Below are positions 1-64,000 of a stretch of 64,000 bases of DNA, one piece after another (within the stretch, counting starts at the first letter, position 1; the number at the start of each line of letters is the position of its first letter). The DNA lies in contig JAHFLF010000001.1 in NCBI GenBank assembly GCA_023255625.1, forward strand, positions 94,255-158,254, given 5' to 3'. This stretch comes from Candidatus Harrisonbacteria bacterium. GTDB taxonomy: Bacteria > Patescibacteriota > Minisyncoccia > UBA6257 > 1-14-0-10-44-23. The notes under the pieces are model-generated. The model ran no database searches. It saw only the letters and a list, made by a program, of their open reading frames with translations, and was not told the DNA's origin. The translations under genes and the position numbers were made by a program.

Positions 1-219
1 TTTAACTGCCTTCGCCGCAAGATTCACAACATCTTCTTCTTGCGCCACATCAGTCAAAACTGGTAGCGCGCCCAATTCTTTACAAACTTCTTCAAGCTCA
101 GTTTTTGACCGTGCCGCCAAAACTAACTTTGACTTCCGCGAAGCAAAATCCTGCGCAAGGGCCTTCCCTAATCCTTTACTTGCGCCAGTGATGACAACAA
201 CTTTATTTTGTAGAGTCAT
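1..219 (-). CDS. SDR-family oxidoreductase, N-terminal part (runs off the window)
   Basis: Manual translation MTLQNKVVVITGASKGLGKALAQ... contains the TGxxxGxG Rossmann motif. Confidence 0.85.
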   Translation of the reverse strand, partial: MTLQNKVVVITGASKGLGKALAQDFASRKSKLVLAARSKTELEEVCKELGALPVLTDVAQEEDVVNLAAKAVK

Positions 220-226
220 AGTTGGA

Positions 227-964
227 TTATTCCCCTAATCCTAGAGTTTCGTAGTGTTCTAAATTTTCACACAATTTGATGGCAAGATCGGTTAACCTAA
301 AATTGTGTTCAGCAACTCCACTTCTGTCACTATGCCGTCTTCCAGAAATCAATTTATATTCCATCAACACTCCCTCATCGTGCTCAACGAGACTAGATAA
401 CTTATGTCCCATTCTATTAGCAATATCGCTGAGCCAACCCCCTGCGGAGGCCGGCCCGCCGCCCGGATGTGCTTTTCGTGCTTCAGAGGCAACCTTCAAA
501 ATTAATAACTGAAAACCGCTTAATTTCTTAACAATCTGCAGCAACTGATAGTTGATTAATTCTTCACCCTCATTAACATCCACCGCATTCACAGCAAAAA
601 ACATTGCTTTCACAGCCAAGAATCTTTCCTCGTCAGGAGATTCGCTATCAATAAACTCCAAAATCTCTTTTAGAGTCTGAAAACCGTATTTTGTCTCAGC
701 ATAGTCCTCCTTGATTTTTCCTTTCTCGACTAAAGTATTAATTTCCCTGCCAAACTGTTTCATCAGATTCCCCTTGATTGCACCTTGGACAATTCTTGCT
801 CCCGCAGTAATTAAACCGTTGACGCCTAGCTCAAGTCCACCCGTTATCGCTTCTGCGATTTTAATCTTTGGTTGTTCTAAAAATTGAGCGAGGCTTTTGG
901 AGTCGCGAAAAGGAACTATCTCTAATTTTTCCGAAGGAATCAGTGATTTCTTAATTTTCTTCAT
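227..964 (-). CDS. hypothetical protein
   Basis: 245-aa ORF, no family recognised. Confidence 0.65.
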   Translation of the reverse strand: MKKIKKSLIPSEKLEIVPFRDSKSLAQFLEQPKIKIAEAITGGLELGVNGLITAGARIVQGAIKGNLMKQFGREINTLVEKGKIKEDYAETKYGFQTLKEILEFIDSESPDEERFLAVKAMFFAVNAVDVNEGEELINYQLLQIVKKLSGFQLLILKVASEARKAHPGGGPASAGGWLSDIANRMGHKLSSLVEHDEGVLMEYKLISGRRHSDRSGVAEHNFRLTDLAIKLCENLEHYETLGLGE

Positions 965-974
965 AAAAATAGCT

Positions 975-1099
975 GCGCTCTCACGGGGAATCGCCCGCGC
1001 CTCTTGTGCTCGTCAGCCACTCGCACAAGGTCTGGGCACCGCCTCCCTCGTTTTTCTTGCTAGAAAAACTCAGTCCGGCGATTCGATTCCCCTTTGAGA
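975..1099. repeat. 19-bp duplicate of the tRNA-Glu 3' end forming the arm of a two-hairpin foldback element
   Basis: GCGCTCTCACGGGGAATCG at 975-993 equals 1146-1164; near-complementary arm CGATTCCCCTTTGAGA ends at 1099. Confidence 0.75.
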
Positions 1100-1105
1100 A
1101 AACAA

Positions 1106-1144
1106 TAACACAAAAAGACTAGCAGATGCTAGTTTTTTTGTGTT
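1106..1144. terminator. hairpin with A/T tails downstream of tRNA-Glu
   Basis: AACACAAAAAGACTAGC...GCTAGTTTTTTTGTGTT. Confidence 0.6.
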
Positions 1145-1146
1145 AG

Positions 1147-1219
1147 CGCTCTCACGGGGAATCGAACCCCGATTTCGCCCGTGAGAGGGGCGCTTCCTAA
1201 GCCATTAGAAGATGAGAGC
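1147..1219 (-). tRNA. tRNA-Glu(CTC)
   Basis: Cloverleaf; anticodon arm CGCCC-CT-CTC-AC-GGGCG; T-loop GTTCGATTC. Confidence 0.95.
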
Positions 1220-1304
1220 AGTGGAAATATAATACATAATTTTTCACTCAAAGGCAACTTTTAATTGACAAAGGAATATATTAGGTTACATTCTTTTTCT
1301 GCTA

Positions 1305-1332
1305 TGTTACAGCGTACTAGTACGCTGTAACA
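1305..1332. repeat. perfect 28-bp palindrome, copy 1
   Basis: TGTTACAGCGTACTAGTACGCTGTAACA; identical copy at 14195-14222. Confidence 0.9.
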
Positions 1333-1349
1333 ATAGATATATCTCAAGA

Positions 1350-1470
1350 GAAACGGATAGCGGCAAGCTGCTAGGCGGCCCTCTCGCAGGCCGAGGAGGC
1401 CGAGAGGAGTCGCTGCGCGAGCCGCGCGCAGATAGACGGGGCCGGTCTGCAGTTTACCGCTGTCCGTTTC
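1350..1470 (+). repeat. Y-shaped palindromic element (divergent copy)
   Basis: Arms GAAACGGATAGCGGCAAGCTGC / GCAGTTTACCGCTGTCCGTTTC around core TCTCGCAGGCCGAGGAGGCCGAGAG. Confidence 0.6.
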
Positions 1471-2791
1471 ATCGCCGCACCAAATCCTCCGGCCCGGCTC
1501 TGCGCAAAACCGCTACGGCCTTTTCCAAATGAATCCCGTGCGAGGCCTTTACCAGCACTAAATCACCTGGCTTGATGAGGGTGGGAAGCTGGCCAAGAAC
1601 CTCATCAACCGATTGCGCTAAAACAATATGTTTCTTGGCAATCTTTCCTTTTGCAGCCATCTCTCCGTATGCCGCAGCGGCGGGGCCAACGGCAATAACT
1701 ACATCAAAGACCTTTGCGGCAAGCTCCCCTATTTTTTTATGCGCAGCCGGTGAAAAACTGCCAAGCTCAAGCATGTCGCCGATAATAGCAACCTTGCGTT
1801 TTGCCTTTATAGATTGCACCGTTTCAATGGCAAGATTCATAGAAAGTGGCGAGGCATTGTAACTATCATCAATCAAAACTGAATCATTGATGCCGCGTAA
1901 AAATTGCATTCGCTGCGCTAGAGGTTTGTAATATAAAAGGGCTTGCGAGATATCCACGAGGTTCATGCTAAAGGCCAGCCCGACGCAGCCGGCGGCGGCG
2001 GCAGAATATGCCTGTGCGGCTCCGAGTGCGCCGTTAATCCGTACCGGCACAAACGCACCGTCGTAGCCCAGCTTAAAAGTAATGCCGATCGGTCGCAACT
2101 CACCATCACGCTCCTCAATCTTATTTTCAAAATCAATAATCCGAATATCGGCTTTCTCGGAAAACCCGTAGGTAAGAGCGGTAGCCCTGGTCTTGTGTTG
2201 CATTGCCAGCACTCGCTGTTCATCAGCATTTAAAATCACTAAGCCGCTGGCCGCCACGGCTTCAACAAGTTTAGATTTTTCTCTCGCCACCTGCTCCGGT
2301 GAATCATAAAATTGAACATGCACCGGCACATCGCCCACCGCTGTAACTACTGCAATATTTGGCTTAACTATGCCGGTCAAATAGGTCAGATCACCCGGCT
2401 TGTCTGCGCCATACTCCAAAACAAGAACCTCCGGATATAAGCCACGCCAACCGAACAACAAACGGAAAAAACTCACGAAGATAACGCGTGCAAAAAAACG
2501 AGCTTTTTGAAAATTGCTGGGCGGTACTGCCACATCTCTACCGATAACCCGCAGGTCTTTTGCCGTCCAGTCACCCAAAATTGTCAGAGCAACTCCGTAC
2601 TCGGCATTAAAATTTCCGACATTGCAACGAGCCCGCTTACGGGTCGCAACAACCGCAAAAATTTGCTCTTTTGTAGAAGTCTTGCCGACGCTACCGGTAA
2701 CGCCAACAACAACCGGTTTAAATTTCCGAATATGCCTGCTCGCTAGCCAGTTAATAATCCTAACCAGCTTATTGATAAGCCACTTTCGCAT
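1469..2791 (-). CDS. murF: UDP-N-acetylmuramoyl-tripeptide--D-Ala-D-Ala ligase
   Basis: GVTGSVGKTSTKE, DDSYNASP, GDMLELG and LVKASHG motifs; dcw context. Confidence 0.92.
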   Translation of the reverse strand: MRKWLINKLVRIINWLASRHIRKFKPVVVGVTGSVGKTSTKEQIFAVVATRKRARCNVGNFNAEYGVALTILGDWTAKDLRVIGRDVAVPPSNFQKARFFARVIFVSFFRLLFGWRGLYPEVLVLEYGADKPGDLTYLTGIVKPNIAVVTAVGDVPVHVQFYDSPEQVAREKSKLVEAVAASGLVILNADEQRVLAMQHKTRATALTYGFSEKADIRIIDFENKIEERDGELRPIGITFKLGYDGAFVPVRINGALGAAQAYSAAAAGCVGLAFSMNLVDISQALLYYKPLAQRMQFLRGINDSVLIDDSYNASPLSMNLAIETVQSIKAKRKVAIIGDMLELGSFSPAAHKKIGELAAKVFDVVIAVGPAAAAYGEMAAKGKIAKKHIVLAQSVDEVLGQLPTLIKPGDLVLVKASHGIHLEKAVAVLRRAGPEDLVRR

Positions 2792-2851
2792 ATCTTCATC
2801 TTAAACGATGATGCTCAAAGCGCCAAATGCGTCGCGCCCGGACGCTTCTGG

Positions 2852-4489
2852 CTACCGGCCCGAACGGTCGGGCGCGACGGTATAATAATTTAAAATAAAC
2901 TCCGCCAGTTCGCGGAAGGCCGGCACAACTGTGGTTCCGGCTAGCGGCGCATCCTTTGGTTCGTCGAGCTTTATCAGAGCAATGAAACGCGGTTTTGAGG
3001 CCGGCGCAAATCCTATATAAGTGTTAATCACCTTGTCGGTGTAACCACCTTTTTGAAAATCGGGCTTGAAAGCTGTTCCCGTTTTACCGGCCACCGCGTA
3101 TTGCGGCAAATCGGCTACTTTGGCCTTTTGTACCGCCGAAACCATCATCTGCGTAACCTGCGCGGCTGTTTCAGTGCTAATCACTCTGCGAGATGTTTTC
3201 AGCTGTGCGCCTTCAAGAATATACGGCTCCACAAGCACTCCTCCGTTTGCGATAGCACCTAACGCAGAAATCAAACGAATCGGAGTAACCGCCACGCCCT
3301 GCCCATACGAAGCGGTGGCAAAGTTAATATCCCGCGGATATTTTTCGAGTGGTGTGAGTCGACCGGTAGTTTCGCCCGGTAGCTCGATGCCCGTAAGCTC
3401 CTTGATGCCGAACTTCAATAAATATTCATAAAACTTTTTGTGCCCAATCTTTTTTTCGGCAAAAACTGTACCGGTATTAACCGACTGTTCAATCACATTG
3501 GTCATTGTTAATGTACCGTGCGCTTTTAAATCCCAATTTTTAATCGTCTTACCGTCAGCCGTAAAAAAGCCGGGATCATAATAAGTAGTATCCGGAGTAA
3601 TCGCGCCGGTATCAATCCCGATCGCCATAGTAATCGGCTTAAAAACTGACCCGGGCTCATATAGACCCTGGACAGTCGGGTTGGTGAAAGTCATAAGTGG
3701 ACTTTGGGCATAATTGTTCGGATCAAAGGTCGGCGAATTAGCCATGGCCAAAACCTTGCCAGTAGATGGTTCAAGAACGATGACGCTGCCGCCGATTGCT
3801 CCTTTGCTTAAAACCAGATCGTCTAAAATTTGTTCTGCCCGCTGCTCAATGTTTTGATCAATCGTCAATTTTATTTCCCTGCCCGGCTGGGGTGCAATGA
3901 CTGTCTGATCATCCTGAACTTGGCCAGCGACACCGCCGAGCGCCTCATCCCAATACTGCTCAATACCATACTGACCAACGGCCGGATGTGCTTCGTCTGG
4001 CTGACTGACAAAACCAACTACTTGTGAAGCGAGCCGGCCGAAAGGATATTGCCGAGCCCGCCGGGTCGTCGTATATATCCCCTTCACTGCCTGCTGTTCC
4101 ACGGATGCAACCTGGACATCAGTGGCTTTTGCAATCAGCTCTTCGTACTGATCGCCAGGTTTAGAGAATCTAGTAATCAATTCGTCAACCGGAATATCCA
4201 CCAACTCCGAAATTTGTCCGGCCGCCTCTGCGGCATCTTCAATTTCCTTAGGTACAGCAAAAATAACTTGATGATCTTGGTTTACCGCCAGCGGTATTGA
4301 TCGCCCGTCTTTATCCGAAATCGAGATTGCACCGCGCTCGGCAATGAGGTCAGTCCGCAGCCGCTGCTGTGCATTTGCCCGCGCAGTATAAAGATCCTGC
4401 TGCATTACCTGCATATGATACAGAGTGCCGATCAAAAACAAAAAACAGCAGGCAATGCCAAAAAAAATAACTGCAAACCGAACCTTCAT
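2852..4489 (-). CDS. ftsI: class B penicillin-binding protein (FtsI/PBP2 type)
   Basis: EPGSVFK (SxxK), SVN and KTGT motifs; N-terminal TM; follows ftsL. Confidence 0.88.
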   Translation of the reverse strand: MKVRFAVIFFGIACCFLFLIGTLYHMQVMQQDLYTARANAQQRLRTDLIAERGAISISDKDGRSIPLAVNQDHQVIFAVPKEIEDAAEAAGQISELVDIPVDELITRFSKPGDQYEELIAKATDVQVASVEQQAVKGIYTTTRRARQYPFGRLASQVVGFVSQPDEAHPAVGQYGIEQYWDEALGGVAGQVQDDQTVIAPQPGREIKLTIDQNIEQRAEQILDDLVLSKGAIGGSVIVLEPSTGKVLAMANSPTFDPNNYAQSPLMTFTNPTVQGLYEPGSVFKPITMAIGIDTGAITPDTTYYDPGFFTADGKTIKNWDLKAHGTLTMTNVIEQSVNTGTVFAEKKIGHKKFYEYLLKFGIKELTGIELPGETTGRLTPLEKYPRDINFATASYGQGVAVTPIRLISALGAIANGGVLVEPYILEGAQLKTSRRVISTETAAQVTQMMVSAVQKAKVADLPQYAVAGKTGTAFKPDFQKGGYTDKVINTYIGFAPASKPRFIALIKLDEPKDAPLAGTTVVPAFRELAEFILNYYTVAPDRSGR

Positions 4490-4821
4490 GGTTTAAAAAA
4501 AGTTACCCGTTGATCGTCGCGAACCGACCCGTCTGCCAAAAATGTAAGATAGCCGGGATTACTGTCTTTGATGTAACCAAGCCGCTCAACTGCTATGGTC
4601 AAAGAGCGGCTATCAATCAAAGTGTACAAATCATTTTTCAATTTTGTGTTTTCAACTTTCAATGTGTCAACTGATTTTACATACTGACTTGCTCTTTGGC
4701 GCCCGTCGACCATCCGATTGTATAAAAAAATGCTCGCCAGACAAAATACCACCATCGCCCCCAGCAATACCTTGATTGCGCGGGCTGAATATCGTCCTGG
4801 TTTAGAGTGGGAAATGGTCAT
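4486..4821 (-). CDS. ftsL: FtsL-like cell division protein
   Basis: TM plus coiled coil, located between rsmH and ftsI. Confidence 0.6.
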   Translation of the reverse strand: MTISHSKPGRYSARAIKVLLGAMVVFCLASIFLYNRMVDGRQRASQYVKSVDTLKVENTKLKNDLYTLIDSRSLTIAVERLGYIKDSNPGYLTFLADGSVRDDQRVTFFKP

Positions 4822-4861
4822 AGAGCTACGAATAACGAATTTTTACGAAAGTACGAAGAAA

Positions 4862-5854
4862 TCATAGAAATCGGATTGCTCGGAGCTTTGCTGAACGAGA
4901 GCGTGGATTTGCAGCTAACTCTTGCTCGCTCGCTGTTATCGGCTTTTTAGTAATCAATTGCGCCGCTAGTCCCGACGCAACGACGGAGTTCGGTGTCTCC
5001 CCAGAATGGGCTAAACCGCTGTTGCGGTCGCCACGCACCGAACGCCCGTCGTTATTTCGCACTAGCTGCTGAAAATGATGTTTAACGATTCTGTCCTCGA
5101 GCGAATGAAAGCTGATCACGGCGACACGACCGCCTTTCGCCATCATCTCCGGCAGCCGCCCGAGCAGCTCCTCGAGCTGACGCAACTCGCCGTTTGTATA
5201 AATCCGGAGCGCCTGGAAAGTGCGCGTCGCGGGATTAATTCGACCGTTTTCATAATTAGCCGGCACAGCTTTCTTGATCGCAGCTACTAGTTGTCCGGTT
5301 GTTGCAATCCCCTCATGTCTGGCGGCGCTTGCTATGCAATTTGCAATTTGCCCGCTGTATCGCTCCTCGCCATATTCGCGGATGATCGCAGCTAAATCTT
5401 TCTCGGACAACTCGGCCAGAAGTTCGGCAAGCGGCCGGGTATTATCGTCATAAGTCATGAGCAGCGGCTCGTCGGTCATGAAGCTAAACCCTCGGCCGGA
5501 CAAAGTTCCACCGGTAATCTGTTCTGAAGAAAAACCCAGGTCGATCAATAAACCATCTAGTTTATTGATCCCGAACCGTTTCATCAGTTCCGGCAGCTGC
5601 ACATAATTTGCTGGCTCAATCAACAAACGAACGGTGGTCTGCGGCTGCAAAGTTTTTGCAGCTTGCTCTATCGCCCGCCGGTCGCGATCGACTGCCAAAA
5701 GTGTTCCACCGGGCTTGCCCGCCGCGGCGGGCGTTATGCGCACTAGTATTTCTCGGGCGTGCCCTCCGCCGCCAAGCGTACCGTCAGCAAAAATCTCGCC
5801 GGGCTTTGGCTCGAGAACCTCTAACACTTCTTGTAAAAGAACGGGAATGTGCAT
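4862..5854 (-). CDS. rsmH: 16S rRNA m4C1402 methyltransferase with in-frame palindromic inserts
   Basis: HIPVLL, DGTLGGGGH, ISFHSLEDRIVK, NPRSRSAKLR. Confidence 0.95.
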   Translation of the reverse strand: MHIPVLLQEVLEVLEPKPGEIFADGTLGGGGHAREILVRITPAAAGKPGGTLLAVDRDRRAIEQAAKTLQPQTTVRLLIEPANYVQLPELMKRFGINKLDGLLIDLGFSSEQITGGTLSGRGFSFMTDEPLLMTYDDNTRPLAELLAELSEKDLAAIIREYGEERYSGQIANCIASAARHEGIATTGQLVAAIKKAVPANYENGRINPATRTFQALRIYTNGELRQLEELLGRLPEMMAKGGRVAVISFHSLEDRIVKHHFQQLVRNNDGRSVRGDRNSGLAHSGETPNSVVASGLAAQLITKKPITASEQELAANPRSRSAKLRAIRFL

Positions 5855-5856
5855 GC

Positions 5857-5949
5857 TGGTTAGTTAGTTGACTGGTTAGCTGGTTAGTTCGTCGTCTTGG
5901 GTAATCAGTTTTTACTAATTAACCAACTAACGAACTAACTAATTAACTA
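5857..5949. repeat. degenerate (TTAG)n...(CTAA)n foldback repeat
   Basis: GGTTAGTTAGTTGACTGGTTAG...ACTAATTAACCAACTAACGAACTAACT; similar tracts near 17977, 27112, 34884, 53070, 53827. Confidence 0.75.
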
Positions 5950-6381
5950 AATCCCTAGTTCCCCCAACCGCTCCGCAATCTCACTCGGCGCAGATTCAAT
6001 CTTTGCTTTGTCTGCGTTCCACGCATCTTCGTCCCAGATCTCTAAGCGGCTATACACGCCGGCAATAACCGCCATTTTTTTGAGGCCTGCGTAGGTACGC
6101 AAAAACTCCGGCACAAGCACGCGACCCTGCGAATCAAGCTCAACCTCGCTTGCACCGGCCAGCATCAAACGCTGAAACGAACGCGCATTAGGATTTGTAA
6201 ACGGCATGGCTTTAATTTTCTGCGCCATTTGCTCCCACTCTGGTTGCGTGAAAACATACAAACACTTATCAAGACCACGCGTGATCACGGCATGCTGGCT
6301 CAAATCAGAACGAAACTTCGCCGGCACCGCCAGCCGTCCTTTGTCGTCTATAGAGTGTTTGTATTCGCCGATGAATGCCAT
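5947..6381 (-). CDS. mraZ: transcriptional regulator MraZ
   Basis: DDKGRL and DSQGRV repeats; upstream of rsmH. Confidence 0.96.
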   Translation of the reverse strand: MAFIGEYKHSIDDKGRLAVPAKFRSDLSQHAVITRGLDKCLYVFTQPEWEQMAQKIKAMPFTNPNARSFQRLMLAGASEVELDSQGRVLVPEFLRTYAGLKKMAVIAGVYSRLEIWDEDAWNADKAKIESAPSEIAERLGELGI

Positions 6382-6447
6382 GCCGATTATTTCTAAATTT
6401 TTGAGCTTTGCGATAAAAATTTTGCTAAAGAATCGAGCACCCCGCCC

Positions 6448-6672
6448 CTACACACCAAGCCTCTTTCGCAGATTGCGCCAACCGCCGCCATACTGCTTCA
6501 AGGTCAGTTCTCGCTCACGCGCTAAATCTTGGGTCGCGTAAGCTTCGTAATACAACAGCTTCCATCCCTTATGCTGGTTACGCCCATGCTCAACGAGGCG
6601 GCGGCGCAAATCTGCTGTATAACCGATGTAGAAATTTTTTGGTGGTGAAGTGAGAATATATAGGTAAAACAT
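6448..6672 (-). CDS. small GIY-YIG nuclease
   Basis: YLYIL...YIGYTADLRRRLVEH...YYEAY...ARERE; flanked by 15-bp inverted repeats. Confidence 0.88.
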   Translation of the reverse strand: MFYLYILTSPPKNFYIGYTADLRRRLVEHGRNQHKGWKLLYYEAYATQDLARERELTLKQYGGGWRNLRKRLGV

Positions 6673-6755
6673 ATTGGTGTAGGGGCGGGGTAACTAGTTT
6701 GTGGTTGCTCGGATACTCGCAAACAAACTAAGTTATCCCCTGATTTCGTACTTAT

Positions 6756-6819
6756 CCCCACCTTTCTCCACAGTTCCCCACTCACACTCCGAGTATGCCA
6801 CACTCTCCCACAGCGTCAA
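6756..6819 (-). promoter_or_regulatory. dcw promoter and MraZ-binding boxes
   Basis: GTGGGG/GTGGAG/GTGGGG at 10-bp spacing; TTGACG...CATACT upstream. Confidence 0.75.
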
Positions 6820-6912
6820 ACCTAAACTGTGGATAGCTTGTGTACAAAAAATCCCCGCCGAACAGGAAATGTCCGGTGGGGAATTTTTATGACTTATTTA
6901 ACTAAACTATCT

Positions 6913-7161
6913 TTATTTAAAAAGTTTGTGATACCAGCGAACAAATATTGTCTTTATAAAATTTTCTGCTCCCTTCGAAGCATTCTCATTTTTGACCTCC
7001 TTGCGCATTTGCGTATAATCATTTGGCAAAGCATTGACCTCGTGCCGTGCAAAATCAAAAATCTTTTTTATGCCAGCGATCGTAAATACAAAAACGCCGA
7101 TCCAATACAAAATCCATGCACCGATAATGCCGGCCAGAATCCATAGAATGGTTGAAAGCAT
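6913..7161 (-). CDS. small membrane protein
   Basis: 82 aa with a hydrophobic N-terminus. Confidence 0.55.
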   Translation of the reverse strand: MLSTILWILAGIIGAWILYWIGVFVFTIAGIKKIFDFARHEVNALPNDYTQMRKEVKNENASKGAENFIKTIFVRWYHKLFK

Positions 7162-7205
7162 TGAGTAATATTAATACGCCCGTTTCGTTATAGCAATCAA
7201 GGAAA

Positions 7206-7453
7206 GCTCTTTAACATAACTTCAATCCTGCGCTCGCGCTGGGATTCTTTCAACCCTGAAGATGTGCGCTCCGATTTTTAAGACCATCCCGAAGGGTGAG
7301 CCCGGTCTTAAAAATCGGAGCGCACATCAAAAAATCAATCCCTGCTCTGGCGCAGGAGGGAGTCGTCAACAATTAGTTGACGGATTGCGATGCCCGGAAG
7401 AATTTCGGGCAAGGTCACGCGATCTCAAAAACACTCTGCCCTGCTCATTGCAT
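7206..7453 (+). promoter_or_regulatory. boxA-containing structured leader or ncRNA
   Basis: GCTCTTTAACA at 7206-7216, perfect 25-bp stem 7261-7328, several further hairpins. Confidence 0.6.
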
Positions 7454-7609
7454 ATGAGCAAAGCAATTGGTTTGATGATCGTGATCATCACCTTCGCCAT
7501 CTTTCTGCCGAATGTCTTTCATTCGGTTGAAACTCTGCTCCTGAAGTCGCTCGAGCTTGCCAACGCATCGCTCGACAACCTCGCTTCTATTGGACACCTT
7601 GTTCAGTAG
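7454..7609 (+). CDS. small membrane protein (51 aa)
   Basis: MSKAIGLMIVIITFAIFLP...; followed by a terminator. Confidence 0.6.
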   Translation: MSKAIGLMIVIITFAIFLPNVFHSVETLLLKSLELANASLDNLASIGHLVQ

Positions 7610-7615
7610 AGCTTG

Positions 7616-7654
7616 AGCACACAACCACCCTTCCGGTGGTTGTGCTCGTTTTTA
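7616..7654 (+). terminator. intrinsic terminator
   Basis: GAGCACACAACCACC...GGTGGTTGTGCTC followed by GTTTTT. Confidence 0.7.
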
Positions 7655-8194
7655 CGAATTCTCAATCCAAAATCGCATTTTGCGCGGCGTACCCTCGCCG
7701 ACGTCAAGAACATTTTCAAGTTTACCACCGCAGGATTCAATAATTTTGCGTGACGGCTCATTTGTTTCGTCGCAGGTAAGCAGCACCCGCGTAATTCCAA
7801 GAGAACGAGCAATCGGAAGCGCCTGCTCTAAAAGTAATTTTCCATATCCTCTCCTGCGTGCCCATGGCACAACATCATAGCCAATGTGCCCGCCCGTGCT
7901 CGCTAATTTTTCACTCAGCACGTGGCGGATGCTTACCCGACCCGCATACTTACCGTCAACAATCAGCCAGCGAGTGGTTGCCGGAACATGCTCACCATCT
8001 TTCGTGCGCCACCCATTATCAAATCGGTCGTGAAGGTGTGTAGCAAAATCCCGCTCCACCTCTTCAAGGTTGACTTCTAGATACCGCCCTTCTTGCTGAA
8101 GCTCCCGAATACCAGCAATATAACTTTCCTTATACTGCTGCGATGGCGGAACCAGCTGAACTCCTTTTTCAAAATTTTCTAATGTTCCTGACAT
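7652..8194 (-). CDS. GNAT-family N-acetyltransferase
   Basis: GGHIGYDV, RRRGYG, LTCDETNEPSRKIIE; likely start at 8194 because the upstream extension is tRNA-like sequence. Confidence 0.88.
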   Translation of the reverse strand: MSGTLENFEKGVQLVPPSQQYKESYIAGIRELQQEGRYLEVNLEEVERDFATHLHDRFDNGWRTKDGEHVPATTRWLIVDGKYAGRVSIRHVLSEKLASTGGHIGYDVVPWARRRGYGKLLLEQALPIARSLGITRVLLTCDETNEPSRKIIESCGGKLENVLDVGEGTPRKMRFWIENS

Positions 8195-8196
8195 AG

Positions 8197-8425
8197 TGCG
8201 CGTTGCTGGGATCGGACCAGCGGCCTTTTCAACTTCGCCCCGTACCGTGATGGGCATACTTTGTGGGCACTACAGGGATTGAACCTGTGACCTTTCCAAT
8301 GTGAATGGAACGCTCTACCACTGAGCTAAGTGCCCATCTCTGGTACGGGGTGTGAACCCCAGTAGTAGAACCTACTGGTTCACTACGGGGCACGGTGAAA
8401 CGCTCTACCACTGAGCTAAAGACGC
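8197..8425 (-). pseudogene. split outer tRNA-Val-like gene enclosing the intact tRNA-Val
   Basis: 5' half GCGTCTTTAGCTCAGTGGTAGAGCGTTTCA (8425-8396); 3' half TGAAAAGGCCGCTGGTCCGATCCCAGCAACGCGCA (8231-8197). Confidence 0.65.
8264..8335 (-). tRNA. tRNA-Val(CAC), intact
   Basis: GGGCACTTAGCTCAGTGGTAGAGCG-TTCCA-TTCACAT-TGGAA...GGTTCAATCC...GTGCCCA. Confidence 0.95.
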
Positions 8426-8580
8426 CCTTCTTCGCTTGGTTTGGTAACCAAGCTTCGCAAGGGCAAGCAACAATGAATATCACTGCTTGTCCCTCCGGAG
8501 CTTGAGTGCCAACGAGAGCGTAGGGGGAAGCTAAAGACGCCCTACTTCGCTAAACCCTACTGAAGCTTCGCAGGGCAAGC
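8414..8580. repeat. cluster of three CTTCGC...GCTTCG REP-like hairpins with a duplicated tRNA 5' end
   Basis: AGCTAAAGACGCCC...CTTCGCT...AAGCTTCGCA..GGGCAAGC twice, with an inverted copy between. Confidence 0.7.
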
Positions 8581-8622
8581 GTAGAACGAGTATAAACAAA
8601 AGAAACCCTTTATTCAAGCAAA

Positions 8623-9663
8623 TCAAACATGCAAACTAAGTGCATTTTCTTCGTGCATTCTTTTTAAATCATCAATTGAAGTCGGCTTATCAATTCCCGG
8701 ATATTCAGCCGTATTATCTGATTCCCACAGGCGAATCGGCAATAACTGAACTCCCTCTTTGATGCTTTCCAGAGAAACTTCTGTTGCGTCCTCACCAAAT
8801 CGAATACCGTGGAGTTGATACATACCACCTTTCAAAATAATAGGCTTGTTATCTTGAACCGCCGATTCTAAAGCAATAAATGACCATTCCTGCCCAACTT
8901 TTTTCAGAGCGCCCAGCAAACGGCCTCCTGCATATAACAACACGCGGTTTTTCTCCTCCCCAGCTGCAATGACATGATAGGCTTCAGCATTTTCACAAGC
9001 GCAAAAATCATATGTGCGAATTCTTTTAGCGCTATCAAGCTCGTATGGCGCCGACAACAATTGAATTCCGGAAACGGGAATGGCATTATCTAAATCGTAG
9101 TGCCTGGCTATCTCAGGATCAATCCCTTTAAGATCAAAGCTGGAGATAATACCCATAGGATAATACTCAAGTAACATTTTTTGAATCTCTTGCCCCTCTT
9201 TTTCAGAAAAAAGATTGCCATACACTCCAAAATTACCGCCAATAAGTCGCCCCATTTCTCTCCGCTCACCATACCCCCGATACAACCCTGACATAATGGG
9301 ACCGGCTAAGCTATTCATAATACGGTTAGCGCTGGGATGATCTCTCCAATAATCAAAAGTGAGGGTTAGTACTGATAGAGCGAGGCCGAGATCTTGCCTA
9401 TCATAAACAAGTCCGAGAATCGCTGATTCAACAGATTCAAGAAATTTAGATACCCCCTCTTTTTCTTCCAACTGGTGCAAAGAAAATTTCTCCCAAGGCC
9501 CTACAAAATGGCTTTTCAAAAGGATTGCATCGAACGTAGCAATATCGGCAATGCCGAGCCGATGTAGCCTATCAACCAATTCCGGAGACTCTTCAACATT
9601 AATAAGTTGCTCCACCGCCTTCTTGCTTTCAACTGGTTTTTCAAAAGGATTATCGTGATCCAT
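8623..9663 (-). CDS. hypothetical protein
   Basis: 346-aa ORF. Confidence 0.65.
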   Translation of the reverse strand: MDHDNPFEKPVESKKAVEQLINVEESPELVDRLHRLGIADIATFDAILLKSHFVGPWEKFSLHQLEEKEGVSKFLESVESAILGLVYDRQDLGLALSVLTLTFDYWRDHPSANRIMNSLAGPIMSGLYRGYGERREMGRLIGGNFGVYGNLFSEKEGQEIQKMLLEYYPMGIISSFDLKGIDPEIARHYDLDNAIPVSGIQLLSAPYELDSAKRIRTYDFCACENAEAYHVIAAGEEKNRVLLYAGGRLLGALKKVGQEWSFIALESAVQDNKPIILKGGMYQLHGIRFGEDATEVSLESIKEGVQLLPIRLWESDNTAEYPGIDKPTSIDDLKRMHEENALSLHV

Positions 9664-9689
9664 ATAATGATACTAGCTGATTACCGCCA

Positions 9690-9724
9690 AAACAAAAAGA
9701 CCGTCAACGACGGTCTTTTTGTTT
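9690..9724. terminator. terminator after rplL
   Basis: AAACAAAAAGACCGT-CAACG-ACGGTCTTTTTGTTT. Confidence 0.8.
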
Positions 9725-9730
9725 GAATTC

Positions 9731-10099
9731 TTATTTCAATTCCACCGTCGCTCCAGCAGCTTCGAGAGACTTCTTAAGAGTCTCGGCATCTGCCTTAGCC
9801 AGGCCAGTCTTAACTGACTTTGGAGCAGCATCAACAATGTCCTTGGCTTCTTTCAAGCCCAAGCCAGTTGCCTCACGGATAACCTTGATGACCTGAATCT
9901 TCTGCTCACCACCCTTGGTAATAACCACATCCCACGCAGTCTTCTCTTCTGCTTCGGCTGGACCAGCACCTGCGGCTGCCGGGCCGGCTGCCATTGCTGC
10001 TGAAACACCAAACTTCTCCTCCATTTTCTTCACGAGCTCTGCGAGCTCGGCAACGGTCAATTTCTCAACCGCGCTCATTATTGCGTCAAAATCTGCCAT
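9731..10099 (-). CDS. rplL: 50S ribosomal protein L7/L12
   Basis: [28 protein letters not shown]. Confidence 0.98.
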
Positions 10100-10208
10100 A
10101 AATAAGTTATAAAGTTATAAAGTTATAAAGTTCATCAAGTAGACACGGACGAACTCACAACTCTCTAACTTTTTAATTAATATTTTTAATTTCTCGACTT
10201 GATAAACT

Positions 10209-10739
10209 TTAAGAACTTGATGAACTTGCGACTAGCTCCGCGCGCTTTTTCCCGATTTCTTTCAGCGCGATGAGCAATTTGCGAATTGGGCCGGCCATCG
10301 TACCAACAACCTGCGCAAGGAGGACCTCACGGCTCGGGAGTTTAGCGATGACATTGAACTCGGCGACAGGAATCGCGCGGTTGCCCTCGCGGTCGTAGGC
10401 GCCAAGAACTTTGTACTCAATCTTGCTCTTTGCAAGCTCCTTTGAGAACTTAAAGATTGCAGCGGCAACAGAGGTCAAATCATCTTTTGCAAACACGGTT
10501 GCAACCTGCGCCTTGCTAGAGAGTGCATCCGGCTCAATGCCATGCTCTTTGAGCGCAATTTTGAGCAGACGCTTTTTAAAGACCTTGTAGGTCGCGCCAG
10601 CTTTTTTGAGCTCATTCTTCAGCCGATTGACATCTTTAGTCGGCGCGCCGGTAAAGTCAGCAAAGACGAGCGACTTGCTTCCCTTCACGAGCTTGCTACT
10701 CTCGGCAACATGCTCTTTCTTTTGTGCTTTTGTTAACAT
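10209..10739 (-). CDS. rplJ: 50S ribosomal protein L10
   Basis: MLTKAQK..., IAKLPSREVLLAQ; upstream of rplL. Confidence 0.95.
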   Translation of the reverse strand: MLTKAQKKEHVAESSKLVKGSKSLVFADFTGAPTKDVNRLKNELKKAGATYKVFKKRLLKIALKEHGIEPDALSSKAQVATVFAKDDLTSVAAAIFKFSKELAKSKIEYKVLGAYDREGNRAIPVAEFNVIAKLPSREVLLAQVVGTMAGPIRKLLIALKEIGKKRAELVASSSSS

Positions 10740-10839
10740 ACTAATATGCGATACCAATATACGAATTCATACCAATGCTACGAATGACAACGAATGAATT
10801 TCATACAATGGACCGCGATAAATTTTTCGACCTGACCAA

Positions 10840-10962
10840 TAAAAAATGGCCGCTAGGCCGTAGTGGAATCCCGTCTCATGTTACATGTTACATGTTACAC
10901 GATATACGAAAACTTCCTCGGGCAGAAATTAAGGGTTACCCCACTGCCTGTCTACGGATACA
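10840..10962 (-). ncRNA. L10 leader (rplJL autoregulatory RNA)
   Basis: CCGTAGACAGGCAG...CTTAATTTCTGCCCGAGG resembles the L10_leader core; promoter TTGACC-17-TATATT just upstream. Confidence 0.75.
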
Positions 10963-11223
10963 GACAATATACTAGAAAGTTTCGTAAAGGTCAACTCGCC
11001 ATCTCCGCAAACTAGGGGCAGGAAAGCGAAGCGGGTCCGGTCAGCAAGTAGCCGACCGGACCAGAACTTCAAGAGAGTTTTAAAATCAGGTATCTCTTGA
11101 TTACCCTTGCCGGAGGTTACCGGCGATGACTGCTCCTCTGTTTGGAGTAGCAGTGCCGAGGAGACCGACGGTAGTAAGGCGTCGTCGGTCTTGTGAGCCG
11201 CGGCAGTGGATGCCGCCGCCTCA

Positions 11224-11397
11224 TCAGAACGACCGCCTAGCCACTGCCGGCCGATGACACTGCTGCGCCATCGGCTTCTTGGTTGTCGCCTTGGGCCGAG
11301 CGACTGCAGGGCTCTGCGCAGCGGCCTTCAGTGCAGCAGCCCGCCGCTGAACCACGATCCGCCTCCTTGCCGCCAGGAAGTGATCGGCGCGACTCAC
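11224..11397 (-). CDS. possible small basic orphan protein (57 aa)
   Basis: GTG start overlapping the upstream stop (GTGA); MSRADHFLAARRRIVVQRRAAALK... Confidence 0.35.
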   Translation of the reverse strand: MSRADHFLAARRRIVVQRRAAALKAAAQSPAVARPKATTKKPMAQQCHRPAVARRSF

Positions 11398-11627
11398 GCG
11401 GACACCGAGGGCAGGACATCCACCCTCCCGATCCTGATCTGGGATGAGTCAGTCCTCATCTTCTCCGGGATGACGCCATCCGGATAGAACTGCTGGACCC
11501 GGTCCTCCATCGCCACCTCCACCGGCGGCGACTCCCGCGGATCCGCCGCTTCCAGAGCGAATCCTGCCGCGAGCGTCAGCTCGGTACGCACCCTCACGGC
11601 AGCCACACTGTCTCTCCCTCTCTTCAT
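11394..11627 (-). CDS. small orphan protein (alternative SD-led start at 11510)
   Basis: ATG after the structured leader; GGAGGTGGCG-ATG at 11510. Confidence 0.4.
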   Translation of the reverse strand: MKRGRDSVAAVRVRTELTLAAGFALEAADPRESPPVEVAMEDRVQQFYPDGVIPEKMRTDSSQIRIGRVDVLPSVSA

Positions 11628-11825
11628 CGCGCATCCTCGCTTTCTTTGTATGCGCGGTTGTCCCTGCTCGCCTGCCTCCCGAAAGGCAGATCTAATCCCA
11701 ACGAGCTTGGACGGATGCTCCGTTCTTCTAATAATTTCAAAAAAACGAAACATCCGTCCAATTAAGGACTTCAATGTGATTCAAAGAACTAAATCAGTTA
11801 TACATCTATTACTAGTTACTGTCAA
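11628..11825 (-). promoter_or_regulatory. sigma70 promoter, boxA-like motif and long-stem leader
   Basis: TTGACA-17-TATAAC; GTTCTTTGAA at 11789-11780; 24-bp G-U stem 11707-11761. Confidence 0.65.
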
Positions 11826-11858
11826 ATAACAGTAATATCAAATAGACGCATAACCTTT

Positions 11859-12545
11859 TTATTGTACTCCTCCATTTTCTTTTCGCCAAGCGTCAATCAA
11901 CTTGTGGTTCCCGCCTAAAAGTACTGGAGGTACTTTTAGAAGTTTGTAGTTTGTAGTTTGTAGTTTGTAGCGGATAGTTTCGGGTTTCGTAAAAACCGGG
12001 TACGAACCCTGATTCTCTTCCAATGATTCCGATTTGCCCAGCACGCCCGGAATTTGGCGCGAAACAGCATCAACAACAATTGCTGCCCCAAGCTCGCCGC
12101 CGGTAATTACATAATCTCCCAAAGAAATCTCCTCGTCAGCAACATACTGCGCCACGCGCTCGTCAACGCCCTCGTACCGGCCGCAAATAAAAATCAACTG
12201 GTCGTATTTTGCCAACCGCCGCGCCGCGGCGGCGTCAAAAACTTTCCCGCGAGTTGAGAACAAAATTACGCGGCTTTTCGTGCCCTTTGCCCTTTGCCCT
12301 TTGCCCTTCTTCGCGGCCGCTACTGCGGCCGCGATCGGCCCAAAACTCATCACCATCCCCGCCCCGCCCCCATAAGGCCGGTCATCTACTTTACGGTGTT
12401 TATCTTTTGAAAAAACCCTAATATCGTATGCCTGAATCTGTATCAATTTCTTTTCCTGCGCGCGCTTTAAAATAGACTCAGAAAAGTACGAATCCAAAAT
12501 CTTTGGAAAAATGGTAAGAATATCGAACCGGATCATGCGGGTCAT
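11859..12545 (-). CDS. trmD: tRNA (guanine-N1)-methyltransferase
   Basis: VDDRPYGGGAGMV, CGRYEGVDER, SLGDYVITGGE. Confidence 0.97.
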   Translation of the reverse strand: MTRMIRFDILTIFPKILDSYFSESILKRAQEKKLIQIQAYDIRVFSKDKHRKVDDRPYGGGAGMVMSFGPIAAAVAAAKKGKGQRAKGTKSRVILFSTRGKVFDAAAARRLAKYDQLIFICGRYEGVDERVAQYVADEEISLGDYVITGGELGAAIVVDAVSRQIPGVLGKSESLEENQGSYPVFTKPETIRYKLQTTNYKLLKVPPVLLGGNHKLIDAWRKENGGVQ

Positions 12546-12546
12546 A

Positions 12547-12771
12547 CTACCCTTTTGCTCGTCTTCCGGCAAATGCGAAAATTAAACCGATAACCCACAG
12601 TAAAGGCAAAACCAAAAATCCTAGAATGATAGTTCCGAAACCGCTACCCCAATCTTTTGGGAAAAATAATACAGCAAATAATAAAAGTATGATCGGAGCA
12701 ATTAAAAAAATCTTCGCAAGAACAGTAAAGGCATCCTTTGCTGGGTTCATCTTCGGACTATCATTCTCCAT
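12547..12771 (-). CDS. small two-TM protein
   Basis: Two hydrophobic segments. Confidence 0.55.
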   Translation of the reverse strand: MENDSPKMNPAKDAFTVLAKIFLIAPIILLLFAVLFFPKDWGSGFGTIILGFLVLPLLWVIGLIFAFAGRRAKG

Positions 12772-12801
12772 ATCTTTTTATTTTATCACAAAACCCGTTA
12801 C

Positions 12802-13029
12802 CTATAATAAATCAATAAATTCTTGAACCGTGAGCTCCGCTTGAATAATAATTGACTTGAGTGTCTTGGGCGCGAGCTCACGGTTATGATATGCAATCAC
12901 GACATGAAGATGTGGTTTGTCCAGAAACCGCAAATTGATATGACTACCTGTACGATGATGGATATAAAATCCGTAACGCAATAAGGCCGCTAAAACTTTA
13001 CGCGGAGTGCAATGTGGCAGTTTTGGCAT
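12802..13029 (-). CDS. hicA: HicA-family toxin
   Basis: MPKLP...GF...TGSH...ELAPKTLKSI. Confidence 0.88.
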   Translation of the reverse strand: MPKLPHCTPRKVLAALLRYGFYIHHRTGSHINLRFLDKPHLHVVIAYHNRELAPKTLKSIIIQAELTVQEFIDLL

Positions 13030-13036
13030 GCGAAAT

Positions 13037-13294
13037 TTATACCGCAACACTAACTCTCATTTGAGCCGATTCATCTTCTTTCGGTACTTGCTCTTTGGCC
13101 TTAATGAGACCGGCGACATAACATTCAATAGCATCTTTAGCCATTATGCGCGCCTCCTCCAGAGTTCTTCCTTCGGTAACCAAGCCAGGCAAAGCAGGAA
13201 CAGTCGCTGTATATCCGTGGAGTTCGTTACGCTCAAAAAAAACGGTATACTCGTAGATATTCCGCTTTATTTTTTGTTTTCGTACAATTGCCAT
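13037..13294 (-). CDS. hicB: HicB-family antitoxin (short form)
   Basis: GYTATVPALPGLVTEGRTLEEA. Confidence 0.9.
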   Translation of the reverse strand: MAIVRKQKIKRNIYEYTVFFERNELHGYTATVPALPGLVTEGRTLEEARIMAKDAIECYVAGLIKAKEQVPKEDESAQMRVSVAV

Positions 13295-13336
13295 ATTTGC
13301 ATAGTACTACAAAGCACAACGAAAATCCAACACCCG

Positions 13337-13576
13337 CTATTTCAGCAGCTTTTTCTTATGCAATCTATATACACCAAAAAGAATATAGACTACTCCAGCG
13401 CCAAAAGATGCAAGGGAAAAACACATTGCCCCATCACGGGCCCAAGAAAAACTTGTAGATTCCCAACCGAAGTTCGGCCCGTCAAAGATATGCTCTAAGC
13501 TAAAACTAAAAGATGCAGCTGCCAAAAGCCAGAGTATGCCGGCCGTCCAGAATGCAGCTTTAGGACTTTTTGGCAT
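13337..13576 (-). CDS. small membrane protein
   Basis: 79 aa with two hydrophobic stretches. Confidence 0.5.
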   Translation of the reverse strand: MPKSPKAAFWTAGILWLLAAASFSFSLEHIFDGPNFGWESTSFSWARDGAMCFSLASFGAGVVYILFGVYRLHKKKLLK

Positions 13577-13578
13577 AA

Positions 13579-14019
13579 CTAAAATTTCAGCTCATCCGCC
13601 ACCGGCCCATCAAACTTCGGCGTGCTGGGCGTGTACGGAGTGTCGTTTGGGACATACGGTGGCTCGTCTCTTGCCGGCGCGCTAGCCGCCGGTGCGGCGT
13701 ACGATGTAGTCTGCGGCTGGCGAGGCAATACTGGCCGAGCACTTGGCTCTGGGCGAACAAAGGTTGACCCCTCTGGCTCATCAATCTTTAAATTCACGCG
13801 GGCCTGATGCTTGATGCCAACAATGCGCAGCAAACTGCGAATCGCCTTTGCGGTTGCGCCCTGACGACCAACAACCTGACCCATGTCTTCTTTGTGCACC
13901 TTGAGCCGTAAGAGTACGCCCAGGTCATCAACACTCCGCTCAACCACAACTTGCTCCGGGTGATCAACAAGCGACTTTACTAAATACTCCAAAAACTCCT
14001 GATCTAAAAATTTCTCCAT
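13579..14019 (-). CDS. khpA: KH-domain RNA-binding protein KhpA with Pro-rich C-terminal tail
   Basis: EDMGQVVGRQGATAKAIRSLL; rpsP-trmD context. Confidence 0.88.
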   Translation of the reverse strand: MEKFLDQEFLEYLVKSLVDHPEQVVVERSVDDLGVLLRLKVHKEDMGQVVGRQGATAKAIRSLLRIVGIKHQARVNLKIDEPEGSTFVRPEPSARPVLPRQPQTTSYAAPAASAPARDEPPYVPNDTPYTPSTPKFDGPVADELKF

Positions 14020-14190
14020 GTGAGTAATCGCCAATATCGCGAATCTAGGCAAAATAACGCGAATGAATGCATTACAGACTAACTCGGATATTCAGCAAAT
14101 CTTTCGTAACGACCTTTTCTGTATAATGAAACTATTCTAGCAAAAATAAAAAAATCTGCAAACTCCATGCACTGATAAAATTATCCTTAG

Positions 14191-14226
14191 GCCATGTTAC
14201 AGCGTACTAGTACGCTGTAACATGGC
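14191..14226. repeat. perfect 36-bp palindrome, copy 2
   Basis: GCCATGTTACAGCGTACTAGTACGCTGTAACATGGC. Confidence 0.9.
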
Positions 14227-14232
14227 AACTAG

Positions 14233-14300
14233 CAGCGCATAGTTTCGGCCATAGGGAGCACTAAATCTTCTGTGCTCATCTTGACCGAAACTATGCGCTG
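14233..14300. repeat. long hairpin downstream of rpsP
   Basis: CAGCGCATAGTTTCGG...CCGAAACTATGCGCTG. Confidence 0.7.
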
Positions 14301-14306
14301 TAAATC

Positions 14307-14591
14307 TTATTTCTTTTCTTTAACTTTTTTGATTTCGTGATTCGCTCGGGTCTTCTGCTCAATCATCTTCTCCCGGACCAACAGGTTGTGGACGGTATCT
14401 GACGCCTGCGCGCCAACACCGAGCCAATACTTTACGCGCTCGGCATTAAAATGTGCTTTTTTCTCGCGCGGATTGTACCAGCCAAGATCCTCGGTTGAGT
14501 CTCCTTTTAACTTTGAGCGGCGCTCACCAACAACCAAACGAAACGCTGGCTGATGCTTTTTACCAATTCTTTTTAGTCTGATAGACAACAT
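14307..14591 (-). CDS. rpsP: 30S ribosomal protein S16
   Basis: MLSIRLKRIGKKHQP...EDLGWYNP...GAQASDTV. Confidence 0.97.
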   Translation of the reverse strand: MLSIRLKRIGKKHQPAFRLVVGERRSKLKGDSTEDLGWYNPREKKAHFNAERVKYWLGVGAQASDTVHNLLVREKMIEQKTRANHEIKKVKEKK

Positions 14592-14631
14592 AATAGACAA
14601 GATAATAGCTCATTCATGTCACACTTGTCAA

Positions 14632-15751
14632 TTACCACTTCTCATCATCCGCGTCGTTAAGCTCCAGGGGGACATTGCCCGGAAAATCAATTGCACTCGC
14701 GGCCCTCACAACATTGGATTCAACCCTGGCTATGCTACACCGCTTACTACTTTCTACGCGGCTATTATACCGCTTAACATTGCCGGTCGAATTATGCGCA
14801 GAGCCAATAACATAGAAGGTTTTATTTTCTCTGTGCGCATCCATCCACGCGTTCGTGGAGGCAACGGCTGCGTCTTCGCGGATTCGGGAAAGTTCGACAA
14901 GACGCTTTTGATGTTTTTCTTTGGCTTCGGCTGGAGCGCTTTCCTTAGGCGTATTCCGTATTACCTCCAACATTTCCATAGCTGCTGCGCGGTTATCACC
15001 GGTTTCCAGATTGAACTTACCCTCTCCATCAATCCGAGCCTTCCACGGCCCTCCCAAAGTTATATAAAGATTGTCCCCTTTAATAAGACGCTGCTCTGCG
15101 AGTTCGGCCAATTTTAATTCAAATCCCGGCCTATCTTCTGTAGTTGCGAAAGGCAAAAACTTTCTAAGACGAACTCTTAGGAAGTAGCCAAGAGTTGCCT
15201 TTTGGAATTCATCTAGATCAGGTCTATTCGAATTTTTATCATAGTCTTCGATCAGTGTGGCCAGAAGCTTTTGAACCGCCGCCGTATCGCCATTTCGCAT
15301 CGCAGTATTGAATAGGCCGTCGCATTGATTCAGATATTTATACAAAAAAGCAGCTTCTGTGTCAGCGGCAAGGTCAAGCCCCTCCAAAAAGAATGTATGA
15401 ATCCCATATTCCTCTCCTACATAGTTAATTAATGCTTCAATGTCTTTTTGATTTTGGATAATAAAGGGTGCGGCTCCGCTCTTCTCGTCTCTTGCGAGTT
15501 CGCCGGAACTATGGAGCTGTACCACTTCAAATATGGTACGCGGTCCGCGGATATCTTTTTTCTCCTTAAGTTCGAATCGAGATCTAATATCTCCAAGTTC
15601 AAAATGAAACGATTTTTTTGGTTCAGATTCGCGTCGAGCTATAGGGGGGGGGTTCTGGGCGTTCCGGCTCTTTACTGCAATCGAGAGCGCCAAGGGCAAG
15701 AGCCGCGGGTAAAATGAACTTCTTGAAATTGCTTTGTTCTGGTGAATCCAT
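14632..15751 (-). pseudogene. lipoprotein-like gene frameshifted at a C9 tract
   Basis: ATG at 15751 gives MDSPEQSNFKKFILPAALALGALDC; removing one C at 15644-15652 joins it to the 14632 frame. Confidence 0.65.
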
Positions 15752-15752
15752 A

Positions 15753-17972
15753 TTACGGTTTTTCGATTACTTTTTCAGCATCTTCTAATTTTATTGAAAG
15801 CAACTTACTCGTGCCGTCTGCGGCCATAGTTACACCATAAAGAACATTGGCGGCACTCATCGTCGCGCGGTTGTGAGTAACGATAACGAACTGGGTCTTG
15901 CCACCAAAATTCTCTACTAAATTCGCAAATCGTTTGGTATTATTTTCGTCCAGTGCGGCATCAACCTCATCCAACACTAAAAATGGCGGTGGGCTGACGG
16001 CGATGAGCGCGAACAACACGGCAATAGAAACCAAACTGCGCTCACCGCCAGACAGCAGATCCAATCCTTTAATATTCTTACGCGGGATGGCCAGCTCAAT
16101 ATCCAAACCCGCCTCCTGTGGCTCTTGCTCGCTCTCCCCGAGTAGAACTTCCTCGCTCGGTCCTTCCTTGGCCTCCGTAGCTTTAGCGAAGGATGGCTTC
16201 TCCAAATGCAATTTCGCCTTCCCGCCGTTAAACATCAAGCGGAAGTAATTATTAAATTCCTCGTTGACGAGGTGCAAGGACTTCGTAAATTCTTCATGCA
16301 ACTTCTTTTTTAAATCTGAAATCAACTGCTTTAAATCTTTTGTCGCCTTTTCTAAATCCTCAATCTGCTTTTCCAAAAATGCATATCGCTCCTCCATCTG
16401 CTTGGCTTGCTCAATCATGGCCGGATCAATATCACCTATCGCAGCCAACTCCCCGCGCAGCTTCAGCATCCGATGTTCAACATCTACAATTTGAACATCG
16501 CCCTGCGAAGCCTCTGGCGAAGCATGGGTAGCGTTGAATTCAGAGAGATTGCGACCCGCCTGCCGTGCCTGATGCTCAAGCTCACCGCGGCGCATGGTTA
16601 TCTTCTCCCGCTCAAACTGCAAGCGGCTCTTGTGTGTCTCCAGTGTATTTATTTCATTTTGTTTCTGCTGCACCTTTTCAAATGCGGCTTTAAAAAGTAC
16701 ATTGAACTCGCGCATCTCACCGGCAAGCTTATTTTCCATTGTCCCCAGCTCGCTCAAATGCTTCTCAAGCTGCTCAAGCTCACTAAGTAATTTTTTCTTC
16801 ACCTCGGCAAGATCGTCGTGACGGTTTTTTGCCTCGCGGCTGCCGCCGTCAAGCACGCCCTCTATTTTATCGGACAACATCGAAAGCAATTTCTTAATCG
16901 CAGCAATATCATCAGCGGCAAGCGCCTGCGCAATCGCCTCTTTGGCATCCTTCACAACCGACAGCAGTTCCGCCTCTTTGACGGTTGCCTTCGGTCTGGA
17001 TAGCAAAAACTCAATCTCCGCCTCTAGCCGGCCCAACTCTTTTTGAATCTGACCACGACGGCCAAATAATTCAGTCTGCTTCTTTTTGAAATCAGCATAT
17101 GGATCGGCTGCGGGTTTACCCTCCGTAGCTTCAGCGAAGGAGGGCTGTCGCTTTTCTACTGCCGAAAGCTCCTCTCGCAACTCATGCAAATCTTTTTGTT
17201 TTTCAGCAAGCTGGCCATCAAGTAACTTCACCTGGGGCTCAATTTTTTCTTCATCAACTTTGAGCTCAAAAAGTTTTGCGCCAAAATATTGCTGCTCAAA
17301 ACTCGCCAGCTCTTGCTTCACTTGATCATGCTTTTCAAATCGGCCGGCCTGGCGGCGCAAAATCCGAAGTGATGGCAAGAGCTCCTCAACCAGCGCCCGC
17401 GCCTTATCCAAATTAACTCCGGTTGTCTCCAATTTATTCTCCGCCTCATGCCTCTTAATCTGATACTGACGCAGGCCCAGCACCTCTTCAAGCATCACGC
17501 GCCTCTCAATCGGACTAGCTTTGATAAACAAATCAGCGTTGCCCTGGTTGATGATTGCAAATCCTTTTGTACCCAACCGCGCCTTACTGAAAAAGTCCAC
17601 AATGTCGCGCATGCGCACCTCACCTTCATTAATAAAGTAAGCAGAGGTGCCGTCGCGGGTTACCCGGCGGCGAATCGTAACCTCGGTGTAATCAACCGGA
17701 AAAAAGTGTGTGCTGTTATCAAAGGTAATTTTGACCTCGGCAAACGATGACCGCGGCCGCTGCAAAGTACCCGAGTACAACAAATTCTCGCTCTTTTCAG
17801 CGCGAATATTCTTTGCCTCGCGCTCTCCCAAAATCCAGCGCAGCGCGTCAATCACATTTGATTTGCCTGAACCGTTTGGCCCGACAATAGCCGTGACTCC
17901 CTCGCCAAACTCCAGCGAGGTCTTTGAGGCAAAAGACTTAAAACCTAATAATTCAAGACGCTTGAGATACAT
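15753..17972 (-). CDS. smc: short SMC-family ATPase
   Basis: GFKSFA, GPNGSGKSN, LSGGE, LDEVDAALD; only 739 aa. Confidence 0.88.
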   Translation of the reverse strand: MYLKRLELLGFKSFASKTSLEFGEGVTAIVGPNGSGKSNVIDALRWILGEREAKNIRAEKSENLLYSGTLQRPRSSFAEVKITFDNSTHFFPVDYTEVTIRRRVTRDGTSAYFINEGEVRMRDIVDFFSKARLGTKGFAIINQGNADLFIKASPIERRVMLEEVLGLRQYQIKRHEAENKLETTGVNLDKARALVEELLPSLRILRRQAGRFEKHDQVKQELASFEQQYFGAKLFELKVDEEKIEPQVKLLDGQLAEKQKDLHELREELSAVEKRQPSFAEATEGKPAADPYADFKKKQTELFGRRGQIQKELGRLEAEIEFLLSRPKATVKEAELLSVVKDAKEAIAQALAADDIAAIKKLLSMLSDKIEGVLDGGSREAKNRHDDLAEVKKKLLSELEQLEKHLSELGTMENKLAGEMREFNVLFKAAFEKVQQKQNEINTLETHKSRLQFEREKITMRRGELEHQARQAGRNLSEFNATHASPEASQGDVQIVDVEHRMLKLRGELAAIGDIDPAMIEQAKQMEERYAFLEKQIEDLEKATKDLKQLISDLKKKLHEEFTKSLHLVNEEFNNYFRLMFNGGKAKLHLEKPSFAKATEAKEGPSEEVLLGESEQEPQEAGLDIELAIPRKNIKGLDLLSGGERSLVSIAVLFALIAVSPPPFLVLDEVDAALDENNTKRFANLVENFGGKTQFVIVTHNRATMSAANVLYGVTMAADGTSKLLSIKLEDAEKVIEKP

Positions 17973-18072
17973 GAATCAGTTAGTTTGTTAGTTAGTCCAT
18001 AGTTAGTTAGCAAAAATCGGATACATCTATTGTACTAAGTAACTAACCAACTAACAACCAACTAACCAAATC

Positions 18073-19794
18073 TCATGCCACCTCTTGCTGGTAACAGGGC
18101 TCACAGTAAACGATCTCGGGCTGTGTTGGCGCGTATGAAGTTTGAATAGGATCCTTGCACTTCTGGCACTCACGATCATAGACCTGGAGCTTGGTGCGCT
18201 GGCTAATGCGGGCAAAGTGGCGGCAGTTTGAGCAAAGCCTCGGGAGCGGCAGATTCATGCTGCGATAAAATGCGAGTTCATCAGGAAGTACGCGGAATGC
18301 AAGCGTACATTGGTCATTGCACGATCCGGCATGCTCGCAGCCAATAATATCTGCAGTAATAGCATCCGGAACGTCCTTAATATTATCCGGTAACTCACTC
18401 GCCGGCTTAGTCACTGTATAGTTGCGCTGTGCCGCATCGCGCCACGTAAAACCACTCGCTTGTGCCTGCTCTTTGGTAAGCGGAAAGTTCTCTTGTGCCA
18501 GCGTCTCGTTGTAGGCAAACGGCGAAAGCTCTGCCGGAAAATACTCGCCATATTTGTAAATCCTCCCCTGTGCATCTAGATATGGCATTGCATCCATCTG
18601 CGCCTTAATCTTTGCAACCAGCGCAACATACTCCTCTTTTGAATACTGCTTGTTTAAAATGCAGTACTCTTTTTTGCGGAGTCCAACGCAGCCAAATAAA
18701 TTTGATGAGGCCTGACACATATACGAATACTCAATGTCATGCACCTGCTCCTGCACGTTGTAGCAAAACTTGATGTTGTTGGTGCCGAGACCGCACGCAG
18801 TGCATTCATAAATCTGCTGGTTACCTGCTCCCCACGCAGTGTAGTCATAACAATCTTTGCTGGCGGGCGTCTCCTGTACATACTGACAGTAACGCAAATT
18901 CTCGCCTTCACGCACTAAAAATGAGTTGCGCACATTGCGAGAGTGGGAAATGTAATTGCCAGAAACATCGGTATTCTGCAGGCCATTAATATACTTATTG
19001 GGGAACTTCAGCCAGAACGCCCTCGCCTGCTCCCGCATAGCCTGCACGGCCGCATACGAACCAAGATTATATTCAGTAATCTTTTTCTCATACTCCTCCT
19101 TCGTATACTGCTCATTCCATATGCAGTAAGACTTTTTACGCAACCCGACGCAACCAAAACAGTTGCTTACGCCGACACAGTCTTTGGAAAATGCAATGTC
19201 GTACGAGCTCTCACATTGCGAAGAAAAAATCGCGTTGCGACACGAAGAAAGCCAAAATCCTTCATAGCATCGCTCAGACTTTTGAAGATGCGAATTATCA
19301 ACGCAATTCTTCACGCCGCCCAGCCCGTTGCCATACATGCAGTCCTCTGCGCCCTGGCCGTTGAAAGTTAAATAACAATTTTTTGGATCAGTAAAATTAT
19401 TCACATAATCACTATTCACGCCATTTACCACATTCAGATTTTTAAGCGGTACGCTGTGGAGCAATTCTTTGAACTGCTCAAAAAATGACTTTGCTTCATC
19501 AAAGTCGCGGCCATAGGTCATCGGGTCCCACAAATCAGAAAGCCAGACATCTTTTTCGTATACCTTCACGGACGAGTCGGGTGCAAAGGCAGAAAAAATA
19601 TCCTTGCCCGAATAATCACTCTTCCGTTTAAATAAAAATCGTTCATTACGAAACGCCATTCTGCGCTGTGCCCGACACAACCAACAAAACGTTGGCGGCG
19701 GCACCGAAACTTTTTTGTAAAATTCCAAATCAGCAGAATCAATAATGAAATCCTGTTTGCAGTTCTGGCAATTTCTAGTTTCCGAGGTTGTCAT
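18073..19794 (-). CDS. Cys-rich repeat protein with terminal zinc ribbons (paralog 1)
   Basis: CxxC at both termini, repeated CFGCVGL/CY motifs, ends CYQQEVA. Confidence 0.85.
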   Translation of the reverse strand: MTTSETRNCQNCKQDFIIDSADLEFYKKVSVPPPTFCWLCRAQRRMAFRNERFLFKRKSDYSGKDIFSAFAPDSSVKVYEKDVWLSDLWDPMTYGRDFDEAKSFFEQFKELLHSVPLKNLNVVNGVNSDYVNNFTDPKNCYLTFNGQGAEDCMYGNGLGGVKNCVDNSHLQKSERCYEGFWLSSCRNAIFSSQCESSYDIAFSKDCVGVSNCFGCVGLRKKSYCIWNEQYTKEEYEKKITEYNLGSYAAVQAMREQARAFWLKFPNKYINGLQNTDVSGNYISHSRNVRNSFLVREGENLRYCQYVQETPASKDCYDYTAWGAGNQQIYECTACGLGTNNIKFCYNVQEQVHDIEYSYMCQASSNLFGCVGLRKKEYCILNKQYSKEEYVALVAKIKAQMDAMPYLDAQGRIYKYGEYFPAELSPFAYNETLAQENFPLTKEQAQASGFTWRDAAQRNYTVTKPASELPDNIKDVPDAITADIIGCEHAGSCNDQCTLAFRVLPDELAFYRSMNLPLPRLCSNCRHFARISQRTKLQVYDRECQKCKDPIQTSYAPTQPEIVYCEPCYQQEVA

Positions 19795-19822
19795 AGCTAC
19801 CAACCTAATGATACCACCTAAC

Positions 19823-20989
19823 TTAACCTAAAAATTTCTCACTGTGTTTTACCAAATCAGTGTAATAGTTCATATATGAATCAGCCAAGGCTTGATCTTT
19901 TATTTCTATAACCGTCGGGATAGGATCAAAAATCTGCAAAAGTACGGTGCCATCGCTATTGATGTTAATATCAGCCATATTTTGCATGCTCCGCGAAAGT
20001 ATAGATAAATTATTTAAATGCGGACATTCTTTCGCGAGCCGCCTGTCTTCTTCACCATATTCATACATCAACATATCCCACGCAATATTCTTTTTGACAC
20101 GCAGTGCATCGTATTCTTTGTACGCGTTTCCCATCGGCCCGTACCATGTGTTTCCTAATCCCCCGATGATTGTAATCCGACTATTTTCAGGTAACCGATT
20201 GAGCAATGCTAAATGATATGCCTGAAACTCTTCCTTGCCGGAATATATTTTTACATTAGACGCGCCCAAGGAGGCGTTGGCAATGAAATTACTGATTCGT
20301 TTATTTTTTGACTCCAAAAGAAATTCATACGACTTTCCTTTTTTAATAATTTCCCCGTTTTCCATAAAGCAAACCGTATCGGCATTGGAAATGGCAAAAT
20401 TAATGTCATGTGCAACCATGAGAATACCGACGCCTCTTTTTTTAATCGCAACTAAGTGCGACAAAATAATTTCTGACTGCTCAACATCAAGCGAAGAGGT
20501 AATCTCGTCTAATAATAAATACTGCGGTTTGAGGGCAAGCGCGCGTACGAGCGCCACCCGTTGCCGCTGTCCGACCGAAGCCTCATTCGGAAAACGGTCA
20601 AGAAAACCTTTCATCTCAAACATTTCATAGAGCTCCTCAAGATACTCTGTGTTATCTTTTAAAGCGCCCCGCACTTCAAGTGGTAATTCAATATTTTTCC
20701 GAAGCGTCAGGTGCGGCCAAATAAACAATTGCTGAAAAACAACGGAAACCCGCGGCCACGGCGGGACAATGTCTTGAGGGGCCAGAGGGAAAGAGTATCC
20801 AGTAGAATCTATTGTCATTGTCCCTGTTTCGGGCAAATCCAACAAAGAGATTGCCTTGAGCAGTGTCGTCTTGCCGCTTCCGCTTGGGCCGATTATAGAA
20901 GTAATCGTTCCTGGTTTAACCTCTAAGCTAACGTTACGCAAAACAACATGGTCACCGAATTTTTTTGTTATGTTAGTTACTCGCAACAT
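19823..20989 (-). CDS. polar amino-acid ABC ATPase with C-terminal extension
   Basis: GPSGSGKT, VFQQ, SVGQRQR, LLLDE; about 140 extra C-terminal aa. Confidence 0.88.
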   Translation of the reverse strand: MLRVTNITKKFGDHVVLRNVSLEVKPGTITSIIGPSGSGKTTLLKAISLLDLPETGTMTIDSTGYSFPLAPQDIVPPWPRVSVVFQQLFIWPHLTLRKNIELPLEVRGALKDNTEYLEELYEMFEMKGFLDRFPNEASVGQRQRVALVRALALKPQYLLLDEITSSLDVEQSEIILSHLVAIKKRGVGILMVAHDINFAISNADTVCFMENGEIIKKGKSYEFLLESKNKRISNFIANASLGASNVKIYSGKEEFQAYHLALLNRLPENSRITIIGGLGNTWYGPMGNAYKEYDALRVKKNIAWDMLMYEYGEEDRRLAKECPHLNNLSILSRSMQNMADININSDGTVLLQIFDPIPTVIEIKDQALADSYMNYYTDLVKHSEKFLG

Positions 20990-20990
20990 A

Positions 20991-21656
20991 TTATTTTTCG
21001 GACAAGTTTCTCGTGTATTTATTTTTGAACCAATATGCGAGTAGATTAAGCGGTAAGCAGATTGCGATGAAGAACACGGCAAGTGCTGTATAGATTTCTA
21101 TGGGCTTGTACACTACCGAGTTAATCTGTTGCGCCACACGAAAAAGCTCTGAGACAGAAATCAGACTGGCGAATAAAGTCAGTTGAAGCATGCTGACTTG
21201 CAGGGTAAGAAATTGCGGAATAGTCTGGCGAAAAATAATCGGCAGCTCTATTTTTGAAAAAATTTCTCTCGCTGTAAGTCCGCACACCTTCCCCGCGATC
21301 ACATACTGATCTGGAAAATCATCCAGCGCATCTCTAACTATTTGAGCAACGCCCACAATATTAATTAAGGAAAGTGCAAATGCTGCGGTTATGAATGGAA
21401 TAATCACGACCCCAAGAAGCGCTTGGAGTGGATAATGCAGCCAGAACAAAAGCACTAAAACTGGCGTACTCGCCAAAAGAAAAGAAAGAATTTTAAGAAA
21501 CCAACCGGTACTTTCTTTTTGCCGATGCGCAAACGCTCCAAAGAGTACGCCGAAAACCAAGCCCGAAAACCAAATAATCAGGCACAATCCAAGAGTTACA
21601 AGAAGGCCTGATAGCAGGCCTTCTTTGTAGGTGTAAATTATATTCCACACTGACAT
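20991..21656 (-). CDS. amino-acid ABC permease
   Basis: TPVLVLLF, SLISVSELF; HisM/GlnP-like. Confidence 0.88.
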   Translation of the reverse strand: MSVWNIIYTYKEGLLSGLLVTLGLCLIIWFSGLVFGVLFGAFAHRQKESTGWFLKILSFLLASTPVLVLLFWLHYPLQALLGVVIIPFITAAFALSLINIVGVAQIVRDALDDFPDQYVIAGKVCGLTAREIFSKIELPIIFRQTIPQFLTLQVSMLQLTLFASLISVSELFRVAQQINSVVYKPIEIYTALAVFFIAICLPLNLLAYWFKNKYTRNLSEK

Positions 21657-21660
21657 ACGG

Positions 21661-22539
21661 TTACTTGGCAACTACATATGGCGGCGCAGCCCGGTAGAAA
21701 CCGCCCGGGTAGTCTTTTTCAAATCCGTTGATTACGCCGTCAACATAGCCGTTATTCAATAATTCAATAAGAGCATTATCAATGGTTGACTTGAATGTAA
21801 ACTCTCCCTTTTTGATCATCATGACATTGCCGTAGATGACGACCGGCTTAACAACGGAAACATTTTTTACTTTCCCGGGGTTATTTTTTATGTACGCATT
21901 GGCAACTGTCGGCTCTAAAAATGCCATATCAACTTTGCCATCAACAACATTGAGAAGCATTTGAGAAACGTCTGTCAGCTGCGGCAATTGGAGAGTCTTA
22001 GCATTTGGGAATTGGCGAGAAGCGATCAGTTGTGATGTTTCTCCGTCAATAGTCGCTAATTTATAATTTGCGTTATTCGCAACCGTTACATCACTGTTAA
22101 ATCTATTATCACTGGCGCGGACATATGCGTTAATAGCGCTATAGTAAACGGGCTCCGAAAACTCCGCACTTTTACCGCGTGTTGAATTACTCCACGACGG
22201 AGAACCGATAATGTCGCATTTGCTGGAATTAAGGGCTTCAATCATATCTCCCCAACCAACTTCGGTATTCCAATCAACTTTCAGGCCCATATTTTCTGCC
22301 GCCTTGTCCAACGTTTGCACGAACACACCTGATAATTTCCCGGTATTGGGGTCTTTAATAGAGGCCGGCGGGTAGACGACATAGCAAGCCCGTATAGTGC
22401 CGGAACTAATTACTCTGTCGTACACGGAACTCCCTGCTAAACTTACCGGCGAAGAACCGGACAATTTTATCGTAATTAAACTCACTACGACAGTCAGAAT
22501 CACAACGCCAAGGATTTTGAACCAATTTCCATTTTTCAT
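21661..22539 (-). CDS. amino-acid ABC substrate-binding protein (family 3)
   Basis: YPP, WGDMIEAL..KCDII, FSEP. Confidence 0.88.
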   Translation of the reverse strand: MKNGNWFKILGVVILTVVVSLITIKLSGSSPVSLAGSSVYDRVISSGTIRACYVVYPPASIKDPNTGKLSGVFVQTLDKAAENMGLKVDWNTEVGWGDMIEALNSSKCDIIGSPSWSNSTRGKSAEFSEPVYYSAINAYVRASDNRFNSDVTVANNANYKLATIDGETSQLIASRQFPNAKTLQLPQLTDVSQMLLNVVDGKVDMAFLEPTVANAYIKNNPGKVKNVSVVKPVVIYGNVMMIKKGEFTFKSTIDNALIELLNNGYVDGVINGFEKDYPGGFYRAAPPYVVAK

Positions 22540-22600
22540 AATTAATAAAGATATTTGATAATAATGATACCACGCTCATAGCGGCTCACTTTTGCCCGAC

Positions 22601-22749
22601 GAAAACAAAAGAGCGCCCAACTTAGAGCCTTTCTCGGCTCGTGGTCGCTCAAATTCAGATCCGAAGGTGCGATCTCGCTTTCGTCCGCACGCTCAGATCA
22701 AAATTCAATACTACGCATTCAAGATAGCATGAATTCAAAATCCTGTCAA
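22601..22749 (-). ncRNA. promoter-hairpin-terminator RNA motif, copy 1
   Basis: TTGACA-17-TATCTT; long G-U stem; GAGCG...CGCTC-TTTTG. Confidence 0.65.
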
Positions 22750-22754
22750 TCCCC

Positions 22755-22798
22755 CGCTGTTATACTAATTCCACGGCCGTTGAATTAGTATAACAGCG
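22755..22798. repeat. 17-bp perfect inverted repeat
   Basis: CGCTGTTATACTAATTC / GAATTAGTATAACAGCG. Confidence 0.85.
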
Positions 22799-22823
22799 AC
22801 TTTATTTTTACTAACTAACCGAC

Positions 22824-22847
22824 TCACGCCACCTCTTGCTGATAGCA
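22824..22847 (-). pseudogene. remnant 3' end (CYQQEVA*) of a third Cys-rich paralog
   Basis: TGCTATCAGCAAGAGGTGGCGTGA. Confidence 0.7.
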
Positions 22848-22881
22848 CCCCAGTACTAGAACCTGCTGGTTCAGTACGGGG
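22848..22881. repeat. CCCC...TACGGGG REP-like hairpin
   Basis: Near-identical to 8357-8390; related copy near 28104-28137. Confidence 0.8.
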
Positions 22882-22897
22882 CATGCTCAATACACAA

Positions 22898-24637
22898 TTA
22901 TGCTACCTCTTGTTGATAACATTCTATGCAATATACTTTTTCGGGCCGGTCGGGGGCGTACGAAGTTTCAAATTGATTTTGGCATTGGGTTTCACCGTGC
23001 TGGTGCGTGGCCGCTCCCGGGCACTGACACGAACGCGGCCAGAGTGTAAGAGGATTGCGTTTCGCAATGCGCTCATAATGGCGGCAGTTTGGGCAGAGCC
23101 GCGGCAATGGCAATGATGCAAGTTTATAGAGAGTCAGGTCTTCCGGCAAAATTCTGAATGCGGTCGTACACTGATGCATGCATCCGTTATGAGCACAACT
23201 TATAATTGCCTTGGTCACCTCATCGCCAGCATCTGCGGCAGAATCCGGCAACTCATCTGGCTGCATCGTAATTTTATAGTTACGCTGCGGTTCATCTCGC
23301 CAGCCATAGCCGGCCACAATAGCATCTTCTTTTGAGAGAGGGAAGAAATCGTGCCCCATTGTTTCGTTGTACACAAATGGCGACAAATCACTTGGAAAAA
23401 ATTCGCCGTACTTGTAGACAAGCCCGCGCTTATCAATATATGGCGTCGTGTCCATTTGCATTTTTATCTTTCCGACCATCGTCTCATACTCCTCTTTGGT
23501 GTATTGCTTGTTCAAAATACAGTACTGACTTTTTTTCATACCAACGCAACCAAACAAATCTTTAGATCCGTGGCAGTTCATGACATATTCGCAATCAATG
23601 ACTTGCTCCCAGCACTCATTGGCAAATTTTAAATTGGCTATTTGTCTACCACAGTTTTGAACTTCATACATACGCTCGGCCGTCGCTCCCCAATGGTTAA
23701 AATCCATTGAATCTTTTGCATCAAAAAGCGAAAGCCCGTACCGAACATTCTGAACATTACGACAGGTGAAAGAACGGGAGACATCCTGACAATGGTCAAT
23801 CCAGTTGCCGCTCACTCGCATCCCTTGGCGCACAACAAGAGCCGGGACAATGAACTGTCTTTTAAATTCATCAAATTTTTTGCGAAGCAGCTCAACGGAA
23901 CGAGCCGAATGTATATTGAGTTCAGCAATTTTTTTCTCATACTCCTCTTTAGTGTACTGTTCGTTCCATATACAGTACTGTTTATTTTTCAAATTTACGC
24001 AGCCGAAAGAATTTTGAACATTCATACAGTTCAGCAAAAACCACGAGTCCGAGCAGTTATTTGATTCTTGCGAAAAGGCAACGCTGTAGCACTGCGAACA
24101 ATCAATGCACTCATAACACCGCTCTGATTTTTGTGTGCCAAAACAATCTAAACACTCTTTTGAGGACATAATCCAGGTACTATACCGAGAGTTTTCCGCG
24201 CCGGTCGTTGCAAACACAAGATAACAATTTTTCATATCTGTTACCCGATTTGTATACTCACTATTGATACTCTGACCCTGCTTGATAATGCCCGGGCGAG
24301 GCACGGCAAGCAGCAATTCTTTGAACTGCTCGAAAAATGGCCGGGTAAAATCGTAATCGCGCGCATATGTTTTTGCATCCCACGACTCTGACCACCAGCA
24401 CGGATAGCAAAAAACAGAATGAGGGCTGTCTGGGCTGTACATCAAAATCTTTTCCTGCTTGCAAAGTCCGCATGGACGCTTAAATAGTGTTCGCTCACTA
24501 CGCCAAATAAATCGCCGGAGCAGCCGGCACTGCGGACAAAATGTCGGCTCGGGTACTTTAAGCATGGTTAAAAACTCCGTGTCCTCCGCGGTAATTTCAA
24601 ACTGCTGCTTGCACTGCTGACAATTTTTTGCTGCCAT
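22898..24637 (-). CDS. Cys-rich repeat protein with zinc ribbons (paralog 2)
   Basis: Collinear with 18073-19794 (PTFC, YGEFFP..LSPF.YNET, LPRLC.NCRH). Confidence 0.85.
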   Translation of the reverse strand: MAAKNCQQCKQQFEITAEDTEFLTMLKVPEPTFCPQCRLLRRFIWRSERTLFKRPCGLCKQEKILMYSPDSPHSVFCYPCWWSESWDAKTYARDYDFTRPFFEQFKELLLAVPRPGIIKQGQSINSEYTNRVTDMKNCYLVFATTGAENSRYSTWIMSSKECLDCFGTQKSERCYECIDCSQCYSVAFSQESNNCSDSWFLLNCMNVQNSFGCVNLKNKQYCIWNEQYTKEEYEKKIAELNIHSARSVELLRKKFDEFKRQFIVPALVVRQGMRVSGNWIDHCQDVSRSFTCRNVQNVRYGLSLFDAKDSMDFNHWGATAERMYEVQNCGRQIANLKFANECWEQVIDCEYVMNCHGSKDLFGCVGMKKSQYCILNKQYTKEEYETMVGKIKMQMDTTPYIDKRGLVYKYGEFFPSDLSPFVYNETMGHDFFPLSKEDAIVAGYGWRDEPQRNYKITMQPDELPDSAADAGDEVTKAIISCAHNGCMHQCTTAFRILPEDLTLYKLASLPLPRLCPNCRHYERIAKRNPLTLWPRSCQCPGAATHQHGETQCQNQFETSYAPDRPEKVYCIECYQQEVA

Positions 24638-24700
24638 AAAAAATAACTACTATTATATTAATTAATAGTAGCATTGGCAGCTGCGCGAGGACTGGTCGCA

Positions 24701-24830
24701 CAACAAAAAGCGGCAAAATATATTGCTCGCTTCAATCCAGATCTAAACGCGCGATTTTCGACTATCCTCACGCTCAGATCCAAACTCAATGCTCTATGAT
24801 TACTTTAGCACTGATTGAGCGCCTTGTAAA
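24701..24830 (-). ncRNA. promoter-hairpin-terminator RNA motif, copy 2
   Basis: TTTACA-17-TAAAGT; 18-bp stem enclosing AGGATAGTCGAAAATCG; terminator. Confidence 0.65.
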
Positions 24831-24836
24831 TGTTCG

Positions 24837-24867
24837 CGGGCCGGCACACCTTGCGGTGGCCGGCCCG
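24837..24867 (-). terminator. GC-rich hairpin after orphan gene
   Basis: CGGGCCGGC...GCCGGCCCG. Confidence 0.55.
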
Positions 24868-24875
24868 GAATTGCT

Positions 24876-25349
24876 TCATGGGTCTCTCCTTGTTGCTTGA
24901 GCTACGAGCGGCGCCAAGACCCTCGTCAAGCTCTTGGCGGCTGCGCCACTGCAGTCGATAGGGGCAACCAAACTACTAAGCGCATCAAGCCACTCCGGGT
25001 CTTGAGGGGTAGTAACCAACATGAATAGCTGGCAAAGCACCTTCCCTCTCGAGCCATCGCTCGGTCGCCCATACTCTAACGCCTCAACGGTATCCTGCAA
25101 GGAACCCCAGAACATGTGAATGCAGGAGTTGCTAGCAGGCCACTCGTGGGCACAACCGTCATGGCTCTCAGCGATTGTCCTCTGAGTCTTGCCATCGTTG
25201 AACTCAAGGCGGGCCCGGCCGTTGCCGTCTTTCAAAAATCCGACAACGAAGTACGGGAAACCGTCACCCATGGGCCCGGTTCGGATCTTCCGCGTCGCCA
25301 CAACCTCCCATCCGTCGAACGCCCGAATGCTCTTATCGATCTTGCTCAT
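24876..25349 (-). CDS. orphan protein, SD-led
   Basis: AAAGAGGTGGACA-ATG; 157 aa. Confidence 0.6.
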   Translation of the reverse strand: MSKIDKSIRAFDGWEVVATRKIRTGPMGDGFPYFVVGFLKDGNGRARLEFNDGKTQRTIAESHDGCAHEWPASNSCIHMFWGSLQDTVEALEYGRPSDGSRGKVLCQLFMLVTTPQDPEWLDALSSLVAPIDCSGAAAKSLTRVLAPLVAQATRRDP

Positions 25350-25371
25350 TGTCCACCTCTTTAGTTTTGGA

Positions 25372-25501
25372 GAAAAAACAAAAAGAGCCCTCAACGCGAG
25401 TGCTCAAATACAGATCCTAAAGCGCGATTTTCGACTATCCTCGCCGTAAGACCTACATTCAATGACAAAATAAGATTAGCATATCATAGCCAATCTGTCA
25501 A
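25372..25501 (-). ncRNA. promoter-hairpin-terminator RNA motif, copy 3
   Basis: TTGACA-17-TAATCT; 16-bp G-U stem; same GAGGATAGTCGAAAATCGCGC core as copy 2. Confidence 0.65.
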
Positions 25502-25538
25502 TCTCTATTTACCTATTCGTACGAATGAGGGCATAGAA

Positions 25539-25631
25539 AAATCCCTCACCGCCTGGTGGCGGTACTCCCTTTAGACGCGGACAACAAATCCCTCACCGCT
25601 ACTGCGGTCCCCTCCCTTTAGGAAAGGGAGA
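25539..25631. repeat. tandem REP-like units
   Basis: AAATCCCTCACCGC...GCGGT...CTCCCTTTAG twice. Confidence 0.65.
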
Positions 25632-25634
25632 ATA

Positions 25635-26339
25635 CTACACCAACGGCCTGCGTTGCTTTTCAATAATTTCAAGTGCTTTTTTGGCTGCGTCTACCTCGCC
25701 GTCTTGTTTGGATGGCCCGCTCCCCTGTGCAACCAGTTTGTCACCAAAATACACGCCAATCGTAAACATTTTTTTGTGGTCAGGCCCTTCTGAAGATAAT
25801 ACTTTGTATACCGGCGTAACTTTAAGCGAGGCCTGCACCTTTTCTTGCAGCAAACTTTTTGCGTCAACATGAAGCGCGTTACGGATAATATCCTCAAGCC
25901 GACTCGTCACAAAGGTGTTAATAAACTTTTTGGCCGCTTTATACTCCCCGTCTAAATAAATGGCGCCAATGAGTGACTCAAATGCATTGGCTAGAATAAC
26001 CTCACGGGCACGCCCGGTGTCTTTCGCCTCACCGCGAGAAAGCAAGACGGCTCCGTCAATCCCGATGCCGCGGGCAACTTCAGCAAGCGTTACATAGTTA
26101 ACGAGCGCAGCACGCACCGAAGTCATCCAGCCCTCTTCTTTGTCTGGGTAGCGATTAAACAGCTCCTCGGTAATCACAAGCTCAAGCACGGCGTCGCCCA
26201 AAAATTCCAGCCGCTCGTTGTTGGCTATCTTCCACTCCGGATGCTCGTTTAAGTAGGAGCGGTGCGTGAGCGCCTCCTGGAGGAGAGCGACACTTGAGAA
26301 CTTATATTTGATTGTTTTCTGGAATTCTTCTTGTTGCAT
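25635..26339 (-). CDS. rnc: ribonuclease III
   Basis: ALTHRSY, NERLEFLGDAVLEL, C-terminal dsRBD. Confidence 0.98.
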   Translation of the reverse strand: MQQEEFQKTIKYKFSSVALLQEALTHRSYLNEHPEWKIANNERLEFLGDAVLELVITEELFNRYPDKEEGWMTSVRAALVNYVTLAEVARGIGIDGAVLLSRGEAKDTGRAREVILANAFESLIGAIYLDGEYKAAKKFINTFVTSRLEDIIRNALHVDAKSLLQEKVQASLKVTPVYKVLSSEGPDHKKMFTIGVYFGDKLVAQGSGPSKQDGEVDAAKKALEIIEKQRRPLV

Positions 26340-26423
26340 ATATCGTAGGAGCTTGTCAGCTGTTCAGCTTATCAGCTTTGCCAGCTTTTAGAAACCTACC
26401 TGACAAGCTAAAAAGCTAACTAG

Positions 26424-26861
26424 CTAAGAAGATTTCTCTTCTTCTTTCATTTTCTGATACACCGTGCCGAGAACGCCATTAATGAATTTGCCCGAGTTTG
26501 GCCCGCCATAACTTTTTGCCAGCTCAATCGCCTCGTCAATCGCTACTGCTGGCGGCACCTCTTTGCGATCCGCATACTTCAATTCATAAAGTCCGATCCG
26601 AAGCGCATTACGATCAATTACTGCGATTTGTTCAATCGGCCACTCCGGCGCGGCTTCAACAATCAATTTGTCAATTTCAACCAGATGCTCGACAATACCG
26701 TGAGCAATCTTGGCCGTAAATTCTTTTTCTCTCTCAAGCCCAGGCCCAAACTCCATGCTATTGCGCGCGATAATATCGTCAAGATTAATTTTGCGGCCTT
26801 CAAAATCCCACTCGTAGAGGGATTGAAGAACTATTGAGCGGGCGAGTTGTCGTGATGCCAT
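26424..26861 (-). CDS. nusB: transcription antitermination factor NusB
   Basis: [32 protein letters not shown]. Confidence 0.97.
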
Positions 26862-26947
26862 ACAGTATTCGCAAACACGCTAATAAAAACTAATACGCTA
26901 ATCATACACGAAGTCAATCAATTCGTGTATTCGCGATTATTCGCGTG

Positions 26948-27106
26948 TTAGTGATTGCTGGCCCACTTCTTCGGAATAATCCGATGCGGAAATGTCGGCA
27001 TCTTTGTCGCCTTGTCTGCAACAATGTTCAGCGGCTTGAGCGCTAAATGAGAACGGCGGCGGCGGACTTTTCCGCTTGTCGGATGTTTTGGAGGTAGTGA
27101 ACCCAT
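26948..27106 (-). CDS. rpmF: 50S ribosomal protein L32, Cys-free (missing from the ORF track)
   Basis: MGSLPPKHPTSGKVRRRRSHLALKPLNIVADKATKMPTFPHRII...; upstream of nusB. Confidence 0.8.
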   Translation of the reverse strand: MGSLPPKHPTSGKVRRRRSHLALKPLNIVADKATKMPTFPHRIIPKKWASNH

Positions 27107-27293
27107 ATAAACTAGTTAATCGGTTAGTCAGTTAGTTGGTTAGTTAGTTTAAAACTCGGAAGCAATGCAAAAAAGGATACCAGGAAGATAAAAAAGATGC
27201 AAATTTGGAAATTTATTTTGTCGGGGCGGCGCGCTTCGCGCACCGCCCCGACGACTGCCCGCCTTGGGCGGGCTTACCCCCTGGAGAGCGGAG

Positions 27294-27776
27294 CTACTTC
27301 GGCCGGCTCGGCTCCTCCAGGATGATCGGGAGCCGAACCGCTTCTTCGGACAGAGCCCCGTCCGAGGAATACTCGTACCACTTCGGTCCGCCGCTCCTGA
27401 TACGAATGCCGACGATGCCGCCGTCAGCCGCGATCTCCAGCGGAAACCTGCCGAAGCCCTCATCCTCGTAGACGACCGTCCTGTCTCCGCTTGGCAGCCA
27501 GAGACCCTTCTTCCAGCAGATGACCCATTCGTGGGTCCCGGGCACGGACCAGACATAGAAGGTCGTCGCGGCCTTGTTCGTCTTGGCCATCCGCCGGACC
27601 TCCGAGAGGAAGGTGCAGTGTCCAACGAACTCCGCCGGTAGCTCCTGGACGATCCGCCAGTCCGTCTTCTCCTGTGCCTGCAGCTCGTCGCGCCACTTGC
27701 CCGGCCACACGAAACCGAAGAAGGCCACGACCACTGCAACTCCGAGAATCCTTCCGAACAACGAACTAATGGACAT
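27294..27776 (-). CDS. orphan membrane-anchored protein, SD-led
   Basis: AGGAGGTCTCAAG-ATG; N-terminal TM. Confidence 0.6.
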   Translation of the reverse strand: MSISSLFGRILGVAVVVAFFGFVWPGKWRDELQAQEKTDWRIVQELPAEFVGHCTFLSEVRRMAKTNKAATTFYVWSVPGTHEWVICWKKGLWLPSGDRTVVYEDEGFGRFPLEIAADGGIVGIRIRSGGPKWYEYSSDGALSEEAVRLPIILEEPSRPK

Positions 27777-27880
27777 CTTGAGACCTCCTGCCCCGCGAAA
27801 CCCGCCATGGGCTCGCTTTGGGACAAACTCACCATGCAACTTTTTTAACTTTTTTGCAACCGAGTAGGAAAATACCTTGA

Positions 27881-27949
27881 AGCAGCCAACCGACTCATTC
27901 TCGCGAGAATGTGAGTCCAATTTCTCGCGAAATGAGTCGGTTGGCTGCT
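27881..27949. repeat. near-perfect inverted repeat with arms of about 30 bp
   Basis: AGCAGCCAACCGACTCATT... / ...AATGAGTCGGTTGGCTGCT. Confidence 0.85.
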
Positions 27950-28160
27950 ATACAAAAATTTGCTATACTCTGCATGTTAGTTTCTCGTTTTTTTCTGGAT
28001 TGCCGCGCCCGTCCGCCAGAGGCGGACAAGCTCGCAATGACAGAAAAGAGGAAAAACTAAAATTAAATTATTCTCCTTATGTCCAAGTTCGTACATTTAC
28101 ATACCCCGAACCAGAGCCCGCTGGCACGGTACGGGGCTTCGCTCACTACCTCCTCCCGCT

Positions 28161-31100
28161 ATGAGTAAGTTCGTTCATTTACATACTCATAGTCACTATT
28201 CGTTGCTGGACGGGATGAGTAAAATTCCAGACTTGATTGCTAAAGTCAAAGAGTTAGGAATGACTGCGGTTGCAGTTACTGACCACGGAAATCTTTACGG
28301 TGCCGTTGAATTTTACAAAGAAGCAACTAAAGCCGGCATCAAGCCGATTCTTGGTGTTGAGGCCTATATCGCGCCCGGCGATCACAAAGATAAAAATGCA
28401 GGGGTTGGCGAGGACAAGTATTATCACTTGATTCTTTTGGTTAAAAACGAAACGGGCTGGAAAAATCTACTACAACTGGTGACAGAGTCCTGGCTGCACG
28501 GCTTTTATTATCGCCCGCGCATGGACAAAGCGATGCTACGCGAACGGCACGAAGGACTTATCGCCACTTCAGCGTGTCTGGGCGGCGAACTCTCGCAGCT
28601 TATTTTAAAAAATCAATTAGACGCGGCAGAAAAACTGATTTACGAATATCAAGAAATTTTTGGTAAGGAAAATTTTTATATTGAAATTGGGCGGCATCCA
28701 AAAATTGCTGATATTGAAAAGGTAAATCCGCACCTGATCGCGCTATCAAAGAAAACAGGCGCTCCCCTTGTGGCAACGCAGGACAGCCATTACTTAAATG
28801 CCGATGACAAAGATGTCCATGATATTCTCCTCGCCATCCAAACCGGTAAGAAAGTCAGTGACCCAAAAAAGTTTACGCTGACTGATGACTTTTCGGTAAA
28901 AAGCGGCGAGGAGATGGAAAAAATATTTGCCGATCTACCAGAGGCCATAGAAAACACGACAAAAATCGCCGACCAGTGCACCTTTAAACTTGAGCTCGGC
29001 AAAATTTTGCTACCGAAGTTTGACACGCCCGACGGCAGCGAGTCAAAAGTCTATCTGCGGAAACTTATTGCAGAGCGGACGCAGGAGCGCTATTCGAATC
29101 CGGACGAGATAACCAAACAGCGCATTGAGTACGAACTTGGCATTGTTGAACGCACCGGTTTTGCCGACTACTTTTTAATCGTGCAGGACTTTATTAACTG
29201 GGCCAAGGATCGTGGCGTTGTGGTCGGCCCGGGCCGCGGATCTGCCGCCGGAAGTATCCTCTCCTATATACTCCGTATCACCGACCTTGACCCGATACAC
29301 TACGAACTGCTTTTTGAACGCTTCTTAAACCCGGAACGAATTCAAATGCCGGATATTGACGTGGACATCACCGATGTTCGCCGCGACGAGGTCTTTGGAT
29401 ATCTGAAAGAGCGGTACGGCGAGGACCGAGTTGCCCACATTATTACCTTTGGAACCATGGCTGCGCGTGCCAGTATCCGCGATGTCGGCCGCGCCTTAGA
29501 CATTGAACTCGCCTTCTGCGACCGGCTCGCCAAGCTCATCCCCTTTAATAAAGACCTTGATGAATCACTCGGCGAGGTTAGCGAGCTTGCACAACTGTAT
29601 AAAACTGACGAACGGGCCAAAAAAATTATAGACGCCGCAAAAAAATTAGAGGGTGTTGCCCGCCACGCCTCGGTACACGCCTGCGGCACGGTTATTGCGG
29701 CTGAACCGCTGCCGCTGCGCGTTCCGCTTCAGCATGCGCCACAGGACGAGAATGTAACGCTTACGCAGTTTGAAATGCACTCCATTGAAGACCTAGGTAT
29801 TTTGAAAATTGATATTCTGGGACTTAAAAACCTGACTATAATAGAAGATACGATTCGGCTGGTGCAGGAAAAAACTAGTGAGCTGCTTAATTTGAGCACT
29901 CTGCCGCTTGATGACAAACCAACTTTTGAACTGCTCCAGCGCGCCGACACGGTATCGGTTTTCCAGCTTGAGTCGGGCGGTATGCGGCGGTACTTAAAAG
30001 AATTAAAACCGACCGAGCTAGAAGATATCATCGCAATGGTATCTCTCTACCGACCCGGACCGATGGAACTTATTCCTTCATATATTGCTCGCAAATTTGG
30101 TAAAGAAGCCGTTACTTATCTGCACCCAAAGCTAGAGCCGATCATGAGTAAAACATTTGGCATCGGCATCTACCAGGAGCAGATGATGCGCATCGCCAGC
30201 GACCTGGCCGGCTACACACTTGCAGAGGCCGACACGCTGCGTAAAGCCATTGGTAAAAAAATCAAAAAACTTTTAGACGAGCAGGAGGTTAAACTTGTCC
30301 AGGGCATGATTAAAAATGGTATCCCCGAACGCACCGCGCGCGCTATCTGGGACCTATTTCCGCCATTTGCCCGTTATGGGTTTAACAGAAGTCATAGTGC
30401 ATGTTACGCCATGATCGCCTACCGCACCGCCTACCTCAAGGCACACTACCCAACAGAATTTATGACTGCAGCACTTAACTCCGATAGCAGTGACATTGAT
30501 CGCATCTCATTTTTAATCGGCGAGGCAAAAAAATCTGGCGTGCAAGTGCTCCCGCCGGATATCAACAAGAGCGCGCAAAAATTCGCACCCGAGGGCTCGC
30601 ACATTCGATTTGGCTTAGATGCTGTTAAAAATGTTGGATCCAATATTGTTGCCGCAGTGATTGAGGAGCGAAGCCGTGGTGGTGAGTTTGCAACATTTAA
30701 TGACCTGCTCACCCGCGTGAAACACAAAGATTTAAATAAAAAATCGCTTGAGTCTCTGATTAAATGCGGTGCGCTAGACTCATTTAATATTGAACGCAAC
30801 ACTTTACTCGGCAGCATTGATGAGATTACTAAGTTTGCCCAGACGGCGCGCAAAACAGCAGGCAACGAGACTGGTCAATCAGCCGGACTCTTTGGCGCAA
30901 GCTTTGTCTCAACCGCCGCGCCAAAAGCACTACAACTGAAAGATGCAGCACCGGCCACCAAAAAAGAAAAATTGGCGTGGGAAAAGGAATTGCTCGGCCT
31001 GTATGTTTCAGATCATCCCCTCTCTATGCACGCTGACATGATTGCGACGATGAAACCGTCAAAGATAAAAGATATTTTATTAGAACGATCAAATGTTAAA

Positions 31101-31343
31101 AATTATCGCGTCTGCGGCATGATTAATTCGGTCAAGTCCATCATCACCAAAACCGGTAAGCCGATGTGTTTTGCAAAAGTTGAGGATCATACCGGTTCAG
31201 TCGAAGTTGTGGTATTTTCGGATATATATGTTCAACATCAGCAATGTTTTAAAGAGGGCGCGGTTGTCGTCGTTGTCGGAAAATTAAATTTTAGAAATGG
31301 TGAGGTTTCGCTGGTCGCCGACCAGGTAAAGGAGATACAATAA
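28161..31343 (+). CDS. dnaE: DNA polymerase III alpha subunit
   Basis: HLHTHSHYSLLDG, GRGSAAGS, PDIDVD, YGFNRSHS. Confidence 0.98.
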   Translation: MSKFVHLHTHSHYSLLDGMSKIPDLIAKVKELGMTAVAVTDHGNLYGAVEFYKEATKAGIKPILGVEAYIAPGDHKDKNAGVGEDKYYHLILLVKNETGWKNLLQLVTESWLHGFYYRPRMDKAMLRERHEGLIATSACLGGELSQLILKNQLDAAEKLIYEYQEIFGKENFYIEIGRHPKIADIEKVNPHLIALSKKTGAPLVATQDSHYLNADDKDVHDILLAIQTGKKVSDPKKFTLTDDFSVKSGEEMEKIFADLPEAIENTTKIADQCTFKLELGKILLPKFDTPDGSESKVYLRKLIAERTQERYSNPDEITKQRIEYELGIVERTGFADYFLIVQDFINWAKDRGVVVGPGRGSAAGSILSYILRITDLDPIHYELLFERFLNPERIQMPDIDVDITDVRRDEVFGYLKERYGEDRVAHIITFGTMAARASIRDVGRALDIELAFCDRLAKLIPFNKDLDESLGEVSELAQLYKTDERAKKIIDAAKKLEGVARHASVHACGTVIAAEPLPLRVPLQHAPQDENVTLTQFEMHSIEDLGILKIDILGLKNLTIIEDTIRLVQEKTSELLNLSTLPLDDKPTFELLQRADTVSVFQLESGGMRRYLKELKPTELEDIIAMVSLYRPGPMELIPSYIARKFGKEAVTYLHPKLEPIMSKTFGIGIYQEQMMRIASDLAGYTLAEADTLRKAIGKKIKKLLDEQEVKLVQGMIKNGIPERTARAIWDLFPPFARYGFNRSHSACYAMIAYRTAYLKAHYPTEFMTAALNSDSSDIDRISFLIGEAKKSGVQVLPPDINKSAQKFAPEGSHIRFGLDAVKNVGSNIVAAVIEERSRGGEFATFNDLLTRVKHKDLNKKSLESLIKCGALDSFNIERNTLLGSIDEITKFAQTARKTAGNETGQSAGLFGASFVSTAAPKALQLKDAAPATKKEKLAWEKELLGLYVSDHPLSMHADMIATMKPSKIKDILLERSNVKNYRVCGMINSVKSIITKTGKPMCFAKVEDHTGSVEVVVFSDIYVQHQQCFKEGAVVVVVGKLNFRNGEVSLVADQVKEIQ

Positions 31344-31347
31344 ATTT

Positions 31348-31806
31348 ATGGGAATATTTGATCGACTGGTTAGTCTTGTGGCGAAGAAAAAAATAGAGGA
31401 TCCGGCAGTTGAAACTCCTACCCAGGAGATGGCGGAAATGACTCCGCACGAAGAAATTCCGACTGCAAAAGAAATGCCAGAAGATTTAAGGACCGCCGAA
31501 TATACACCCGCGGAGCGTTTTTATAGCGCGGTATATGAGATTGCCGCCACGCTCGGAGGCCGGGTCGTTGACAAAGCCGGACCCATACTTGTTGGAGTAG
31601 GATTCAAAAACCAGGAGGATGTTGAGGCATATTACGAATTCTTAAAACGAAACACTTTTTTGAGAGAAAAAGGAGTTAAAATAGATTTTGAAAATGACTT
31701 CCGTCAAATAGGTGTTCAGGATGACCTGGCGGTTGGCGAGGTCCGATGGATGCGGGGCGGCGGAGAATTTCCTTGGGTCGTGCGCTTTAAACCAAACTGG
31801 GATTAG
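31348..31806 (+). CDS. hypothetical protein
   Basis: 152-aa ORF between dnaE and thrS. Confidence 0.6.
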   Translation: MGIFDRLVSLVAKKKIEDPAVETPTQEMAEMTPHEEIPTAKEMPEDLRTAEYTPAERFYSAVYEIAATLGGRVVDKAGPILVGVGFKNQEDVEAYYEFLKRNTFLREKGVKIDFENDFRQIGVQDDLAVGEVRWMRGGGEFPWVVRFKPNWD

Positions 31807-31832
31807 AGTATAATACATAAACTTTCAACTGT

Positions 31833-33581
31833 ATGGACTCACATCAAAATCTAGACGGAATCAGACATACCCTAGCCCATCTGCTCGCCGCTACCGTGCG
31901 GGATCTTTACCCCGGCGCGCAAAACGCCATCGGCCCGGCAATCGAAAACGGTTTTTACCAGGACTTTGAGCTGCCCGCGCCCATTTCTGACGCGGATCTG
32001 CAAAAAATCGAAAACAAAATGCGCGCCAAGCTCAAGCACTGGACCAGGTCCGAAAAGCGCGAAGTGAGTATCGAAGAGGCGCTCAAAGAGTTCTCGTGGA
32101 ACAAATATAAAACCGAGCTGATTAATGATTTTGCTAAAGAAGGCAAAACCATCACCTTCTACACGCTCGGCGACTTTGTCGATCTCTGCAAAGGCGGCCA
32201 CTCCTCTAACCCGGCAAAAGAAGTCGATCCGACCGCTTTCAAACTAACCAAACTTGCCGGCGCCTACTGGCGCGGCGACGAAAAAAAGGCGCAACTCACC
32301 CGTATCTACGGCGTAGCTTTTTCTAGCAAGACTGAACTCGACGGTTACCTCACCATGATGGCGGAAGCGGAAAAGCGCGACCACAAAAAACTCGGGCCGG
32401 CCCTAGACCTGTTTGTCTTTTCGGACTTAGTTGGTTCCGGGCTACCATTGTGGACGCCAAAGGGAACAATGCTGCGCAATACGCTTGATAATTTTGTTTG
32501 GGCACTACGACATGAAGCTGGATATGAAAAGGTAGAAGTTCCGCACATTACAAAGAAAGAGCTCTACATAACCAGCGGGCATTGGGATAAATACAAGGAC
32601 GATTTATTTAAAATAAATACTCGCGAGGGACATGTGTTTGCGATGAAGCCAATGAACTGCCCGCACCACACGCAAATTTATAATCGTAAGCAGTGGAGCT
32701 ACCGAGAGCTTCCCCAACGATATTGTAATACAACGACCTGTTACCGCGACGAACAAACCGGTGAGCTTTCAGGGCTTTCAAGAGTGCGTGCTTTTGCTCA
32801 AGACGATGCTCATGTTTTTTGCCGTATATCGCAAGCGAAAGAAGAACTGCAAAAAATTTGGAATATTGTACATGTCTTTTATGGCGCCTTCGGGATGCCG
32901 CTGAGACTTCGCCTCTCCCTGCGCGATCCGGCGCATCCGGAAAAATATCTCGGCAATCAGGAACACTGGGACAAGGCTGAAAAAATATTGCGAGAAATCG
33001 CGAAAGAAAATAAAACCGAATACTTTGAAGCTCCGGGCGAGGCAGCCTTTTATGCACCAAAATTAGACTTTTTGGCAAAAGATTCAATTGGGCGCGAGTG
33101 GCAGGTTGCCACAATCCAACTCGATGTTAATATGCCAGAACGCTTTGATCTTACATGCATTGCCGAAGACGGCTCCAAAGAACGAATTGTTATGCTTCAT
33201 GCAGCAATCATGGGCTCTATCGAAAGATTTCTATCAGTGCTTATAGAACACACTGCTGGCCACTTCCCTCTCTGGCTTAGTCCGGTGCAGGCCCGCATTA
33301 TCGCCGTGTCAGAAAAATTCCAAAACTATGGCGAGGAGATTTTAAAACAGCTCAAAGCCGCCGGAATACGCGCAGAGCTCGCCGACTCAAATGAAACTCT
33401 TGGCAAACGGATCCGTGCCGCGCAAGTGGAAAAAATTCCGTATGTCTTAGTTGTTGGCGAGAAAGAGGTTGAGGCAAAGACAGTTTCCGTCAGACATCAT
33501 AAGAGGGGCGACGATGGCGCGCCAACCCTCTCCGAACTCATCCAAAAAATGCAAAAAGAAATTGTCGAAAAATCTCAATAA
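31833..33581 (+). CDS. thrS: threonine--tRNA ligase
   Basis: DLCKGGH, KPMNCPHH, GSIERF. Confidence 0.98.
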   Translation: MDSHQNLDGIRHTLAHLLAATVRDLYPGAQNAIGPAIENGFYQDFELPAPISDADLQKIENKMRAKLKHWTRSEKREVSIEEALKEFSWNKYKTELINDFAKEGKTITFYTLGDFVDLCKGGHSSNPAKEVDPTAFKLTKLAGAYWRGDEKKAQLTRIYGVAFSSKTELDGYLTMMAEAEKRDHKKLGPALDLFVFSDLVGSGLPLWTPKGTMLRNTLDNFVWALRHEAGYEKVEVPHITKKELYITSGHWDKYKDDLFKINTREGHVFAMKPMNCPHHTQIYNRKQWSYRELPQRYCNTTTCYRDEQTGELSGLSRVRAFAQDDAHVFCRISQAKEELQKIWNIVHVFYGAFGMPLRLRLSLRDPAHPEKYLGNQEHWDKAEKILREIAKENKTEYFEAPGEAAFYAPKLDFLAKDSIGREWQVATIQLDVNMPERFDLTCIAEDGSKERIVMLHAAIMGSIERFLSVLIEHTAGHFPLWLSPVQARIIAVSEKFQNYGEEILKQLKAAGIRAELADSNETLGKRIRAAQVEKIPYVLVVGEKEVEAKTVSVRHHKRGDDGAPTLSELIQKMQKEIVEKSQ

Positions 33582-33615
33582 ATGCCGAAGGGTCGTCCGT
33601 AGACGACCCTCGGTG
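33582..33615. terminator. hairpin between convergent thrS and orphan cassette
   Basis: CCGAAGGGTCGTC...GACGACCCTCGG. Confidence 0.55.
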
Positions 33616-33689
33616 CTCGCCGGATTTTGCCGACGACGCACGGACTAGCCGTACGATTTTCATGACGAATCCAACATCTCTACCTCCTT

Positions 33690-34001
33690 CTAGAAAAGAA
33701 TCTCCTCGACTTGGAAGATCTGGAAGCGCCTTGTGGTGGCGTAGTCCCCCTCTAGCATCAGGAGGCCGTCACCAATCTGCGGATTAAAGTCTCCGCAGTG
33801 AAGAGGTTGCCCCTGCTCAAGGATTCCGAGAGAGGGCTTCAATCGCTGACACACATCGAAGGTATTGTCTTGCACTGCGTGAAGCTCGTGCTCGTGCAGA
33901 CTACCTCGAATGTGCGCCCTCCCAATTGAACCAACCCTGAGGAGCAAATCCCCAAAGAGCGGGCGCAGCTTAGGAGTTACTGCTATGATCCAAAGTCTCA
34001 T
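33690..34001 (-). CDS. orphan protein, SD-led
   Basis: AGGAGGTGCC-ATG. Confidence 0.5.
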   Translation of the reverse strand: MRLWIIAVTPKLRPLFGDLLLRVGSIGRAHIRGSLHEHELHAVQDNTFDVCQRLKPSLGILEQGQPLHCGDFNPQIGDGLLMLEGDYATTRRFQIFQVEEILF

Positions 34002-34329
34002 GGCACCTCCTGGTTTCGTGGAAGAACATCTCCTCGTGTCTGGTATCTAGTTCGACGACCACCAGAACACTGGAGCAAGTGGTTCGTTCCGCGCGTCTTC
34101 CTTCGCGCGATACCATGGGCAGCTTCTCTTTAGACTGCAGCCGAGCGATCACTCGCCAAGCCGCCGCATCTTGTCGTTCGTAGAGCACGACCGCCCTCGT
34201 CCCGACAAGCTGCTTGAGCTCGGCCACCGTGACTGCACCACAGAAACCGACGCCGCACGAGTGTCCTGGTGCAACTCGTCCGCTATCTCCTCGTTGAGTG
34301 ACAAGCCAAAACAACGCCGCCTCTTCCAT
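33970..34329 (-). CDS. orphan protein, SD-led
   Basis: AGGAGGGAGGAGTTC-ATG. Confidence 0.5.
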   Translation of the reverse strand: MEEAALFWLVTQRGDSGRVAPGHSCGVGFCGAVTVAELKQLVGTRAVVLYERQDAAAWRVIARLQSKEKLPMVSREGRRAERTTCSSVLVVVELDTRHEEMFFHETRRCHETLDHSSNS

Positions 34330-34342
34330 GAACTCCTCCCTC

Positions 34343-34741
34343 CTACTTTGTCTTCATGAGACTCTGTGCGAGAAGAGGGGGTGGCCCATCGCCGTACACC
34401 GCCCAGTCCAGCGGAAAGACCTTGCCTGCTCCCTCTGGACTCACCGTGAAGATGACGAGAAGACCGGGTTCTGCCTTGCCGACGATCTGCGCCGCAACTA
34501 CCGCACTGGACCCGCGTGGAACATCCAGCGGATACCCCTTGAACTGCGATATCGAGCCCGTGACGAGCCCGCTATACGGCTGGCTGATCGTCACCTCGCC
34601 CTTCTTGGCCGGCTTTGGCTTCTGCTCATCCAACTGCTTGCGCAGACGAACATTCTCCTCATTGAGAAAGAGCGCTGCGAGAAACGCTCCGACAGCGAAC
34701 ACTCCGACGACCACCATTAGATCGCCTGTAATGTCTTTCAC
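34343..34741 (-). CDS. orphan membrane-anchored protein, SD-led
   Basis: AAGGAGGCAATC-GTG; promoter TTGACT-17-TATTCT at 34813. Confidence 0.55.
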   Translation of the reverse strand: MKDITGDLMVVVGVFAVGAFLAALFLNEENVRLRKQLDEQKPKPAKKGEVTISQPYSGLVTGSISQFKGYPLDVPRGSSAVVAAQIVGKAEPGLLVIFTVSPEGAGKVFPLDWAVYGDGPPPLLAQSLMKTK

Positions 34742-34919
34742 GATTGCCTCCTTACCGAAACGACAATGCGCCGTTTGGAAAATCAGAATATAATATTTTT
34801 TATATTTAGTCAATTTTCCCAGTTGCACTACGGCTAATTTTTTGCTAAAATATATCTATCGTTTTTAAATTTCTCTTACGCATTAACCGACTAACTGTCG
34901 ACCGACTAACCGACTAACT

Positions 34920-35564
34920 ATGCTGATTAACTGGTACGGCGAAGGATGTTTTAAAATTGTTGAAAATGGCGTGACGATAATGACCGACCCGGTTGAATCA
35001 TACACCGGGCTTTCTGCGCCGCGTTTTAAGACTGACATCATTCTCAAGACAATTATGAACCCGCTTACACCGGAGGACGAAAAACCGGTTTCGGCCAATG
35101 CTGTATCTGGCGAGGAGGCAGCGATGATGATCGCCGGCCCCGGCGAATACGAAGCAAAAGGAATTCAAATCCTGGGCTGGCCGCTGACCAAAAGCGGCGA
35201 TAAAGATGTACTGCGCAGCATTTTCAAAATCAAAACTGACGATCTCTCGGTAGGGCTCCTTGGCCACTTGGCCGATTTTAATGATCCGGAAATTTTAGAG
35301 GAGCTCGGCGAGGTTGATATTTTGATTGTACCGGCCGGCGGCGCACCTTATATAGCGCAAGATGCAGCGGCAAAACTAATCCGGCAAATTGCGCCAAAAT
35401 TAGTTATCCCCTGTTTCTTTAAAGTCCCGGGGCTGAAACGCAAAAGCGATGATGCTACAGAATTTCTCAAACAACTTGGCATGAAAAGCGTCCCGACTGA
35501 AAAAATATCAATTAAAAAGAAAGAGTTGGGAGAAAAAATGCAGGTCGCGGTTCTGACTCTTTAA
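34920..35564 (+). CDS. MBL-fold hydrolase-like protein
   Basis: INWYGEGCFKI, GPGEYE, VDILIVPAGG; His motif degenerate. Confidence 0.75.
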   Translation: MLINWYGEGCFKIVENGVTIMTDPVESYTGLSAPRFKTDIILKTIMNPLTPEDEKPVSANAVSGEEAAMMIAGPGEYEAKGIQILGWPLTKSGDKDVLRSIFKIKTDDLSVGLLGHLADFNDPEILEELGEVDILIVPAGGAPYIAQDAAAKLIRQIAPKLVIPCFFKVPGLKRKSDDATEFLKQLGMKSVPTEKISIKKKELGEKMQVAVLTL

Positions 35565-35568
35565 GCCG

Positions 35569-35883
35569 ATGCGCAAATTCATCAAACATATTCAGGGACA
35601 GGAGTACGAGCAGAGAAAAAGATGGCTCATTCTACTTTGTACGATCGCCGGATTATTGGTTATCGGAATCTGGATCCTTTCAATGCGTGCGCTGAATTCA
35701 GATGTAGTCGGAAAATCTGAAACAGCAACAACAGAAAACGGCCAGGCCAGCACGCTAGAGTCGCTGGGCCAAAAAATAAAAGCCGGTTGGAACAAGGCCA
35801 AGGCAGATATCTCGAGCACAGTGATAGAATTTAAAAAAGCCGCCAGCAGCACTCAATTTGAAGCCGAAGCCCCTAATCCTTAA
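35569..35883 (+). CDS. membrane-anchored hypothetical protein
   Basis: Single TM. Confidence 0.6.
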   Translation: MRKFIKHIQGQEYEQRKRWLILLCTIAGLLVIGIWILSMRALNSDVVGKSETATTENGQASTLESLGQKIKAGWNKAKADISSTVIEFKKAASSTQFEAEAPNP

Positions 35884-35901
35884 TTCATAATTTCTACCCA
35901 G

Positions 35902-38400
35902 ATGGACGAAGAACCAAAAGCAAAAAATAACGCGATCGAGCAGCGGGAAATCACCGATGAGCTAAAAGAAAGCTATCTGGACTATGCCATGAGCGTGATT
36001 GTCGCCCGTGCTCTGCCAGATGTGCGCGACGGCTTAAAGCCGGTGCAGCGCCGGATTCTCTGGGGCATGTGGGACTCGGGCGTAACCGCTGATGCCAAAT
36101 TCCGAAAATCAGCCGACATCGTCGGCGAGGTCATGGGTAAATACCACCCGCACGGCGACTCTTCTATTTACCAAACCATTGTCCGGATGGTTCAGGATTT
36201 TAGTTTCCGTTATCCGCTCTGTATCGGCCAGGGTAATTGGGGTTCGGTAGATGGCGACGAGGCCGCGGCTTATCGTTACACTGAAACCAAACTTGCCCGC
36301 GTGGCCGAGGCGCTACTGGCTGATATTGATAAAGACACTGTGGACTGGACGCCAAACTATTCCGGCACCAAGCAGGAACCAAAATTTTTACCAACTAAAA
36401 TCCCGAGTCTTTTGCTAAACGGTACAGCCGGTATCGCCGTCGGCATGGCCACCAACATTCCGCCACACAATCTGGGCGAGGTTGTTGATGCAACTTTACA
36501 CCTGGCCGATAACCCGAAGGCAACGACCGAGGATCTGACTGAATTTATCAAAGGGCCGGACTTCCCGACCGGCGGCGTCATTTATAATAAAAAAGATATT
36601 TTAGAGTGTTACACCACCGGCCGCGGCCCAATCACCATGCGTGGCGTCGCGGAAATCCGCGAGCGAAAAGGCGCTAAGGGCTTTGATATCGAGGTTACAG
36701 AAATCCCCTACCAAGTTAATAAAAGCGAACTGCTGATGCGCATGGCCGAGCTCGTACAGGAGAAAAAAATCGAGGGCGTACGCGACATCCGCGACGAGAG
36801 CGATAAAAACGGCATGAGCATCGTCATCGAGCTTAAAAATGATGCCAATCCGCAAAAAATCCTGAATCAACTTTTTGAATATACTGATTTGCAGAAAAAC
36901 TTTGCCGTGAACATGGTGGCGCTAACCGACGGCGGATTGCAACCGCAAACTATGTCGTTACGCGATATGCTGGCGGCATTTTTAGATCACCGCAAATTAG
37001 TGGTTAAGCGCCGCGGCGAACACGACCTGCGCAAAGCCAAAGAACGCGAACACATTTTGGAGGGACTGGAAAAAGCGCTTTCGGCAATCGACAAAATCAT
37101 CGCCCTGATCCGCAAATCCGACAGCCGCGAAGAGGCGCACGGCAACTTAATGAAGCAGTTCAAATTCAGCGCTTTGCAGGCAAATGCAATTTTGGAAACC
37201 AAACTGGCGACTCTTGCGCACCTGGAAAGATATAAAATAGAAGAGGAATTGAAAGAAAAACGAAAACTGATTGCCGAACTAGAAGCGCTCTTAAAAAGCA
37301 CGGCAAAAATTCTGGCCGTTATTAAAGAAGAACTAAAAGAAGTCCGGGAACGATTTGGCGACGAGCGACGTACGCGCGTTGTAGCCGGCGGCATAAAGGA
37401 CTTCTCCGAAGAAGACCTGATTGCCAACGAGGAGACGATTATCACGCTTAGCCAGAGCGGCTACATCAAGCGCGTTGCGCCAAGCAGCTTTAAAGTGCAA
37501 AACCGCGGCGGCAAGGGGCTCATCGGCTCCGATGTTGCCGACGACGACTTTATTTCTCAAATCAACTTTGCCCACACGCACGACAACCTGCTCTTCTTTA
37601 CCGACCGCGGTCGCGTCTTCCAAACCAAAGTCTGGGAATTGCCGGCGGCCAGCCGCCAGAGCAAGGGCAAGCCGGTGCACAACTTCCTGGAGATGCCGCT
37701 TGAAGAAAAAGTAAATGCGATTATTACATATCCGAGCGACTTAGGACAAAGGACTAAGGACAAAGGACAGGATGCAAAGTCCTCGGTTCTAAGTTCTATG
37801 TTCTTAGTTATGAGTACAGTCCGCGGCATGATTAAGAAAACGCCGCTGGCCGATTTTGGCAATGTTCGCCGCTCTGGCATTATCGCAATCGGGCTACACA
37901 AAGACGACACTCTGCAGTGGGTTAAACTATCAACTGGTACTGATGAAATAATCATTACGACTCACGACGGCCAGTCAATTCGCTTCCCGGAAAAACAGGC
38001 ACGCTCGATGGGCCGCTCCGCCGCGGGCGTTACCGCGATCAAGCTCAAGGGCAAAGATTTTGTCAGTTCGATGAATGTCATCACAAAGGAGCAGGAAAAA
38101 GAATGTAAGTTGCTCGTGGTGATGAGCAACGGTTATGGCAAACAAACTCCGCTTGGCCAATACCGCCTGCAAAGCCGTGGCGGATCAGGCATCAAAACCG
38201 CCGAGGTTACAGCCAAAACCGGCGCCGTTATGGACGCGCGAATAGTTTCAAATGAAAAAGAACTGATCGCACTTTCAGCCAAGGGCCAGGTTATCCGAAC
38301 TGATATTGGCTCAATCCGAACCGCCTCGCGTGCCACGCAGGGTGTCCGAATTATGAATGTGGAAAGTGGCGACCATGTAATTGGAATCATCTGCTTCTAG
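35902..38400 (+). CDS. gyrA: DNA gyrase subunit A
   Basis: [23 protein letters not shown], GyrA-box QNRGGKG. Confidence 0.98.
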
Positions 38401-38402
38401 GG

Positions 38403-38525
38403 CACAAATATCGCAGATTTGCTTTTTAGAGGGACTCTCGGAGCGCGACGGCGCGAGAGCGAGGGCAATTTTTCAGCAGAAAAATATGCCTGTGCCCTCT
38501 AAAAAGCAAAGCTGCGATATTTGTG
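38403..38525 (+). repeat. Y-shaped palindromic element
   Basis: 31-bp arms (1 mismatch) around a conserved two-hairpin core. Confidence 0.85.
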
Positions 38526-38539
38526 GTATCATAAATTCT

Positions 38540-39853
38540 ATGAAACTATCCCGCACTCAAACCATCATCGTGGCCATTGTCGGAGTTATCATCCTGGCCG
38601 GTATTCTTATTTTCCTGGGCATTATTCCGGGTCTGCGCCAGGAGGTAGCAAATCAAAACGATAAATTGACCGGCGACTTAGTCGTCTGGGGAGTTTTTGA
38701 TAGCGAAACTGCGGTTAGTAAAACTCTGATCGCCGACTTTAAAGCCCGACACCCGAATGTCAATATCAGCTACCGCTCGCTCGATGCCCGCACTTATGAA
38801 GATGACTTAATCAATGCCCTAGCCGCCGGCAGCGGCCCTGATGTTTTCATGGTCAAAAACACCTGGCTGCCCAAGCATTACAACAAACTTGATCCGCGCG
38901 ACCCGAAAGAATTTACCGTGGTTAATTTCGCGGATTTATACCCGCAGGTTGCGACTAAAGACTTTGTACGCGAAGGCAAAGTGTACGCAATGCCACTATA
39001 TATAGACACGCTCGCCACAATCTACAACAAAGCATTGTTCGACGCCGCCGGCATTGCGCAGCCGCCGCGCAGCTGGGAGGAGTTCGCGCAGATTATCCCG
39101 GAGCTTCGCAAGCTAGATGAAAGTGGCCGAATAACCCAGGCCGCCGCGGCAATCGGCGGTAGTAATAAAAATATTAATGAGGCAAATGATCTGCTTTTTC
39201 AGATGATGCTTCAGTACGGAGTAGAAATGACTAATGACGGTCTCTCCTCCGCTACATTCGCAAACGGTGGCCAGGGTCCTTTGGACTTCTACCTTTCCTT
39301 CGCTAATTCCAGAAGCACAAACTATACCTGGGATCGCGGCTTCCACTACTCTATTGATGGCTTTGCCGAAGAGTCGGTCGCAATGATTTTTAACTACGGC
39401 TATCAGCTCGAGCAACTCAAAGAAAAAAATCCGTTTTTACAAATCGGCGTCGCCCCGATGCTCCAGCCAAAAAATATTGACCGGCCGATAACCTACGCCA
39501 GCTACTTCGGACTGGGCGTCTCGGCCACCAGTCAAAACAAAACCGTCGGTTGGACATTTGTAGATGAATCAACCGCCGGCGATGGCGCGACGAATGCTAA
39601 ATATCTAAACGAAGCACACCGCTCACCGGCCCTGCGCTCTTTGATCGCCGCCTCGACCAACGACTCTCAAGTCGGCGTCTTTGCCAAGCAGGCACTCATG
39701 GCCACCTCCTGGCCACAAGTTGATAGCACTGCTATTAATGTCGCCTTTGCCGGCATGCTGGAATCAATTGTTACCGGCCAACTGACCTCGCAGCGCGGGC
39801 TGCAACAAGCCGAAGATCAGGTTACCCAGATTATGCAAAGATCAGAAAATTAG
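38540..39853 (+). CDS. extracellular solute-binding protein (family 1, sugar type)
   Basis: N-terminal TM, GPDVF, YNKALF...PRSWEE. Confidence 0.85.
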   Translation: MKLSRTQTIIVAIVGVIILAGILIFLGIIPGLRQEVANQNDKLTGDLVVWGVFDSETAVSKTLIADFKARHPNVNISYRSLDARTYEDDLINALAAGSGPDVFMVKNTWLPKHYNKLDPRDPKEFTVVNFADLYPQVATKDFVREGKVYAMPLYIDTLATIYNKALFDAAGIAQPPRSWEEFAQIIPELRKLDESGRITQAAAAIGGSNKNINEANDLLFQMMLQYGVEMTNDGLSSATFANGGQGPLDFYLSFANSRSTNYTWDRGFHYSIDGFAEESVAMIFNYGYQLEQLKEKNPFLQIGVAPMLQPKNIDRPITYASYFGLGVSATSQNKTVGWTFVDESTAGDGATNAKYLNEAHRSPALRSLIAASTNDSQVGVFAKQALMATSWPQVDSTAINVAFAGMLESIVTGQLTSQRGLQQAEDQVTQIMQRSEN

Positions 39854-39863
39854 ATTTTTCTAT

Positions 39864-40343
39864 ATGAAAAAAAATCGCGCTATTCTACTGGCCTCGACCC
39901 TCTTAGCCCTAATATTAATCTCTGGTAGCCAAATAGCACTGGCAGTCGGAGACGCCAGTCAGAAACCACTGCCGGGCGCAGATGTTCAAGCCAGCGACCT
40001 CGGTAACGGCATTATTCCGGATTGCGAGCCGAGTAACACCAATATCGGCCCAGGCGAACCCGGTTGCGGCCTGGACGACGCAATTCAGGTAATTTATAAC
40101 ATCATTAGCTACATCAGCTACATTATTATCCCCATCGCCGTCTTGTTGCTCGGTTATGCCGGATTTACTATAATGACTTCAGCGGGTAACAGCGAAAAAG
40201 TTACTCAAGCATGGAAGATGATCCGGGTAACCGCGATTGGTCTGGCGATTATATTTCTTTCGACGCTGATTGTCAGATACATTTTTAAAGCCCTGGATGT
40301 AAATACCCAAAAATTTGGCCCGACCAATATAGAAATCAAATAG
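39864..40343 (+). CDS. VirB2/TrbC-like pilin
   Basis: YAGF.IMTSAGNSEKVTQAWK helical hairpin. Confidence 0.75.
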   Translation: MKKNRAILLASTLLALILISGSQIALAVGDASQKPLPGADVQASDLGNGIIPDCEPSNTNIGPGEPGCGLDDAIQVIYNIISYISYIIIPIAVLLLGYAGFTIMTSAGNSEKVTQAWKMIRVTAIGLAIIFLSTLIVRYIFKALDVNTQKFGPTNIEIK

Positions 40344-40355
40344 AAATACAATAAC

Positions 40356-40700
40356 ATGCGCCGATTTTCATTATTTTTTTTCACTCTGCTTCTGCCCGTC
40401 TTTGCATATGCTATTACCGACCCCAAAAAAGATGGCATTCCCCTGCCCGACCCGCTCAATGTAAATAGCTTGCCGGAATTATTTGACAAGATCTTCCGCT
40501 TTGCTGCTATTCAAGTTGGCCCTTTCATCGTAATTATCTTCGTGCTGGTCGGCGGCTATCAAATGATTTTCTCCGGCGGTGAGGCGGAAAAATTCTCAAA
40601 AGGAAAAAATACGATTGTTTACACAGTTATCGGCTACGCCCTGCTCTTAATGTCTTACGGCATTGTAGACATAATCAAATCAGCATTAACCGTAAAATAA
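40356..40700 (+). CDS. VirB2/TrbC-like pilin
   Basis: GGYQMIFSGGEAEKFSKGKNTIVYTVIG. Confidence 0.78.
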   Translation: MRRFSLFFFTLLLPVFAYAITDPKKDGIPLPDPLNVNSLPELFDKIFRFAAIQVGPFIVIIFVLVGGYQMIFSGGEAEKFSKGKNTIVYTVIGYALLLMSYGIVDIIKSALTVK

Positions 40701-40706
40701 ATTGCT

Positions 40707-41066
40707 ATGAGCAAAGCGTTTCGGTCTCTCGGCGTAAAAATTTTCTTCTGTAGCGTCATCCTTTCGCCCGTTTTCGCCCCAGTTTTTACCCTTGCCGAAG
40801 ATGACCCGCTGAAGGGTCTGCCAAAAGATGCCGCAGGCGTTATGCAGGTTTTAGGAAATATCACCAATTGGCTATTCACTGGTATTCTGATAATTTCTGT
40901 GATAATGATTATAGTAGCCGCATATAAGTATCTGTTTAGCGGCGGCAGCGAAGAGGCAACCTCTGCGGCTCGCAAGACGATTGTCTACGCCGTGATTGCT
41001 CTGGCGGTCGCGATGCTGGCCAAAGGCGTGGCTCCACTTGTAAAAACACTATTATCAGTAAAATAA
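40707..41066 (+). CDS. VirB2/TrbC-like pilin
   Basis: AAYKYLFSGGSEE...ARKTIVYAVIA. Confidence 0.78.
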   Translation: MSKAFRSLGVKIFFCSVILSPVFAPVFTLAEDDPLKGLPKDAAGVMQVLGNITNWLFTGILIISVIMIIVAAYKYLFSGGSEEATSAARKTIVYAVIALAVAMLAKGVAPLVKTLLSVK

Positions 41067-41072
41067 CAGTAT

Positions 41073-41453
41073 ATGAAAAAAATCATATTTATTCTGCCGC
41101 TCGCTGTAATGTTTTTAGCATTAATCGTACCAATGACTCCTGCCCTTGCGATTGATTGTCCTGGCGGAGGCAGTACTGCCGGCGGTCAGCCCTGCCAATT
41201 ACCAACCAACGCAAATCTTCAGCCAAATGTTTTGCTGGCAACGATAGAGGAAATTACTGACTGGATGTTTACCGGACTCTTGGTACTTGCGGTTGTTATG
41301 TTGATTATCGCCGCCTATCACTATCTTTTCTCCGGAGGCAGCGAGGAGGGAACGCAAAAAGGCAAGAACTATATCATCTACACAGTTATTGCAATTGCAG
41401 TTGCAATGTTAGCCAAAGGAATTACCTTCATCGTCTACCAGATTCTGAAATAG
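41073..41453 (+). CDS. VirB2/TrbC-like pilin
   Basis: AAYHYLFSGGSEEGTQKGKNYIIYTVIA. Confidence 0.78.
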   Translation: MKKIIFILPLAVMFLALIVPMTPALAIDCPGGGSTAGGQPCQLPTNANLQPNVLLATIEEITDWMFTGLLVLAVVMLIIAAYHYLFSGGSEEGTQKGKNYIIYTVIAIAVAMLAKGITFIVYQILK

Positions 41454-41561
41454 AAAAATTGACTTTAAAATCGAACGGGCCCGACTGGCAACATACTCCC
41501 TTGCGGGAGACGCCAATCGGGCCTCGTTTTGTGCTGCGCGTGGTAGTGGAGCTCTACCGCG

Positions 41562-42044
41562 CTACTTCTTCTTCTCGAGCGCCCTGGCCTCGAACTGCTG
41601 GTCAGGGAGTCCGGCTTCGACATAGAAGACCGGATAGCGAGCCGTCTCGAAGACGGAGTTCTCGCCCAGGATGGCTCCACCATCCTCGAGCATGATGCGG
41701 AACTTCCGCTTGCACACTCGTTTGCCGATCTCCTGCACATCCTCGATCGTGTACGAGAGACCGGCCGCTACCTCTACACGAGCCCACTGCCCGGGTTGCA
41801 GCGGGAAAGCCGCAACGGCTCCCGGGAACGCCAGCGTGTACTCCCCTCCGTCGAGATTCGGAGGTACGCTCTTCACAGCGCTGGGCCGCCAGGAGACCAG
41901 CACTGCAATTCCGGCTCCAAGAAGGAGTAGGGTGATCGCGGCGGCCAGCCCCATGAAAAGCTTCGTCCGCCCGAAACTGGCCACGCTCACGCAATCCTCC
42001 ACATCATCGGGTGCATCTGCGGAGTTGGCAGGATTGCTACTCAT
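41562..42044 (-). CDS. orphan membrane-anchored protein, SD-led
   Basis: GGAGGTTCGACAAC-ATG, ATGA-coupled to the upstream gene. Confidence 0.55.
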   Translation of the reverse strand: MSSNPANSADAPDDVEDCVSVASFGRTKLFMGLAAAITLLLLGAGIAVLVSWRPSAVKSVPPNLDGGEYTLAFPGAVAAFPLQPGQWARVEVAAGLSYTIEDVQEIGKRVCKRKFRIMLEDGGAILGENSVFETARYPVFYVEAGLPDQQFEARALEKKK

Positions 42045-43294
42045 GTTGTCGAACCTCCAGTCGGCACAGACAGACCGCCGGCCGTCAGACCGGCGGCAAG
42101 CCGCGCCGCCGCCGAGACCGATCCATCGTCAGCTACGACAACTTTCAGATCTGCCACCTTGATGCCTGCCTGCGCAAGCGCGCCGGCATAGGCAAGATTC
42201 GCCGTGACACCAAGCTTGACAGCACTCTCCGTCATCGCCGTGACACCAGGAGCCGTCTGCTCCGCAGCTTTGGCATCCTGTTGCGACTTCAACACCTTCT
42301 GCGCATACTCGATGCTCTTAGGGTCATACACCACCCCGATGAGCTCGCAGTTGTCGAAGGTGCATCCGATGTGCAGCTCGTGGTGTGACAGAGCGGTTTC
42401 AGAAATCCCGCCCTGATTGAACAGCACATTCATCTGATCCAGCGCTGCACGTACTGCAACTGCGTGCTTGCCGTACCAGACAAGCACATTGCCAGGCAGA
42501 ATCTCAACGAGTGACTGTCCGGCGGCAACACCCTCAACTCTTCGCCGGAATGCCGCGTCCTTGTGCAACGGAATGTGCAGTGACAACTCCGACTCGACGA
42601 ACAGCGCAAGCGCATGCCTGTTCTCGTCAAGATCCTTGCGGCTCATCTTCGCAAGCATCGACGTCAGGAGCCCCTTGATGGGACCCCTGATACCGACCTC
42701 CACGTGATGCGCGGCAAAGTTCCTCTGCCTCCTCTTCGCACCCTCGATCACCCAGTTGCCGTAGACGTTCAACCCATCCGAGTCAGCGATACGCGGGTCC
42801 GGGCAGACGGTCACCTGGAAGGTGACTTTGACAACTTCATGAGTCGTGAGCTGCTGTTCCACCTCGATCGTTATCGGCAACGGATTTGTCTCGATCTGAG
42901 CCATCCTGTTACCGATCCCGACCTTGTGCAGGCCAGGCCCGTGTGTCGCAGAGCGGATCTTGCCGCCACTGCTCTGAACCGCATACGATCGTCCACCGAC
43001 TGAACGGACGAACATAGCGAGCCAGAACCAGAGAACGCCAAGATAGGCGGCACCCAGACCCACGATGACCATGCCGAAAATGGCGCAGCTCATCCAGATG
43101 AATCCGCACAAGATCGAGACCAGAGCAATCGCGTAGGCGATACCCAAGCCCTGGAAATGCGGAGTCAACTCTCTCTTGAGGAAAGGCTCAATCTCCTCCC
43201 CCTCAAGAACCGTGCAGGTCACGAAAGCGTGCCCCGCCGGTGCAACTGTTGTCCCGGGCGATACTACCGCCGGGGGCGCAACATGACTAGTCAT
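42041..43294 (-). CDS. membrane protein with possible SPFH/band-7-like domain, SD-led
   Basis: GGGAGGTAGCG-ATG; two TMs then GPGLH...VVKVTFQVTV. Confidence 0.55.
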   Translation of the reverse strand: MTSHVAPPAVVSPGTTVAPAGHAFVTCTVLEGEEIEPFLKRELTPHFQGLGIAYAIALVSILCGFIWMSCAIFGMVIVGLGAAYLGVLWFWLAMFVRSVGGRSYAVQSSGGKIRSATHGPGLHKVGIGNRMAQIETNPLPITIEVEQQLTTHEVVKVTFQVTVCPDPRIADSDGLNVYGNWVIEGAKRRQRNFAAHHVEVGIRGPIKGLLTSMLAKMSRKDLDENRHALALFVESELSLHIPLHKDAAFRRRVEGVAAGQSLVEILPGNVLVWYGKHAVAVRAALDQMNVLFNQGGISETALSHHELHIGCTFDNCELIGVVYDPKSIEYAQKVLKSQQDAKAAEQTAPGVTAMTESAVKLGVTANLAYAGALAQAGIKVADLKVVVADDGSVSAAARLAAGLTAGGLSVPTGGSTT

Positions 43295-43581
43295 CGCTAC
43301 CTCCCAGCCCGTAGAACGGGCCGTCGTTAGAAACCAACGGCCCAAACCGGGCCAGCCACGCCGTACGCCAGCGTTGGCCCTATTCGACTGTCCCATGCAG
43401 GCCCCACACGAGGCCAACATTGCACGAACAGGATTTTTGCGGACCAGATAAAATGCCCCGCAAAAATCCTGTTCGTGCCCTTGAACGCTCTTTAGTTTTC
43501 AAAGTACATTCGGAAAATTCCTGTTTTAGACAGAACTCCCCACCAACAGCATATTTAGCATATTTTCATACCATTTGTCAA
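43295..43581 (-). promoter_or_regulatory. promoter, boxA-like motif and long-stem leader
   Basis: TTGACA at 43581; TGTACTTTGAAAAC at 43508-43495; perfect 21-bp stem 43422-43478. Confidence 0.65.
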
Positions 43582-43799
43582 TCTTTTCCATCGCCAGTTC
43601 AACAAACCGGGTTAGCATTTAACCAATGCGAAGTCCGTACCATAGGGAGCAGTAAAAGGTATCCCTGCTCATCTTGGCGGGAACTCTGGGTTTGCGGGTC
43701 TTTATATTTATCCAACAGCTCAACTATACACAGCCCCGCTATACCTGTGGTATACTAAATTAAAGACATTTATTAATGCTTTAATATTAAAATTATTCT

Positions 43800-44144
43800 A
43801 TGAAGAAAGTTGTTACATTCATCTCATTATTAGTCGTTAGCTTTATGCCAATGGCGGCTCTAGCCATCGACATTCCGGCCACTACCCCTCCGCCGGGCAT
43901 CCGCAGCTTTGAAGGAATCCTTGGTGTCATGAACACAATCATCGACTGGCTCTTTACCGCACTCATGGTGTTCGCCGTGATCATGATTATCTACGCCGCA
44001 TTCAGCTATCTAACCGCCGGTGGTGATGAGGAGAAGATCAGCAAGGCCCACAAGACAATTGTTTACGCAGTTGTCGCGATTGCCGTCGCCTTCCTTTCCC
44101 GCGGCATCTCCTTCGTTGTTCAGCAGCTGCTCGGACAGGGATAG
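43800..44144 (+). CDS. VirB2/TrbC-like pilin
   Basis: YAAFSYLTAGGDEEKISKAHKTIVYAVVA. Confidence 0.8.
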   Translation: MKKVVTFISLLVVSFMPMAALAIDIPATTPPPGIRSFEGILGVMNTIIDWLFTALMVFAVIMIIYAAFSYLTAGGDEEKISKAHKTIVYAVVAIAVAFLSRGISFVVQQLLGQG

Positions 44145-44241
44145 AAATTTGGAAAAAGTTTCTAGACAAAATCAAAACTGCTCTGAATATTTTTCCGGGC
44201 AGTTTTGATTTTATATCTAAAATACGAGATACTACATCAAT

Positions 44242-44326
44242 GCTCTCGTGGCGGAACTGGCATACGCGCGTGGCTTAGGACCACGTCCCGCAAGGGTTAG
44301 AGGTTCAAATCCTCTCGAGAGCACCA
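44242..44326 (+). tRNA. tRNA-Leu(TAG)
   Basis: CGTGG-CT-TAG-GA-CCACG, long variable arm, encoded CCA. Confidence 0.95.
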
Positions 44327-44352
44327 GTCAGGAAATGTCAAATTACACTTCC

Positions 44353-44402
44353 AATTCCCAATACCATAAATCTACCATGGTAGATTTATGGTATTGGGAA
44401 TT
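44353..44402. repeat. perfect 50-bp palindrome
   Basis: AATTCCCAATACCATAAATCTACCA|TGGTAGATTTATGGTATTGGGAATT. Confidence 0.92.
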
Positions 44403-44430
44403 CTGTTATCTTGAGACCACATCCCTTCCG

Positions 44431-45045
44431 CTAAATCTTAACCTGGAGATTCTTGCCTGGAAATCGCAGTGTGCCAGATTTCGTTATTTCAAAAATATCA
44501 ACATACTGAGTTAAATTGGCTTCGGCGAGATCATCAATAAAACTCTCCGGTATCTGTCGTTTACCGATAAAAAGACTTCGCTGCAAAAATCGAAAACCAA
44601 ACTGACCAAGAGCACCCCTCAACCAATCGCGCTGTTGCCGCATCGTATGTGGAATATCATACGCAATAATAGTGACGCGATCGCTGGGCGTAGCAACATA
44701 TTTTTTTGCGCGTACGATATCAGAAAGATCATTTTCATGCTCATGGACCCAAGTTTTCCCTGCCTGCGTCATACTATAATGAGCTTCACGACCAATTCTG
44801 GTACTCTTAATAAGTCCGTCTTGCTTTAATGCTTGAATCAACCGTTGCGCGCGTTTCCATTCAAGTCGTTTTTGATGCTCATCAAAATGCTTCTTGTCAT
44901 ACTGCTGGCGAACCTGTTGCGCCGCCGCAAAACCCGCCCGAATCCCCCTCTGACGACCAAAGCCGCCACCAATCAAAAAGGATGCTATCTCTGCACTGGT
45001 ACGACCGACATCTGACAAAAAATATAAAATCTGTTTTCTCTTCAT
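44431..45045 (-). CDS. PaaX-like protein (wHTH plus Cas2-like domain)
   Basis: IQALKQDGLIK...YSMTQAG; IIAYDIP...RDWLR...GFRFLQRSLF. Confidence 0.78.
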   Translation of the reverse strand: MKRKQILYFLSDVGRTSAEIASFLIGGGFGRQRGIRAGFAAAQQVRQQYDKKHFDEHQKRLEWKRAQRLIQALKQDGLIKSTRIGREAHYSMTQAGKTWVHEHENDLSDIVRAKKYVATPSDRVTIIAYDIPHTMRQQRDWLRGALGQFGFRFLQRSLFIGKRQIPESFIDDLAEANLTQYVDIFEITKSGTLRFPGKNLQVKI

Positions 45046-45055
45046 GCGTACATAA

Positions 45056-45087
45056 TACCATATTTCTACCATGGTAGAAATATGGTA
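45056..45087. repeat. perfect 32-bp palindrome related to 44353-44402
   Basis: TACCATATTTCTACCATGGTAGAAATATGGTA. Confidence 0.92.
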
Positions 45088-45127
45088 CGATAAAAAATCG
45101 TATTATTCCAGATGAAAAAAACAAACC

Positions 45128-46048
45128 TTACCTCCTGCGACCATGAAACGCTTTGTGTACTTCGCCAAGCTGCTTGTTAGTCAGGTGCGTATAAATCTGC
45201 GTTGTGGCAATGTTGCTGTGGCCAAGCATTTCCTGAACCGAGCGTAAATCGGCCCCGTTAACCAACAGGTCTGTTGCGAAGAGATGGCGCAGTTTGTGCG
45301 GTGTTATGTGTTCTGCAATACCGGCTTTGCGCGCATAAAAATTGACCAGCTGTTGCACGGAGCGCGGAGAGATCACGCCAAGCACCCTCGGTGGTTTTTT
45401 CGATTTTAAAGATGGCTTACTCAACCCAACAAACAGCCACTCCTGCGCGTCGCCACGCTTGTCTAAATACCGCTTCAAAATCTCGCGACAGCTGTCTGAT
45501 AAAAACACTACGCGTAACTTCTCTCCTTTCCCGCGCACGGTAAACTCACCGCGGCTAAAATCAATATACCGCTTTAATCCGCAAAGTTCGGAGACACGCA
45601 GCCCGGTTGAAAACAAGGTTTCTAAAATGGCGCGATCGCGGAGCGCGCGCAAGCCATCCCCCTCTGGTGCAGCAAGGAGCCGCTCGAAGTCGCGATACTC
45701 CGGTATCTGAATCTGGCGCTGGGCAATTTTTGGCAGCTCAATTTTATCGGCTGCAAGCACATCATAATCGTGTTTGGCCAGATACTTTAAAAAACTGCGA
45801 ATCGCAATAACATAATAGTTCTGCGTGATTTTCTTCAGCATCGCGCCATCCCGTCCGGGCGTACGTGCAAGCGTGATGCGGAATTCACGAACCACCGACT
45901 CGGTAATCTGACTTGGCTTACTAATTTTTTGCTGGCGAAAAAACGAACTCAAATAATGTTCATAATTAACCCTCGTCTTCGGCGAGCGATTCTTTTCAAT
46001 CTCTAAATAATCCAAATACTGCTTGAGAAGGTCATCAATTTGAGCCAT
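45128..46048 (-). CDS. XerC/D-like tyrosine recombinase
   Basis: TGLRVSEL, HKLRH, LGHSNIATTQIYTH. Confidence 0.92.
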   Translation of the reverse strand: MAQIDDLLKQYLDYLEIEKNRSPKTRVNYEHYLSSFFRQQKISKPSQITESVVREFRITLARTPGRDGAMLKKITQNYYVIAIRSFLKYLAKHDYDVLAADKIELPKIAQRQIQIPEYRDFERLLAAPEGDGLRALRDRAILETLFSTGLRVSELCGLKRYIDFSRGEFTVRGKGEKLRVVFLSDSCREILKRYLDKRGDAQEWLFVGLSKPSLKSKKPPRVLGVISPRSVQQLVNFYARKAGIAEHITPHKLRHLFATDLLVNGADLRSVQEMLGHSNIATTQIYTHLTNKQLGEVHKAFHGRRR

Positions 46049-46073
46049 CCTGTAAGTATAAACTAGATGTTTC

Positions 46074-46196
46074 GTAAAACATATTCGGGTCAGCGCTAGC
46101 GGCAATTCTCGGACCGCGACGGCGGGAGAGTATAGACCGATTTTTCACCAGAAAAATACGGACGGTGCCGTCTGCGCTGACCCGAATATGTTTTAC
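46074..46196 (+). repeat. Y-shaped palindromic element
   Basis: Arms GTAAAACATATTCGGGTCAGCGC and its reverse complement; same core. Confidence 0.82.
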
Positions 46197-46936
46197 CTTA
46201 TTTCAATCACCGCCGGATCCGGATGAAATTCCAACTCCTCGTCTGAATACACAATCAGCGGGGCAAGCTCAACGCGCGCCGACTCTCCTGCCCCAATAAT
46301 CCACATCTCATGAGCCATATTGTGCGAATCATTATGTGCCTGCATCCCCCGCTGTATTCTGTGTCTCTGATATTGCTTAAGCCGTAGCTCACACCAATTC
46401 CCAATTCGCCCGCCAAGAAACGCTTCAAAAAACTTTTTCATTTTCGAATCGCGCGACGGATCATAACGCAGATCAGATTCCAAAATCCTTTTACCGACCC
46501 AATCAGAGTTTGCATCATAAAACTCCTGAATATTTTCGCGCATTCCATACACCGGCACTAATCGCTTGTACAATAACTTCCAGTACGGATTAACCGGTAA
46601 CCGCAGGCGGTATGACGCCTCGGTGACAAAGTGATTAAGGCAAACCTTGTTCGCCGCCGCCGCATTACCGTGCTCTTTCGCCCGTCGCCAGCCAAAAAGT
46701 CCCAGTGCGAGCGCCGCACAAAATCGGGCTGTAAAAATCCGGCCGGTGCGCACGCCAATCAACACATCAAAATCACTTTCTTCATCAACATTACCAACGG
46801 CCAGCGAGCCGCTGCCAAAGACAAATTCTATAAACGGAATATGCCGAAAAATCCAGGTGCGCTTAATAAACAGATGCCATTTTTTATCGTTTAGTAATTG
46901 CTGAACTCGGAACTCTCTGTTCTTTTCCTCTGTCAT
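46193..46936 (-). CDS. nucleotidyltransferase-like protein
   Basis: GSLAVG...SDFDV motif. Confidence 0.7.
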   Translation of the reverse strand: MTEEKNREFRVQQLLNDKKWHLFIKRTWIFRHIPFIEFVFGSGSLAVGNVDEESDFDVLIGVRTGRIFTARFCAALALGLFGWRRAKEHGNAAAANKVCLNHFVTEASYRLRLPVNPYWKLLYKRLVPVYGMRENIQEFYDANSDWVGKRILESDLRYDPSRDSKMKKFFEAFLGGRIGNWCELRLKQYQRHRIQRGMQAHNDSHNMAHEMWIIGAGESARVELAPLIVYSDEELEFHPDPAVIEIR

Positions 46937-46946
46937 AAATCCGCAA

Positions 46947-48032
46947 TCATTCATCTGAAGCTGGTTTCTCGAGCCGTTTGACATCAAGCTCCATACTTTC
47001 ACCGGTGATGCGGGTAACATCTTTATCAACCTTGCCAAGCTCCTTATAGGCGGCGTTGAAATGGTTAACTGTCGTGCCGAGGGAGTTGTGAACCTTACTC
47101 ATATACTCATCATAGGCCTTTAAGTGCTTGCCCAACTCATCAACCCGCTTGATTATATCCTTGGCGCCCTGCTCAATCTTAAACGCTTTGAATCCATAAA
47201 TTACTGAGGTCAGATATGCATAAAAAGTTGTCGGCGAAACAATAATGACATGCTTTTCGTGCATCGCGTAGTCAATCAAATTGCGAGTATTAACCTTGAC
47301 TGAACCAACCTCATTGACTAACAGGTCATAATAAATACCTTCAGCCGGAATAAACATAAAGGCAAACGGCAAAGTCCCCTCCTCCGGCCGGATATATTTT
47401 GCTGTTTCGTCAATTCTTTTCTTCAAATCATTTTTAAATTCTTTTTCTAACTCCTCGCGCTGATTGTCATCAATGGCATTGGTAACGCGGTTATAGTTAT
47501 CCAATGAAAATTTTGCATCAACGCAGATGATGCCCTCTTTGGTCGAGATGATAGCATCCACGGTTTCGCCATTTTTAAATGCATACTGAAGCGAGTACTG
47601 GCCAGGTGAGAGCATATTCGACAAAATCAGCTCCAAAGAAAGCTCGCCCAAATTTCCGCGCTGTTTCTGATGCTTTAAAGTTTTTTCCAGATTCGCCAGT
47701 TGTTCTGCGATAGTCACAAACTGCTTGGTCTGTTCATTCGTTTTCGTTTGCTCGCGTGTGACATCAACCAAAGACTTATTCATCTGTTCGCTAATCTCGC
47801 GCAAAAGCTGCTGACTTTGGCTAAACTGATGCCGGACACTCTCGGTCATCTCTTTACGGCTCTCGCCAAGTTTAGAGTCCACCGACTGGGTAAGTTGCTG
47901 AAGCTGCTGCTGAAGCAACACCATGCCCTGGCCATCTTCTTTGGGCATGGCCGCGCGACGCAAATACCACCAGATGAAGGTAAAACCCAAGAGCAAAACA
48001 ATCAGCAAAATTACAAAGTAAAGAAGTGTCAT
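46947..48032 (-). CDS. rmuC: DNA recombination protein RmuC
   Basis: RGNLGE, VDAKFS, FAFMFIPAEGIY, VSPTT. Confidence 0.92.
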   Translation of the reverse strand: MTLLYFVILLIVLLLGFTFIWWYLRRAAMPKEDGQGMVLLQQQLQQLTQSVDSKLGESRKEMTESVRHQFSQSQQLLREISEQMNKSLVDVTREQTKTNEQTKQFVTIAEQLANLEKTLKHQKQRGNLGELSLELILSNMLSPGQYSLQYAFKNGETVDAIISTKEGIICVDAKFSLDNYNRVTNAIDDNQREELEKEFKNDLKKRIDETAKYIRPEEGTLPFAFMFIPAEGIYYDLLVNEVGSVKVNTRNLIDYAMHEKHVIIVSPTTFYAYLTSVIYGFKAFKIEQGAKDIIKRVDELGKHLKAYDEYMSKVHNSLGTTVNHFNAAYKELGKVDKDVTRITGESMELDVKRLEKPASDE

Positions 48033-48056
48033 ATGGCCAGTATAACCAATATTCAA

Positions 48057-48626
48057 TTAATGGGCGAGATAGACAATCGTCGCAATACTGGCCGTGTTGA
48101 AAAAAAATGAGACGAGCATAATGTAGCGGTTTGGCAGATGAGTTAAACCCATTATAGCAATACCCAGTTCATCGGGCAGAGGCGAGGCAACTATTATGCC
48201 GCCGAGTAGTATCGTAACAATGCGCACCAGCCGCCGATGCATAAACTTTGCAAATGCTCCATGAGTCTTTCTGGCAAAATAAGCGAGCGCTTCATCTATA
48301 ATACCAATTCGTAGCGCGGCTAAAAGACCGGTATCACCAATCGCTGCCCCGACCCCGCCGAGCATTGCTACAAGAAATCCGGGCGCGCCGGCTCCGGCTA
48401 GCGAAATAAAAATCGCAACTGCAATTGGTGTCGTCGAAAATGTCGTATAAAGTAACCCGCCCAGAAACGCCAGCCCTAGCCACCATGAACCGCCGCGCAA
48501 AACCCAATTTTCGATAACGCCGGAGCCAACTATCAAATAAGCAATAAAAACCATGCCGGCGAAAATACCGACAAATCCCAGATGGCGAAGCGTAAAAATT
48601 CGAAACTTATAGTCGTGCGGCTTCAT
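48057..48626 (-). CDS. membrane protein
   Basis: Multiple TMs, ASPLPDELG. Confidence 0.7.
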   Translation of the reverse strand: MKPHDYKFRIFTLRHLGFVGIFAGMVFIAYLIVGSGVIENWVLRGGSWWLGLAFLGGLLYTTFSTTPIAVAIFISLAGAGAPGFLVAMLGGVGAAIGDTGLLAALRIGIIDEALAYFARKTHGAFAKFMHRRLVRIVTILLGGIIVASPLPDELGIAIMGLTHLPNRYIMLVSFFFNTASIATIVYLAH

Positions 48627-48629
48627 AAC

Positions 48630-50195
48630 CTACTGCAAAAAAGGTAGCAAACTCTGTCCGGTCATCTCTGATGGTTTTAAAATTTTTAGAAGCTCCAGCA
48701 CAGTCGGAGCAACATCCGATAGAATGCCGATTGCGCCCGGAGTCGAGCTGGCCGGCTTCGGCTCTGCCCGCTTAAATTCCGGACCAAGCACATAAACCGG
48801 TACCGGGCTTAAATCGTGTGTCGTCTCCACGCTGCCGGTCATCGCGTCAATCATCACCTCGGCATTACCGTGATCCGCAGTAACCACAAGGTAGCTGCCG
48901 GTTTCTTCGCAGCCCTTTACAATCCGACCAAGTTGCTCGTCGACGGTCTGAACTGCTATAACCGCTGCAGCAAAATTACCAGTATGTGCCACCATGTCTG
49001 CATTGGCAAAATTCAAAATAATTACATCAAATTCCCGCTTCTGCATGGCCTGAACAACTCGGTCGGCAATCGCAAAAGCCATCATTTGCGGCTCCTTATC
49101 ATGACTCTCAACATTGCGGGATGGAATCAGCATTTTTGACTGGCCCGGAAACGGCTCATCGCGATAACCGTTGAAAAAATAAGTAACATGGGCATATTTT
49201 TCGGTCTCCGCGATTAAAAGCTGCGTCAATCCGCTTTCAGAAATCACCTTGCCAAGCGGTTTGGTTATCTCCTCCGGCGGAAAGGCAACCGGAACTTTAA
49301 AATGTTTAGTATACTCGGTCATCGTTGCAATATACAAATTCTGAAATTGCTTAACCGGAAATTTATCAAACTCTTTTTCGATAAAACTGCCGGCCAGCTG
49401 CCGGATGCTGTCCTCACGAAAATCAATAAAAATTAAAGCGTCGTTGTCTCGGACTGGCCGGCCGGCACCGGCCACGCTAATCGGCGGCAAATACTCATCA
49501 CTCTGGTCTGGACTGGCATCATATAGATGGTTAACTAACTCCTCTACTGGGCGCGGTTCGGGTGCGAGCGTGCCGGTGATCGCATCATAGGCGCGCTGCG
49601 TCCGATCAAAGTGACTGTCGCGATCCAAAGCAAAATGCCGGCCGCAAAGACTGGCCAGCGCACCCACTCCGGCCTGTTCTGTAACCTGCCGTAATTTAGT
49701 TAGAAGCTGAAGAACGGAATGAGGACGGCTATCTTTGCCGTCCGCAAATAGATGCAAATTCACTTTTTTCACTCCGTTATCCGCCGCCGCCTGAATCAGC
49801 GCCGCCAGATGATCAAATGCTGCATGGATAGCCCCCTCGGTTAAAAGTCCGGCGATATTTAACGCTGAATCATTTGTTTTAACATGGGTAAATGCGTCTT
49901 GAAAAACCGGATTTTTTGCAAACTCTCCGCGTTCGATAGCCAAAGTGATACGCGGATAGTGCTGATATAAAACTTTGCCCGCACCGATAGTTAAGTGCCC
50001 CACCTCGCTGTTACCCACCTCGTTCCAAGGTAAACCAACTGCAATTCCCGAGGCCTGCAAGGCGCCACCCAGATAATGCTGCGCCAGATACGGAATGGTT
50101 TTCAAATCGGCCTTGGCGATTGGATTTGTAAAATCCGGCCGGCCTATCCCCCAACCGTCCAAAATTGCCAAAACAAGCATTGGTTTTTTGTCCAT
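48630..50195 (-). CDS. gpmI: 2,3-BPG-independent phosphoglycerate mutase
   Basis: ILDGWG, GNSEVGH, AETEKYAHVT, TADHGNAE. Confidence 0.96.
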   Translation of the reverse strand: MDKKPMLVLAILDGWGIGRPDFTNPIAKADLKTIPYLAQHYLGGALQASGIAVGLPWNEVGNSEVGHLTIGAGKVLYQHYPRITLAIERGEFAKNPVFQDAFTHVKTNDSALNIAGLLTEGAIHAAFDHLAALIQAAADNGVKKVNLHLFADGKDSRPHSVLQLLTKLRQVTEQAGVGALASLCGRHFALDRDSHFDRTQRAYDAITGTLAPEPRPVEELVNHLYDASPDQSDEYLPPISVAGAGRPVRDNDALIFIDFREDSIRQLAGSFIEKEFDKFPVKQFQNLYIATMTEYTKHFKVPVAFPPEEITKPLGKVISESGLTQLLIAETEKYAHVTYFFNGYRDEPFPGQSKMLIPSRNVESHDKEPQMMAFAIADRVVQAMQKREFDVIILNFANADMVAHTGNFAAAVIAVQTVDEQLGRIVKGCEETGSYLVVTADHGNAEVMIDAMTGSVETTHDLSPVPVYVLGPEFKRAEPKPASSTPGAIGILSDVAPTVLELLKILKPSEMTGQSLLPFLQ

Positions 50196-50224
50196 TTTAG
50201 AAGTATAACATGGGGATAGGGATT

Positions 50225-50446
50225 AGAGGTTGCTAGATGCTGCTAGAGGTTGATAGGTAAACTTAGAGGAAACTAGCTTGGCGCGGCCCGAGTACGGGCC
50301 GCGGCGGTTTCGTTCTAACCCGAACCCCTTGCTAGCATCCTCTAGCAGCATCTAGCACCCTCTAGCAGCCTCTAGCAGCCTCTAGCAGCCTCTAGCAGCC
50401 TCTAGCAGCCTCTAGCAGCCTCTAGCAGCATCTAGCAGCATCTAGC
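50225..50446. repeat. 10-bp tandem array (TCTAGCAGCC, about 11 units) with inverted copies
   Basis: Array at 50332-50446; inverted units at about 50225-50250. Confidence 0.9.
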
Positions 50447-50524
50447 CCCGTTGACTTTATAGGCGAAAAAGAATAATTTAACGCTTGAGAGGCGTACTCT
50501 CAAGGGAATGGAAAGGAGCCACCA

Positions 50525-51163
50525 GTGCTGGGATTCATCTGGGTCGTACTCATCGTTATCTGTTTCGCGGCGGCCATTTATCTCGGCGAATGCACCAGGT
50601 ATGACAGGAAACATGGCGTAGGTGACGGGATCATCAACGAGAGACTGTCCTTCTTCTTTGGGATCCTCTGTTTCCTGATGTGCTTCGCACCACTTCTGTT
50701 CGAGTTCGTGCCCTTCTCGGGAAAGGGCAGCTATGTCGTCGCGGTCAGAAACGACGGCAGCTACACCAAGTACCCGTACGGCTGCTGGGAGTGGACGGAT
50801 GGAGAGCTCTACACAGTGTGGAGTCCTCTACCTGAATCCAGAGAGATCCTGCTAAATCCGGACGATCCGGGCACCAAGCTCCCATACTCCGTCACTCTGA
50901 AGATATCGGATCCGGGCATCTACTTCAACCAGAAGGAAATGGATTGGAAGAAGAAGCAAGCGCTTTTCCACTTCTTCCTGGTCCAGCTCGAGCAGCCGGG
51001 TTGGGAACATGACTTCCGGGAGTTCACCGATCCGGCCAACCAGGAGCAGCAGCGCCGCTTCGTGGAACTCGTCCTGCCCTGGCTCAACCAGCGTCTGGCC
51101 AAGTACGGCCTGGGCGCTACGGACGCCTCGTTCGCGGCTCGAACAACGCCGCCAAAGGACTAG
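50525..51163 (+). CDS. orphan membrane protein, SD-led
   Basis: TTGACT at 50451; GAAAGGAGCCACCA-GTG; two TMs. Confidence 0.6.
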   Translation: MLGFIWVVLIVICFAAAIYLGECTRYDRKHGVGDGIINERLSFFFGILCFLMCFAPLLFEFVPFSGKGSYVVAVRNDGSYTKYPYGCWEWTDGELYTVWSPLPESREILLNPDDPGTKLPYSVTLKISDPGIYFNQKEMDWKKKQALFHFFLVQLEQPGWEHDFREFTDPANQEQQRRFVELVLPWLNQRLAKYGLGATDASFAARTTPPKD

Positions 51164-51179
51164 CGATCTAGTCCTTGCT

Positions 51180-51220
51180 GCCGCGGGTTGGCGAAAGCCA
51201 ACCCGCGGCACATCTTTTTT
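51180..51220 (+). terminator. intrinsic terminator
   Basis: GCCGCGGGTTGGC-GAAA-GCCAACCCGCGGC then a T-run. Confidence 0.75.
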
Positions 51221-51275
51221 ATACTAAAAATTAACCAGCCGTCACCGCTCAATACAGCTCTATTTAGCGGAACAG

Positions 51276-51378
51276 CCGGGATTTTTATTCCTGGGGACTC
51301 TCACAGGCCGACGGGCCGAGAGCGAGGGTGAATTTTCTCCAGAAAATTACACCTGTGCCCCAGGAATAAAAATCCCGG
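51276..51378 (+). repeat. Y-shaped palindromic element
   Basis: 21-bp arms CCGGGATTTTTATTCCTGGGG; core covaries with the 38403 copy. Confidence 0.85.
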
Positions 51379-51527
51379 GCACTCCGTTAACCTATTGACC
51401 TATAACGGCTCTCTACCGTATACTTCTAGTGAGACTTTTCTCACTTTACTATCTAATGTATTTCTGTTCCCTAAAAATTTCATGATCGAGATCGTGGTTG
51501 TGAAGAACATACGGGACATCTACTCAT

Positions 51528-53066
51528 ATGGAATTTCTGACCAACCCCTTTGTCTGGGTATTTTTAGTCTTATTTTTAGTCTTCGGTATCGCGGCCGGTT
51601 ACTACTTCCGCCACTCGCGCGGAGCTAAGAACGCCGGATCAGTCGAGCAGCAAACACAAGCCAAACTCGCCGAAGCGCAAAAGCAGGCCGAGCATTTTGT
51701 CGCTGACGCAAAATTAAAAGCCGCCGAGCAAATCAGCGAGGGGCAAAAACAAGAACGCGAACGGAAACAAAAATTAGACCAGCTTGAAGAGCGACTTTTA
51801 AAACGCGAAGAGTCTTTGCAGGCGCAACTGCTAAATCTGACTACCAGAGAGACGAAGTTCAACGAAGAAATTAAAAAGGTAGAACAGGTCAAAGAGCAGG
51901 CCGAGCTCGCCTACGCTAAGGCAACTGCTCACCTCGAGCAGATTACCGGCATGAAGCAGGAGGATGCCAAGGCCATGATCATTAAGGATGTTACCGAGAA
52001 GTACAAGGGCGATCTGGTTACCAGTATCCAAAAAGTTGAACACGAGCGACGCGACGAGATTGAAAAGAAGGCCTCGGAGATTATTACCACCGCGCTGATG
52101 CGTTATGCACGCAGCCAAGTCGCCGATGTTACTACCAGTGTCTTCCATCTGCCGAGCGAGGACATCAAGGGTAAAATTATCGGCCGTGAAGGGCGCAATA
52201 TTAAAGCACTGGAGCGAGCAACCGGAGTGGAAATTGTCATTGACGAAGCGCCGGAATCAATCATCCTCTCTTCTTTTGATCCGCTGCGCCGTGAAATCGC
52301 CCGCATGACGCTCGAGCGGATGATTAAAGACGGCCGCATCCAGCCGGCGCGCATCGAAGAAACTGTCGAACAATGTAAAACTGAACTCATCCGCCGCATG
52401 CAGGAAATTGGTGAACAGGCCACGCTCGAGGTCGGCATCGCCGGCTTTCCGAAAGAAATTCTGCAGCTGCTCGGCCGGCTACACTTCCGCACTAGCTACG
52501 GACAAAATGTGCTGATGCACTCTTTGGAGATGGCGCACATCGCCGGTATGATTGCCCGCGAACTCGGCTGCAATGTTGATATTGCCAAAAAAGGTGCGCT
52601 CGTCCACGACATCGGCAAGGCCATCAGTCATGAAGTCGAGGGTACGCATGTGGAACTTGGCCGGAAAATTCTGGCGAAATACGGCGTGGAGCAAGCGGTA
52701 ATCACCGCAATGGAAAGCCACCACGAGGACTACCCGTTTACCAGCCCGGAGGCCTACATTGTTACGGCGGCCGATATTCTTTCTGCAGCCCGCCCTGGCG
52801 CTCGCCGAGATACCGTCGAACAGTACATAAAACGGCTGAAAGACCTGGAGGAGATCACCAGCAAGTTTGCGGGCGTGAAACAGGCCTACGCTCTTTCTGC
52901 CGGCCGTGAGGTGCGCGTCTTTGTTGTACCGGAAAAAATTGACGACTTTGCCGCACTGCAAATGGCCCGCGATATTGCCAGCCGTATCCAAACCGAGATG
53001 AAGTATCCGGGTGAGATTAAAGTAAATGTTATCCGCGAGACCCGGGCGGTGGAATACGCGCGATAG
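51528..53066 (+). CDS. rny: ribonuclease Y
   Basis: TM, coiled coil, KH (IIGREGRNI), HD (HDIGK). Confidence 0.97.
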   Translation: MEFLTNPFVWVFLVLFLVFGIAAGYYFRHSRGAKNAGSVEQQTQAKLAEAQKQAEHFVADAKLKAAEQISEGQKQERERKQKLDQLEERLLKREESLQAQLLNLTTRETKFNEEIKKVEQVKEQAELAYAKATAHLEQITGMKQEDAKAMIIKDVTEKYKGDLVTSIQKVEHERRDEIEKKASEIITTALMRYARSQVADVTTSVFHLPSEDIKGKIIGREGRNIKALERATGVEIVIDEAPESIILSSFDPLRREIARMTLERMIKDGRIQPARIEETVEQCKTELIRRMQEIGEQATLEVGIAGFPKEILQLLGRLHFRTSYGQNVLMHSLEMAHIAGMIARELGCNVDIAKKGALVHDIGKAISHEVEGTHVELGRKILAKYGVEQAVITAMESHHEDYPFTSPEAYIVTAADILSAARPGARRDTVEQYIKRLKDLEEITSKFAGVKQAYALSAGREVRVFVVPEKIDDFAALQMARDIASRIQTEMKYPGEIKVNVIRETRAVEYAR

Positions 53067-53261
53067 GAATTTAGTTAGTTGGTTAATTAGTTAGCTGGTT
53101 AGTTGGTAGAAACGAAATTCCAGTCTCGCTAACTAACAAACTAACTAGCTAACCAACTAACCAATGGCCCCTGTGGATAACCCGCGCTATTGCTTGTCTA
53201 ACGCAAGCTCGTGTATAATTGCGGCATTAATAAAGTAGTCGAAAAAAATTATATATAAATT

Positions 53262-53537
53262 ATGAAAAAAGATGATCTGGTTGAGGCATTGTACAAAGGC
53301 GCGCAGCTCCCGACCAAGAAACAAGCCGGTGAGATTGTCGAATGGTTCTTTGACACCATTACCGACACCCTGAAAAAAGGCGAAGAGGTCGGCATTACCG
53401 GCTTTGGCACCTTTAAAGTCATGAAGCGAGCCGCTCGGGTCGGCCGAAACCCGAAGACTGGTGAGAAAATACAGATTAAGGCCTCTAACTCGCCTAAATT
53501 CAAAGCCGGCTCGCTCCTCCGGGCTGCGGTAAAATAG
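53262..53537 (+). CDS. hup: DNA-binding protein HU
   Basis: GFGTF...RVGRNPKTGE. Confidence 0.95.
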   Translation: MKKDDLVEALYKGAQLPTKKQAGEIVEWFFDTITDTLKKGEEVGITGFGTFKVMKRAARVGRNPKTGEKIQIKASNSPKFKAGSLLRAAVK

Positions 53538-53628
53538 TTTTCTGTGGTATACTAAATATCAGTCAGGGGCCCGTTCTGTGAGGGAACGGGTTTTTGATTT
53601 CCAGACAGATTTGATATACAATTTCTAT

Positions 53629-53829
53629 ATGGCCATTACAACCGCAACTAAAAAGTTTTTCAAAGTTACTCTGATTGTGATCGTCGTGTTCGGCATGCTC
53701 GCAATCTACCTGGCCCCGCTTTTTAGCGGCGGCGTACAGCAGCGAGTACAGCAGCAGCCGGTCGACTTCACCGGCCCCACCGGTGCGCCCTTCGTAAATG
53801 GCCCGTCGGCTCCCCCGCCGGGAAAATAG
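53629..53829 (+). CDS. small membrane protein
   Basis: TM plus Pro-rich tail. Confidence 0.55.
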   Translation: MAITTATKKFFKVTLIVIVVFGMLAIYLAPLFSGGVQQRVQQQPVDFTGPTGAPFVNGPSAPPPGK

Positions 53830-53918
53830 TCAGTTAGTTAGTTGACGGTTAGTCGGTTAGTTAGTAAGCACCGGCAAACCTTGCAGTTGAGGATATATCT
53901 GGTAGAATAATCTGCATT

Positions 53919-53989
53919 GCGGAGTTCGTATAGTGGTAATACACCTCGTTGCCAACGAGGAGCGACGGGTTCGATTCCCGTACTTCGCT
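53919..53989 (+). tRNA. tRNA-Gly(GCC)
   Basis: CCTCG-TT-GCC-AA-CGAGG; GGTTCGATTCC. Confidence 0.95.
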
Positions 53990-54113
53990 CACTTCTTCGC
54001 CCTTGGTAGGGCTACGAAGTGCAAGCACTTCAGAAAAATAGTGTTTGTACTTCAAATAATATAACTACAACAGCGAAGAGAAGTGTCCTTCGAAGCTTTA
54101 TGCGAAGAAGGAC
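53990..54113. repeat. inverted pair of CTTCG...GCTACG REP-like hairpins
   Basis: Hairpins at 53990-54026 and 54085-54113. Confidence 0.65.
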
Positions 54114-54115
54114 GA

Positions 54116-54328
54116 ATGGTAAACCCTCTTTTGCTTATTGGTTCTACTCCTGATATCAAAACAAGATTAGCGTCACACAACTCCGGAGCCAACAAGCATA
54201 CGAGTAAATTCAGGCCGTGGAAAATTGTATGGGTATGCGGATTTTTGAGCAAAGAAAAAGCATTTTCATTTGAGATGTATCTAAAAACCGCATCGGGAAT
54301 AGCATTCCGTAGAAAACGCCTTCTTTAA
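54116..54328 (+). pseudogene. GIY-YIG nuclease lacking the N-terminal aromatic motif
   Basis: IGST.DIKTRLASHNSG...TSKFRPWK...FEMYLKT. Confidence 0.7.
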
Positions 54329-54414
54329 AAAACACAGTCCCCAACACGACCATGTCGCGTCAGGGACTAGGCTGGGGCGGCTGGGGCGCCCCGAGGATCG
54401 AGAGCTGCTAGCTG

Positions 54415-54897
54415 CTAGGGCAAAGTCATCAATGCTTTCCCCAGAATCGCGAGCTTCACGCACTCCGGCAGGACGAAGACATTGTGGTTCTGGCCGATCG
54501 CGTCGACAGTCCCCAGAGTGGCTCTGCGCCAACGCGGGTCCCACTCCTTCAGACCGCGCTTCTTCCGACACAGCTCGGCGGCCCTCCTGGTTCGGAAGAG
54601 CGCCACGATGTCGGTAGTGCGCCCCCGAAGCATGGAACTGTTCATCTGCCAGAACTGACGACCGTACTTCGTCTGCGGGTAGAAGAGAACCAGACCGCCG
54701 ATCTGTCCACCTCCGCCGATCCCGACCATCGAACCACCCACAAATTGGTGGCCGACCTTCATACTGGCCTTGGCCCTTCCGGCAACCTTCTTCACGGTTG
54801 GGTCGCCAAATTCATTGATGGCGTCGGACATCAGGTAGACCGACCCGGAGCATGTCACTGCGAACAGACGCTTTAGCTGCTGCTTTGGGCTCTTCAT
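54415..54897 (-). CDS. orphan protein, SD-led
   Basis: TTGACA at 54947; TAGGAGGTGCTCC-ATG. Confidence 0.6.
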   Translation of the reverse strand: MKSPKQQLKRLFAVTCSGSVYLMSDAINEFGDPTVKKVAGRAKASMKVGHQFVGGSMVGIGGGGQIGGLVLFYPQTKYGRQFWQMNSSMLRGRTTDIVALFRTRRAAELCRKKRGLKEWDPRWRRATLGTVDAIGQNHNVFVLPECVKLAILGKALMTLP

Positions 54898-55009
54898 GGA
54901 GCACCTCCTATAACTACTTATTTACATCAAAAAAATAATCTTGTCAATTTCTGACACTAACGACCAAAGCAAGAATTCTCTTTATATATATTTTTGCTAT
55001 ACTGAATGT

Positions 55010-56809
55010 ATGCGCCACCTCCCTCGTCTACTCCCTAGAACCTACTCCCTACCCGGCCTCGACTCGACTCGGCGAGGCGGGAAACCTTCCCAAGAAGGTT
55101 TCACCCTAATCGAAATGATGGTCACAGTCGGCATTCTTGCGCTACTGGCCGGGATTGTTATTAACGGCGTTAACCCGACGCGCCAAATTGGTACCACCCG
55201 CAACGCACAGCGGCTAAGCGACATCTCCGCTATCTCCGGAGCGGCCAATCATTATGCAATCGAAAAATTTACCGATTACCCGGCCGGAATTGATACGACG
55301 CTAAGAATGCTAGGAACGGCTGCATCGGGATGTACCGTTAGCTGTGGCCCGGACACAATCCCTCCCCCGCCACAGAGCATTACCTCATTCGCAGACAACA
55401 CCCAGCCGGAATTTGACGCCGGCACACATTCCAACACCCAGTGGAATATCAGCACATCTGCAATCGGTCTCACCGGCACAGGCCTGATCAATAAAACCGG
55501 CACTTACCTTTCCAAAATTTTTGACGGCGGCTCGTCAGTAACCTGGAACGCGCTTTCCTGGCTGCCACGCGCGCCCTACGGTAAAGAGCTCCCCTCGCCC
55601 TTTAGCGCGATTGAAACCGGCTACCCGACCGGTAGCGCCACAATGACCGGCAATGTTTTACTGATGCATACCAACGAAACGAGTGGCACGATCGCCGATG
55701 TCTCCGGCAACAGTAATAATGGCGCGAATATGGGTGGCATAACATATGGCGTCGCCGGCAAATTTAATAAGGCGCTTTCGTTTAACGGCACTAGCGGCTA
55801 CGCGCAGGTCAACACCGCGGCTAACCTGAACTTGCCCAACACCAGCGGCACAGTCATGCTCTGGATAAATCCGACCATCACGGCCGGCAGTATTCCGCAA
55901 AATACCGGCATGGGCATCATCCGCAAACCGGATTTTAACGGCAACCTTTTCGCGATGGGCGGGTACAGCATGGAAGTGTATCGTAATCTCGTCACGGGCC
56001 CGGCAAATATAAGAATGTACCTGGGCTGGAACAACGGAGTTACGACCTCCAATCAGTCAATCACCGGCGCAACGAATATTTTAAATAATACCTGGTATCA
56101 TGTAGCTATGACTTGGAACGCGGGGACAATGAATATTTATGTAAATGGGGTTTTAGACGGCACCGCGCCGCGCACCACCGGGCCGCTGAACTGGGCGGGT
56201 GGCACCGAAAAACTTTACATCGGCCACCGAGCCGCATCTCAATCCACTGGTTATGGCTGGTTTAATGGTTCGCTGGACGAGATAGCGCTGTTCAACCGGC
56301 AACTGACTGCGCCGGAAATCACCGCTGCTTATCAACGCGGCGCTTACGATCCAAAACTGCGCGTCCGCAGCTGCAACGATGCAGCATGTGTTGGCGAAAC
56401 CTTTGTTGGGCCAGATGGGACTGCCGGCACTTACTTCAGCGAAGAGACAAACACCGCGCTAACGCCGGCGACGCTCACGCCAAATGTCCCAGCCAACCGT
56501 TATCTACAATATCAACTAATCTTAGACACTGATACCCAAAGTGGCGGGCCGGAAATCGCCAGTGTTGGTGGCGGCAACAACGGCACTGGCGGGGGCAGCG
56601 GTACAGGAACCGCGACGACTGAAAATACTCTCGACAGCTGTCTAAATCTGACATCAGTTCTGGCCCCAAACTATCTGACCTCTATCCCCTTCGACCCGGC
56701 GACCGGAAACGCAGCCAAGACAAATTATGCCGTCAAAAAAATCCCAGGCGGGCTGCTAGTCCGCAGCTGTACGCCAGCGCTTAATAAGTCAATACAATTA
56801 ATTCAATAA
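55010..56809 (+). CDS. type IV pilin-like protein with inserted LamG-like domain
   Basis: G|FTLIE cleavage motif; WYHVAMTW...YVNG...FNGSLDEIALFNRQLT; pilin-like C-terminus. Confidence 0.82.
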   Translation: MRHLPRLLPRTYSLPGLDSTRRGGKPSQEGFTLIEMMVTVGILALLAGIVINGVNPTRQIGTTRNAQRLSDISAISGAANHYAIEKFTDYPAGIDTTLRMLGTAASGCTVSCGPDTIPPPPQSITSFADNTQPEFDAGTHSNTQWNISTSAIGLTGTGLINKTGTYLSKIFDGGSSVTWNALSWLPRAPYGKELPSPFSAIETGYPTGSATMTGNVLLMHTNETSGTIADVSGNSNNGANMGGITYGVAGKFNKALSFNGTSGYAQVNTAANLNLPNTSGTVMLWINPTITAGSIPQNTGMGIIRKPDFNGNLFAMGGYSMEVYRNLVTGPANIRMYLGWNNGVTTSNQSITGATNILNNTWYHVAMTWNAGTMNIYVNGVLDGTAPRTTGPLNWAGGTEKLYIGHRAASQSTGYGWFNGSLDEIALFNRQLTAPEITAAYQRGAYDPKLRVRSCNDAACVGETFVGPDGTAGTYFSEETNTALTPATLTPNVPANRYLQYQLILDTDTQSGGPEIASVGGGNNGTGGGSGTGTATTENTLDSCLNLTSVLAPNYLTSIPFDPATGNAAKTNYAVKKIPGGLLVRSCTPALNKSIQLIQ

Positions 56810-56816
56810 TAAATAT

Positions 56817-57668
56817 ATGGAGAACGCCCCAGTTTCCCAAACCGTAATTCCCCGCCCAAATCTGCCCGGCCCGATCGCTCTGCTTAAACAAGCATGGTCT
56901 GTGTTTGGCAAAAATTTCTGGCTATTTCTGACAATTATATCCGCGCCAACCATACTCGCCGCCGTTGTCGCCGTTATGCGCGCTAAAGCACTCCCGCAGC
57001 CACTCACCACAACGCCTGGCGGACTCATCCTGGAAATAGTTAATTTTCTAGTATCGATTTTAGCTGGCGGCGCAATCATTACCGCCGGACTAAAATTAGC
57101 AGCCGGAGAAACTACCTCCGCAGACCAGGCATATCGCCGTGTCTTTAATTTATTTTTCCCGTTCCTGTGGCTGAATATCCTGATGCTCCTTATCATCTGG
57201 GGCGGCACAACTCTGCTGATTATCCCGGGCATCATACTCTCGCTCTGTTTTTTCTTCACTGGCTTTATCTTTTTCAGCGGAACCGCTAAAGGAATAGACG
57301 CCCTGCTACTTAGCAAGGATTACGCCAAAGGTTATACAGCTACAATCTTCGGCCGTTTGTTAGTGGTCGGATTAATACTCATGATTCCGCTTCTCTTAGT
57401 AACTATCCCCTTCGGCGGAACGAACACGGTGGTCGGCACTTTAATCATCACCATAGTTAGCGGCGTAATGCTACAACCGCTGATAGTGCTTTATTCTCTG
57501 GAAATTTTCAAAAAAATCCAGCAGATAAAAGGAGTTCTGCAGCCGCAGTCATCTAAAAAAGCAAAGCGAACTATGTATGCGTTAGCGGTACTTGGCCTGC
57601 TAAGCGGTATTGGGCTGACCATCCTCTTTCTCAAGCTCCTTGCTGCCGTACCAGTTCAGATGCATTAA
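56817..57668 (+). CDS. polytopic membrane protein
   Basis: Multiple TMs, LLIIPGII. Confidence 0.7.
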   Translation: MENAPVSQTVIPRPNLPGPIALLKQAWSVFGKNFWLFLTIISAPTILAAVVAVMRAKALPQPLTTTPGGLILEIVNFLVSILAGGAIITAGLKLAAGETTSADQAYRRVFNLFFPFLWLNILMLLIIWGGTTLLIIPGIILSLCFFFTGFIFFSGTAKGIDALLLSKDYAKGYTATIFGRLLVVGLILMIPLLLVTIPFGGTNTVVGTLIITIVSGVMLQPLIVLYSLEIFKKIQQIKGVLQPQSSKKAKRTMYALAVLGLLSGIGLTILFLKLLAAVPVQMH

Positions 57669-57718
57669 AATACATAGCCCCCTAACGGCTATTTGGCAGT
57701 AATGTCCATGCTCTAGGC

Positions 57719-58438
57719 ATGCTATCATATCAATATACATATCTCATCGGGGATTTTTTAATATTTTTTCCGGTCTGGTTACTGCTGCTTGTCCATAGAA
57801 AGGATTTGTGGAAAATAATTTTCTTGGCTGGCCTTGTTTTCGGCCTCGTTTCTTTTCTCGCAGAACCTCTTTTTTTGAGAGATTACTGGCATCCCGGCTA
57901 TCTCAAACCGCTTTTTGTTGGAGGATATCAAATCGGATCACTTGAAGATTTTTTGTATGGATTTTTAAAAGGCGGAATAGCGAGCGTCATCTACGAAGAG
58001 ATCTTCGGTAAATTTCTCGCAAAACGAAAAAATAGAAAGCATCACTGGGTTTGGTTTTTGGCACCATTTTATATGGGAGGCGTGGCACTCTTTATCGTGC
58101 CCATCTACCTCTTGAACCTTAACTCGCTATACGCGGCGCTGCTCGCATCACTCTTTTGTTTTAGTTTTTATGTATGGCTCCGCAAAGACCTACTGTTTGA
58201 TTCTCTCATGAGCGGGATTCTAGTCGGCGCCCTATCCATTGTAGGCCTCTGGATACTTACTCTCATATTTCCTGAAATGTTCCACTTGTACTGGAAATTA
58301 CACAATTTAAGCGGCATATTCGTCGCCGGAGTACCCGTTGAGGAGCTATTGGAATCCTTCGCGGTTGGCATGATCGGCGGTCCATTCTATGAATTTTTCA
58401 TGGGGAGACGATTCCTAAAAACACAAAAAAACGGCTAA
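57719..58438 (+). CDS. lycopene-cyclase-domain-like membrane protein
   Basis: Duplicated W...G..(P)xE[DE] units. Confidence 0.62.
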   Translation: MLSYQYTYLIGDFLIFFPVWLLLLVHRKDLWKIIFLAGLVFGLVSFLAEPLFLRDYWHPGYLKPLFVGGYQIGSLEDFLYGFLKGGIASVIYEEIFGKFLAKRKNRKHHWVWFLAPFYMGGVALFIVPIYLLNLNSLYAALLASLFCFSFYVWLRKDLLFDSLMSGILVGALSIVGLWILTLIFPEMFHLYWKLHNLSGIFVAGVPVEELLESFAVGMIGGPFYEFFMGRRFLKTQKNG

Positions 58439-58455
58439 GCCGTTTTTTTGTGTTT
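58418..58455. terminator. bidirectional terminator
   Basis: AAACACAAAAAAACGGC-TAA-GCCGTTTTTTTGTGTTT. Confidence 0.8.
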
Positions 58456-58456
58456 G

Positions 58457-58528
58457 TGCTCTCGCTAGGAATCGAACCTAGATTTGCCACTTCGCAGGCG
58501 GCTGTCCTATCCATTGAACGACAAGAGC
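58457..58528 (-). tRNA. tRNA-Arg(GCG)
   Basis: GCCGC-CT-GCG-AA-GTGGC; GGTTCGATTCC. Confidence 0.9.
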
Positions 58529-58748
58529 ATACTATTTAATTATCCACTCCGACGCTCGTTACTACGAGGTCGGAGAGCCGGCTTACTGCGTCGGCTTTGA
58601 ACGACAAGAGCATTGCTTTCGGTGCATAGAGCATATCTAAAAATACCAGAAAAGACAACCTGCAAATAATGTATTACTGCCTAGACACCTTAACTCTCTA
58701 ATTTAAACTCGGGAATTTCAGTTGGCCATTTATCACCGTAGGTATATC

Positions 58749-59165
58749 CTATCGTTTAACTTCCGTAAGCTCAAAGGTTTCATGATCTTTTTCAAATTTG
58801 ATGCGAAAATTCTCAAAGAAAACTTCCTGGCCCAATAGAATATTCACATTTTCACTATCAACATACCATGCGGGAACCGTTATTGATTCCTTCAAATCTT
58901 TAATCTTGAAAGTGAATTGACCACAATAGACGGAGACCTTGCCGCTACCGATGCCCATGATTTCTTTTTTCTCTTCAAGTTTAATGCCAAGCGCCTTGGC
59001 GTATTCAATATTGAGTGTTGTTGTGTCAGCGCCAGAATCAATAATCGCAGGAACTTCTCCATAGGTTCCGTCCGCGAACTTAAGCTCCAAGCCGAGAATG
59101 GGCCGTTTGACAATCCTTTTTCTTGAATCAAAAACTCCGATGGCAGGCGAATAACGAAATTTCAT
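58749..59165 (-). CDS. retropepsin-like aspartyl protease
   Basis: AIIDSGADTT, ILLGQ. Confidence 0.85.
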   Translation of the reverse strand: MKFRYSPAIGVFDSRKRIVKRPILGLELKFADGTYGEVPAIIDSGADTTTLNIEYAKALGIKLEEKKEIMGIGSGKVSVYCGQFTFKIKDLKESITVPAWYVDSENVNILLGQEVFFENFRIKFEKDHETFELTEVKR

Positions 59166-59375
59166 TTAAAAAAATACATTTGGGGCGTAGCCGAGCTGCG
59201 GAAGCACCTTAATAACCACTTTGTTTTCCTTATCAGCCGTTTTCTTAAGCAACTCGGAAAGACTTTCGCCAATGGCAATAATTTTCTGATAATCTGAAGT
59301 AAGCGCAACCCATTTATTAATGTGCACTTTTGTGATAACGGCTGCTGACCATGCTTTTACAATCTTTTCATCCAT
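59166..59375 (-). CDS. small DUF5678-like partner protein
   Basis: KWVAL...IIAIG, directly upstream of the protease. Confidence 0.65.
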   Translation of the reverse strand: MDEKIVKAWSAAVITKVHINKWVALTSDYQKIIAIGESLSELLKKTADKENKVVIKVLPQLGYAPNVFF

Positions 59376-59457
59376 TTTTATATTATACACTTGTTAAATC
59401 AACAGAGCAAGATTCCGGCCGATTATCTCTACTCCCTACTTCTACTGAATTCTTTTT

Positions 59458-59910
59458 TCAGAGCCCCATCCGACGCATGATTATCTCGCCTAATCCCTCG
59501 TTGTAATCAAAAGGTCTCAAGTAATGAGACAAGAAGGCGTCTGCTTTTGCGGCGAGCGGACGCGGCAACAACAGACGAACAAAGGTAGAAATTTTTTCCC
59601 GCGGCCGCAAAATCAACTCAACATACTCCGCATTAATTTCGATAATTGAATAAGCGTTCAAATTATTAAAAAAATACCGCGGCTGATCGTCTACCTTAAC
59701 GCCCTCTTCGGTAAGTTCATAAGTATAACTAACCGGCTGCGCCCGCCCCATAAATAAAATCAGGAGCTCGCCGATAATCACAAACAGGGCGAATAAAATA
59801 TTTTTTTGAAAAAGCGCAAAAATTACTAAAATGCCGGCAATCGCTATGCTCGCGAGATGCCAGCCGGCGCTGCGTTCACTATGCGCAAATTCAGGAGCGG
59901 TCCATTGCAT
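59458..59910 (-). CDS. membrane-anchored hypothetical protein
   Basis: WTAPEF...W followed by two TMs. Confidence 0.7.
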   Translation of the reverse strand: MQWTAPEFAHSERSAGWHLASIAIAGILVIFALFQKNILFALFVIIGELLILFMGRAQPVSYTYELTEEGVKVDDQPRYFFNNLNAYSIIEINAEYVELILRPREKISTFVRLLLPRPLAAKADAFLSHYLRPFDYNEGLGEIIMRRMGL

Positions 59911-59961
59911 CAGTACAGTATACAGCTAGCGGACAGCGCCGACCAGATGTATGATATCTCT

Positions 59962-61122
59962 ATGAAATGCTACTACTGCGGCAACAATCCAGTCCCGCAT
60001 CAATTCGTTAAAGCCAACGAGACAATGGCGCTGCTTCTTGAACCGTTGGATAGATTCAGCCAATGGATTGGACTGCATAAACTACTGGATCCGATTTTTT
60101 ACAAAGCCACGCCTTTGGGCGTAAAAATTTTAGAAAACCTGGGCATTGTCCGGTTTACTCAAGATATCTCCCAGGTGCGCACTACCCGCTCTAAAGTCAT
60201 CTGGACGGAGGCGGCGCGGCGCGGAATCACTATGGAGCAGATGCATATTCTTGGTCGGGCGACTGATTTTTTCCGTGCCATCATAAATGGCAAAATAATC
60301 TATTTTGAAAGTTTGCCAATCCCCCGTCATCTGAATCTCGAATCAGAACAATGGCTGGATAACAAAATGCAACTCAAAAAACGATTGCTCGAGGCCGGAC
60401 TGCCCGCGCCGCGTGGTGGCGGCTTTAAAAAATGGCCAGAGATGAAGCGCGCTTTTTCAATGCTCAAAAGGCCGGTGATTATCAAGCCGGCGATTGGTTC
60501 GCGCGGCCGTCATACGACTACCAACATTCATACTGAAAAGCAATTGAAAGAGGCCTATCGAGCGGCTAAACAGATTGCAGAACGGCTGGTTATGGAGGAG
60601 CACCTGATTGGCAGCGTCTACCGAGCCACAATTGTTAATGACAAGCTCGTCGGCGTTTTACGCGGCGACCCGCCACGCGTCACCGGTGATGGCATAAGTA
60701 CGATTACCGAACTTGTTCAGTTAAAAAATAAAAATAAGCACGCGGATGTGCACGAGGTTGAAATCACGCCTTATATTGAAAACTTTCTGTCTAGAAACAA
60801 TTACACGACGGAGACAATTTTACCAAAAGGACAGACAATTGATCTGATGGAAAAAATCGGCGTTGGCTACGGCGGTTACAAGGCCGAGGAAATCGAGATA
60901 ACCCATCCGGAAACAAAACGCATTTTAGAAGAGGTCGGCCGGCTCGTGAATTTCCCGGTCATGGGTTTTGATTTTATTGTTCAAGATATTACTAAAGATC
61001 CGCACACGCAAAACTGGGGAATCATCGAATGCAATTCCCTGCCCTTCATTGACCTACATCACTTCCCGCTGGAGGGCCAGCCCGTCAATGTCGCAGGATA
61101 TGTTTGGGATTTGTGGAAGTAG
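59962..61122 (+). CDS. ATP-grasp ligase (cyanophycin synthetase/GshAB-like domain)
   Basis: VIIKP..GSRG, VTGDGISTI, GFDF, IIECNSLP. Confidence 0.8.
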   Translation: MKCYYCGNNPVPHQFVKANETMALLLEPLDRFSQWIGLHKLLDPIFYKATPLGVKILENLGIVRFTQDISQVRTTRSKVIWTEAARRGITMEQMHILGRATDFFRAIINGKIIYFESLPIPRHLNLESEQWLDNKMQLKKRLLEAGLPAPRGGGFKKWPEMKRAFSMLKRPVIIKPAIGSRGRHTTTNIHTEKQLKEAYRAAKQIAERLVMEEHLIGSVYRATIVNDKLVGVLRGDPPRVTGDGISTITELVQLKNKNKHADVHEVEITPYIENFLSRNNYTTETILPKGQTIDLMEKIGVGYGGYKAEEIEITHPETKRILEEVGRLVNFPVMGFDFIVQDITKDPHTQNWGIIECNSLPFIDLHHFPLEGQPVNVAGYVWDLWK

Positions 61123-61126
61123 ACTC

Positions 61127-61240
61127 GCGTTATTCCGTCCTGCCCAGACGGGGCCGGCATATTTTTCTGCTGAAAAATTGCCTCTGGTCTCGCTCCGCCG
61201 AGCTGCGACACGCCCCGCTTAGGGCAGGACAGAATAACGC
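61127..61240 (-). repeat. Y-shaped palindromic element (reverse orientation)
   Basis: Core GGCAATTTTTCAGCAGAAAAATATGCC identical to the 38403 copy; unique arms. Confidence 0.82.
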
Positions 61241-61434
61241 TCGCAAGAGAATCGTGACTCGTGCGTAGCACGAGTCACGAAGAAGTACGCTAAATAAAAA
61301 TCCCGCGTTCAGCTGATAACGCAGGATTTTAAAGAGGATCGTCTCTCGGATACCGAGTTTAATGACCCTTCAAGTGGCCTGTTTTCATATACAGAAAGTA
61401 TAACACAACCGCTGACGCCCTGTGGATAAAAAAT

Positions 61435-63006
61435 TTAAAAATCAATTAGCTCTAGTTTCTTAAGTCGCGAACGAATCGAACCGCTATTCCGGCCAAACAA
61501 CTCGCAAAGTTCTTGAATGGTTGCGCCGGATTTATATTGTAGTCGCAGAGAATCGTCATCTTCATTTTTCCACGGCTCGTAAGCATTTGGAGATTTCTCT
61601 CTCTTTTTGGCCAGCCACTCGCTTTTTTCGGTTTTGGATTTCCGGTTCGCCGTACTCGGCGAACCGGCGGGCTGCTTCTTAATTTTCCCGCCACAAGCAA
61701 CAAGAAAATCCTCCTGTAGCTTGAGTCGCTCATCGCGCGAACTATATTCCAAACCGCTGGCCGCCGCCGCTGACCTTTGATGAAACTCTTCATCGCGCGA
61801 AAGCACCTCCGGATGCACTTGGAGCGCCCGCTCGTTAAATCCTAACAAATGCAGTCCGGACAGCCGCCGCACTCGCGAGAGCGCCACATATCCCTGGCCA
61901 AACTCAAAGCAACTGGACAGGTCAATCACAGCGGCGTCCATGCTCATCCCCTGGCTCTTATGAATTGTCATTGCCCAGGCGAGCCGCAGAGGAATTTGGC
62001 TAATGCTGGCGCGAACCTTACCCTCCTCTTCAATGTCCCACTCCATCGGCGCAACAATAATTTTTTGACCATTTATAGTCGTAATCATCGGCTGACCATT
62101 ATCTGGAGAAAAACCACTGACCACGCCCAGAGTCCCATTCATAAAACCCAGTTCGCTATTATTTTTAGTGCACATCACCGAAGCGCCAATCTTTAAAATC
62201 AGCCGTTCCGGCGACAGACAGCCGCGCTTCAATGCTTCAACAAACTTATCCGGCCCGCTGCTTTGCATTAAAAATTCTCTTTCGCCGCCCGTCAGCTTAC
62301 GTAACTCGCGCGTATTAATTGTATCTACATCAGCATTGTGCGGAAACAAACGCGGCAGCTCGGCGATAACCTGTTCGTGCCGACCAACGCGACCCTGCAA
62401 ATACCGGCGGTGTTCTTCTGTATAATCACCTGATCGAACCGCAGAGAGCATTGATAAGAAATCCTGGTCGTCCTGCCGGTGCTGCTCGGTCAGATAACAA
62501 ACTGTTGGTGCGAGCTCCTGCCAGACATCAGACTCAAAGCAAAATCGGGAGTCACTCTCTTCGCCCCGCGAGACAGGCGGCAGCTGAAAAAAATCACCGA
62601 CTAAGACGACCTGCAATCCGCCAAATGGCCGCGCAATATTCCGCACCTTCCGGCATACCGAATCTACCAAATCTAAAGTCCGGGCTGAAAGCATCGAAAC
62701 CTCGTCAATAATTAAAACGCTTGCTTTTAGAAGCCGCCGATTAATAAACCTGTTGTGCGCCATTTTCTCAAAATCATCTTTCGTCAAAACCTGCTTAATC
62801 CCAATTCCGCTCCAGGAATGAATCGTCATCCCGTGGATATGCGTCGCCGCAATACCGGTTGAGGCGGTAATCGCCGGCTCAATCTGATGATCGCGTAAAT
62901 ACTGCACATACAAATTGACTGTATGTGTTTTACCTGCGCCCGGTTCGCCGGTCAAAAAAACCGACTCCCCTGTTTTTAAAATATCTAGTGCCTGCTCCTG
63001 CGTCAT
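61435..63006 (-). CDS. PIF1/RecD-like SF1B helicase
   Basis: GEPGAGKT, DEVSM, GDFFQLPPV, TIHKSQG, YVALSR. Confidence 0.92.
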   Translation of the reverse strand: MTQEQALDILKTGESVFLTGEPGAGKTHTVNLYVQYLRDHQIEPAITASTGIAATHIHGMTIHSWSGIGIKQVLTKDDFEKMAHNRFINRRLLKASVLIIDEVSMLSARTLDLVDSVCRKVRNIARPFGGLQVVLVGDFFQLPPVSRGEESDSRFCFESDVWQELAPTVCYLTEQHRQDDQDFLSMLSAVRSGDYTEEHRRYLQGRVGRHEQVIAELPRLFPHNADVDTINTRELRKLTGGEREFLMQSSGPDKFVEALKRGCLSPERLILKIGASVMCTKNNSELGFMNGTLGVVSGFSPDNGQPMITTINGQKIIVAPMEWDIEEEGKVRASISQIPLRLAWAMTIHKSQGMSMDAAVIDLSSCFEFGQGYVALSRVRRLSGLHLLGFNERALQVHPEVLSRDEEFHQRSAAAASGLEYSSRDERLKLQEDFLVACGGKIKKQPAGSPSTANRKSKTEKSEWLAKKREKSPNAYEPWKNEDDDSLRLQYKSGATIQELCELFGRNSGSIRSRLKKLELIDF

Positions 63007-63107
63007 GGCTTACAGTATATCCTACCCGATACCCGCTCTACAAAATCTGCCAGAAAATCAAAACACGCCGCAAGCTCGCGGCGTGTTTTGATTTGATACA
63101 TTTCCGA

Positions 63108-63317
63108 CTAAGCAGTTGCGGCTACGCGAGAAACATTGACAGCGGCCGGGCCTTTTTCGCCCTGAACCACTTCAAAAGTTACGGCATCGCCGGCCTTGAG
63201 CTCATCGAAAGTGACTCCGACCAAATCCTTCGAGTGGAAGAAAAGATCCTTTGGATCACCTTCGCGGGAAATAAAACCAAATCCCCGAGGAGTAATAGTC
63301 TTGATTGTTCCGTTCAT
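63108..63317 (-). CDS. cold-shock protein
   Basis: RGFGFI, LFFH. Confidence 0.95.
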   Translation of the reverse strand: MNGTIKTITPRGFGFISREGDPKDLFFHSKDLVGVTFDELKAGDAVTFEVVQGEKGPAAVNVSRVAATA

Positions 63318-63492
63318 ATGATGTTGTGTGTGTTTTACAATGTGAGAAACTCGACGCCTGTTCCTGTGTCTATGTGACTTAAAAATTATAGAGTATCATA
63401 AAACATTTGTCAAATAACTACGCCGCCGGTTCAACAAGTAAGTGCAATATGTTGCCTCCGTGGGCGCTATTCGAACTAGTTCGGCCGCCCCG

Positions 63493-64000
63493 TTATCGTG
63501 TTTCCTTCTGCGTCGTTATCTGCTCAACGCGCGTGCGGGTCGCTGTATCGAAATATCCGCTCACCGGCCGGATACTCGCCGCGGCTTGAAAGCGAGTGAG
63601 GGCCTGCTTGGTTAGTGGGCCGAAGTAGCCGGTAAATAATCCTCGCGGATAGTAGCCTTGTGTACCCAGGAATATTTGCAATGAAAGAACATCGGCTCCT
63701 TCTGAACCAATATTTAAGTTTCGATAGAATGAGGATTTTTGAACAATCTGGCGTGTCTTTGAAATTGCCTGGAGTTTGGTCCTTGTAACCGCATCGGCAC
63801 TGCCGGTTATCGGAAGGCCGTGCTTGACCTGAAAACGAGTGATTGCTTTTTGAGTGAGTCCTCCGAAATAGCCGGTTATGAGTTGCTCCGGATAGACTGC
63901 AGGATTTTGTGCGAGCAGGAGTTGGATATGGCGCACCTCGCGTCCGGTCGTCCCGACTGCACTATCGCTTGCTAACACATAGTGCGGAGCTCGTTGCAGG
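63493..64000 (-). CDS. peptidoglycan-binding-domain protein (C-terminal part)
   Basis: Two repeats TGYFG.LT..A..RFQ; frame open to the window end. Confidence 0.85.
   Translation of the reverse strand, partial: LQRAPHYVLASDSAVGTTGREVRHIQLLLAQNPAVYPEQLITGYFGGLTQKAITRFQVKHGLPITGSADAVTRTKLQAISKTRQIVQKSSFYRNLNIGSEGADVLSLQIFLGTQGYYPRGLFTGYFGPLTKQALTRFQAAASIRPVSGYFDTATRTRVEQITTQKETR

Follow-up and report, generated by a model that had tools for sequence, protein, structure and literature searches.

A subgroup of Parcubacteria lost the CCTCCT motif from the 3´ end of 16S rRNA (Tsurumaki et al., 2022, PMC9297842), and core genes are poor in Shine-Dalgarno (SD) sequences in organisms without the CCUCCU anti-SD (Amin et al., 2018, PMC6107228; Estrada et al., 2024, PMC10783764), SD being absent in almost all such organisms according to Amin et al. 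The Parcubacteria-type genome studied here (G000) and its order fit the same 16S loss, and its SD-scarce core genes agree with these reports. In contrast to the rule of no SD before ORFs (PMC6107228), however, 11% of its genes carry a canonical, maintained SD. The portion of PMC9297842 drawn on here covers rRNA and says that SD helices should not form; relative to that portion, an SD-led gene class is described only here. The autoregulation of Bacteroidota rpsU, whose SD is read only by bS21-lacking ribosomes, is similar in that SD is limited to a special gene subset of an SD-poor genome (PMC10783764). In that account a small number of genes is concerned and 16S retains a masked anti-SD, whereas in G000 the anti-SD is gone and ~100 fast-evolving genes are involved. 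Regulation of the Bacteroidota type needs an anti-SD in 16S rRNA, which this genome lacks.

Phage morons and auxiliary metabolic genes are autonomous promoter-ORF-terminator units between conserved genes, with lone nucleotide-synthesis steps and transcription factors among the auxiliary cargo. Integron gene cassettes carry swappable cargo as promoterless ORFs with a shared attC family and go with an integron integrase. The units described below resemble morons in their own promoter and terminator, deviant composition and similar cargo, but sit on a cellular chromosome in slots inherited among cellular core genes. Given a PHROG match for 1 of 93 non-enzyme class proteins and core genes on the flanks, a phage origin was rejected. 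Swappable cargo and hairpins at unit ends recall integron cassettes, but each unit has its own promoter, the units are dispersed and their ends share no sequence family. The tyrosine recombinase found in the window scored 108 against a cut-off of 265 for TIGR02249, matched best as XerC and is XerC/D-like.

An SD-led gene class and the 16S 3´ end

From the window (the whole 64,000-nucleotide stretch that was analysed), a first-pass annotation had proposed a second expression grammar and suggested scoring SD and GC3 genome-wide and reading the 16S 3´ end. We called genes with our own caller (974 genes, with uncertainty in starts and short ORFs), leaving 117 low-scoring calls unclassed. The genes fall into two classes, with GC3 of 0.49 and 0.745, the latter consisting of ~100 genes and 62 kb. 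With starts taken from an SD-blind coding model, an SD of at least 5 nt preceded 43/84 genes with GC3 ≥0.65 vs 10/683 with GC3 <0.62; counting any near start, 65/84 high-GC3 genes had one. By class label the figures were 50/92 vs 9/724 (Fisher p 8e-45; the label itself uses SD for a few low-scoring ORFs), and as a control for composition SD occurred at 30/796 internal in-frame start codons of the same ORFs, a 4% background. SD is thus rare in core genes rather than equally common there, and GGAGG is absent, as annotated, from the core starts of rplL, hup, mraZ, csp and rny. The proposed grammar holds across the genome and in two congeners (G001 and G002). The genome holds two translation codes, that of the core and that of the SD-led class. 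No paper describing an SD-led gene class of this kind was found in the literature.

The class SD has the logo AAGGAGG(T/G) at a spacing of 4-7 nt, which mirrors the canonical 16S tail. Both partners kept the SD in 12 of 16 homologous class pairs, mostly 26-61% identical (background 4%). A 65%-GC contig binned with G001 (C3; 224 kb, 4/241 genes with a G000 match) served as a foreign-DNA control, and SD frequency exceeded that of this high-GC DNA (53/62 vs 59/235). C3 was left out of G001 in the class-pair, codon-dialect, leader-pairing and motif tests and stayed inside G001, inflating its class counts, in the SD-logo, A/U-run and lipobox counts. In 11/11 pairs pN was below pS (with pS near saturation), evidence of purifying selection on class proteins, and therefore some ribosome makes them. 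One codon dialect is common to the class in three genomes (RMS 0.04-0.05) and differs from that of planctomycete purB genes (RMS 0.10; AAA 0.09 vs 0.40). A codon match to Planctomycetota, for which purB genes were compared, was thereby ruled out.

The 16S 3´ end of G000, GGATCAATTAAAC, has no anti-SD and places the genome among the Parcubacteria without CCTCC at this end. Class leaders pair with a canonical 16S tail at -11.4 kcal/mol and with the cell's own tail at -1.9. Among 301 genomes of the order, 197 with the 3´ helix assembled, the anti-SD motif appeared only on one stray contig. This contig (C2), in the G000 bin, has a second 16S end with the tail GGAACATCTCCTTTT, a partial anti-SD that pairs with class leaders at -9.4 kcal/mol, which would fit translation of the class by small subunits with an anti-SD, encoded by a second 16S gene or taken from the host. 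C2 is only 3.9 kb, however, its 16S part shares 85% identity with the main 16S across 165 nt, it carries a tRNA-Ile in addition to one whose G001 and G002 counterparts are 97% identical, the bin has one 23S copy, and no such 16S end turned up in the remaining 300 order genomes searched. We judged C2 a stray contig rather than a second 16S of this genome, and consider a supply of anti-SD-bearing subunits from either source very improbable.

Anatomy of the units and the islands in the window

The general layout of a unit is an AT-rich sigma70 promoter, a GC-rich leader, an SD, an ORF and a strong 3´ hairpin. GC jumps from 0.27 to above 0.5 at the predicted transcription start, the promoters being AT-rich up to +1. 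The 3´ hairpins stand at -25 kcal/mol in the class vs -11, and AAAA/TTTT occurs at 0.3-0.7 of expectation in the class vs 2-3. In the window, the units and related features are as follows.

7206..7648, + strand: non-member element with a boxA-like site, a 25-bp hairpin, a conserved folded leader RNA (~7350-7450) and a conserved 51-aa membrane-protein gene without SD (7454-7609)
11034..11825, - strand: unit between trmD and rplJ; promoter TTGACA-17-TATAAC (11825-11797), boxA-like GTTCTTTGAA (11789-11780), long leader hairpin (11761-11707), 77-aa ORF (11627-11394, GC3 0.81, internal SD start at 11510), second ORF (11397-11224), 3´ hairpins reaching 11034
24729..25501, - strand: 25 kb unit; promoter (25501-25473), leader, SD GAGGTG, 157-aa ORF (25349-24876, GC3 0.67), SD-led 24-aa ORF (24879-24805)
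27220..27859, - strand: unit between dnaE and rpmF; weak promoter TTGCAA-17-CATGGT, 5´ hairpin, SD AGGAGGT, 160-aa ORF (27776-27294, N-terminal TM, GC3 0.82), hairpins (27273-27257 and 27252-27220)
33590..34813, - strand: three-gene unit between thrS and an MBL-fold gene; promoter (34813-34785), SD-led ORFs of 132 aa (34741-34343), 119 aa (34329-33970) and 103 aa (34001-33690), SD-led 5-codon ORF (33677-33660), terminator (33612-33590)
39864..44144, + strand: five native T4SS-pilin genes (at 39864, 40356, 40707, 41073 and 43800; PF18895, all over cut-off)
41474..43581, - strand: two-gene unit inside the T4SS-pilin array; promoter from ~43581, boxA-like site (43507-43498), 250-nt folded leader, 417-aa ORF (43294-42041, SPFH/Band 7 of Patescibacteria clusters), 160-aa ORF with TM (42044-41562), terminator (41523-41474)
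50451..51209, + strand: unit between gpmI and rny; promoter (50451-50477), 5´ hairpin, SD AAGGAG, 212-aa ORF with TM (50525-51163, SPFH-like by a lead only), terminator (51180-51209) plus U tract
51528..53066, + strand: RNase Y, native
54335..54947, - strand: 54.9 kb unit; promoter from ~54947, short leader, SD AGGAGGTG, 160-aa orphan ORF (54897-54415, GC3 0.76), hairpins (54392-54374 and 54369-54335)

All seven annotated islands lie where they had been placed, and they are GC-rich (0.52-0.59 including promoters vs 0.483 for the window). The SDs at 25349, 27776, 34001, 34329, 34741, 42044, 43294, 50525 and 54897 and the TTGAC(A/T) promoters at 11825, 25501, 34813, ~43581, 50451 and ~54947 were recovered. 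The SD at 11510 is real but probably serves an internal start of the 77-aa ORF, which begins at 11627 with a weak GAGG. The unit said to have no clear promoter, at 27.9 kb, indeed has no TTGAC(A/T) but does have the weaker match at 27859, and its G001 orthologue has a TTGAC promoter there. Hairpin leaders, annotated for most islands, are missing from the 54.9 kb unit, and 5´ hairpins reached z < -2 in only 5/21 and 13/29 units. Frequent TM anchoring did not survive as a class trait, with N-terminal TM segments in 16/74 class proteins vs 168/743 others, and the element at 7.2-7.65 kb, taken for a relative of the class, is a different, native gene. Public contigs from three runs of one study, one of them possibly the source of the genome, run from three islands into core genes at flank-level depth and with no differences, a single contig bridging the pilin-array unit; the islands are not an assembly artefact.

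Several candidate signals were rejected. BoxA is not a class feature (4/87 vs 5/442; promoter-anchored pattern 2/188 vs 0/400) and was retained only as a conserved trait of long-leader units. Leaders and trailers share no export motif or tetraloop, trailers having only U tracts in common, and the units, scattered among core genes on all large contigs, share no flanking signal. With composition accounted for, class coding regions were not significantly more folded than those of core genes (z -1.0 vs -0.7, p 0.32 and 0.15). As for an adapter RNA that could supply the anti-SD, the sole candidate, the antisense of a class SD, is not credible. Core genes have leaderless or AU-rich, unfolded start regions, a sequence pattern that would suit a ribosome without anti-SD.

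Inheritance of the slots and origin of the cargo

Slots were filled in the two congeners at 18/38 and 23/41 sites (controls 12/320 and 16/286), and the remaining scorable slots, about half, were empty. Relatives were analysed in individual 20-kb stretches, which cost any gene or slot spanning a stretch edge and left 32 and 29 slots unscored. Cargo diverges fast while slots persist. The trmD/rplJ promoter and boxA-like site are conserved in G001 and G002 with unrelated cargo, as are the thrS slot, promoter and SD-led micro-ORF. The dnaE/rpmF unit has same-site orthologues in both (shuffle z 6.5 and 8.3; flanks 81-92% identical), with SD and hairpin kept. The pilin-array slot, with pilin genes on both sides of the unit, is filled in both, and a similar set adjoins the array in a further relative, G008. 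The gpmI/rny site is empty in G001 and G008, and the 25 kb unit, which carries a 63-nt copy of its leader hairpin at its 3´ end (24791-24729 vs 25464-25402, 78%), is missing between smc and rnc in both G001 and G002. One option of the first-pass annotation, that single units were captured repeatedly, holds only for how a few cargo genes arose, because slots and grammar are passed on by descent.

The ORFs are not accounted for by any one high-GC donor or phage. In a search covering 4 of 106 proteins, the best hits of PurB and kynureninase shared 50-60% identity with them, those of PurB being mostly Planctomycetota at 55-60% and those of kynureninase mixed. The 54.9 kb protein returned only itself, and cluster look-ups gave a taxon for 1 of 16 proteins. 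Recent import of the class fits poorly, with neither close donor homologues nor donor-like mixed codon usage. PurN of the Patescibacteria type is SD-less in purF-purN-purD operons of G003 (as binned), G273 and G228 and stands alone, SD-led and with GC3 0.80, in G000 and G001, which suggests a grammar switch inside the lineage. The class might alternatively consist of old imports from GC-rich, SD-using donors, Planctomycetota for some, decaying slowly with no present role. The PurB hits, the slots empty in a congener and the HGT and islands described as common in Patescibacteria (in the part of PMC12455944 used here) point that way. Against it stand the one codon dialect, distinct from planctomycete purB, the persistence of SD and high GC3 while proteins drop to 26-50% identity, the Patescibacteria-type PurN and SPFH in the class, and promoters AT-rich up to +1; we regard old import as improbable.

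Recognisable cargo makes little sense in this cell. The class includes PurD, PurN, PurB, half of PurH, PyrE, PyrF, TrpD and kynureninase, while PurC, PurM/L, PurE and PyrD were not found in G000, a wording chosen because the genome is 95% complete. In G002 the only PyrD sits in the class, and G001 has an SD-led FliA/WhiG sigma factor (sigma-28). The lipobox T-G-C is invariant in three orthologues 25-31% identical, yet Lgt and LspA were found in 0/12 family genomes, the Lgt search being able to detect CPR Lgt, as it did in 9/251 order genomes. Lipobox hits are few (3/74 class proteins, one doubtful), and the loose rule also hits core genes (1/743, 2/671 and 4/627). As 92 of the 108 class proteins have no Pfam family, the argument that the cargo is useful only in a host rests on a minority.

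A possible route to host ribosomes

Saccharibacteria have an essential T4SS with a pilin array (Wang et al., 2023, PMC10633639; review PMC11665869). As far as the parts of these two sources used here go, that system resembles the present one in its pilin array and its VirB4-like ATPase; no coupling protein can be recognised in it, its suggested function is protein export or DNA uptake, and RNA for host ribosomes is not proposed for it. A VirB4-like ATPase occurs in 12/12 family genomes, and G000 has three VirD4-like ATPases and the pilin array, the T4SS components that an effector repertoire calls for. One relaxase search gave no hits, with the controls giving none as well.

We suggest, at a probability of about 45%, that in this tiny, host-dependent groundwater bacterium the class consists of effector transcripts for translation on host ribosomes. 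Transcription of the units would be by the cell's own sigma70 polymerase, from the near-consensus, AT-rich promoters observed. The predicted RNAs are GC-rich, free of A/U runs, often with a 5´ hairpin, with a strong 3´ hairpin and an SD unpairable by the cell's own 16S. Its ribosomes would load poorly on the folded start regions, leaving the RNA free and nuclease-resistant. It may then be handed to the attached host bacterium, most plausibly via the conserved T4SS-like machine, and translated there. The products would act like phage auxiliary or host-takeover genes (nucleotide-synthesis steps, transcription factors, membrane proteins and lipoproteins), most evolving so fast that they turn orphan while slot and signals persist. 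The order-wide SD blindness might thus have become an address label, SD-led armoured mRNAs being passed over by the cell's own ribosomes and sent to the host, where ribosomes, lipoprotein enzymes and pathways would turn them into effectors, a phage-like strategy of a cellular parasite; we hold this, too, at somewhat below even odds. Of the options in the first-pass annotation, host ribosomes drew the most independent support, although we infer their role. Against host translation are the missing shared export motif and extra coding folding, the sporadic boxA, the few lipoboxes and 5´ hairpins, the PurB pair, not monophyletic in a quick tree, and the second 16S end with partial anti-SD on C2. 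To our knowledge, no bacterium exports mRNA for translation in another cell.

DNA rather than RNA could be delivered, a variant of host translation that we treated as a rival, genes that arrive by conjugation-like transfer or on injected chromosome pieces then being expressed with host polymerase and host ribosomes. Many hosts could use consensus sigma70 promoters, intrinsic terminators and the occasional boxA-like site, the cell has VirB4- and VirD4-like ATPases, and SD, lipobox and cargo are accounted for equally well. DNA transfer has no need, however, of GC-rich, A/U-run-free RNA with end hairpins, and the scattered units have no shared flanking signal; we find it rather improbable, if slightly less so than old import.

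The cell itself may instead translate the class as a separate regulon, for example for attachment, in which case a protein, a trans-acting RNA or a modified ribosome would read GGAGG, or the box would serve within folded leaders. Native promoters and terminators, stable slots and purifying selection fit use in the cell, one unit lies within the pilin array, and helix 26, a contact of the SD helix, shows high conservation across Parcubacteria according to the rRNA portion of PMC9297842. With no anti-SD in 16S rRNA, a life-stage-specific regulon, also proposed initially, is insufficient by itself, as it does not explain SD without anti-SD. The logo and spacing mirror a canonical 16S tail, CsrA was not found (nor was Rho, in the 95% complete genome), the one adapter-RNA candidate is the antisense already discounted, and lipoboxes without Lgt and lone pathway steps are left unexplained. 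Translation at home is unlikely on balance, but a serious contender.

Host exploitation by Patescibacteria, the cargo of the essential T4SS and the role of many orphan genes are among the open questions named in the consulted part of a review (PMC11665869). The SD/GC3 rule sorts ~100 genes per genome into a candidate host-directed set from sequence alone, and recognisable members such as the planctomycete-like PurB may hint at the host. If host ribosomes do translate the class, mRNA transfer between bacterial cells would be a way of life, and under the address-label reading the effector catalogue could be read directly from genomes. Should these SDs be read by the cell itself, it would be initiating translation in a way not yet known; either outcome would be new. 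The window also contains native genes bearing on the fate of untranslated RNA, namely RNase III (25635-26339), NusB (26424-26861) and RNase Y.

Two gene classes in a genome without an anti-Shine-Dalgarno sequence

All seven Shine-Dalgarno (SD)-led islands described by the first-pass annotation were confirmed in the window sequence, and three of them are joined to core genes by public contigs with even depth. The genome-wide scoring of SD and GC3 that it had proposed, carried out with genes called by our own two-model gene caller, also separated two groups. For the Harrisonbacteria assembly (931,659 bases in 12 contigs, 94.9% complete, from groundwater metagenomes), the GC3 distribution resolves into two components, 0.49 (89%) and 0.745 (11%), and SDs are concentrated in the high-GC3 genes; SDs of 5 nt or more precede the SD-blind start (chosen without SD information) of 43 of 84 genes with GC3 of at least 0.65 versus 10 of 683 with GC3 below 0.62. 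As a control, SDs were found at 30/796 internal start codons of GC-rich ORFs. The GC-rich, SD-led genes (hereafter the class) comprise 106 genes and 62 kb, with an SD logo of AAGGAGG(T/G) at a spacing of 4-7. The SD-poor core genes have a -10 box 6-7 nt upstream of the ATG (87/748 at those two positions versus ~5 per position elsewhere), the mark of leaderless mRNA. The same split was seen for the congeners G002 (SD anywhere near the start in 65/78 versus 41/610) and, minus a foreign contig, G001 (53/62 versus 43/648). This contig, C3 (L067, L125-L135), binned with the CPR genome, is 224 kb long with 65% GC, carries GcrA, RepA, YqaJ and RecD2 genes, and resembles a large phage or a plasmid from some other bacterium.

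The 16S 3´ end, whose reading had been suggested as a further check, is GGATCAATTAAAC, without CCTCC, and the anti-SD is thus missing. It is likewise missing in 21/21 related genomes with the 16S 3´ end inside fetched loci. A pattern search located the terminal 16S helix in 197 of 301 genomes of the order, with an anti-SD behind the helix at one place only, the 3.9-kb contig C2 of the bin under study, which carries a divergent, intron-split 16S end with a partial anti-SD and a duplicate tRNA-Ile. Since C2 is most likely a stray, mis-binned contig, a second source of anti-SD serving the class is highly improbable. Four other contigs of 2-3 kb (C5, C6, C9 and C10), judged from translations, seemingly hold only transposase-like genes and may be stray. 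ARAGORN called tRNA-Arg(GCG), tRNA-Arg(TCG) and tRNA-Ile(TAT) in the whole genome, an anticodon set that would dispense with inosine and lysidine, and called no tmRNA.

By its size, its gene content and the taxa to which related protein clusters belong, the assembly falls in Patescibacteria. Anti-SD loss has already been published for part of Parcubacteria (PMC9297842). According to PMC6107228, SDs are absent in almost all organisms lacking the anti-SD, and the present genome is therefore an exception. Our literature search, outside which most subscription papers fall, returned no description of SD-led genes as a class in Patescibacteria lacking the anti-SD, and none of mRNA being exported to the ribosomes of a host. 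Novel contributions of this analysis are the anti-SD count across the order, the controlled slot statistics, the codon dialect common to three genomes, the apparent PurN grammar switch, the lone-enzyme cargo and the test of a lipobox without Lgt.

Inherited slots and their cargo

Comparison with relatives, proposed earlier as a test for filled and empty sites, gave a divided result: slots with matched flanks hold an SD-led GC-rich gene in 18/38 cases in G001 and 23/41 in G002 and are empty in the remainder, with 12/320 and 16/286 for control junctions. Morons, auxiliary metabolic genes and integrons serve as comparison systems. Class proteins had BLAST matches in 10/106 (G001) and 8/106 (G002) cases, core proteins in 533/748 and 490/748. 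At the 27 kb slot the proteins of the three genomes are distant orthologues, while at the 11 and 34 kb slots the promoter is conserved and the cargo unrelated. Class codon usage is nearly identical in the three genomes (RMS 0.04-0.05), whose core genes differ by 0.10.

A Pfam family was assigned to 16/108 class proteins, though to 0/11 of those in the window at E 0.001. The named cargo includes the pathway enzymes PurD, PurN, PurB, the cyclohydrolase half of PurH, PyrE, PyrF, TrpD and kynureninase, a radical SAM enzyme, two haem-oxygenase-like proteins, a lone RNA polymerase alpha C-terminal domain and a CRP-like regulator; searches of the 94.9% complete assembly gave no PurC, PurM/L, PurE or PyrD. 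Further cargo in relatives comprises PyrD, PgpA, a deaminase and a FliA/WhiG sigma factor. The last (sigma-28; L088:10940-11719 of G001) stands in the SD-led grammar, and its taxonomic origin could indicate the host. Class lipoproteins adjoin leuS in all three genomes, with T-G-C invariant at 25-31% identity; Lgt and LspA were detected in 0/12 family genomes, and Lgt elsewhere in 9/251 order genomes; family f21 is one that possesses Lgt. Two Cys-repeat paralogues of 575 aa, neither matching a Pfam family, lie in the window at 18073-19794 and 22898-24637, and two more at C8:65361-68862 of the same contig.

PurB is placed among Planctomycetota on long branches, and that of G002 is syntenic and 54% identical, beside FolD at 85%; some cargo, PurB for example, is thus an old import. 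Among homologous class pairs, the SD is retained in 12/16 and pN is below pS in 11/11. Decay of imported genes as the explanation for the class is quite unlikely. Other cargo belongs to the phylum itself: the 417-aa product of the 42 kb unit is an SPFH protein whose clusters are patescibacterial, and class PurN shares a motif and a C-terminal extension with its counterparts encoded in SD-less pur operons of three genomes of the order (G003, G273 and G228), its single named relative among 14 looked up being from Berkelbacteria. In another genome of the order, G147, purN is SD-led, and among the 10 order genomes possessing PurD it is SD-less in five and SD-led or weakly so in five. Genes therefore seem to enter the second grammar in an order unable to pair with the SD.

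Possible fates of class transcripts

In the 21 strong-promoter units the spacer has 27% GC, and GC climbs above 50% at about +1. The median 3´ hairpin is -25 kcal/mol for the class (69 genes) versus -11 for core genes (120 genes), and class start regions are more folded (-10.1 versus -5.0). Class ORFs are poor in A and U runs and mostly stop at TAG (55/106), with nothing special in folding beyond composition. Strong 5´ hairpins occur in a minority of class units only, and boxA is sporadic, yet retained in the relatives' 11 and 42 kb units.

We observe absence of the anti-SD, maintenance of the SD, constrained proteins, inherited slots, T4SS parts in the genome and cargo whose partners were not found here. 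We tentatively favor, at a probability of roughly 45%, that class RNA is exported and translated by host ribosomes. The units would be transcribed, home ribosomes would leave the RNAs alone, RNA composition would make them resistant to RNase Y and exonucleases, and they would reach a host. Inherited slots and constrained proteins would also be compatible with a non-canonical reader inside the cell, which we consider somewhat unlikely, as it does not account for enzymes whose partners were not found. Delivery as DNA could likewise involve the T4SS parts and is unlikely, as it does not require RNA free of A and U runs with hairpins at its ends.

A leader RNA at 7.2 kb and local features

The 7.2 kb unit, earlier grouped with the islands, proved to be a separate finding, a conserved 51-aa membrane-protein gene without an SD behind a conserved leader RNA.

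Leader RNA and 51-aa gene
Window 7340-7609, + strand: leader RNA and 51-aa gene; also at L112:4895-5010 and L140:4530-4640

The leader follows a boxA-like site and has covarying stems, with compensatory change in 5/21 pairs. Rfam matched only tRNAs across the window and thus not this leader, a candidate regulatory RNA.

Within the islands, a 5-6-codon ORF led by a strong SD immediately precedes the terminator (33677-33660, minus strand) and recurs at this slot in both G001 and G002 despite unrelated upstream cargo. A 63-nt leader hairpin module (25464-25402) reappears (78%) at 24791-24729, the 3´ end of its unit, as if a second, empty unit followed the first. Two tandem units with similar leaders occupy the 11 kb slot of G001, and a tandem 10-nt repeat array (50330-50447) lies directly upstream of the 50 kb unit promoter.

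Follow-up and report, generated by a model that had tools for sequence, protein, structure and literature searches.

Three boxA-headed structured 5' leaders in a Candidatus Harrisonbacteria genome, likely to act in translation control

Analysis of a 64,000-nucleotide stretch of a Candidatus Harrisonbacteria genome (contig JAHFLF010000001.1; hereafter the window) showed that three boxA motifs head structured leaders of non-rRNA units. Taken together, the three leaders likely control translation rather than oppose Rho. The favored reading, given a probability of about 0.5, is that they are conserved 5' mRNA leaders which arose separately on accessory genes, and in which NusB-S10 loading and predicted RNase III cutting would gate translation.

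boxA motifs and promoters

All three boxA-plus-stem sites of a preliminary description were confirmed at their coordinates. The boxA of unit 1 (7206–7216, plus strand) fits the E. coli-type consensus as given in PMC13753749. The boxA of unit 2 (11778–11789, minus strand) is identical over its first 10 nt to the boxA of the host 16S leader, and that of unit 3 (43495–43507, minus strand, with the start placed at 43508 or 43507) differs from the host 16S-leader boxA at 1 of 12 nt; the proposed match to the organism's own rrn boxA was thus upheld. The distances from boxA to the start were 248 nt in unit 1, 162 nt in unit 2, and 213 nt in unit 3, so that the leader length of 200–280 nt given earlier applied to units 1 and 3, while unit 2 was shorter.

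A sigma-70-like promoter (11797–11825, minus strand) was located 7 nt upstream of the unit-2 boxA, a layout common to genomes G001, G002, and G003. Unit 3 had a likely promoter (43553–43581, minus strand) with a clear −35 and a degenerate −10 box; G001, G004, G005, and G006 have consensus promoters at the corresponding orthologous position. No clear promoter was detected for unit 1 in the host genome; the orthologous boxA in G001 had a consensus promoter 22 nt upstream.

Across the order, the promoter-plus-boxA pattern matched 260 times in 97 of 151 genomes and the reversed motif 49 times in 42 of 151, an approximately 5-fold enrichment of boxA behind sigma-70 promoters relative to the reversed motif, in counts where related genomes are non-independent samples. 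Many genomes carried 2–10 boxA sites, and boxA was retained at orthologous loci. Among 68 promoter-plus-boxA sites, the spacing peaked at 6 nt past the −10 box (18 sites), and an SD-led ORF followed 44 of 62 boxA promoters vs. 80 of 169 other promoters; the loci in these spacing and ORF counts, and in the stem counts below, were picked around boxA matches. The boxA of mRNA leaders lay 4–33 nt from the −10 box, and that of 16S genes lay 54–380 nt upstream of 16S. In the 16S leaders of relatives, 16 of 27 had a sense-strand boxA-like best match (p < 0.1) with degenerate mRNA-leader forms included, and the strict pattern occurred in just 5 of 25 full-length leaders. A long-range 16S/23S processing stalk, with which the mRNA-leader stems could be compared, was not evident. 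Three metatranscriptome contig sets did not cover the three units and carry no weight either way.

Stems downstream of boxA

The three regions folded far more stably than shuffled sequences (z = −10.6, −6.2, and −7.8 for sites 1–3). Stem 1 (7261–7328) had 25 Watson-Crick pairs; stem 2 (11707–11761, minus strand) had 24–25 pairs including five G-U pairs, with −34.8 kcal/mol on the transcribed strand vs. −18.3 kcal/mol on the other; stem 3 (43422–43478, minus strand) had 21 Watson-Crick pairs plus one G-U. These values agreed with those first described for each stem. The GATTTTT/AAAAATC noted earlier in two stems carries no weight as a shared signal: it was present in 8 of 384 long stems and was lost in the orthologous stems.

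In the host, 5 of 103 boxA-pattern sites had a long stem 9–75 nt downstream, compared with 0.79 such matches on average for 500 permuted motifs, of which 3 reached 5; this test is weak alone, because the three sites themselves had served to tune the pattern and just 2 of the 5 matches lay outside the window. The weight for boxA plus stem is carried by the cross-genome tests rather than by this single-genome one. Long perfect hairpins were common in the host (254 strand-hits of at least 16 bp). By a strict measure, a strong stem followed 7 of 68 boxA promoters vs. 3 of 194 others (p = 0.004), about 90% of the promoter-plus-boxA sites being without a long stem; under a lenient helix measure the two groups did not clearly differ (39 of 68 vs. 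100 of 194).

The three leaders do not form a single family. The stem-3 covariance model missed stems 1 and 2, and in 150 genomes it found its 6 training loci and one weak match; stems 2 and 3 gave no joint MAFFT alignment. The idea of one shared boxA-plus-stem class was abandoned on this result and on the low share of strong stems. A loose purine-rich helix motif occurred in 5 of 17 boxA stems vs. 18 of 323 others (p = 0.003), which is only a lead because many sequences had been viewed before the motif was defined. Masking of the SD by the 3' arm of the stem reached p < 0.05 in 6 of 26 leaders (site 2, p = 0.047; site 3, p = 0.13), 10 further leaders without an SD-led ORF having been left out; with only these 6 of 26, a refold like that of site 1 was rejected as a general feature.

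RNase III cuts uninterrupted double helices about two turns long. The duplexes at the three sites (21–25 bp) and P1 of the site-1 leader (19–31 bp) are of that length, and U-G wobbles were present in P1 and stem 3. The proximal and distal box preferences of RNase III are described in the literature as loose.

Site-1 leader RNA and its small ORF

Stem 1, although flagged first, is a repeat that has inserted into the loop of a conserved helix, P1, and a role as the functional stem was not supported. It is one of 10 dispersed copies of a palindromic repeat with a 22-nt conserved core and arms that differ per copy; at the orthologous site the P1 loop of G001 holds another insert and that of G002 none.

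As modeled, the site-1 leader is an uncatalogued structured cis-leader with two predicted alternative folds. On the plus strand it consists of the P1 5' arm (7222–7233), a purine-rich P1 3' arm (7350–7362) predicted to pair with the 5' arm or the tail, a P2 hairpin (7363–7383) with an A-rich loop, predicted in 17 of 17 members, a P3 hairpin (7385–7423) with an invariant GUC and, in the host copy, an extra inserted hairpin, and a pyrimidine tail (7433–7444) that is complementary to the P1 3' arm and ends 9 nt before the AUG. The leader was found in 17 of 401 genomes of 4 families, the copies being located via the downstream ORF family. At the 17 loci no Rfam 15 family matched in an E-value mode scan, and the window matched only tRNAs at the gathering score of Rfam 15; the PMC5737381 survey (224 motifs) may include related CPR motifs. 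The earlier suggestion of undescribed ncRNAs survives for site 1 as an uncatalogued structured RNA of the cis-leader kind; free-standing RNAs were not borne out, as sites 1 and 3 lie directly before conserved ORFs.

P1 was 94% paired, with two-sided changes in 7 of 13 pairs (0 of 500 shuffles were equally high), and was 19–31 bp long in all 17 members. RNAalifold gave no consensus structure for the site-1 core; because MAFFT misaligned P2 and P3, these rest on per-sequence folds without formal covariation. Pairing of the tail with the purine arm ranged from −9.8 to −17.2 kcal/mol across members, and the tail ended 7–12 nt upstream of the AUG in 16 of 17; among 648 ATG-started ORFs taken as background, 2.6% reached −12 kcal/mol. 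Cognate covariation of arm and tail was marginal (p = 0.04 with all 17; p = 0.07 with one per genus). In full-length folds the purine strand was always paired upstream (probability 0.79–1.0) and the tail was often paired elsewhere anyway, and after truncation the unpaired probability of the tail dropped clearly in only about half of the members. A triple helix appears ruled out by polarity, the tail being, by its sequence, antiparallel-complementary to the purine strand. Only 6 of the 17 members carry a good boxA (score of at least 7.5), so the site-1 RNA can do without boxA.

The ORF of unit 1 (7454–7609, plus strand) is an unannotated gene without a Shine-Dalgarno site for a small membrane protein of 51 aa, and an intrinsic-terminator-like hairpin (7615–7647, plus strand) closes the unit. 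The ORF family comprised 75 clusters and had no Pfam match. In all 17 site-1 loci the leader was directly upstream of this ORF family, with a length of 44–59 aa and a best 19-residue hydropathy of 2.3–2.7.

Units 2 and 3

Stems related to stem 2 were present at the trmD-rplJ locus in G001, G002, and G005, and these orthologous stems carry cargo unrelated between genomes. The cargo in the window is an SD-led, GC-rich orphan ORF of 77 aa (11394–11627, minus strand) whose translation is uncertain; a homolog search with it matched only itself.

Stem 3 with boxA occurred in 6 genomes of the family, with two-sided compensatory change in 9 of 19 pairs. The stem RNA was better conserved than the first cargo proteins, which hardly align. 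In the host the first gene encodes an SD-led membrane protein of 417 aa (42041–43294, minus strand; Atlas score 0.95) that is SPFH/Band-7-like, with a Pfam E-value of 0.0012, below the cut-off. The second gene (41562–42044, minus strand; 160 aa) has its homolog in the second gene of the G001 unit, and this G001 gene matches the second gene of G002.

Host genome and trans factors

The host is an ultra-small groundwater bacterium with a genome completeness of 94.9%. As first described, the window contains nusB (26424–26861, minus strand) and rnc, encoding RNase III with a dsRBD (25635–26339, minus strand), both likely trans factors. All boxA cofactor genes searched for, namely nusB, nusA, nusG, and a SuhB-family gene, were present in the host; nusG and nusA were present in 5 of 5 genomes searched and a SuhB-family gene in 3 of 5.

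The Rho_N domain was found in 0 of 41 genomes of the lineage and Rho_RNA_bind in 0 of 1, in searches whose controls gave matches in 9 of 14. Because Rho was not found, the Nus antitermination proposed earlier is unlikely in its classical anti-Rho sense. An anti-Shine-Dalgarno tail was present in 0 of 23 16S rRNA 3' ends examined. According to PMC9297842, 16S helix 26 is kept in Parcubacteria and, as far as that source goes, has no known role.

Proposed mechanism and alternatives

By analogy with E. coli suhB and lambda nutL, boxA is probably a NusB-S10 binding site through which the 5' end stays tethered to RNA polymerase. It is slightly more probable than the opposite that RNase III acts on the long helices (19–31 bp at site 1, 21–24 bp at sites 2 and 3) and that cutting removes the 5' piece bearing boxA. 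The gate would be lambda-N-like: Nus factors would load at the 5' end, and a cut in the stem would alter translation. At site 1, the freed purine strand would pair with the tail just upstream of the AUG and complete a three-way junction that includes P2 and P3, a refolded state that may be either on or off for translation. Such a refold was not found at sites 2 and 3; a cut there would therefore do no more than undo the Nus tether or change RNA stability.

An alternative, which we consider rather unlikely, is that an rrn-type Nus complex at boxA only speeds elongation, chaperones folding, and reads through hairpin pauses and intrinsic terminators, the stems being uncut 5' stabilizers. The position of boxA at the extreme 5' end, the GC-rich and heavily folded cargo, and the boxA that in the host also precedes a B12 riboswitch leader agree with it, as does the report that the rrn complex also hampers intrinsic termination (PMC13753749). 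However, it leaves unexplained the fixed distance between tail and AUG at site 1 and the helix of at least 19 bp kept in all 17 members, and a terminator-like hairpin ends unit 1 about 400 nt past boxA.

Processing of the leaders into independent ncRNAs acting in trans would suit the strong folding of all three regions, the conservation of the stem-3 RNA beyond that of its protein, and the highly structured, orphan cargo of unit 2. This is very improbable, as every site-1 copy adjoins the same ORF family (though found via that ORF), the stretch from leader to ORF showed no terminator, no Rfam family matched, and a weak sequence-only model found no ORF-free copy in the host and one marginal match in 149 other genomes of the class. 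Scarcely better is the prospect that boxA is either a vestige or an initial-transcribed element close to the promoter, with the long stems being background repeats that happen to fall in intergenic DNA: the motif does peak at the predicted start site, the host is full of long palindromes with stem 1 among them, and the strict test gives only 2 boxA-plus-stem sites beyond the window, but the same motif stands 54–380 nt upstream of 16S genes and 4–33 nt from the −10 box in mRNA leaders, and P1 and stems 2 and 3 each occur at a single locus and are either strand-biased or covarying.

The gated-translation reading has a bolder extension, which is a long shot: with neither anti-SD nor Rho, the Nus/RNase III machinery might be redeployed for translation licensing, and the cut site-1 leader's own SD-like helix might switch translation on. 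This helix, formed by an AGGAGG-type strand and a CCUCC-type tail and ending about 9 nt before the AUG, would dock at the usual position of the SD helix; if true, this would give 16S helix 26 a job.

The known roles of NusB-boxA are chiefly to counter Rho and to assist rRNA folding, and its role where Rho is dispensable is left open in PMC13753749. The order lends itself naturally to testing what Nus factors do independently of Rho, because Rho was not found there, yet boxA heads many accessory mRNAs. The site-1 leader with its small membrane gene is an uncatalogued compact unit that bears on the choice of start sites by ribosomes without an anti-SD. The class of boxA-bearing mRNAs as such is less surprising, because it has already been published for gamma-proteobacteria.

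Comparison with known systems

In rrn leaders, boxA is bound by a Nus complex of NusB-S10, NusA, NusG, SuhB, and S4 (PMC13753749). The host motif is intermediate between the consensus sequences given there for E. coli and B. subtilis, the mRNA-leader motif equals that of the host's own 16S leader, and Nus genes are encoded. Unlike in rrn leaders, boxA here stands at the head of short mRNAs, in most cases right where the transcript begins, Rho was not found, and the stems are local hairpins before ORFs rather than leader-trailer stalks. The window contains no rRNA genes, and a consistent boxB or boxC was absent.

The boxA-controlled mRNAs of E. coli suhB and a C. koseri toxin gene likewise have an SD-led gene preceded by a boxA in the 5' UTR; repression of the suhB type is non-steric, has a range of up to 100 nt, and is backed up by Rho termination (PMC5725501), whereas Rho was not found here. 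The present system also differs from the suhB-type cases in its 2–10 sites per genome, its GC-rich orphan cassettes as targets, and its 16S without an anti-SD.

Type I toxin-antitoxin leaders (tisB, hok, aapA) combine a small hydrophobic ORF, alternative folds, and translation linked to processing. Site 1 resembles them in its small hydrophobic ORF and its structured leader with predicted alternative folds; a pattern scan found no consensus antisense promoter at the 17 site-1 loci, and there was no family match. LOOT RNA (Rfam RF03000) is likewise a multi-hairpin CPR leader. Membership of site 1 in LOOT was rejected, the covariance model giving no match to it in 5 of 5 genomes tested; the LOOT copies in those genomes were located elsewhere, with a different sequence and without boxA.

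Repression at the lambda N leader is said to be relieved by RNase III, reportedly in work by Wilson in 2002. Unlike that leader, the present ones are chromosomal and not of phage, and neither a boxB nor an N-like protein was identified. The lambda N leader is comparable in its boxA site about 200 nt upstream of the gene, its highly structured spacer, and its translational repression (PMC5725501).

Identity and genomic setting of the boxA motif

The boxA leaders are a real, conserved feature. In the genome studied (G000), the boxA motifs at 7206 (+), 11789 (-) and 43508 (-), designated sites 1, 2 and 3, and the long stems following them (stem 1, 7261-7328; stem 2, 11707-11761; stem 3, 43422-43478) were confirmed at the positions reported in the preliminary description. 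Folding z-scores against shuffles were -10.6, -6.2 and -7.8 for regions 1, 2 and 3, and stem 2 formed strand-specifically, as described (-34.8 vs. -18.3 kcal/mol on the other strand). When 56 non-coding boxA-like sites were ordered by the folding energy of the sequence downstream, all three came among the first five. Genome-wide, boxA plus long stem was found at 5 of 103 pattern sites; 500 permuted motifs averaged 0.79 such sites, and 3 of the 500 reached five. This permutation test involves some circularity, and the window itself supplies all but two of the five sites.

The G000 assembly consisted of 0.93 Mb in 12 contigs with a completeness of 94.9%, and its proteins clustered with Minisyncoccota, i.e., Patescibacteria/CPR. 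The 16S gene (1.9 kb, contig C8:318238-320148) and the 23S gene (4.6 kb, contig C1:22146-26763) both carried insertions and were unlinked. Related long hairpin elements were seen directly before the 23S gene and within it near the 3' end.

The motif was shared with the 16S leader of G000, 185 nt upstream of the gene, and this leader motif was intermediate between the boxA consensus sequences that PMC13753749 gives for E. coli and B. subtilis. The strict pattern occurred in only 5 of 25 full-length 16S leaders; a weight matrix allowing degenerate forms gave sense-strand matches at p<0.1 in 16 of 27. Across the order, promoter plus motif had 260 matches in 97 of 151 genomes, and promoter plus the reversed motif had 49 in 42, both totals being added up over result tables. 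Sixty stretches, selected around promoter plus boxA matches, contained 68 boxA-bearing promoters, with a commonest spacing of 6 nt past the -10 box, approximately the transcript start.

nusB was encoded, in agreement with the preliminary description, together with nusG, nusA and a SuhB-family gene. Rho was found by neither of two domain models (0/41 genomes and 0/1 genome; controls positive in 9/14), so the motif appears to behave as a boxA with no Rho to oppose. BoxA on mRNA leaders has already been published for gamma-proteobacteria; a literature search of partial coverage returned no paper on mRNA-leader boxA in CPR.

The anti-SD was absent from the 16S 3' end of G000 and from all 23 16S 3' ends tested across the order (loci L001 and L170-L198). 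Such loss is known for part of the Parcubacteria, according to PMC9297842. SD-like sites were present at 21 of 613 G000 ORFs with GC3 <0.55 vs. 38 of 65 with GC3 >=0.65. Units 2 and 3 were GC-rich insertions (GC 0.60 vs. 0.48 for the window).

Relationship of the three leaders

A strong stem followed 7 of 68 promoters with boxA and 3 of 194 without it (p=0.004), and an SD-led ORF followed 44 of 62 vs. 80 of 169, typically after a short leader. A stem-3 covariance model run on 150 genomes recovered the six training loci and one weak match, and missed stems 1 and 2. The grouping of the three leaders into a single boxA-stem class was thus not upheld: boxA plus stem is a minority class only, and the leaders have a common layout but separate ancestry. 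Further boxA-led units of G000, most with a promoter, long stem and SD-led orphan ORF, were located at C12:10233 (-), C12:104321 (+), C8:402464 (+), C1:62383 (-), C8:353088 (+) and C4:6403 (+). Promoter plus boxA also lay directly 5' of an AdoCbl-II (B12) riboswitch at C12:20803-20931 (L153:259-332; 58 bits, cut-off 36.5), ahead of a 633-aa ORF.

At site 2, promoter plus boxA variants were found between trmD and rplJ in the compared genomes G001, G002 and G003, and related long stems in G001, G002 and G005; boxA was absent at this locus in G005. The unit-2 cargo differed in each genome, and a homologue search with its putative 77-aa ORF matched only itself. A HicA-HicB toxin-antitoxin pair (12802-13294, -) lay between trmD and a KH-like gene.

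At site 3, which lies between a pilin cluster and tRNA-Leu, G001, G002, G004, G005 and G006 each had a promoter, a boxA and a stem homologous to stem 3, the G002 boxA being degenerate. Two-sided changes occurred at 9 of 19 consensus pairs of this stem. The first cargo genes were scarcely alignable between genomes, that of G000 being SPFH/Band-7-like (Pfam E 0.0012, below cut-off); the second cargo genes of G000, G001 and G002 were connected by weak homology. Unit 3 was inserted, on the opposite strand, in an array of five small T4SS-pilin-like genes (39864-41453 and 43800-44144, +), and its neighbours were tRNA-Leu, a PaaX-like gene and a tyrosine recombinase.

The site-1 leader and its small ORF

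The site-1 leader and its small gene are the part most deserving bench work. The 25-bp stem 1 was one of 10 G000 copies of a dispersed palindromic element, the nine others lying on contig C8 (e.g., 38328, 75100, 205037 and 210520), with a 22-nt conserved core and perfect, copy-specific arms (21-31 bp in 8/10 copies). Several other core families of similar build were seen in G000. Stem 1 was rejected as the conserved element of site 1, being a repeat that is replaced by a different insert in G001 and missing in G002; the conserved part is the helix surrounding it.

The 51-aa membrane ORF (7454-7609, +), under the ORF length filter, had homologues in 17 of 401 genomes (4 families) and 75 clusters in a representative library, and no Pfam match. 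All 17 copies had the leader, in the order promoter (usually), optional boxA (good-scoring in 6/17), P1, P2 with an A-rich loop, P3 with an invariant GUC, A/C linker and pyrimidine tail; a terminator-like hairpin plus T run lay 3' of the ORF in 15 of 17 loci. P1 measured 19-31 bp in all members. Across 13 positions it was 94% paired and had two-sided changes at 7, a level equalled by 0 of 500 shuffles.

The leaders had been suggested to be undescribed ncRNAs. No Rfam family matched at site 1, consistent with an uncatalogued RNA; it sits directly before the conserved ORF in 17/17 loci, all located by way of that ORF, and this position argues against a free-standing one. LOOT RNA was rejected as its identity: the leader had no match, and LOOT was located elsewhere in 4 of 5 genomes tested, e.g., G000 C8:186080-186197 (L202, 79 bits), with five copies in G002 and three in G368. 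A hydrophobic 82-aa ORF without Pfam match (6913-7161, -), divergent from unit 1, had 57-60% identity in G001 and G002. In G352, a SAM-I riboswitch match scoring 32 bits, under the cut-off of 44.4 (L143:1075-1237, -), was divergent from the leader.

The P1 5' arm recurs in the tail, which is predicted to pair with the P1 3' arm (-9.8 to -17.2 kcal/mol) and stops 7-12 nt before the AUG in 16 of 17 members; comparably strong pairing occurred at only 2.6% of 648 ATG-started G000 ORFs. With the 5' arm removed in silico, most members were predicted to refold, the alternative helix closing P2 and P3. Against a switch, P1 always prevailed in full-length folds, the tail-pairing gain on truncation was clear in only about half of the members, and cognate arm-tail covariation was marginal (p=0.04 and 0.07).

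Proposed mechanism and known systems

Nus antitermination with RNase III processing had been proposed for these leaders; the nearest precedent is Nus-factor translational control. NusB-S10 would retain the leader 5' end, and RNase III would cut the long helix and release it. At site 1 only, cutting would additionally set off a refold at the start region. Conventionally read, this refold would mask the start region. A bolder reading is that the new helix imitates the SD helix unavailable to this ribosome; SD cores in G000 lie mostly 5-10 nt from the start codon, and the alternative helix ends a few nucleotides farther upstream.

Lambda N repression is reportedly relieved by RNase III cutting. 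According to PMC5725501, the boxA in the leader of suhB acts at distances of up to 100 nt to repress translation, a boxA-RNA polymerase loop is put forward for this repression, and suhB is likened to lambda nutL, which lies about 200 nt upstream of N across a structured spacer. By analogy, the CPR leaders may operate like suhB and lambda nutL.

Follow-up and report, generated by a model that had tools for sequence, protein, structure and literature searches.

Intact tRNA genes nested inside split genes of the same anticodon suggest a tiny mobile DNA cassette in ultra-small bacteria

tRNA genes are regarded as stable and vertically inherited. They are known to be interrupted by archaeal bulge-helix-bulge (BHB) introns, as split tRNAs and by bacterial group I introns, the canonical intron site in archaea and eukaryotes lying at position 37/38, and group I introns have reportedly been seen in tRNA-Asn and tRNA-Asp genes of Patescibacteria. 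Integrative elements that target tRNA genes restore them at attL/attR, rebuilding the gene from a fragment carried in attP. Short GC-rich hairpins also form the REP/REPIN families with their RAYT partners and the derivatives of IS200/IS605, which occur as several families per genome and leave no target duplication.

In the tRNA-dependent lysogeny of actinobacteriophages, a host tRNA gene is destroyed by the insertion, and a complete tRNA of matching isotype comes with the element, as set out in part of the article by Guerrero-Bustamante and Hatfull (2024, PMC10865867). SsnA of Neisseria, a GIY-YIG protein of 94 aa, cuts single-stranded DNA upstream of, and next to, its own hairpin (Chenal et al. 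2025, PMC11893778). According to the main text of that paper, it acts on transforming DNA and lowers its integration, tolerates extensions of the hairpin loop and is inactive on RNA and double-stranded DNA, and the authors propose a mobile origin for Ssn nucleases with their NTS/SRM hairpins; the same main text reports no insertion of DNA and contains the words 'tRNA', 'cargo' and 'candidate' nowhere.

The window, by which we mean the whole 64-kb stretch of DNA that was analysed, is part of contig C8 of assembly G000 (931,659 bases, 94.9% complete). Membership of the Patescibacteria is likely, judging by this small size and by the record titles of similar loci. On its minus strand at 8197-8425, an intact tRNA-Val(CAC) lies in the anticodon loop of a split tRNA-Val; this nested feature is real, and all of its parts were found as described in a sequence-only reading of the same DNA. 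The features of the locus and its surroundings are listed below, with G001 and G002 denoting genomes of the same genus.

8589..8617, minus strand: sigma-70-like promoter match (TTGAAT, 17 nt, TATACT; 9/12 matches), just upstream of the locus
8426..8580, minus strand: upstream cluster of three GC-rich hairpins, including a stranded copy of the first 12 nt of the outer tRNA at 8540-8529
8425-8396, minus strand: 5' half of the outer gene, a native tRNA-Val(CAC), with the acceptor 5' strand, D arm and anticodon stem 5' strand; 29/30 identical to G001/G002
8395-8357, minus strand: empty 39-nt hairpin insert at tRNA position 31/32; DNA fold of -11.8 kcal/mol
8356-8351, minus strand: anticodon-loop remnant TTCACA read in the sequence, native positions 32-37, anticodon CAC
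8350-8336, minus strand: left arm of a 118-nt cassette inserted at 37/38; base-paired to the right arm when folded as RNA or as DNA
8335-8264, minus strand: intact cargo tRNA-Val(CAC); called by ARAGORN and by Rfam RF00005 (72.8 bits)
8263-8233, minus strand: right arm of the 118-nt cassette; contains a brief repeat of the cargo acceptor 3' strand, plus an unpaired 3' tag of 5 nt
8232-8197, minus strand: 3' half of the outer gene, with position 38, anticodon stem 3' strand, variable loop, T arm, acceptor 3' strand and discriminator A; 33/36 identical to G001/G002
7652..8194, minus strand: GNAT acetyltransferase gene (PF00583, E 1e-11), a neighbour outside the cassette
6440..6690, minus strand: 74-aa GIY-YIG gene (6672-6448; PF01541, E 2e-10) between the two arms of one GC-rich hairpin

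The locus shares with integrative elements a tRNA gene as target and leftover fragments, and the upstream 12-nt duplication is similar, but here a whole second gene is carried, both halves of the first are stranded, and there is no integrase and no repeated common core. Compared with a MITE, which has terminal inverted repeats and a target-site duplication, its arms are inverted but offset by the 5-nt tag, and no duplication is present. Hairpin ends and the lack of a target duplication are also traits of REP and IS200/IS605 derivatives, whereas here Y1 was not found in the 94.9% complete assembly, the targets are tRNA loops and gene ends, and the cargo replaces the broken function. As in BHB and group I introns the anticodon loop is interrupted, here at 37/38; unlike them, the locus showed no BHB or ribozyme fold, the genome yielded no EndA or RtcB, and many nests elsewhere could not be rebuilt by excision. 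The disrupted isotype is supplied intact by the element, as in the lysogeny system; that system, in the part of the article cited (PMC10865867), involves an entire prophage, an integrase of the tyrosine type and about 10 bp of shared core, whereas the present one comprises 118 bp, no gene, inverted arms that clamp the tRNA and no duplicated core, and extends to many isoacceptors and to several layers. As in the Ssn system, small GIY-YIG genes of a single domain go together with hairpin repeats in a competent bacterium; in that system, going by the main text of PMC11893778, the genes have separate flanking hairpins, whereas here cargo is enclosed by the two arms of one hairpin. Such bounded genes account for 3/7 of the small GIY-YIG genes in G000 and 17/19 of those recovered from metagenomes by a scan for the arm family. 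The degenerate SRM consensus has 0 matches in 8101-8620 and 10 elsewhere in the genome, and because it is not matched here we do not file the locus as an Ssn/SRM member, though by analogy it may work like one. Nested same-anticodon tRNAs on hairpin cassettes were not found described in the literature searched, most subscription papers and supplements lying outside that search.

ARAGORN and Rfam call only the inner tRNA at the locus as it stands. With both inserts (39 and 118 nt) taken out, the outer pieces join into a 72-nt tRNA-Val(CAC) scoring 111.3 in ARAGORN, above the default cut-off of 100, compared with 119.9 for the inner tRNA and 116.9 for the intact orthologue; the joining of the halves, offered earlier as a check, thus gave a tRNA. 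Removal of the 118-nt insert alone gave no ARAGORN call for the outer gene, and intron mode at a lowered threshold returned 173 mostly spurious calls with the outer gene not among them. As a control, joining the outer 5' part to random stretches of the window gave 2/3000 calls at the default threshold. The outer anticodon and T stems are each paired 5/5 and the outer acceptor 6/7, where one of the pairs is T-G and one position is a C-C mismatch, in agreement with the pairing first claimed. The remnant at 8356-8351 and the T at 8232 make up the full 7-nt anticodon loop of the outer gene, so that the junctions of the 118-nt cassette (6+1 nt, no repeat) show no target duplication. The locus folds far more strongly than shuffled versions (z -3.9), with the arms prolonging the inner acceptor stem, and beyond the cargo tRNA the 118-nt insert comprises only 46 nt and no gene. 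Contigs from two runs span the right junction: one from X3 (8092-8318, without differences; from the study that includes the possible source run) and one from X5 (8196-8330, four differences; a different study), the latter with the G001-type base at 8228. Among the matches listed, no contig piece spanned the left junction, and no public contig had a joint skipping either insert (contigs only, most from other organisms). The ATG of the GNAT gene lies 2 nt past the outer discriminator base, and a single transcript through cassette, tRNA and GNAT gene would start at the predicted promoter, which is weak by itself (three sigma-70-like sites found versus 1.1 expected).

Both G001 and G002 have a single intact tRNA-Val(CAC) adjoining rplL, as expected earlier of an outer-type ancestor in relatives, and the joined outer gene is identical to it at 68/72 positions. 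In the window rplL lies at 9731-10099, one ORF upstream of the tRNA locus, and this match to a syntenic gene makes the outer gene the native one. Relative to the genus gene, one base pair of the anticodon stem has changed with compensation and the acceptor 3' strand has changed at two positions; the latter changes result in the C-C mismatch, not present in the intact orthologue. An assignment of the outer gene to Val(GAC), to which its body is equally close (4/72 differences), was ruled out by the CAC loop remnant and the rplL synteny; Val(GAC) of G000 is found elsewhere, at C1:49841. The ORF between rplL and the tRNA locus (window 8623-9663, minus strand, 346 aa) has no Pfam or NCBIfam match, and the rplL-tRNA interval of G001 has no counterpart of it.

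The inner tRNA differs from the outer at 16/72 positions, with paired stem changes, and from the genus orthologue at 19/72, so the earlier statement that this is not a simple duplication holds. Its best matches in 401 genomes of the class are 87-92% identical and belong to several other families; the cargo is likely of foreign origin, 72 bases being too few to name a donor. It is the sole intact Val(CAC) in the assembly, where GTG makes up about 25% of the valine codons in long ORFs.

Full nests were also found in G001, where Val-GAC is nested in a copy of itself, and in G012, G014 and G038, in stretches selected and read by hand among 41 genomes, which do not make a complete count. A strict pattern of two D arms closer than tandem genes allow, which sees the D-arm class of nests only and misses the window locus because of its extra 39-nt insert, was found in 11/401 genomes of the order, and its reversed control in 0. 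Over a named genome collection a pattern scan gave at least 120 loci, making 131 with the order genomes. The counts that follow hold among the matches listed. An intact inner tRNA is present in 117 of the 131 loci (113 unique), and a T-arm-like motif lies within 150 nt downstream in 64/113 and is absent in 49/113. Outer acceptor strands form 6-7 Watson-Crick pairs in 44/64, giving at least 44 strict nests, compared with a mean of 11.3 and a maximum of 22 in 2000 permutations within amino acid; these figures indicate that the halves belong together, not the number of events, because related genomes are not independent. The 20/64 candidates that fail the pairing test and the 49/113 loci lacking a 3' half within 150 nt count against the explanation we prefer below.

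Ten isoacceptors, for Val, Ile, Thr, Met and Phe, are represented among the 44 strict nests. A same-anticodon bias is seen in the 26/44 with at least four loop bases matching the cargo loop (permuted mean 4.3, maximum 12), and inverted arms scoring at least 7 occur in 32/44 (shuffled 2/44). Stems are identical to the cargo in only 1/44, and most cargoes are unlike copies of a mature tRNA because an encoded CCA end is present in only 14/44. Nests with titled records (n=33) comprise 24 from Patescibacteria groups, two labelled 'bacterium' and seven labelled 'uncultured Gammaproteobacteria', the last being co-assembly records with unconfirmed taxonomic labels. Insertion follows loop base 6 (37/38, as here) in 4/9 other strict Val(CAC) nests and falls at 31/32 in 6/6 Phe nests; a few Ile(TAT) nests have possible 4-nt repeats, and in 8/64 candidates the cargo 5' end pairs with the downstream acceptor strand. 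Beyond these counts, near-identical cargo is found on different arm families (L041, L062), while a single arm family is inserted at Val, Thr and Phe genes and at gene ends. A second copy of the exact 118-nt cassette was not found in 401 genomes of the class, which also counts against our preferred explanation. The same kind of nesting is seen again in dozens of ultra-small bacteria and is likely the mark of a very small mobile cassette of DNA that disrupts a tRNA gene and supplies a replacement for it. Two further loci (L066, L080) have three or more D arms in series, as nests several layers deep. In G001 (L038, C8:1-291), a tRNA-Ile(TAT) has an intact tRNA-Val(TAC) on one side and, on the other, a hairpin-led duplicate of the 3' part of that valine gene, an apparent cassette with a tRNA of another kind.

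Hairpins of a similar kind interrupt D loops, T loops and also protein gene ends. The 39-nt hairpin has five further copies in G000 (86-97% over 36 nt), and the surroundings of two were read: those at C8:433476-433512 and window 22848-22883 (minus strand) are flanked by two synonymously different copies of the gene's last codons. Because these copies sit between duplicated last codons, the family appears to move with replacement gene ends as well. The cluster at 8426..8580 would be the footprint of an earlier D-arm (12/13) cassette; a cassette 75-77% similar to it is found at tRNA-Ile(GAT) (C1:57038-57368), with two tandem 114-nt hairpin units upstream that each close with the tRNA's first 12 nt, and similar layouts occur in G009 and G014. 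Inverted-repeat scores of at least 9 were obtained for 5/48 tRNAs of G000 versus 19/3000 random sites, including tRNA-Ser(GGA) with a score of 11 and inverted-repeat clamps at tRNA-Ser(TGA) (C1 67413) and tRNA-Ala(TGC) (C12 38492) with scores of 13 and 12.5.

G000 encodes seven small single-domain GIY-YIG (PF01541) ORFs and one more domain in a frame of 513 aa, their NCBIfam matches being weak and below cut-off. Three of the seven are enclosed by both arms of one hairpin, including the window gene, and 3/7 lie 45-132 nt from a tRNA, where about 5% would be expected per gene. The window unit at 6440-6690 lies in the leader of an mraZ-like gene; judged by its sequence it would be a nuclease carried as cargo, in the same layout as the tRNA cassette and with a different arm sequence, and is a candidate mover. 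At L174 (C8:311240-311775) the D loop of a split tRNA-Arg(TCT), with acceptor strands paired 7/7 (one T-G), holds both a GIY-YIG gene and an intact tRNA-Arg(TCT), bounded by direct copies of a double hairpin; this locus is a candidate autonomous form. At L175 (C8:459285-459785) a GIY-YIG gene and hairpins lie between a stranded copy of the first 23 nt of tRNA-Gly(CCC) and the intact gene.

A metagenome scan for the arm family of the locus followed by a GIY-YIG-type start, a pattern that cannot show other cargo of such arms, returned 31 stretches, 25 of them distinct, of which 19 are GIY-YIG genes; a complementary arm closes 17/19, versus 1/19 for the upstream control, so that GIY-YIG genes are cargo of arms near-identical to those of the locus. 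At position 6 of the arm all 19 carry C where the locus carries T, and the two exact matches to the T variant are not GIY-YIG genes, which counts against such a mover. In four loci (L180, L183, L201, L204) GIY-YIG frames pass through the right arm into the start of a prepilin-type protein with no stop. A GIY-YIG gene lies within 1 kb of 3/44 nests (among the matches listed), 0/34 plain valine loci and 1/150 random pieces, and because so few nests have one the enzyme would mostly act in trans. The cassette is likely moved by a small GIY-YIG nuclease. ComEC and DprA were found in G000.

With moderate confidence, we propose that the cassette split the native tRNA-Val(CAC), that its cargo likely took over, and that a GIY-YIG nuclease acting on single-stranded DNA, together with host recombination, is the likely mover. 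We consider it very probable that the outer gene is dead and that the event took place at the DNA level, and are similarly confident that the locus is a self-compensating cassette at that level. The following order of steps seems to us somewhat probable. Foreign DNA would enter as a single strand by way of ComEC and DprA, and the arms would fold cargo and ends into a single hairpin. The nuclease would then nick beside the hairpin foot and in the folded loop of the resident tRNA gene, and repair would join the nicked ends without a target duplication. The anticodons could match through homology between cargo and target, because only compensated insertions survive, or for both reasons. RNase P and 3' trimming, and not splicing, would free the inner tRNA from a long transcript; RNase P RNA was found in G000 (88.5 bits, below the family cut-off) and would in principle be enough to release that tRNA.

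At this locus a hairpin cassette would have come in at 12/13 while the native gene still worked, leaving a stranded copy of its first 12 bases at 8540-8529; the 118-nt cassette would then have entered at 37/38 with the substitute tRNA, and the empty hairpin at 31/32 would have arrived with it or later. Decay of the joined outer gene is slight (score 111) and its loop can be restored exactly, which counts against our preferred explanation; such little decay would reflect a recent event, or a shell kept since the GNAT gene starts 2 nt behind it. We suggest tentatively that these loci belong to an undescribed class of mobile element, consisting of one hairpin with interchangeable cargo, moved as single-stranded DNA by a GIY-YIG nuclease, aimed by the sequence of the cargo, and able to swap essential tRNA genes between Patescibacteria without loss of function. 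Its autonomous form would carry the nuclease as cargo and its non-autonomous form a whole tRNA or a gene end.

The same cassette could instead have spread by homologous recombination alone, an insert-bearing donor allele entering through the tRNA halves by natural transformation in a homing-like manner, with GIY-YIG genes as passengers or defence. ComEC and DprA would permit this, the repetition of insertion sites per isoacceptor (Val-CAC and Phe, among the matches listed) fits it, and the 8/64 candidates whose downstream acceptor pairs with the cargo may point to copies having exchanged sequence; at the present locus the 3' acceptor strand of the outer gene is itself a perfect complement of the Val(CAC) cargo acceptor at L041, so the shell may be chimeric. 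We consider this reading unlikely, since it leaves the first union of arms and cargo unexplained, does not account for near-identical cargo on different arm families or for one family at Val, Thr and Phe genes and gene ends, and sits poorly with outer halves that usually come from one gene, as pairing at 7/7 in 40/64 candidates (among the matches listed) indicates.

Less plausible is a non-autonomous element of REP/REPIN or IS200/IS605 type, mobilised by a Y1 (HUH) transposase that was provided in trans or has since disappeared, even though the absence of target duplication, the hairpin ends and the short conserved end tags fit Y1 elements. A likeness of such systems is also pointed out in the main text of PMC11893778. 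Y1 transposase (PF01797) was not found in the 94.9% complete genome by a search whose control matched 6/14 genomes, and the arms are found around GIY-YIG genes, in a metagenome pattern that was aimed at GIY-YIG starts and not at Y1. The sequence-only reading had held that REP-like hairpins hit the loop and that one of them carried a replacement isoacceptor; the nests and the ancestral gene support the hairpins and the replacement, whereas 'REP-like' describes their shape only, neither Y1 nor a RAYT transposase having been found in the genome and near-identical arms enclosing GIY-YIG genes.

A prophage or island that entered the anticodon loop with a complementing tRNA and was then deleted down to that tRNA would follow the logic described in part of PMC10865867, in which no rebuilding of the host tRNA takes place and its isotype comes from the element. 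We hold this to be very improbable: the junctions show no common-core duplication, the cassette has no integrase gene, and inverted arms clamp the cargo closely in 32/44 nests (among the matches listed), which deletion would not be expected to leave repeatedly and which are seen, in part, around empty loops and small nuclease genes.

The inserts could also be RNA introns, as suggested when the insert was said to be excised like an intron, with splicing yielding the outer tRNA and freeing the inner one. The large insert does occupy the canonical archaeal and eukaryal intron site at 37/38, and exact excision of both inserts gives a tRNA scoring 111. EndA (PF01974) and RtcB (PF01139) were, however, not found in the 94.9% complete assembly, the expected 4-bp central helix of a BHB pairs at 2/4 positions (judged by eye), and no Rfam intron family matched 7900-8800 at E up to 10. 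Splicing would require two separate excisions, and the 7-nt loop can be rebuilt in only 19/44 nests (among the matches listed). The presence of the same hairpins in D loops, T loops and protein gene ends, including the five other genome copies of the 39-nt hairpin, also counts against splicing, as does the outer C-C acceptor mismatch. G000 does have a tRNA with a likely intron: in its only tRNA-Asn(GTT) candidate (C8:519834-520266) a 358-nt intron is predicted to follow roughly position 35, presumably a group I intron of the sort reported for this group. Splicing at the present locus seems to us highly doubtful.

An assembly artefact or simple local duplication is hardly credible, given 16/72 inner-outer differences with paired stem changes, contigs of two studies bridging the right junction and the same layout in at least 44 loci, even though tRNA repeats are prone to misassembly and scaffold gaps or collapse occur at the related loci L042, L051 and L035.

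These loci show tRNA genes repeatedly broken and replaced in place by same-anticodon foreign copies, in genomes smaller than 1 Mb and by a cassette of about the size of a tRNA. Such cassettes account for split or intron-like tRNA calls in annotations of Patescibacteria. If a single-domain GIY-YIG nuclease is the mover, they would provide a small, cargo-aimed system of single-strand insertion that could be tested in vitro, and would give hairpin-nuclease pairs a mobile role so far only proposed, in the main text of the Ssn paper (PMC11893778). As a minor observation, protein genes begin 1-2 nt past the discriminator base of valine tRNA genes or stranded 3' halves at several loci (window 8194; L002, L014, L036), a spacing that suggests leaderless messages made by tRNA processing.

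Follow-up and report, generated by a model that had tools for sequence, protein, structure and literature searches.

T-box leaders are characterized by a specifier loop and by a UGGN bulge in their antiterminator. Small RNAs of the 6S and CsrB/RsmZ type bind proteins and are produced from their own promoter to their own terminator, while in type III toxin-antitoxin systems (toxIN, cptIN and tenpIN) the gene for an endoribonuclease toxin is preceded by tandem RNA repeats. In the RAT antiterminators of BglG/SacY and in the dual hairpins of ANTAR proteins, the base of a hairpin extends into the start of a terminator, and the leader hairpins of rnc or pnp are substrates of RNase III.

The unit described here, a promoter followed by a long G·U-rich hairpin and a terminator, is found in Candidatus Harrisonbacteria bacterium (an ultra-small member of the Patescibacteriota) on contig JAHFLF010000001.1; coordinates are positions in the window, the whole 64,000-nt stretch of DNA that was analysed. 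It resembles a T-box (RF00230) in its long first stem, its terminator, the amino-acid transporter 3′ of one copy and a GCUGA-like apex in two copies, but it does not match the model, and its consensus fold has neither a specifier loop nor a UGGN antiterminator bulge, in agreement with the initial annotation, which had not recognized a T-box; RF00230 gave no match at E ≤ 1 anywhere in the genome, with the control matching in 6 of 14 genomes. Like the 6S and CsrB/RsmZ type, the unit is self-contained, mostly helical and devoid of an evident base-pairing seed; it differs in having no central bubble, GGA loops or Rfam match and in being carried by one Patescibacteria family only, and CsrA, as well as Hfq, was not found in the genome. 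Promoter, structured RNA, terminator and protein gene are inherited as one cassette, as in type III toxin-antitoxin systems, but there is a single hairpin without tandem array or pseudoknot, no toxin match, and the gene comes with a promoter box itself. The hairpin base also overlaps the first bases of the terminator, as in RAT and ANTAR elements, but the helix is about twice as long, there are no twin hexaloop hairpins and the antiterminator gain is near shuffle level. CAT_RBD, the RNA-binding domain of BglG/SacY, was not found in this 95% complete genome (control matched in 4 of 14 genomes), and a search of the genome for an ANTAR protein gave no match, the control being likewise without one. 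The helix is long enough for an RNase III substrate and shares A-U/G·U-rich segments with such substrates (R1.1/uR1.1 as presented in PMC1540722; the rnc/pnp leaders), but the unit lies downstream of rnc, has its own promoter and shows a box pattern no better than chance. A DNA palindrome of the REP/MITE type was rejected on the 13 to 2 excess of G·U over A·C and on the confinement of the three copies to one slot. The attC motif of integrons has a GTT/AAC core; none was seen by eye, and this candidate was also rejected.

Architecture of the three copies

The three copies are all on the minus strand, at the places given by the initial annotation, between rnc, which encodes RNase III (25635..26339, minus strand), and an smc-like gene recognized from its translation (15753..17972, minus strand). 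These two genes, which adjoin in most relatives, form the upstream and downstream borders of a variable gene slot. No further copies were detected by nhmmer elsewhere in the 0.93-Mb genome, and three DNA runs from one study, possibly the source of this DNA, showed no supported joint between copies.

Each copy opens with a promoter on the minus strand that had been described as TT(G/T)ACA, 17 nt ending in TGC, and TAnnnT, and the 17-nt spacer and the TG before the −10 are present in all three. Copy 1 (22721..22749) has TTGACA at 22749-22744 and an extended −10 ending at 22721, and copy 2 (24802..24830) has TTTACA at 24830-24825 and an extended −10 ending at 24802, both identified from the sequence and a promoter scan; in copy 3 (25473..25501), identified from the sequence and the genome-wide promoter set, TTGACA lies at 25501-25496 and the extended −10 ends at 25473. 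Only 29 full promoters of the TTGACA type were found in the genome, and three of the four longest helices downstream of them belong to the three copies; the fourth helix has one G·U pair and no terminator was called after it. The main promoter type is TGnTAnnnT without a −35, a box carried 5-35 nt before the start by 136 of 781 crudely called genes, versus 2.6% expected.

From its predicted +1, each RNA folds into a helix of 21-22 pairs, 6-7 of them G·U, followed directly by a terminator hairpin and a U-run. The RNA of copy 1 (22651..22714, minus strand; folding and covariation) would start at 22714, a position inferred from the spacing to the promoter, and has a short 5′ leader, helix P2 (22706-22651) and a terminator hairpin, P3, of −18.5 kcal/mol with its U-run (22602..22650, minus strand). 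Folding places the RNA of copy 2 at 24734..24795 (minus strand; predicted +1 24795), with P2 at 24786-24734 forming 18 of 18 pairs, including 7 G·U, and with P3 and U-run at 24700..24733 (minus strand); an extra hairpin, P4 (24682..24702, minus strand), lies 3′ of this terminator and is also present in a related contig. The RNA of copy 3 (25406..25466, minus strand; predicted +1 25466) has P2 at 25460-25406, again from folding, and the weakest terminator hairpin (−7.7 kcal/mol; with U-run 25372..25405, minus strand). Fold z-scores for copies 1, 2 and 3 are −4.0, −4.0 and −2.2; out of 200 shuffles, 0, 0 and 4 do equally well. Read on the opposite strand, copies 2 and 3 fold far more poorly (z −1.3 and −1.0). 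The long helix of copy 1 forms only from the predicted +1, since another fold wins when four upstream bases are added.

The genes downstream differ. Copy 1 precedes a polar amino-acid-type ABC importer (binding protein, permease and ATPase; 19823..22539, minus strand), which is followed by Cys-rich gene B (18073..19803, minus strand), and copy 2 lies directly 5′ of Cys-rich gene A (579 aa; 22898..24637, minus strand). As the initial annotation had also noted, both have a TGnTAnnnT of their own: the extended −10 box TGGTATCAT (22564..22572, minus strand) is likely the promoter of the ABC operon, this type of box being enriched before genes, and a segment before Cys-rich gene A (24646..24675, minus strand) combines AATGC, the extended −10 TGCTACTAT (24673-24665) and a last hairpin, P5. 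A palindrome over the inner −10 box was considered as an operator and rejected because its spacing varies. Copy 3 leads, as described, into an ORF with a Shine-Dalgarno sequence (SD; 25360-25353), an orphan of 157 aa (25349-24876, minus strand) whose homologue search returned only itself and which had no usable atlas match. The SD of this ORF is good. Since the ORF lacks a promoter box, its expression, if any, would depend on read-through from copy 3.

Conservation and distribution

A covariance model retrieved three more full copies in two relatives of the same family (copies G003a, G003b and G009), which extends the unit to six copies in three genomes. Promoter motifs and intrinsic terminator folds are present in all six, with weaker U-runs in G003 and G009 (5-6 U of 8). 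Each of the relatives' copies precedes a Cys-rich gene of ~580 aa in the same rnc-smc slot, in G003 the RNA lies immediately 5′ of the orthologue of Cys-rich gene B, and all six copies lie at most about 4 kb downstream of rnc. Of 12 family genomes, 3 have RNA and Cys-rich gene together in the slot and the other 9 have neither, in a sample whose members, being kin, are not independent.

Of 108 helix cells, 102 are paired in register, and no slide other than ±6 pairs more than 53%. At ±6, 65 of 108 cells pair, so the 6-nt periodicity that had been claimed is real but weak; the apical identity of copies 2 and 3, which extends over 21 nt, is real. Across six copies, 114 of 120 cells are paired (95%) and 5 of 20 pairs have changed on both sides, a covariation signal that comes from six full copies in three genomes and has low power; 1-4 of 500 shuffles score as high, and slid controls reach at most 43%. 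Distinct G·U states outnumber A·C states by 13 to 2 (p 0.004), core identity is 65-80% versus 7-57% in the adjacent promoter spacer, and 19 of 36 helix columns are invariant versus 0 of 10 loop columns. Given the degree of pairing, the two-sided changes, the G·U bias and a core more conserved than the spacer, the helix looks selected as RNA. Short palindromes occur in five of the six loops, and kissing-loop dimerisation is indistinguishable from chance and descent.

No Rfam 15 covariance model matched the element in the window or at three relatives' loci, the check that the initial annotation had suggested, and no paper on the motif was found in titles and the openings of abstracts. Together with the covariation in six copies and the G·U bias, the Rfam result means that the annotation's view of the unit as a new structured RNA family is supported.

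Nothing was found outside the bacterial family in the genome, metagenome, viral, phage and plasmid sets searched. Model R1 matched only the genome of origin among 151 class genomes, and the additional matches of model R2 in 12 family and 151 order genomes (E 0.007-0.43) consist of the promoter only, followed by unrelated hairpins. A pattern search of 401 order genomes gave three further matches, none confirmed by the model; a 17-mer matched 107 of 401 phylum genomes, its reversed control also matched widely, and none of 30 loci checked with the model matched. Among 61 metagenome loci, one (L049) is real and identical in sequence to the G009 copy. Viral pattern scans returned 0 loci in one scan and 120 in another, which covered 12 of 64 parts, none of them homologous, and the phage and plasmid records held no match to the unit. 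The model also matched none of the 76 loci at which other genomes carry Cys homologues (best 80 of 583), and nothing similar was seen in the 40 regions with the longest helices among 164 upstream of Cys homologues.

Candidate functions of the RNA and its possible partner

We tentatively favour, at a probability of roughly 45%, a stand-alone protein-binding small RNA of ~100 nt (90-110 nt) that travels with the Cys-rich gene. Each copy would then be a self-contained gene for an RNA with one long G·U-rich helix. The full −35/−10 promoter, rare in this genome, would yield abundant RNA, transcription would mostly stop at P3, and the downstream genes would be expressed mostly from their own extended −10, leak-through feeding only the orphan ORF after copy 3. 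The helix would be read by its shape, through protein binding rather than metabolite sensing, and the likeliest partner may be the co-inherited zinc-finger/β-solenoid Cys-rich protein, held or titrated by the RNA, which RNase III would turn over; the mode of reading and the identity of the partner are the weakest links. The initial annotation had left the choice between an attenuator or riboswitch and an sRNA of ~100 nt: the latter fits better, while a metabolite riboswitch is poorly supported. The riboswitch or attenuator reading is the weaker one, as no loop base is invariant, the terminator fold wins, antiterminators are near shuffle level, promoter boxes lie downstream and the ABC operon was not found in the two relatives.

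The main alternative, possible if doubtful, is an attenuator under protein control, in which a protein on the helix would stabilize pairing at the helix base between the conserved 5′ GCAUU and the terminator-opening RAGC, block P3 and allow read-through; the binder would be the Cys-rich product or a non-cutting RNase III, and the 5′ end, once refolded, would engage AAUGC, thereby inactivating P5, the hairpin ahead of the start codon. RAGC indeed opens P3 in all six copies and again in a partial seventh, the rest of P3 being unrelated, and in four of six copies, when the transcript is cut just 3′ of RAGC, the G and the C of this motif are bound by the 5′ leader (p 0.97-0.99). The gain is, however, only 1.8-4.1 kcal/mol, equalled by shuffled leaders in 5-52% of trials, and in all six copies the lowest energy belongs to the terminator fold, by 5.7-13.9 kcal/mol. 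All four copies that precede a Cys gene have P5 (−5.6 to −9.1 kcal/mol, with variable loops), a hairpin that only read-through RNA can form. GCAUU pairs with AAUGC at a probability of 0.3-0.5 in three of these four, and in G003a, G003b and G009 this pairing hardly differs from P5 in energy, but in copy 2 it is unpopulated once P5 is included. GCAUU is intact in the four copies with AAUGC and changed in the two without (p 0.067), which hints at a function in read-through RNA, and the reliance of the copy 3 ORF on read-through also favours an attenuator. Against it stand the failure to find a BglG/SacY domain in the genome and the promoter-type box (TGnTAnnnT) directly 3′ of the terminator in five of six copies, which would bypass the switch.

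It is quite unlikely that the unit is an RNase III-responsive element or decoy that either titrates the enzyme encoded just 5′ of it or determines, via RNase J, how fast read-through mRNA decays. RNase J is present in the genome, the helix exceeds the minimal substrate length given in PMC1540722, and one register is free of G-C at the proximal-box positions where, according to PMC1540722 and PMC3074117, it inhibits RNase III; a compatible register nevertheless arises by chance 37% of the time, the proximity of all six copies to rnc is explicable by a single insertion event, and rnc occurs without the RNA in 9 of 12 family genomes. A non-functional origin, be it a DNA palindrome in decay, an insert resembling a MITE or simply an insulator duplicated with a promoter, is very unlikely: four copies are bounded by short inverted repeats AGCATT/AATGCT, of a kind common in the genome, but DNA decay predicts equal G·T and A·C, against the bias observed, conservation of the core contrasts with saturation of the spacer, and the copies, confined to one slot, always begin at a promoter's predicted +1. 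Least probable is a riboswitch that controls amino-acid or metal genes in response to a metabolite or ion. Such a switch would accommodate the importer after copy 1, the Cys-rich nature of other downstream genes and the terminator abutting the helix, but not a structure that is nearly all Watson-Crick or wobble helix with variable loops and no Rfam match; moreover, two of the 12 family genomes have the ABC binding protein, and searches of G003 and G009, both carriers of the RNA, did not find it.

Other readings of the transcript were discarded. The TTG-started leader peptide that had been suggested does not hold, as the frames (17, 43, 23, 10, 10 and 33 aa) differ and have unrelated ends and the start is buried in the helix, and a leader-peptide attenuator was rejected. 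No antisense partner among the neighbouring genes was consistently better than shuffles. One potential target, 17 nt matching the leader of an S-layer-like gene (C12:78618-78634), was rejected because the match is not conserved: G001 and G002 vary in the portion of it that lies in the loop, and it does not occur in the equivalent leaders of G003 and G009.

The product of Cys-rich gene A has zinc-ribbon/treble-clef-like ends, by weak matches below cut-off, and two β-solenoid blocks. Foldseek gave no match at E ≤ 0.001, the best structural score (Z 5.7) being to generic β-solenoids and uninformative on function; Pfam, NCBIfam and structure comparison revealed no toxin or RNase, no viral homologue was found, and the main text of PMC6744442 does not mention cysteine or zinc. 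In this genome, 11 of 13 full-length paralogues have no link to the RNA, which, with the absence of model matches at the 76 homologue loci, argues against a general partnership between the RNA and the Cys family. That RNA and Cys-rich protein form a cognate module, in which the protein reads the G·U-rich helix and is held inactive or opens its own two-gate attenuator, is a proposal that we consider unlikely.

One account describes gene regulation in the Patescibacteria as virtually unknown (PMC11665869). A conserved, multi-copy RNA in a genome with no detectable Hfq or CsrA points to another RNA-protein route, although its narrow range of three genomes limits its general importance. At ~100 nt and easily made in vitro, the RNA offers a testable handle on a widespread Cys-rich family of no known function, and if the module with the Cys-rich protein were true, it would supply this zinc-finger/twin β-solenoid family with its first ligand and its first regulatory circuit.

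Organization and conservation of the element

The genome holding the window measures 0.93 Mb in 12 contigs, and a genome search found these three copies only, each with the promoter, long G·U-rich helix (P2), terminator (P3) and U-run (3/3) at the places proposed by the initial annotation (about 22601–22749, 24701–24830 and 25372–25501 for copies 1, 2 and 3). They lie within a 7.7-kb insert bordered by rnc (25635–26339) and an smc-like gene (15753–17972), where everything is on the minus strand in the order rnc, copy 3, a 157-aa orphan ORF, copy 2, Cys-rich gene A (22898–24637), copy 1, three ABC genes, Cys-rich gene B (18073–19803) and smc, which confirms the earlier placing of copy 1 before the ABC genes and copy 2 before a Cys-rich gene. 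The predicted transcription start is a purine 7 nt past the −10 box in five of the six copies found here and in relatives (6–7 nt in the sixth), and fold z-scores from it are −4.0, −4.0 and −2.2 for copies 1, 2 and 3. The locus also holds a REP-like GC-rich repeat directly 3′ of rnc (25585–25639 and 25539–25552; several copies in this genome and relatives), a near-perfect, loopless palindrome of 44 bp (arms of 22 nt, 95%) just 5′ of the promoter of copy 1 (22755–22798) and, upstream of copy 3, a short AT-rich sequence around CGTACG (25504–25537) that reappears ahead of two Cys-rich paralogues at other genomic loci.

Across the six copies, whose relatedness makes such figures supportive rather than formal covariation statistics, 114 of 120 helix cells are paired, both sides have changed in 5 of 20 pairs, and the observed pairing and covariation were reached by 1–4 of 500 shuffles. 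Slid registers pair at 43% at most, and RNAalifold, unprompted, recovers the same helix. Within the 18-pair stem, 75 of 108 cells are Watson-Crick, 27 G·U and 6 other; distinct states per column number 13 for G·U against 2 for A·C (p 0.004), an excess that, under the same reservation, counts against a decaying DNA palindrome, because such decay would give both equally. Identity is 65–80% in the core vs 7–57% in the neighbouring promoter spacer.

Distribution and history

A covariance model built from five copies and run on 61 related genomes, as the initial annotation had proposed, returned six matches in three genomes: the three copies of this genome and three new ones, of which G003 has two and G009 has one. 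The new copies all occupy the rnc–smc slot, each immediately 5′ of a Cys-rich gene, and wider searches yielded no copy beyond the family. Rfam gave no match at gathering score within the window and none over the element even at E ≤ 10, and no description of the motif was found in the parts of the literature available. Judged from these comparisons, the element is a real, uncatalogued structured RNA family of narrow distribution.

Among the 12 family genomes, the slot is a gap of <200 nt in seven, an 855-nt gap in one and four unrelated genes in another, and it contains Cys-rich genes in the three that carry the RNA; RNA and Cys-rich genes share the slot in 3/3, and the RNA is absent from the 9/9 without those genes. 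In G003 an RNA stands directly before each gene (RNA, gene A, RNA, gene B). Most likely, therefore, copy 1 belongs to gene B and was separated from it by insertion of the ABC operon, whose binding protein was found in 2/12 family genomes and in neither G003 nor G009. Genes A and B fall into two distinct clades, both well supported and not sister to each other, from which we infer that at least one duplication of the RNA took place separately from that of the gene, as happened once more ahead of the orphan ORF. A 251-nt contig (depth 2, run X2) matches the part of copy 2 spanning the inner promoter and P4, the extra hairpin after the terminator, with 5 differences in 56, and its loose end runs on into an apparent further terminator opening with AAGC; this single contig is weak evidence of a probable, partial seventh copy.

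The Cys-rich protein, modelled with high confidence (pLDDT 90.8), has zinc-finger-like ends flanking two beta-solenoid blocks, with weak treble-clef/zinc-ribbon matches below cut-off and no informative match in a structure search. Treble-clef domains can bind nucleic acids. Relatives of these proteins were found in Patescibacteria, and most paralogues lack the RNA. Thirteen full-length paralogues lie on contig C8 of this genome (27381–68847 and 112330–118891), three of which share an identical GC-rich block and a restarted N-terminus upstream.

Stand-alone RNA or attenuator

The initial annotation had left open an attenuator or riboswitch and an sRNA of roughly 100 nt. The small RNA is the likeliest, as a putative stand-alone, protein-binding molecule carried with the Cys-rich gene cassette (probability about 0.45); its main rival, an attenuator controlled by a protein, is less likely. 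Invariant columns number 19/36 in the helix and 0/10 in the loop, a pattern that speaks against a metabolite pocket or loop seed, and no neighbouring mRNA pairs with the RNA consistently better than shuffles. Hfq, CsrA and CAT_RBD were sought in the genome and not found; it does encode RNase III, RNase J and KhpA. The helix exceeds the 34-nt minimal E. coli RNase III substrate (PMC1540722), and one register lacks inhibitory G-C pairs under the rules in that paper and PMC3074117 (chance expectation 37%). A T-box and a known riboswitch, both already doubted in the initial annotation, a DNA palindrome and a leader-peptide attenuator were each rejected by the tests run, the last disposing of the suggested leader peptide.

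The terminator fold is most stable in 6/6 copies, by 5.7–13.9 kcal/mol over the best fold with its 5′ arm paired upstream. In that alternative the conserved 5′ GCAUU pairs with the RAGC opening every terminator, at a gain of just 1.8–4.1 kcal/mol; shuffled leaders match this in 5–10% of trials when the copy belongs to gene A (three copies) and in 39–52% for the others. An extended −10 box follows the terminator for five of the six downstream genes, the ABC operon and Cys-rich gene having been credited with one earlier, and these genes therefore do not need read-through. Such boxes without a −35 stand 5–35 nt upstream of 136/781 crudely called genes (2.6% expected), being the usual promoter in this genome, and peak 5–9 nt before start codons (74 matches), which suggests that many mRNAs are leaderless; the full promoter type driving the RNA occurs just 29 times.

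Two observations count against a purely stand-alone RNA. The orphan ORF 3′ of copy 3 has an SD, no promoter box and the weakest terminator before it. In the four Cys-gene copies, an AAUGC overlapping the inner −10 box offers the 5′ GCAUU a further pairing partner, in competition with the last hairpin before the AUG (pairing probability 0.3–0.5 in three, near zero in copy 2). The two copies in which GCAUU has drifted are precisely those without AAUGC (p 0.067), an association that is not independent proof because the promoter consensus dictates part of AAUGC.

Other promoters and leaders with hairpins, and the wider setting

Full promoters followed by long hairpins (about 20–22 bp) of unrelated sequence occur in G004 (C7:33748–33849), ahead of an SD-led ORF, and in G008 (C1:293046–293131). 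An S-layer-like gene of this genome has a leader of ~480 nt (C12:78420–78900), a candidate separate RNA motif that combines conserved blocks and hairpins with repeated GGTTTCGG and GGTCGATC; its blocks are kept in counterparts in G001 and G002, GGTCGATC recurs in G003, G005 and G009, and Rfam gave no match to it. ARAGORN detected 49 tRNA genes in this genome but did not detect a tmRNA.

The kind of RNA that the element represents is familiar, but it comes from a lineage that has received little study, and its association with an unexplained Cys-rich protein family can be tested directly.
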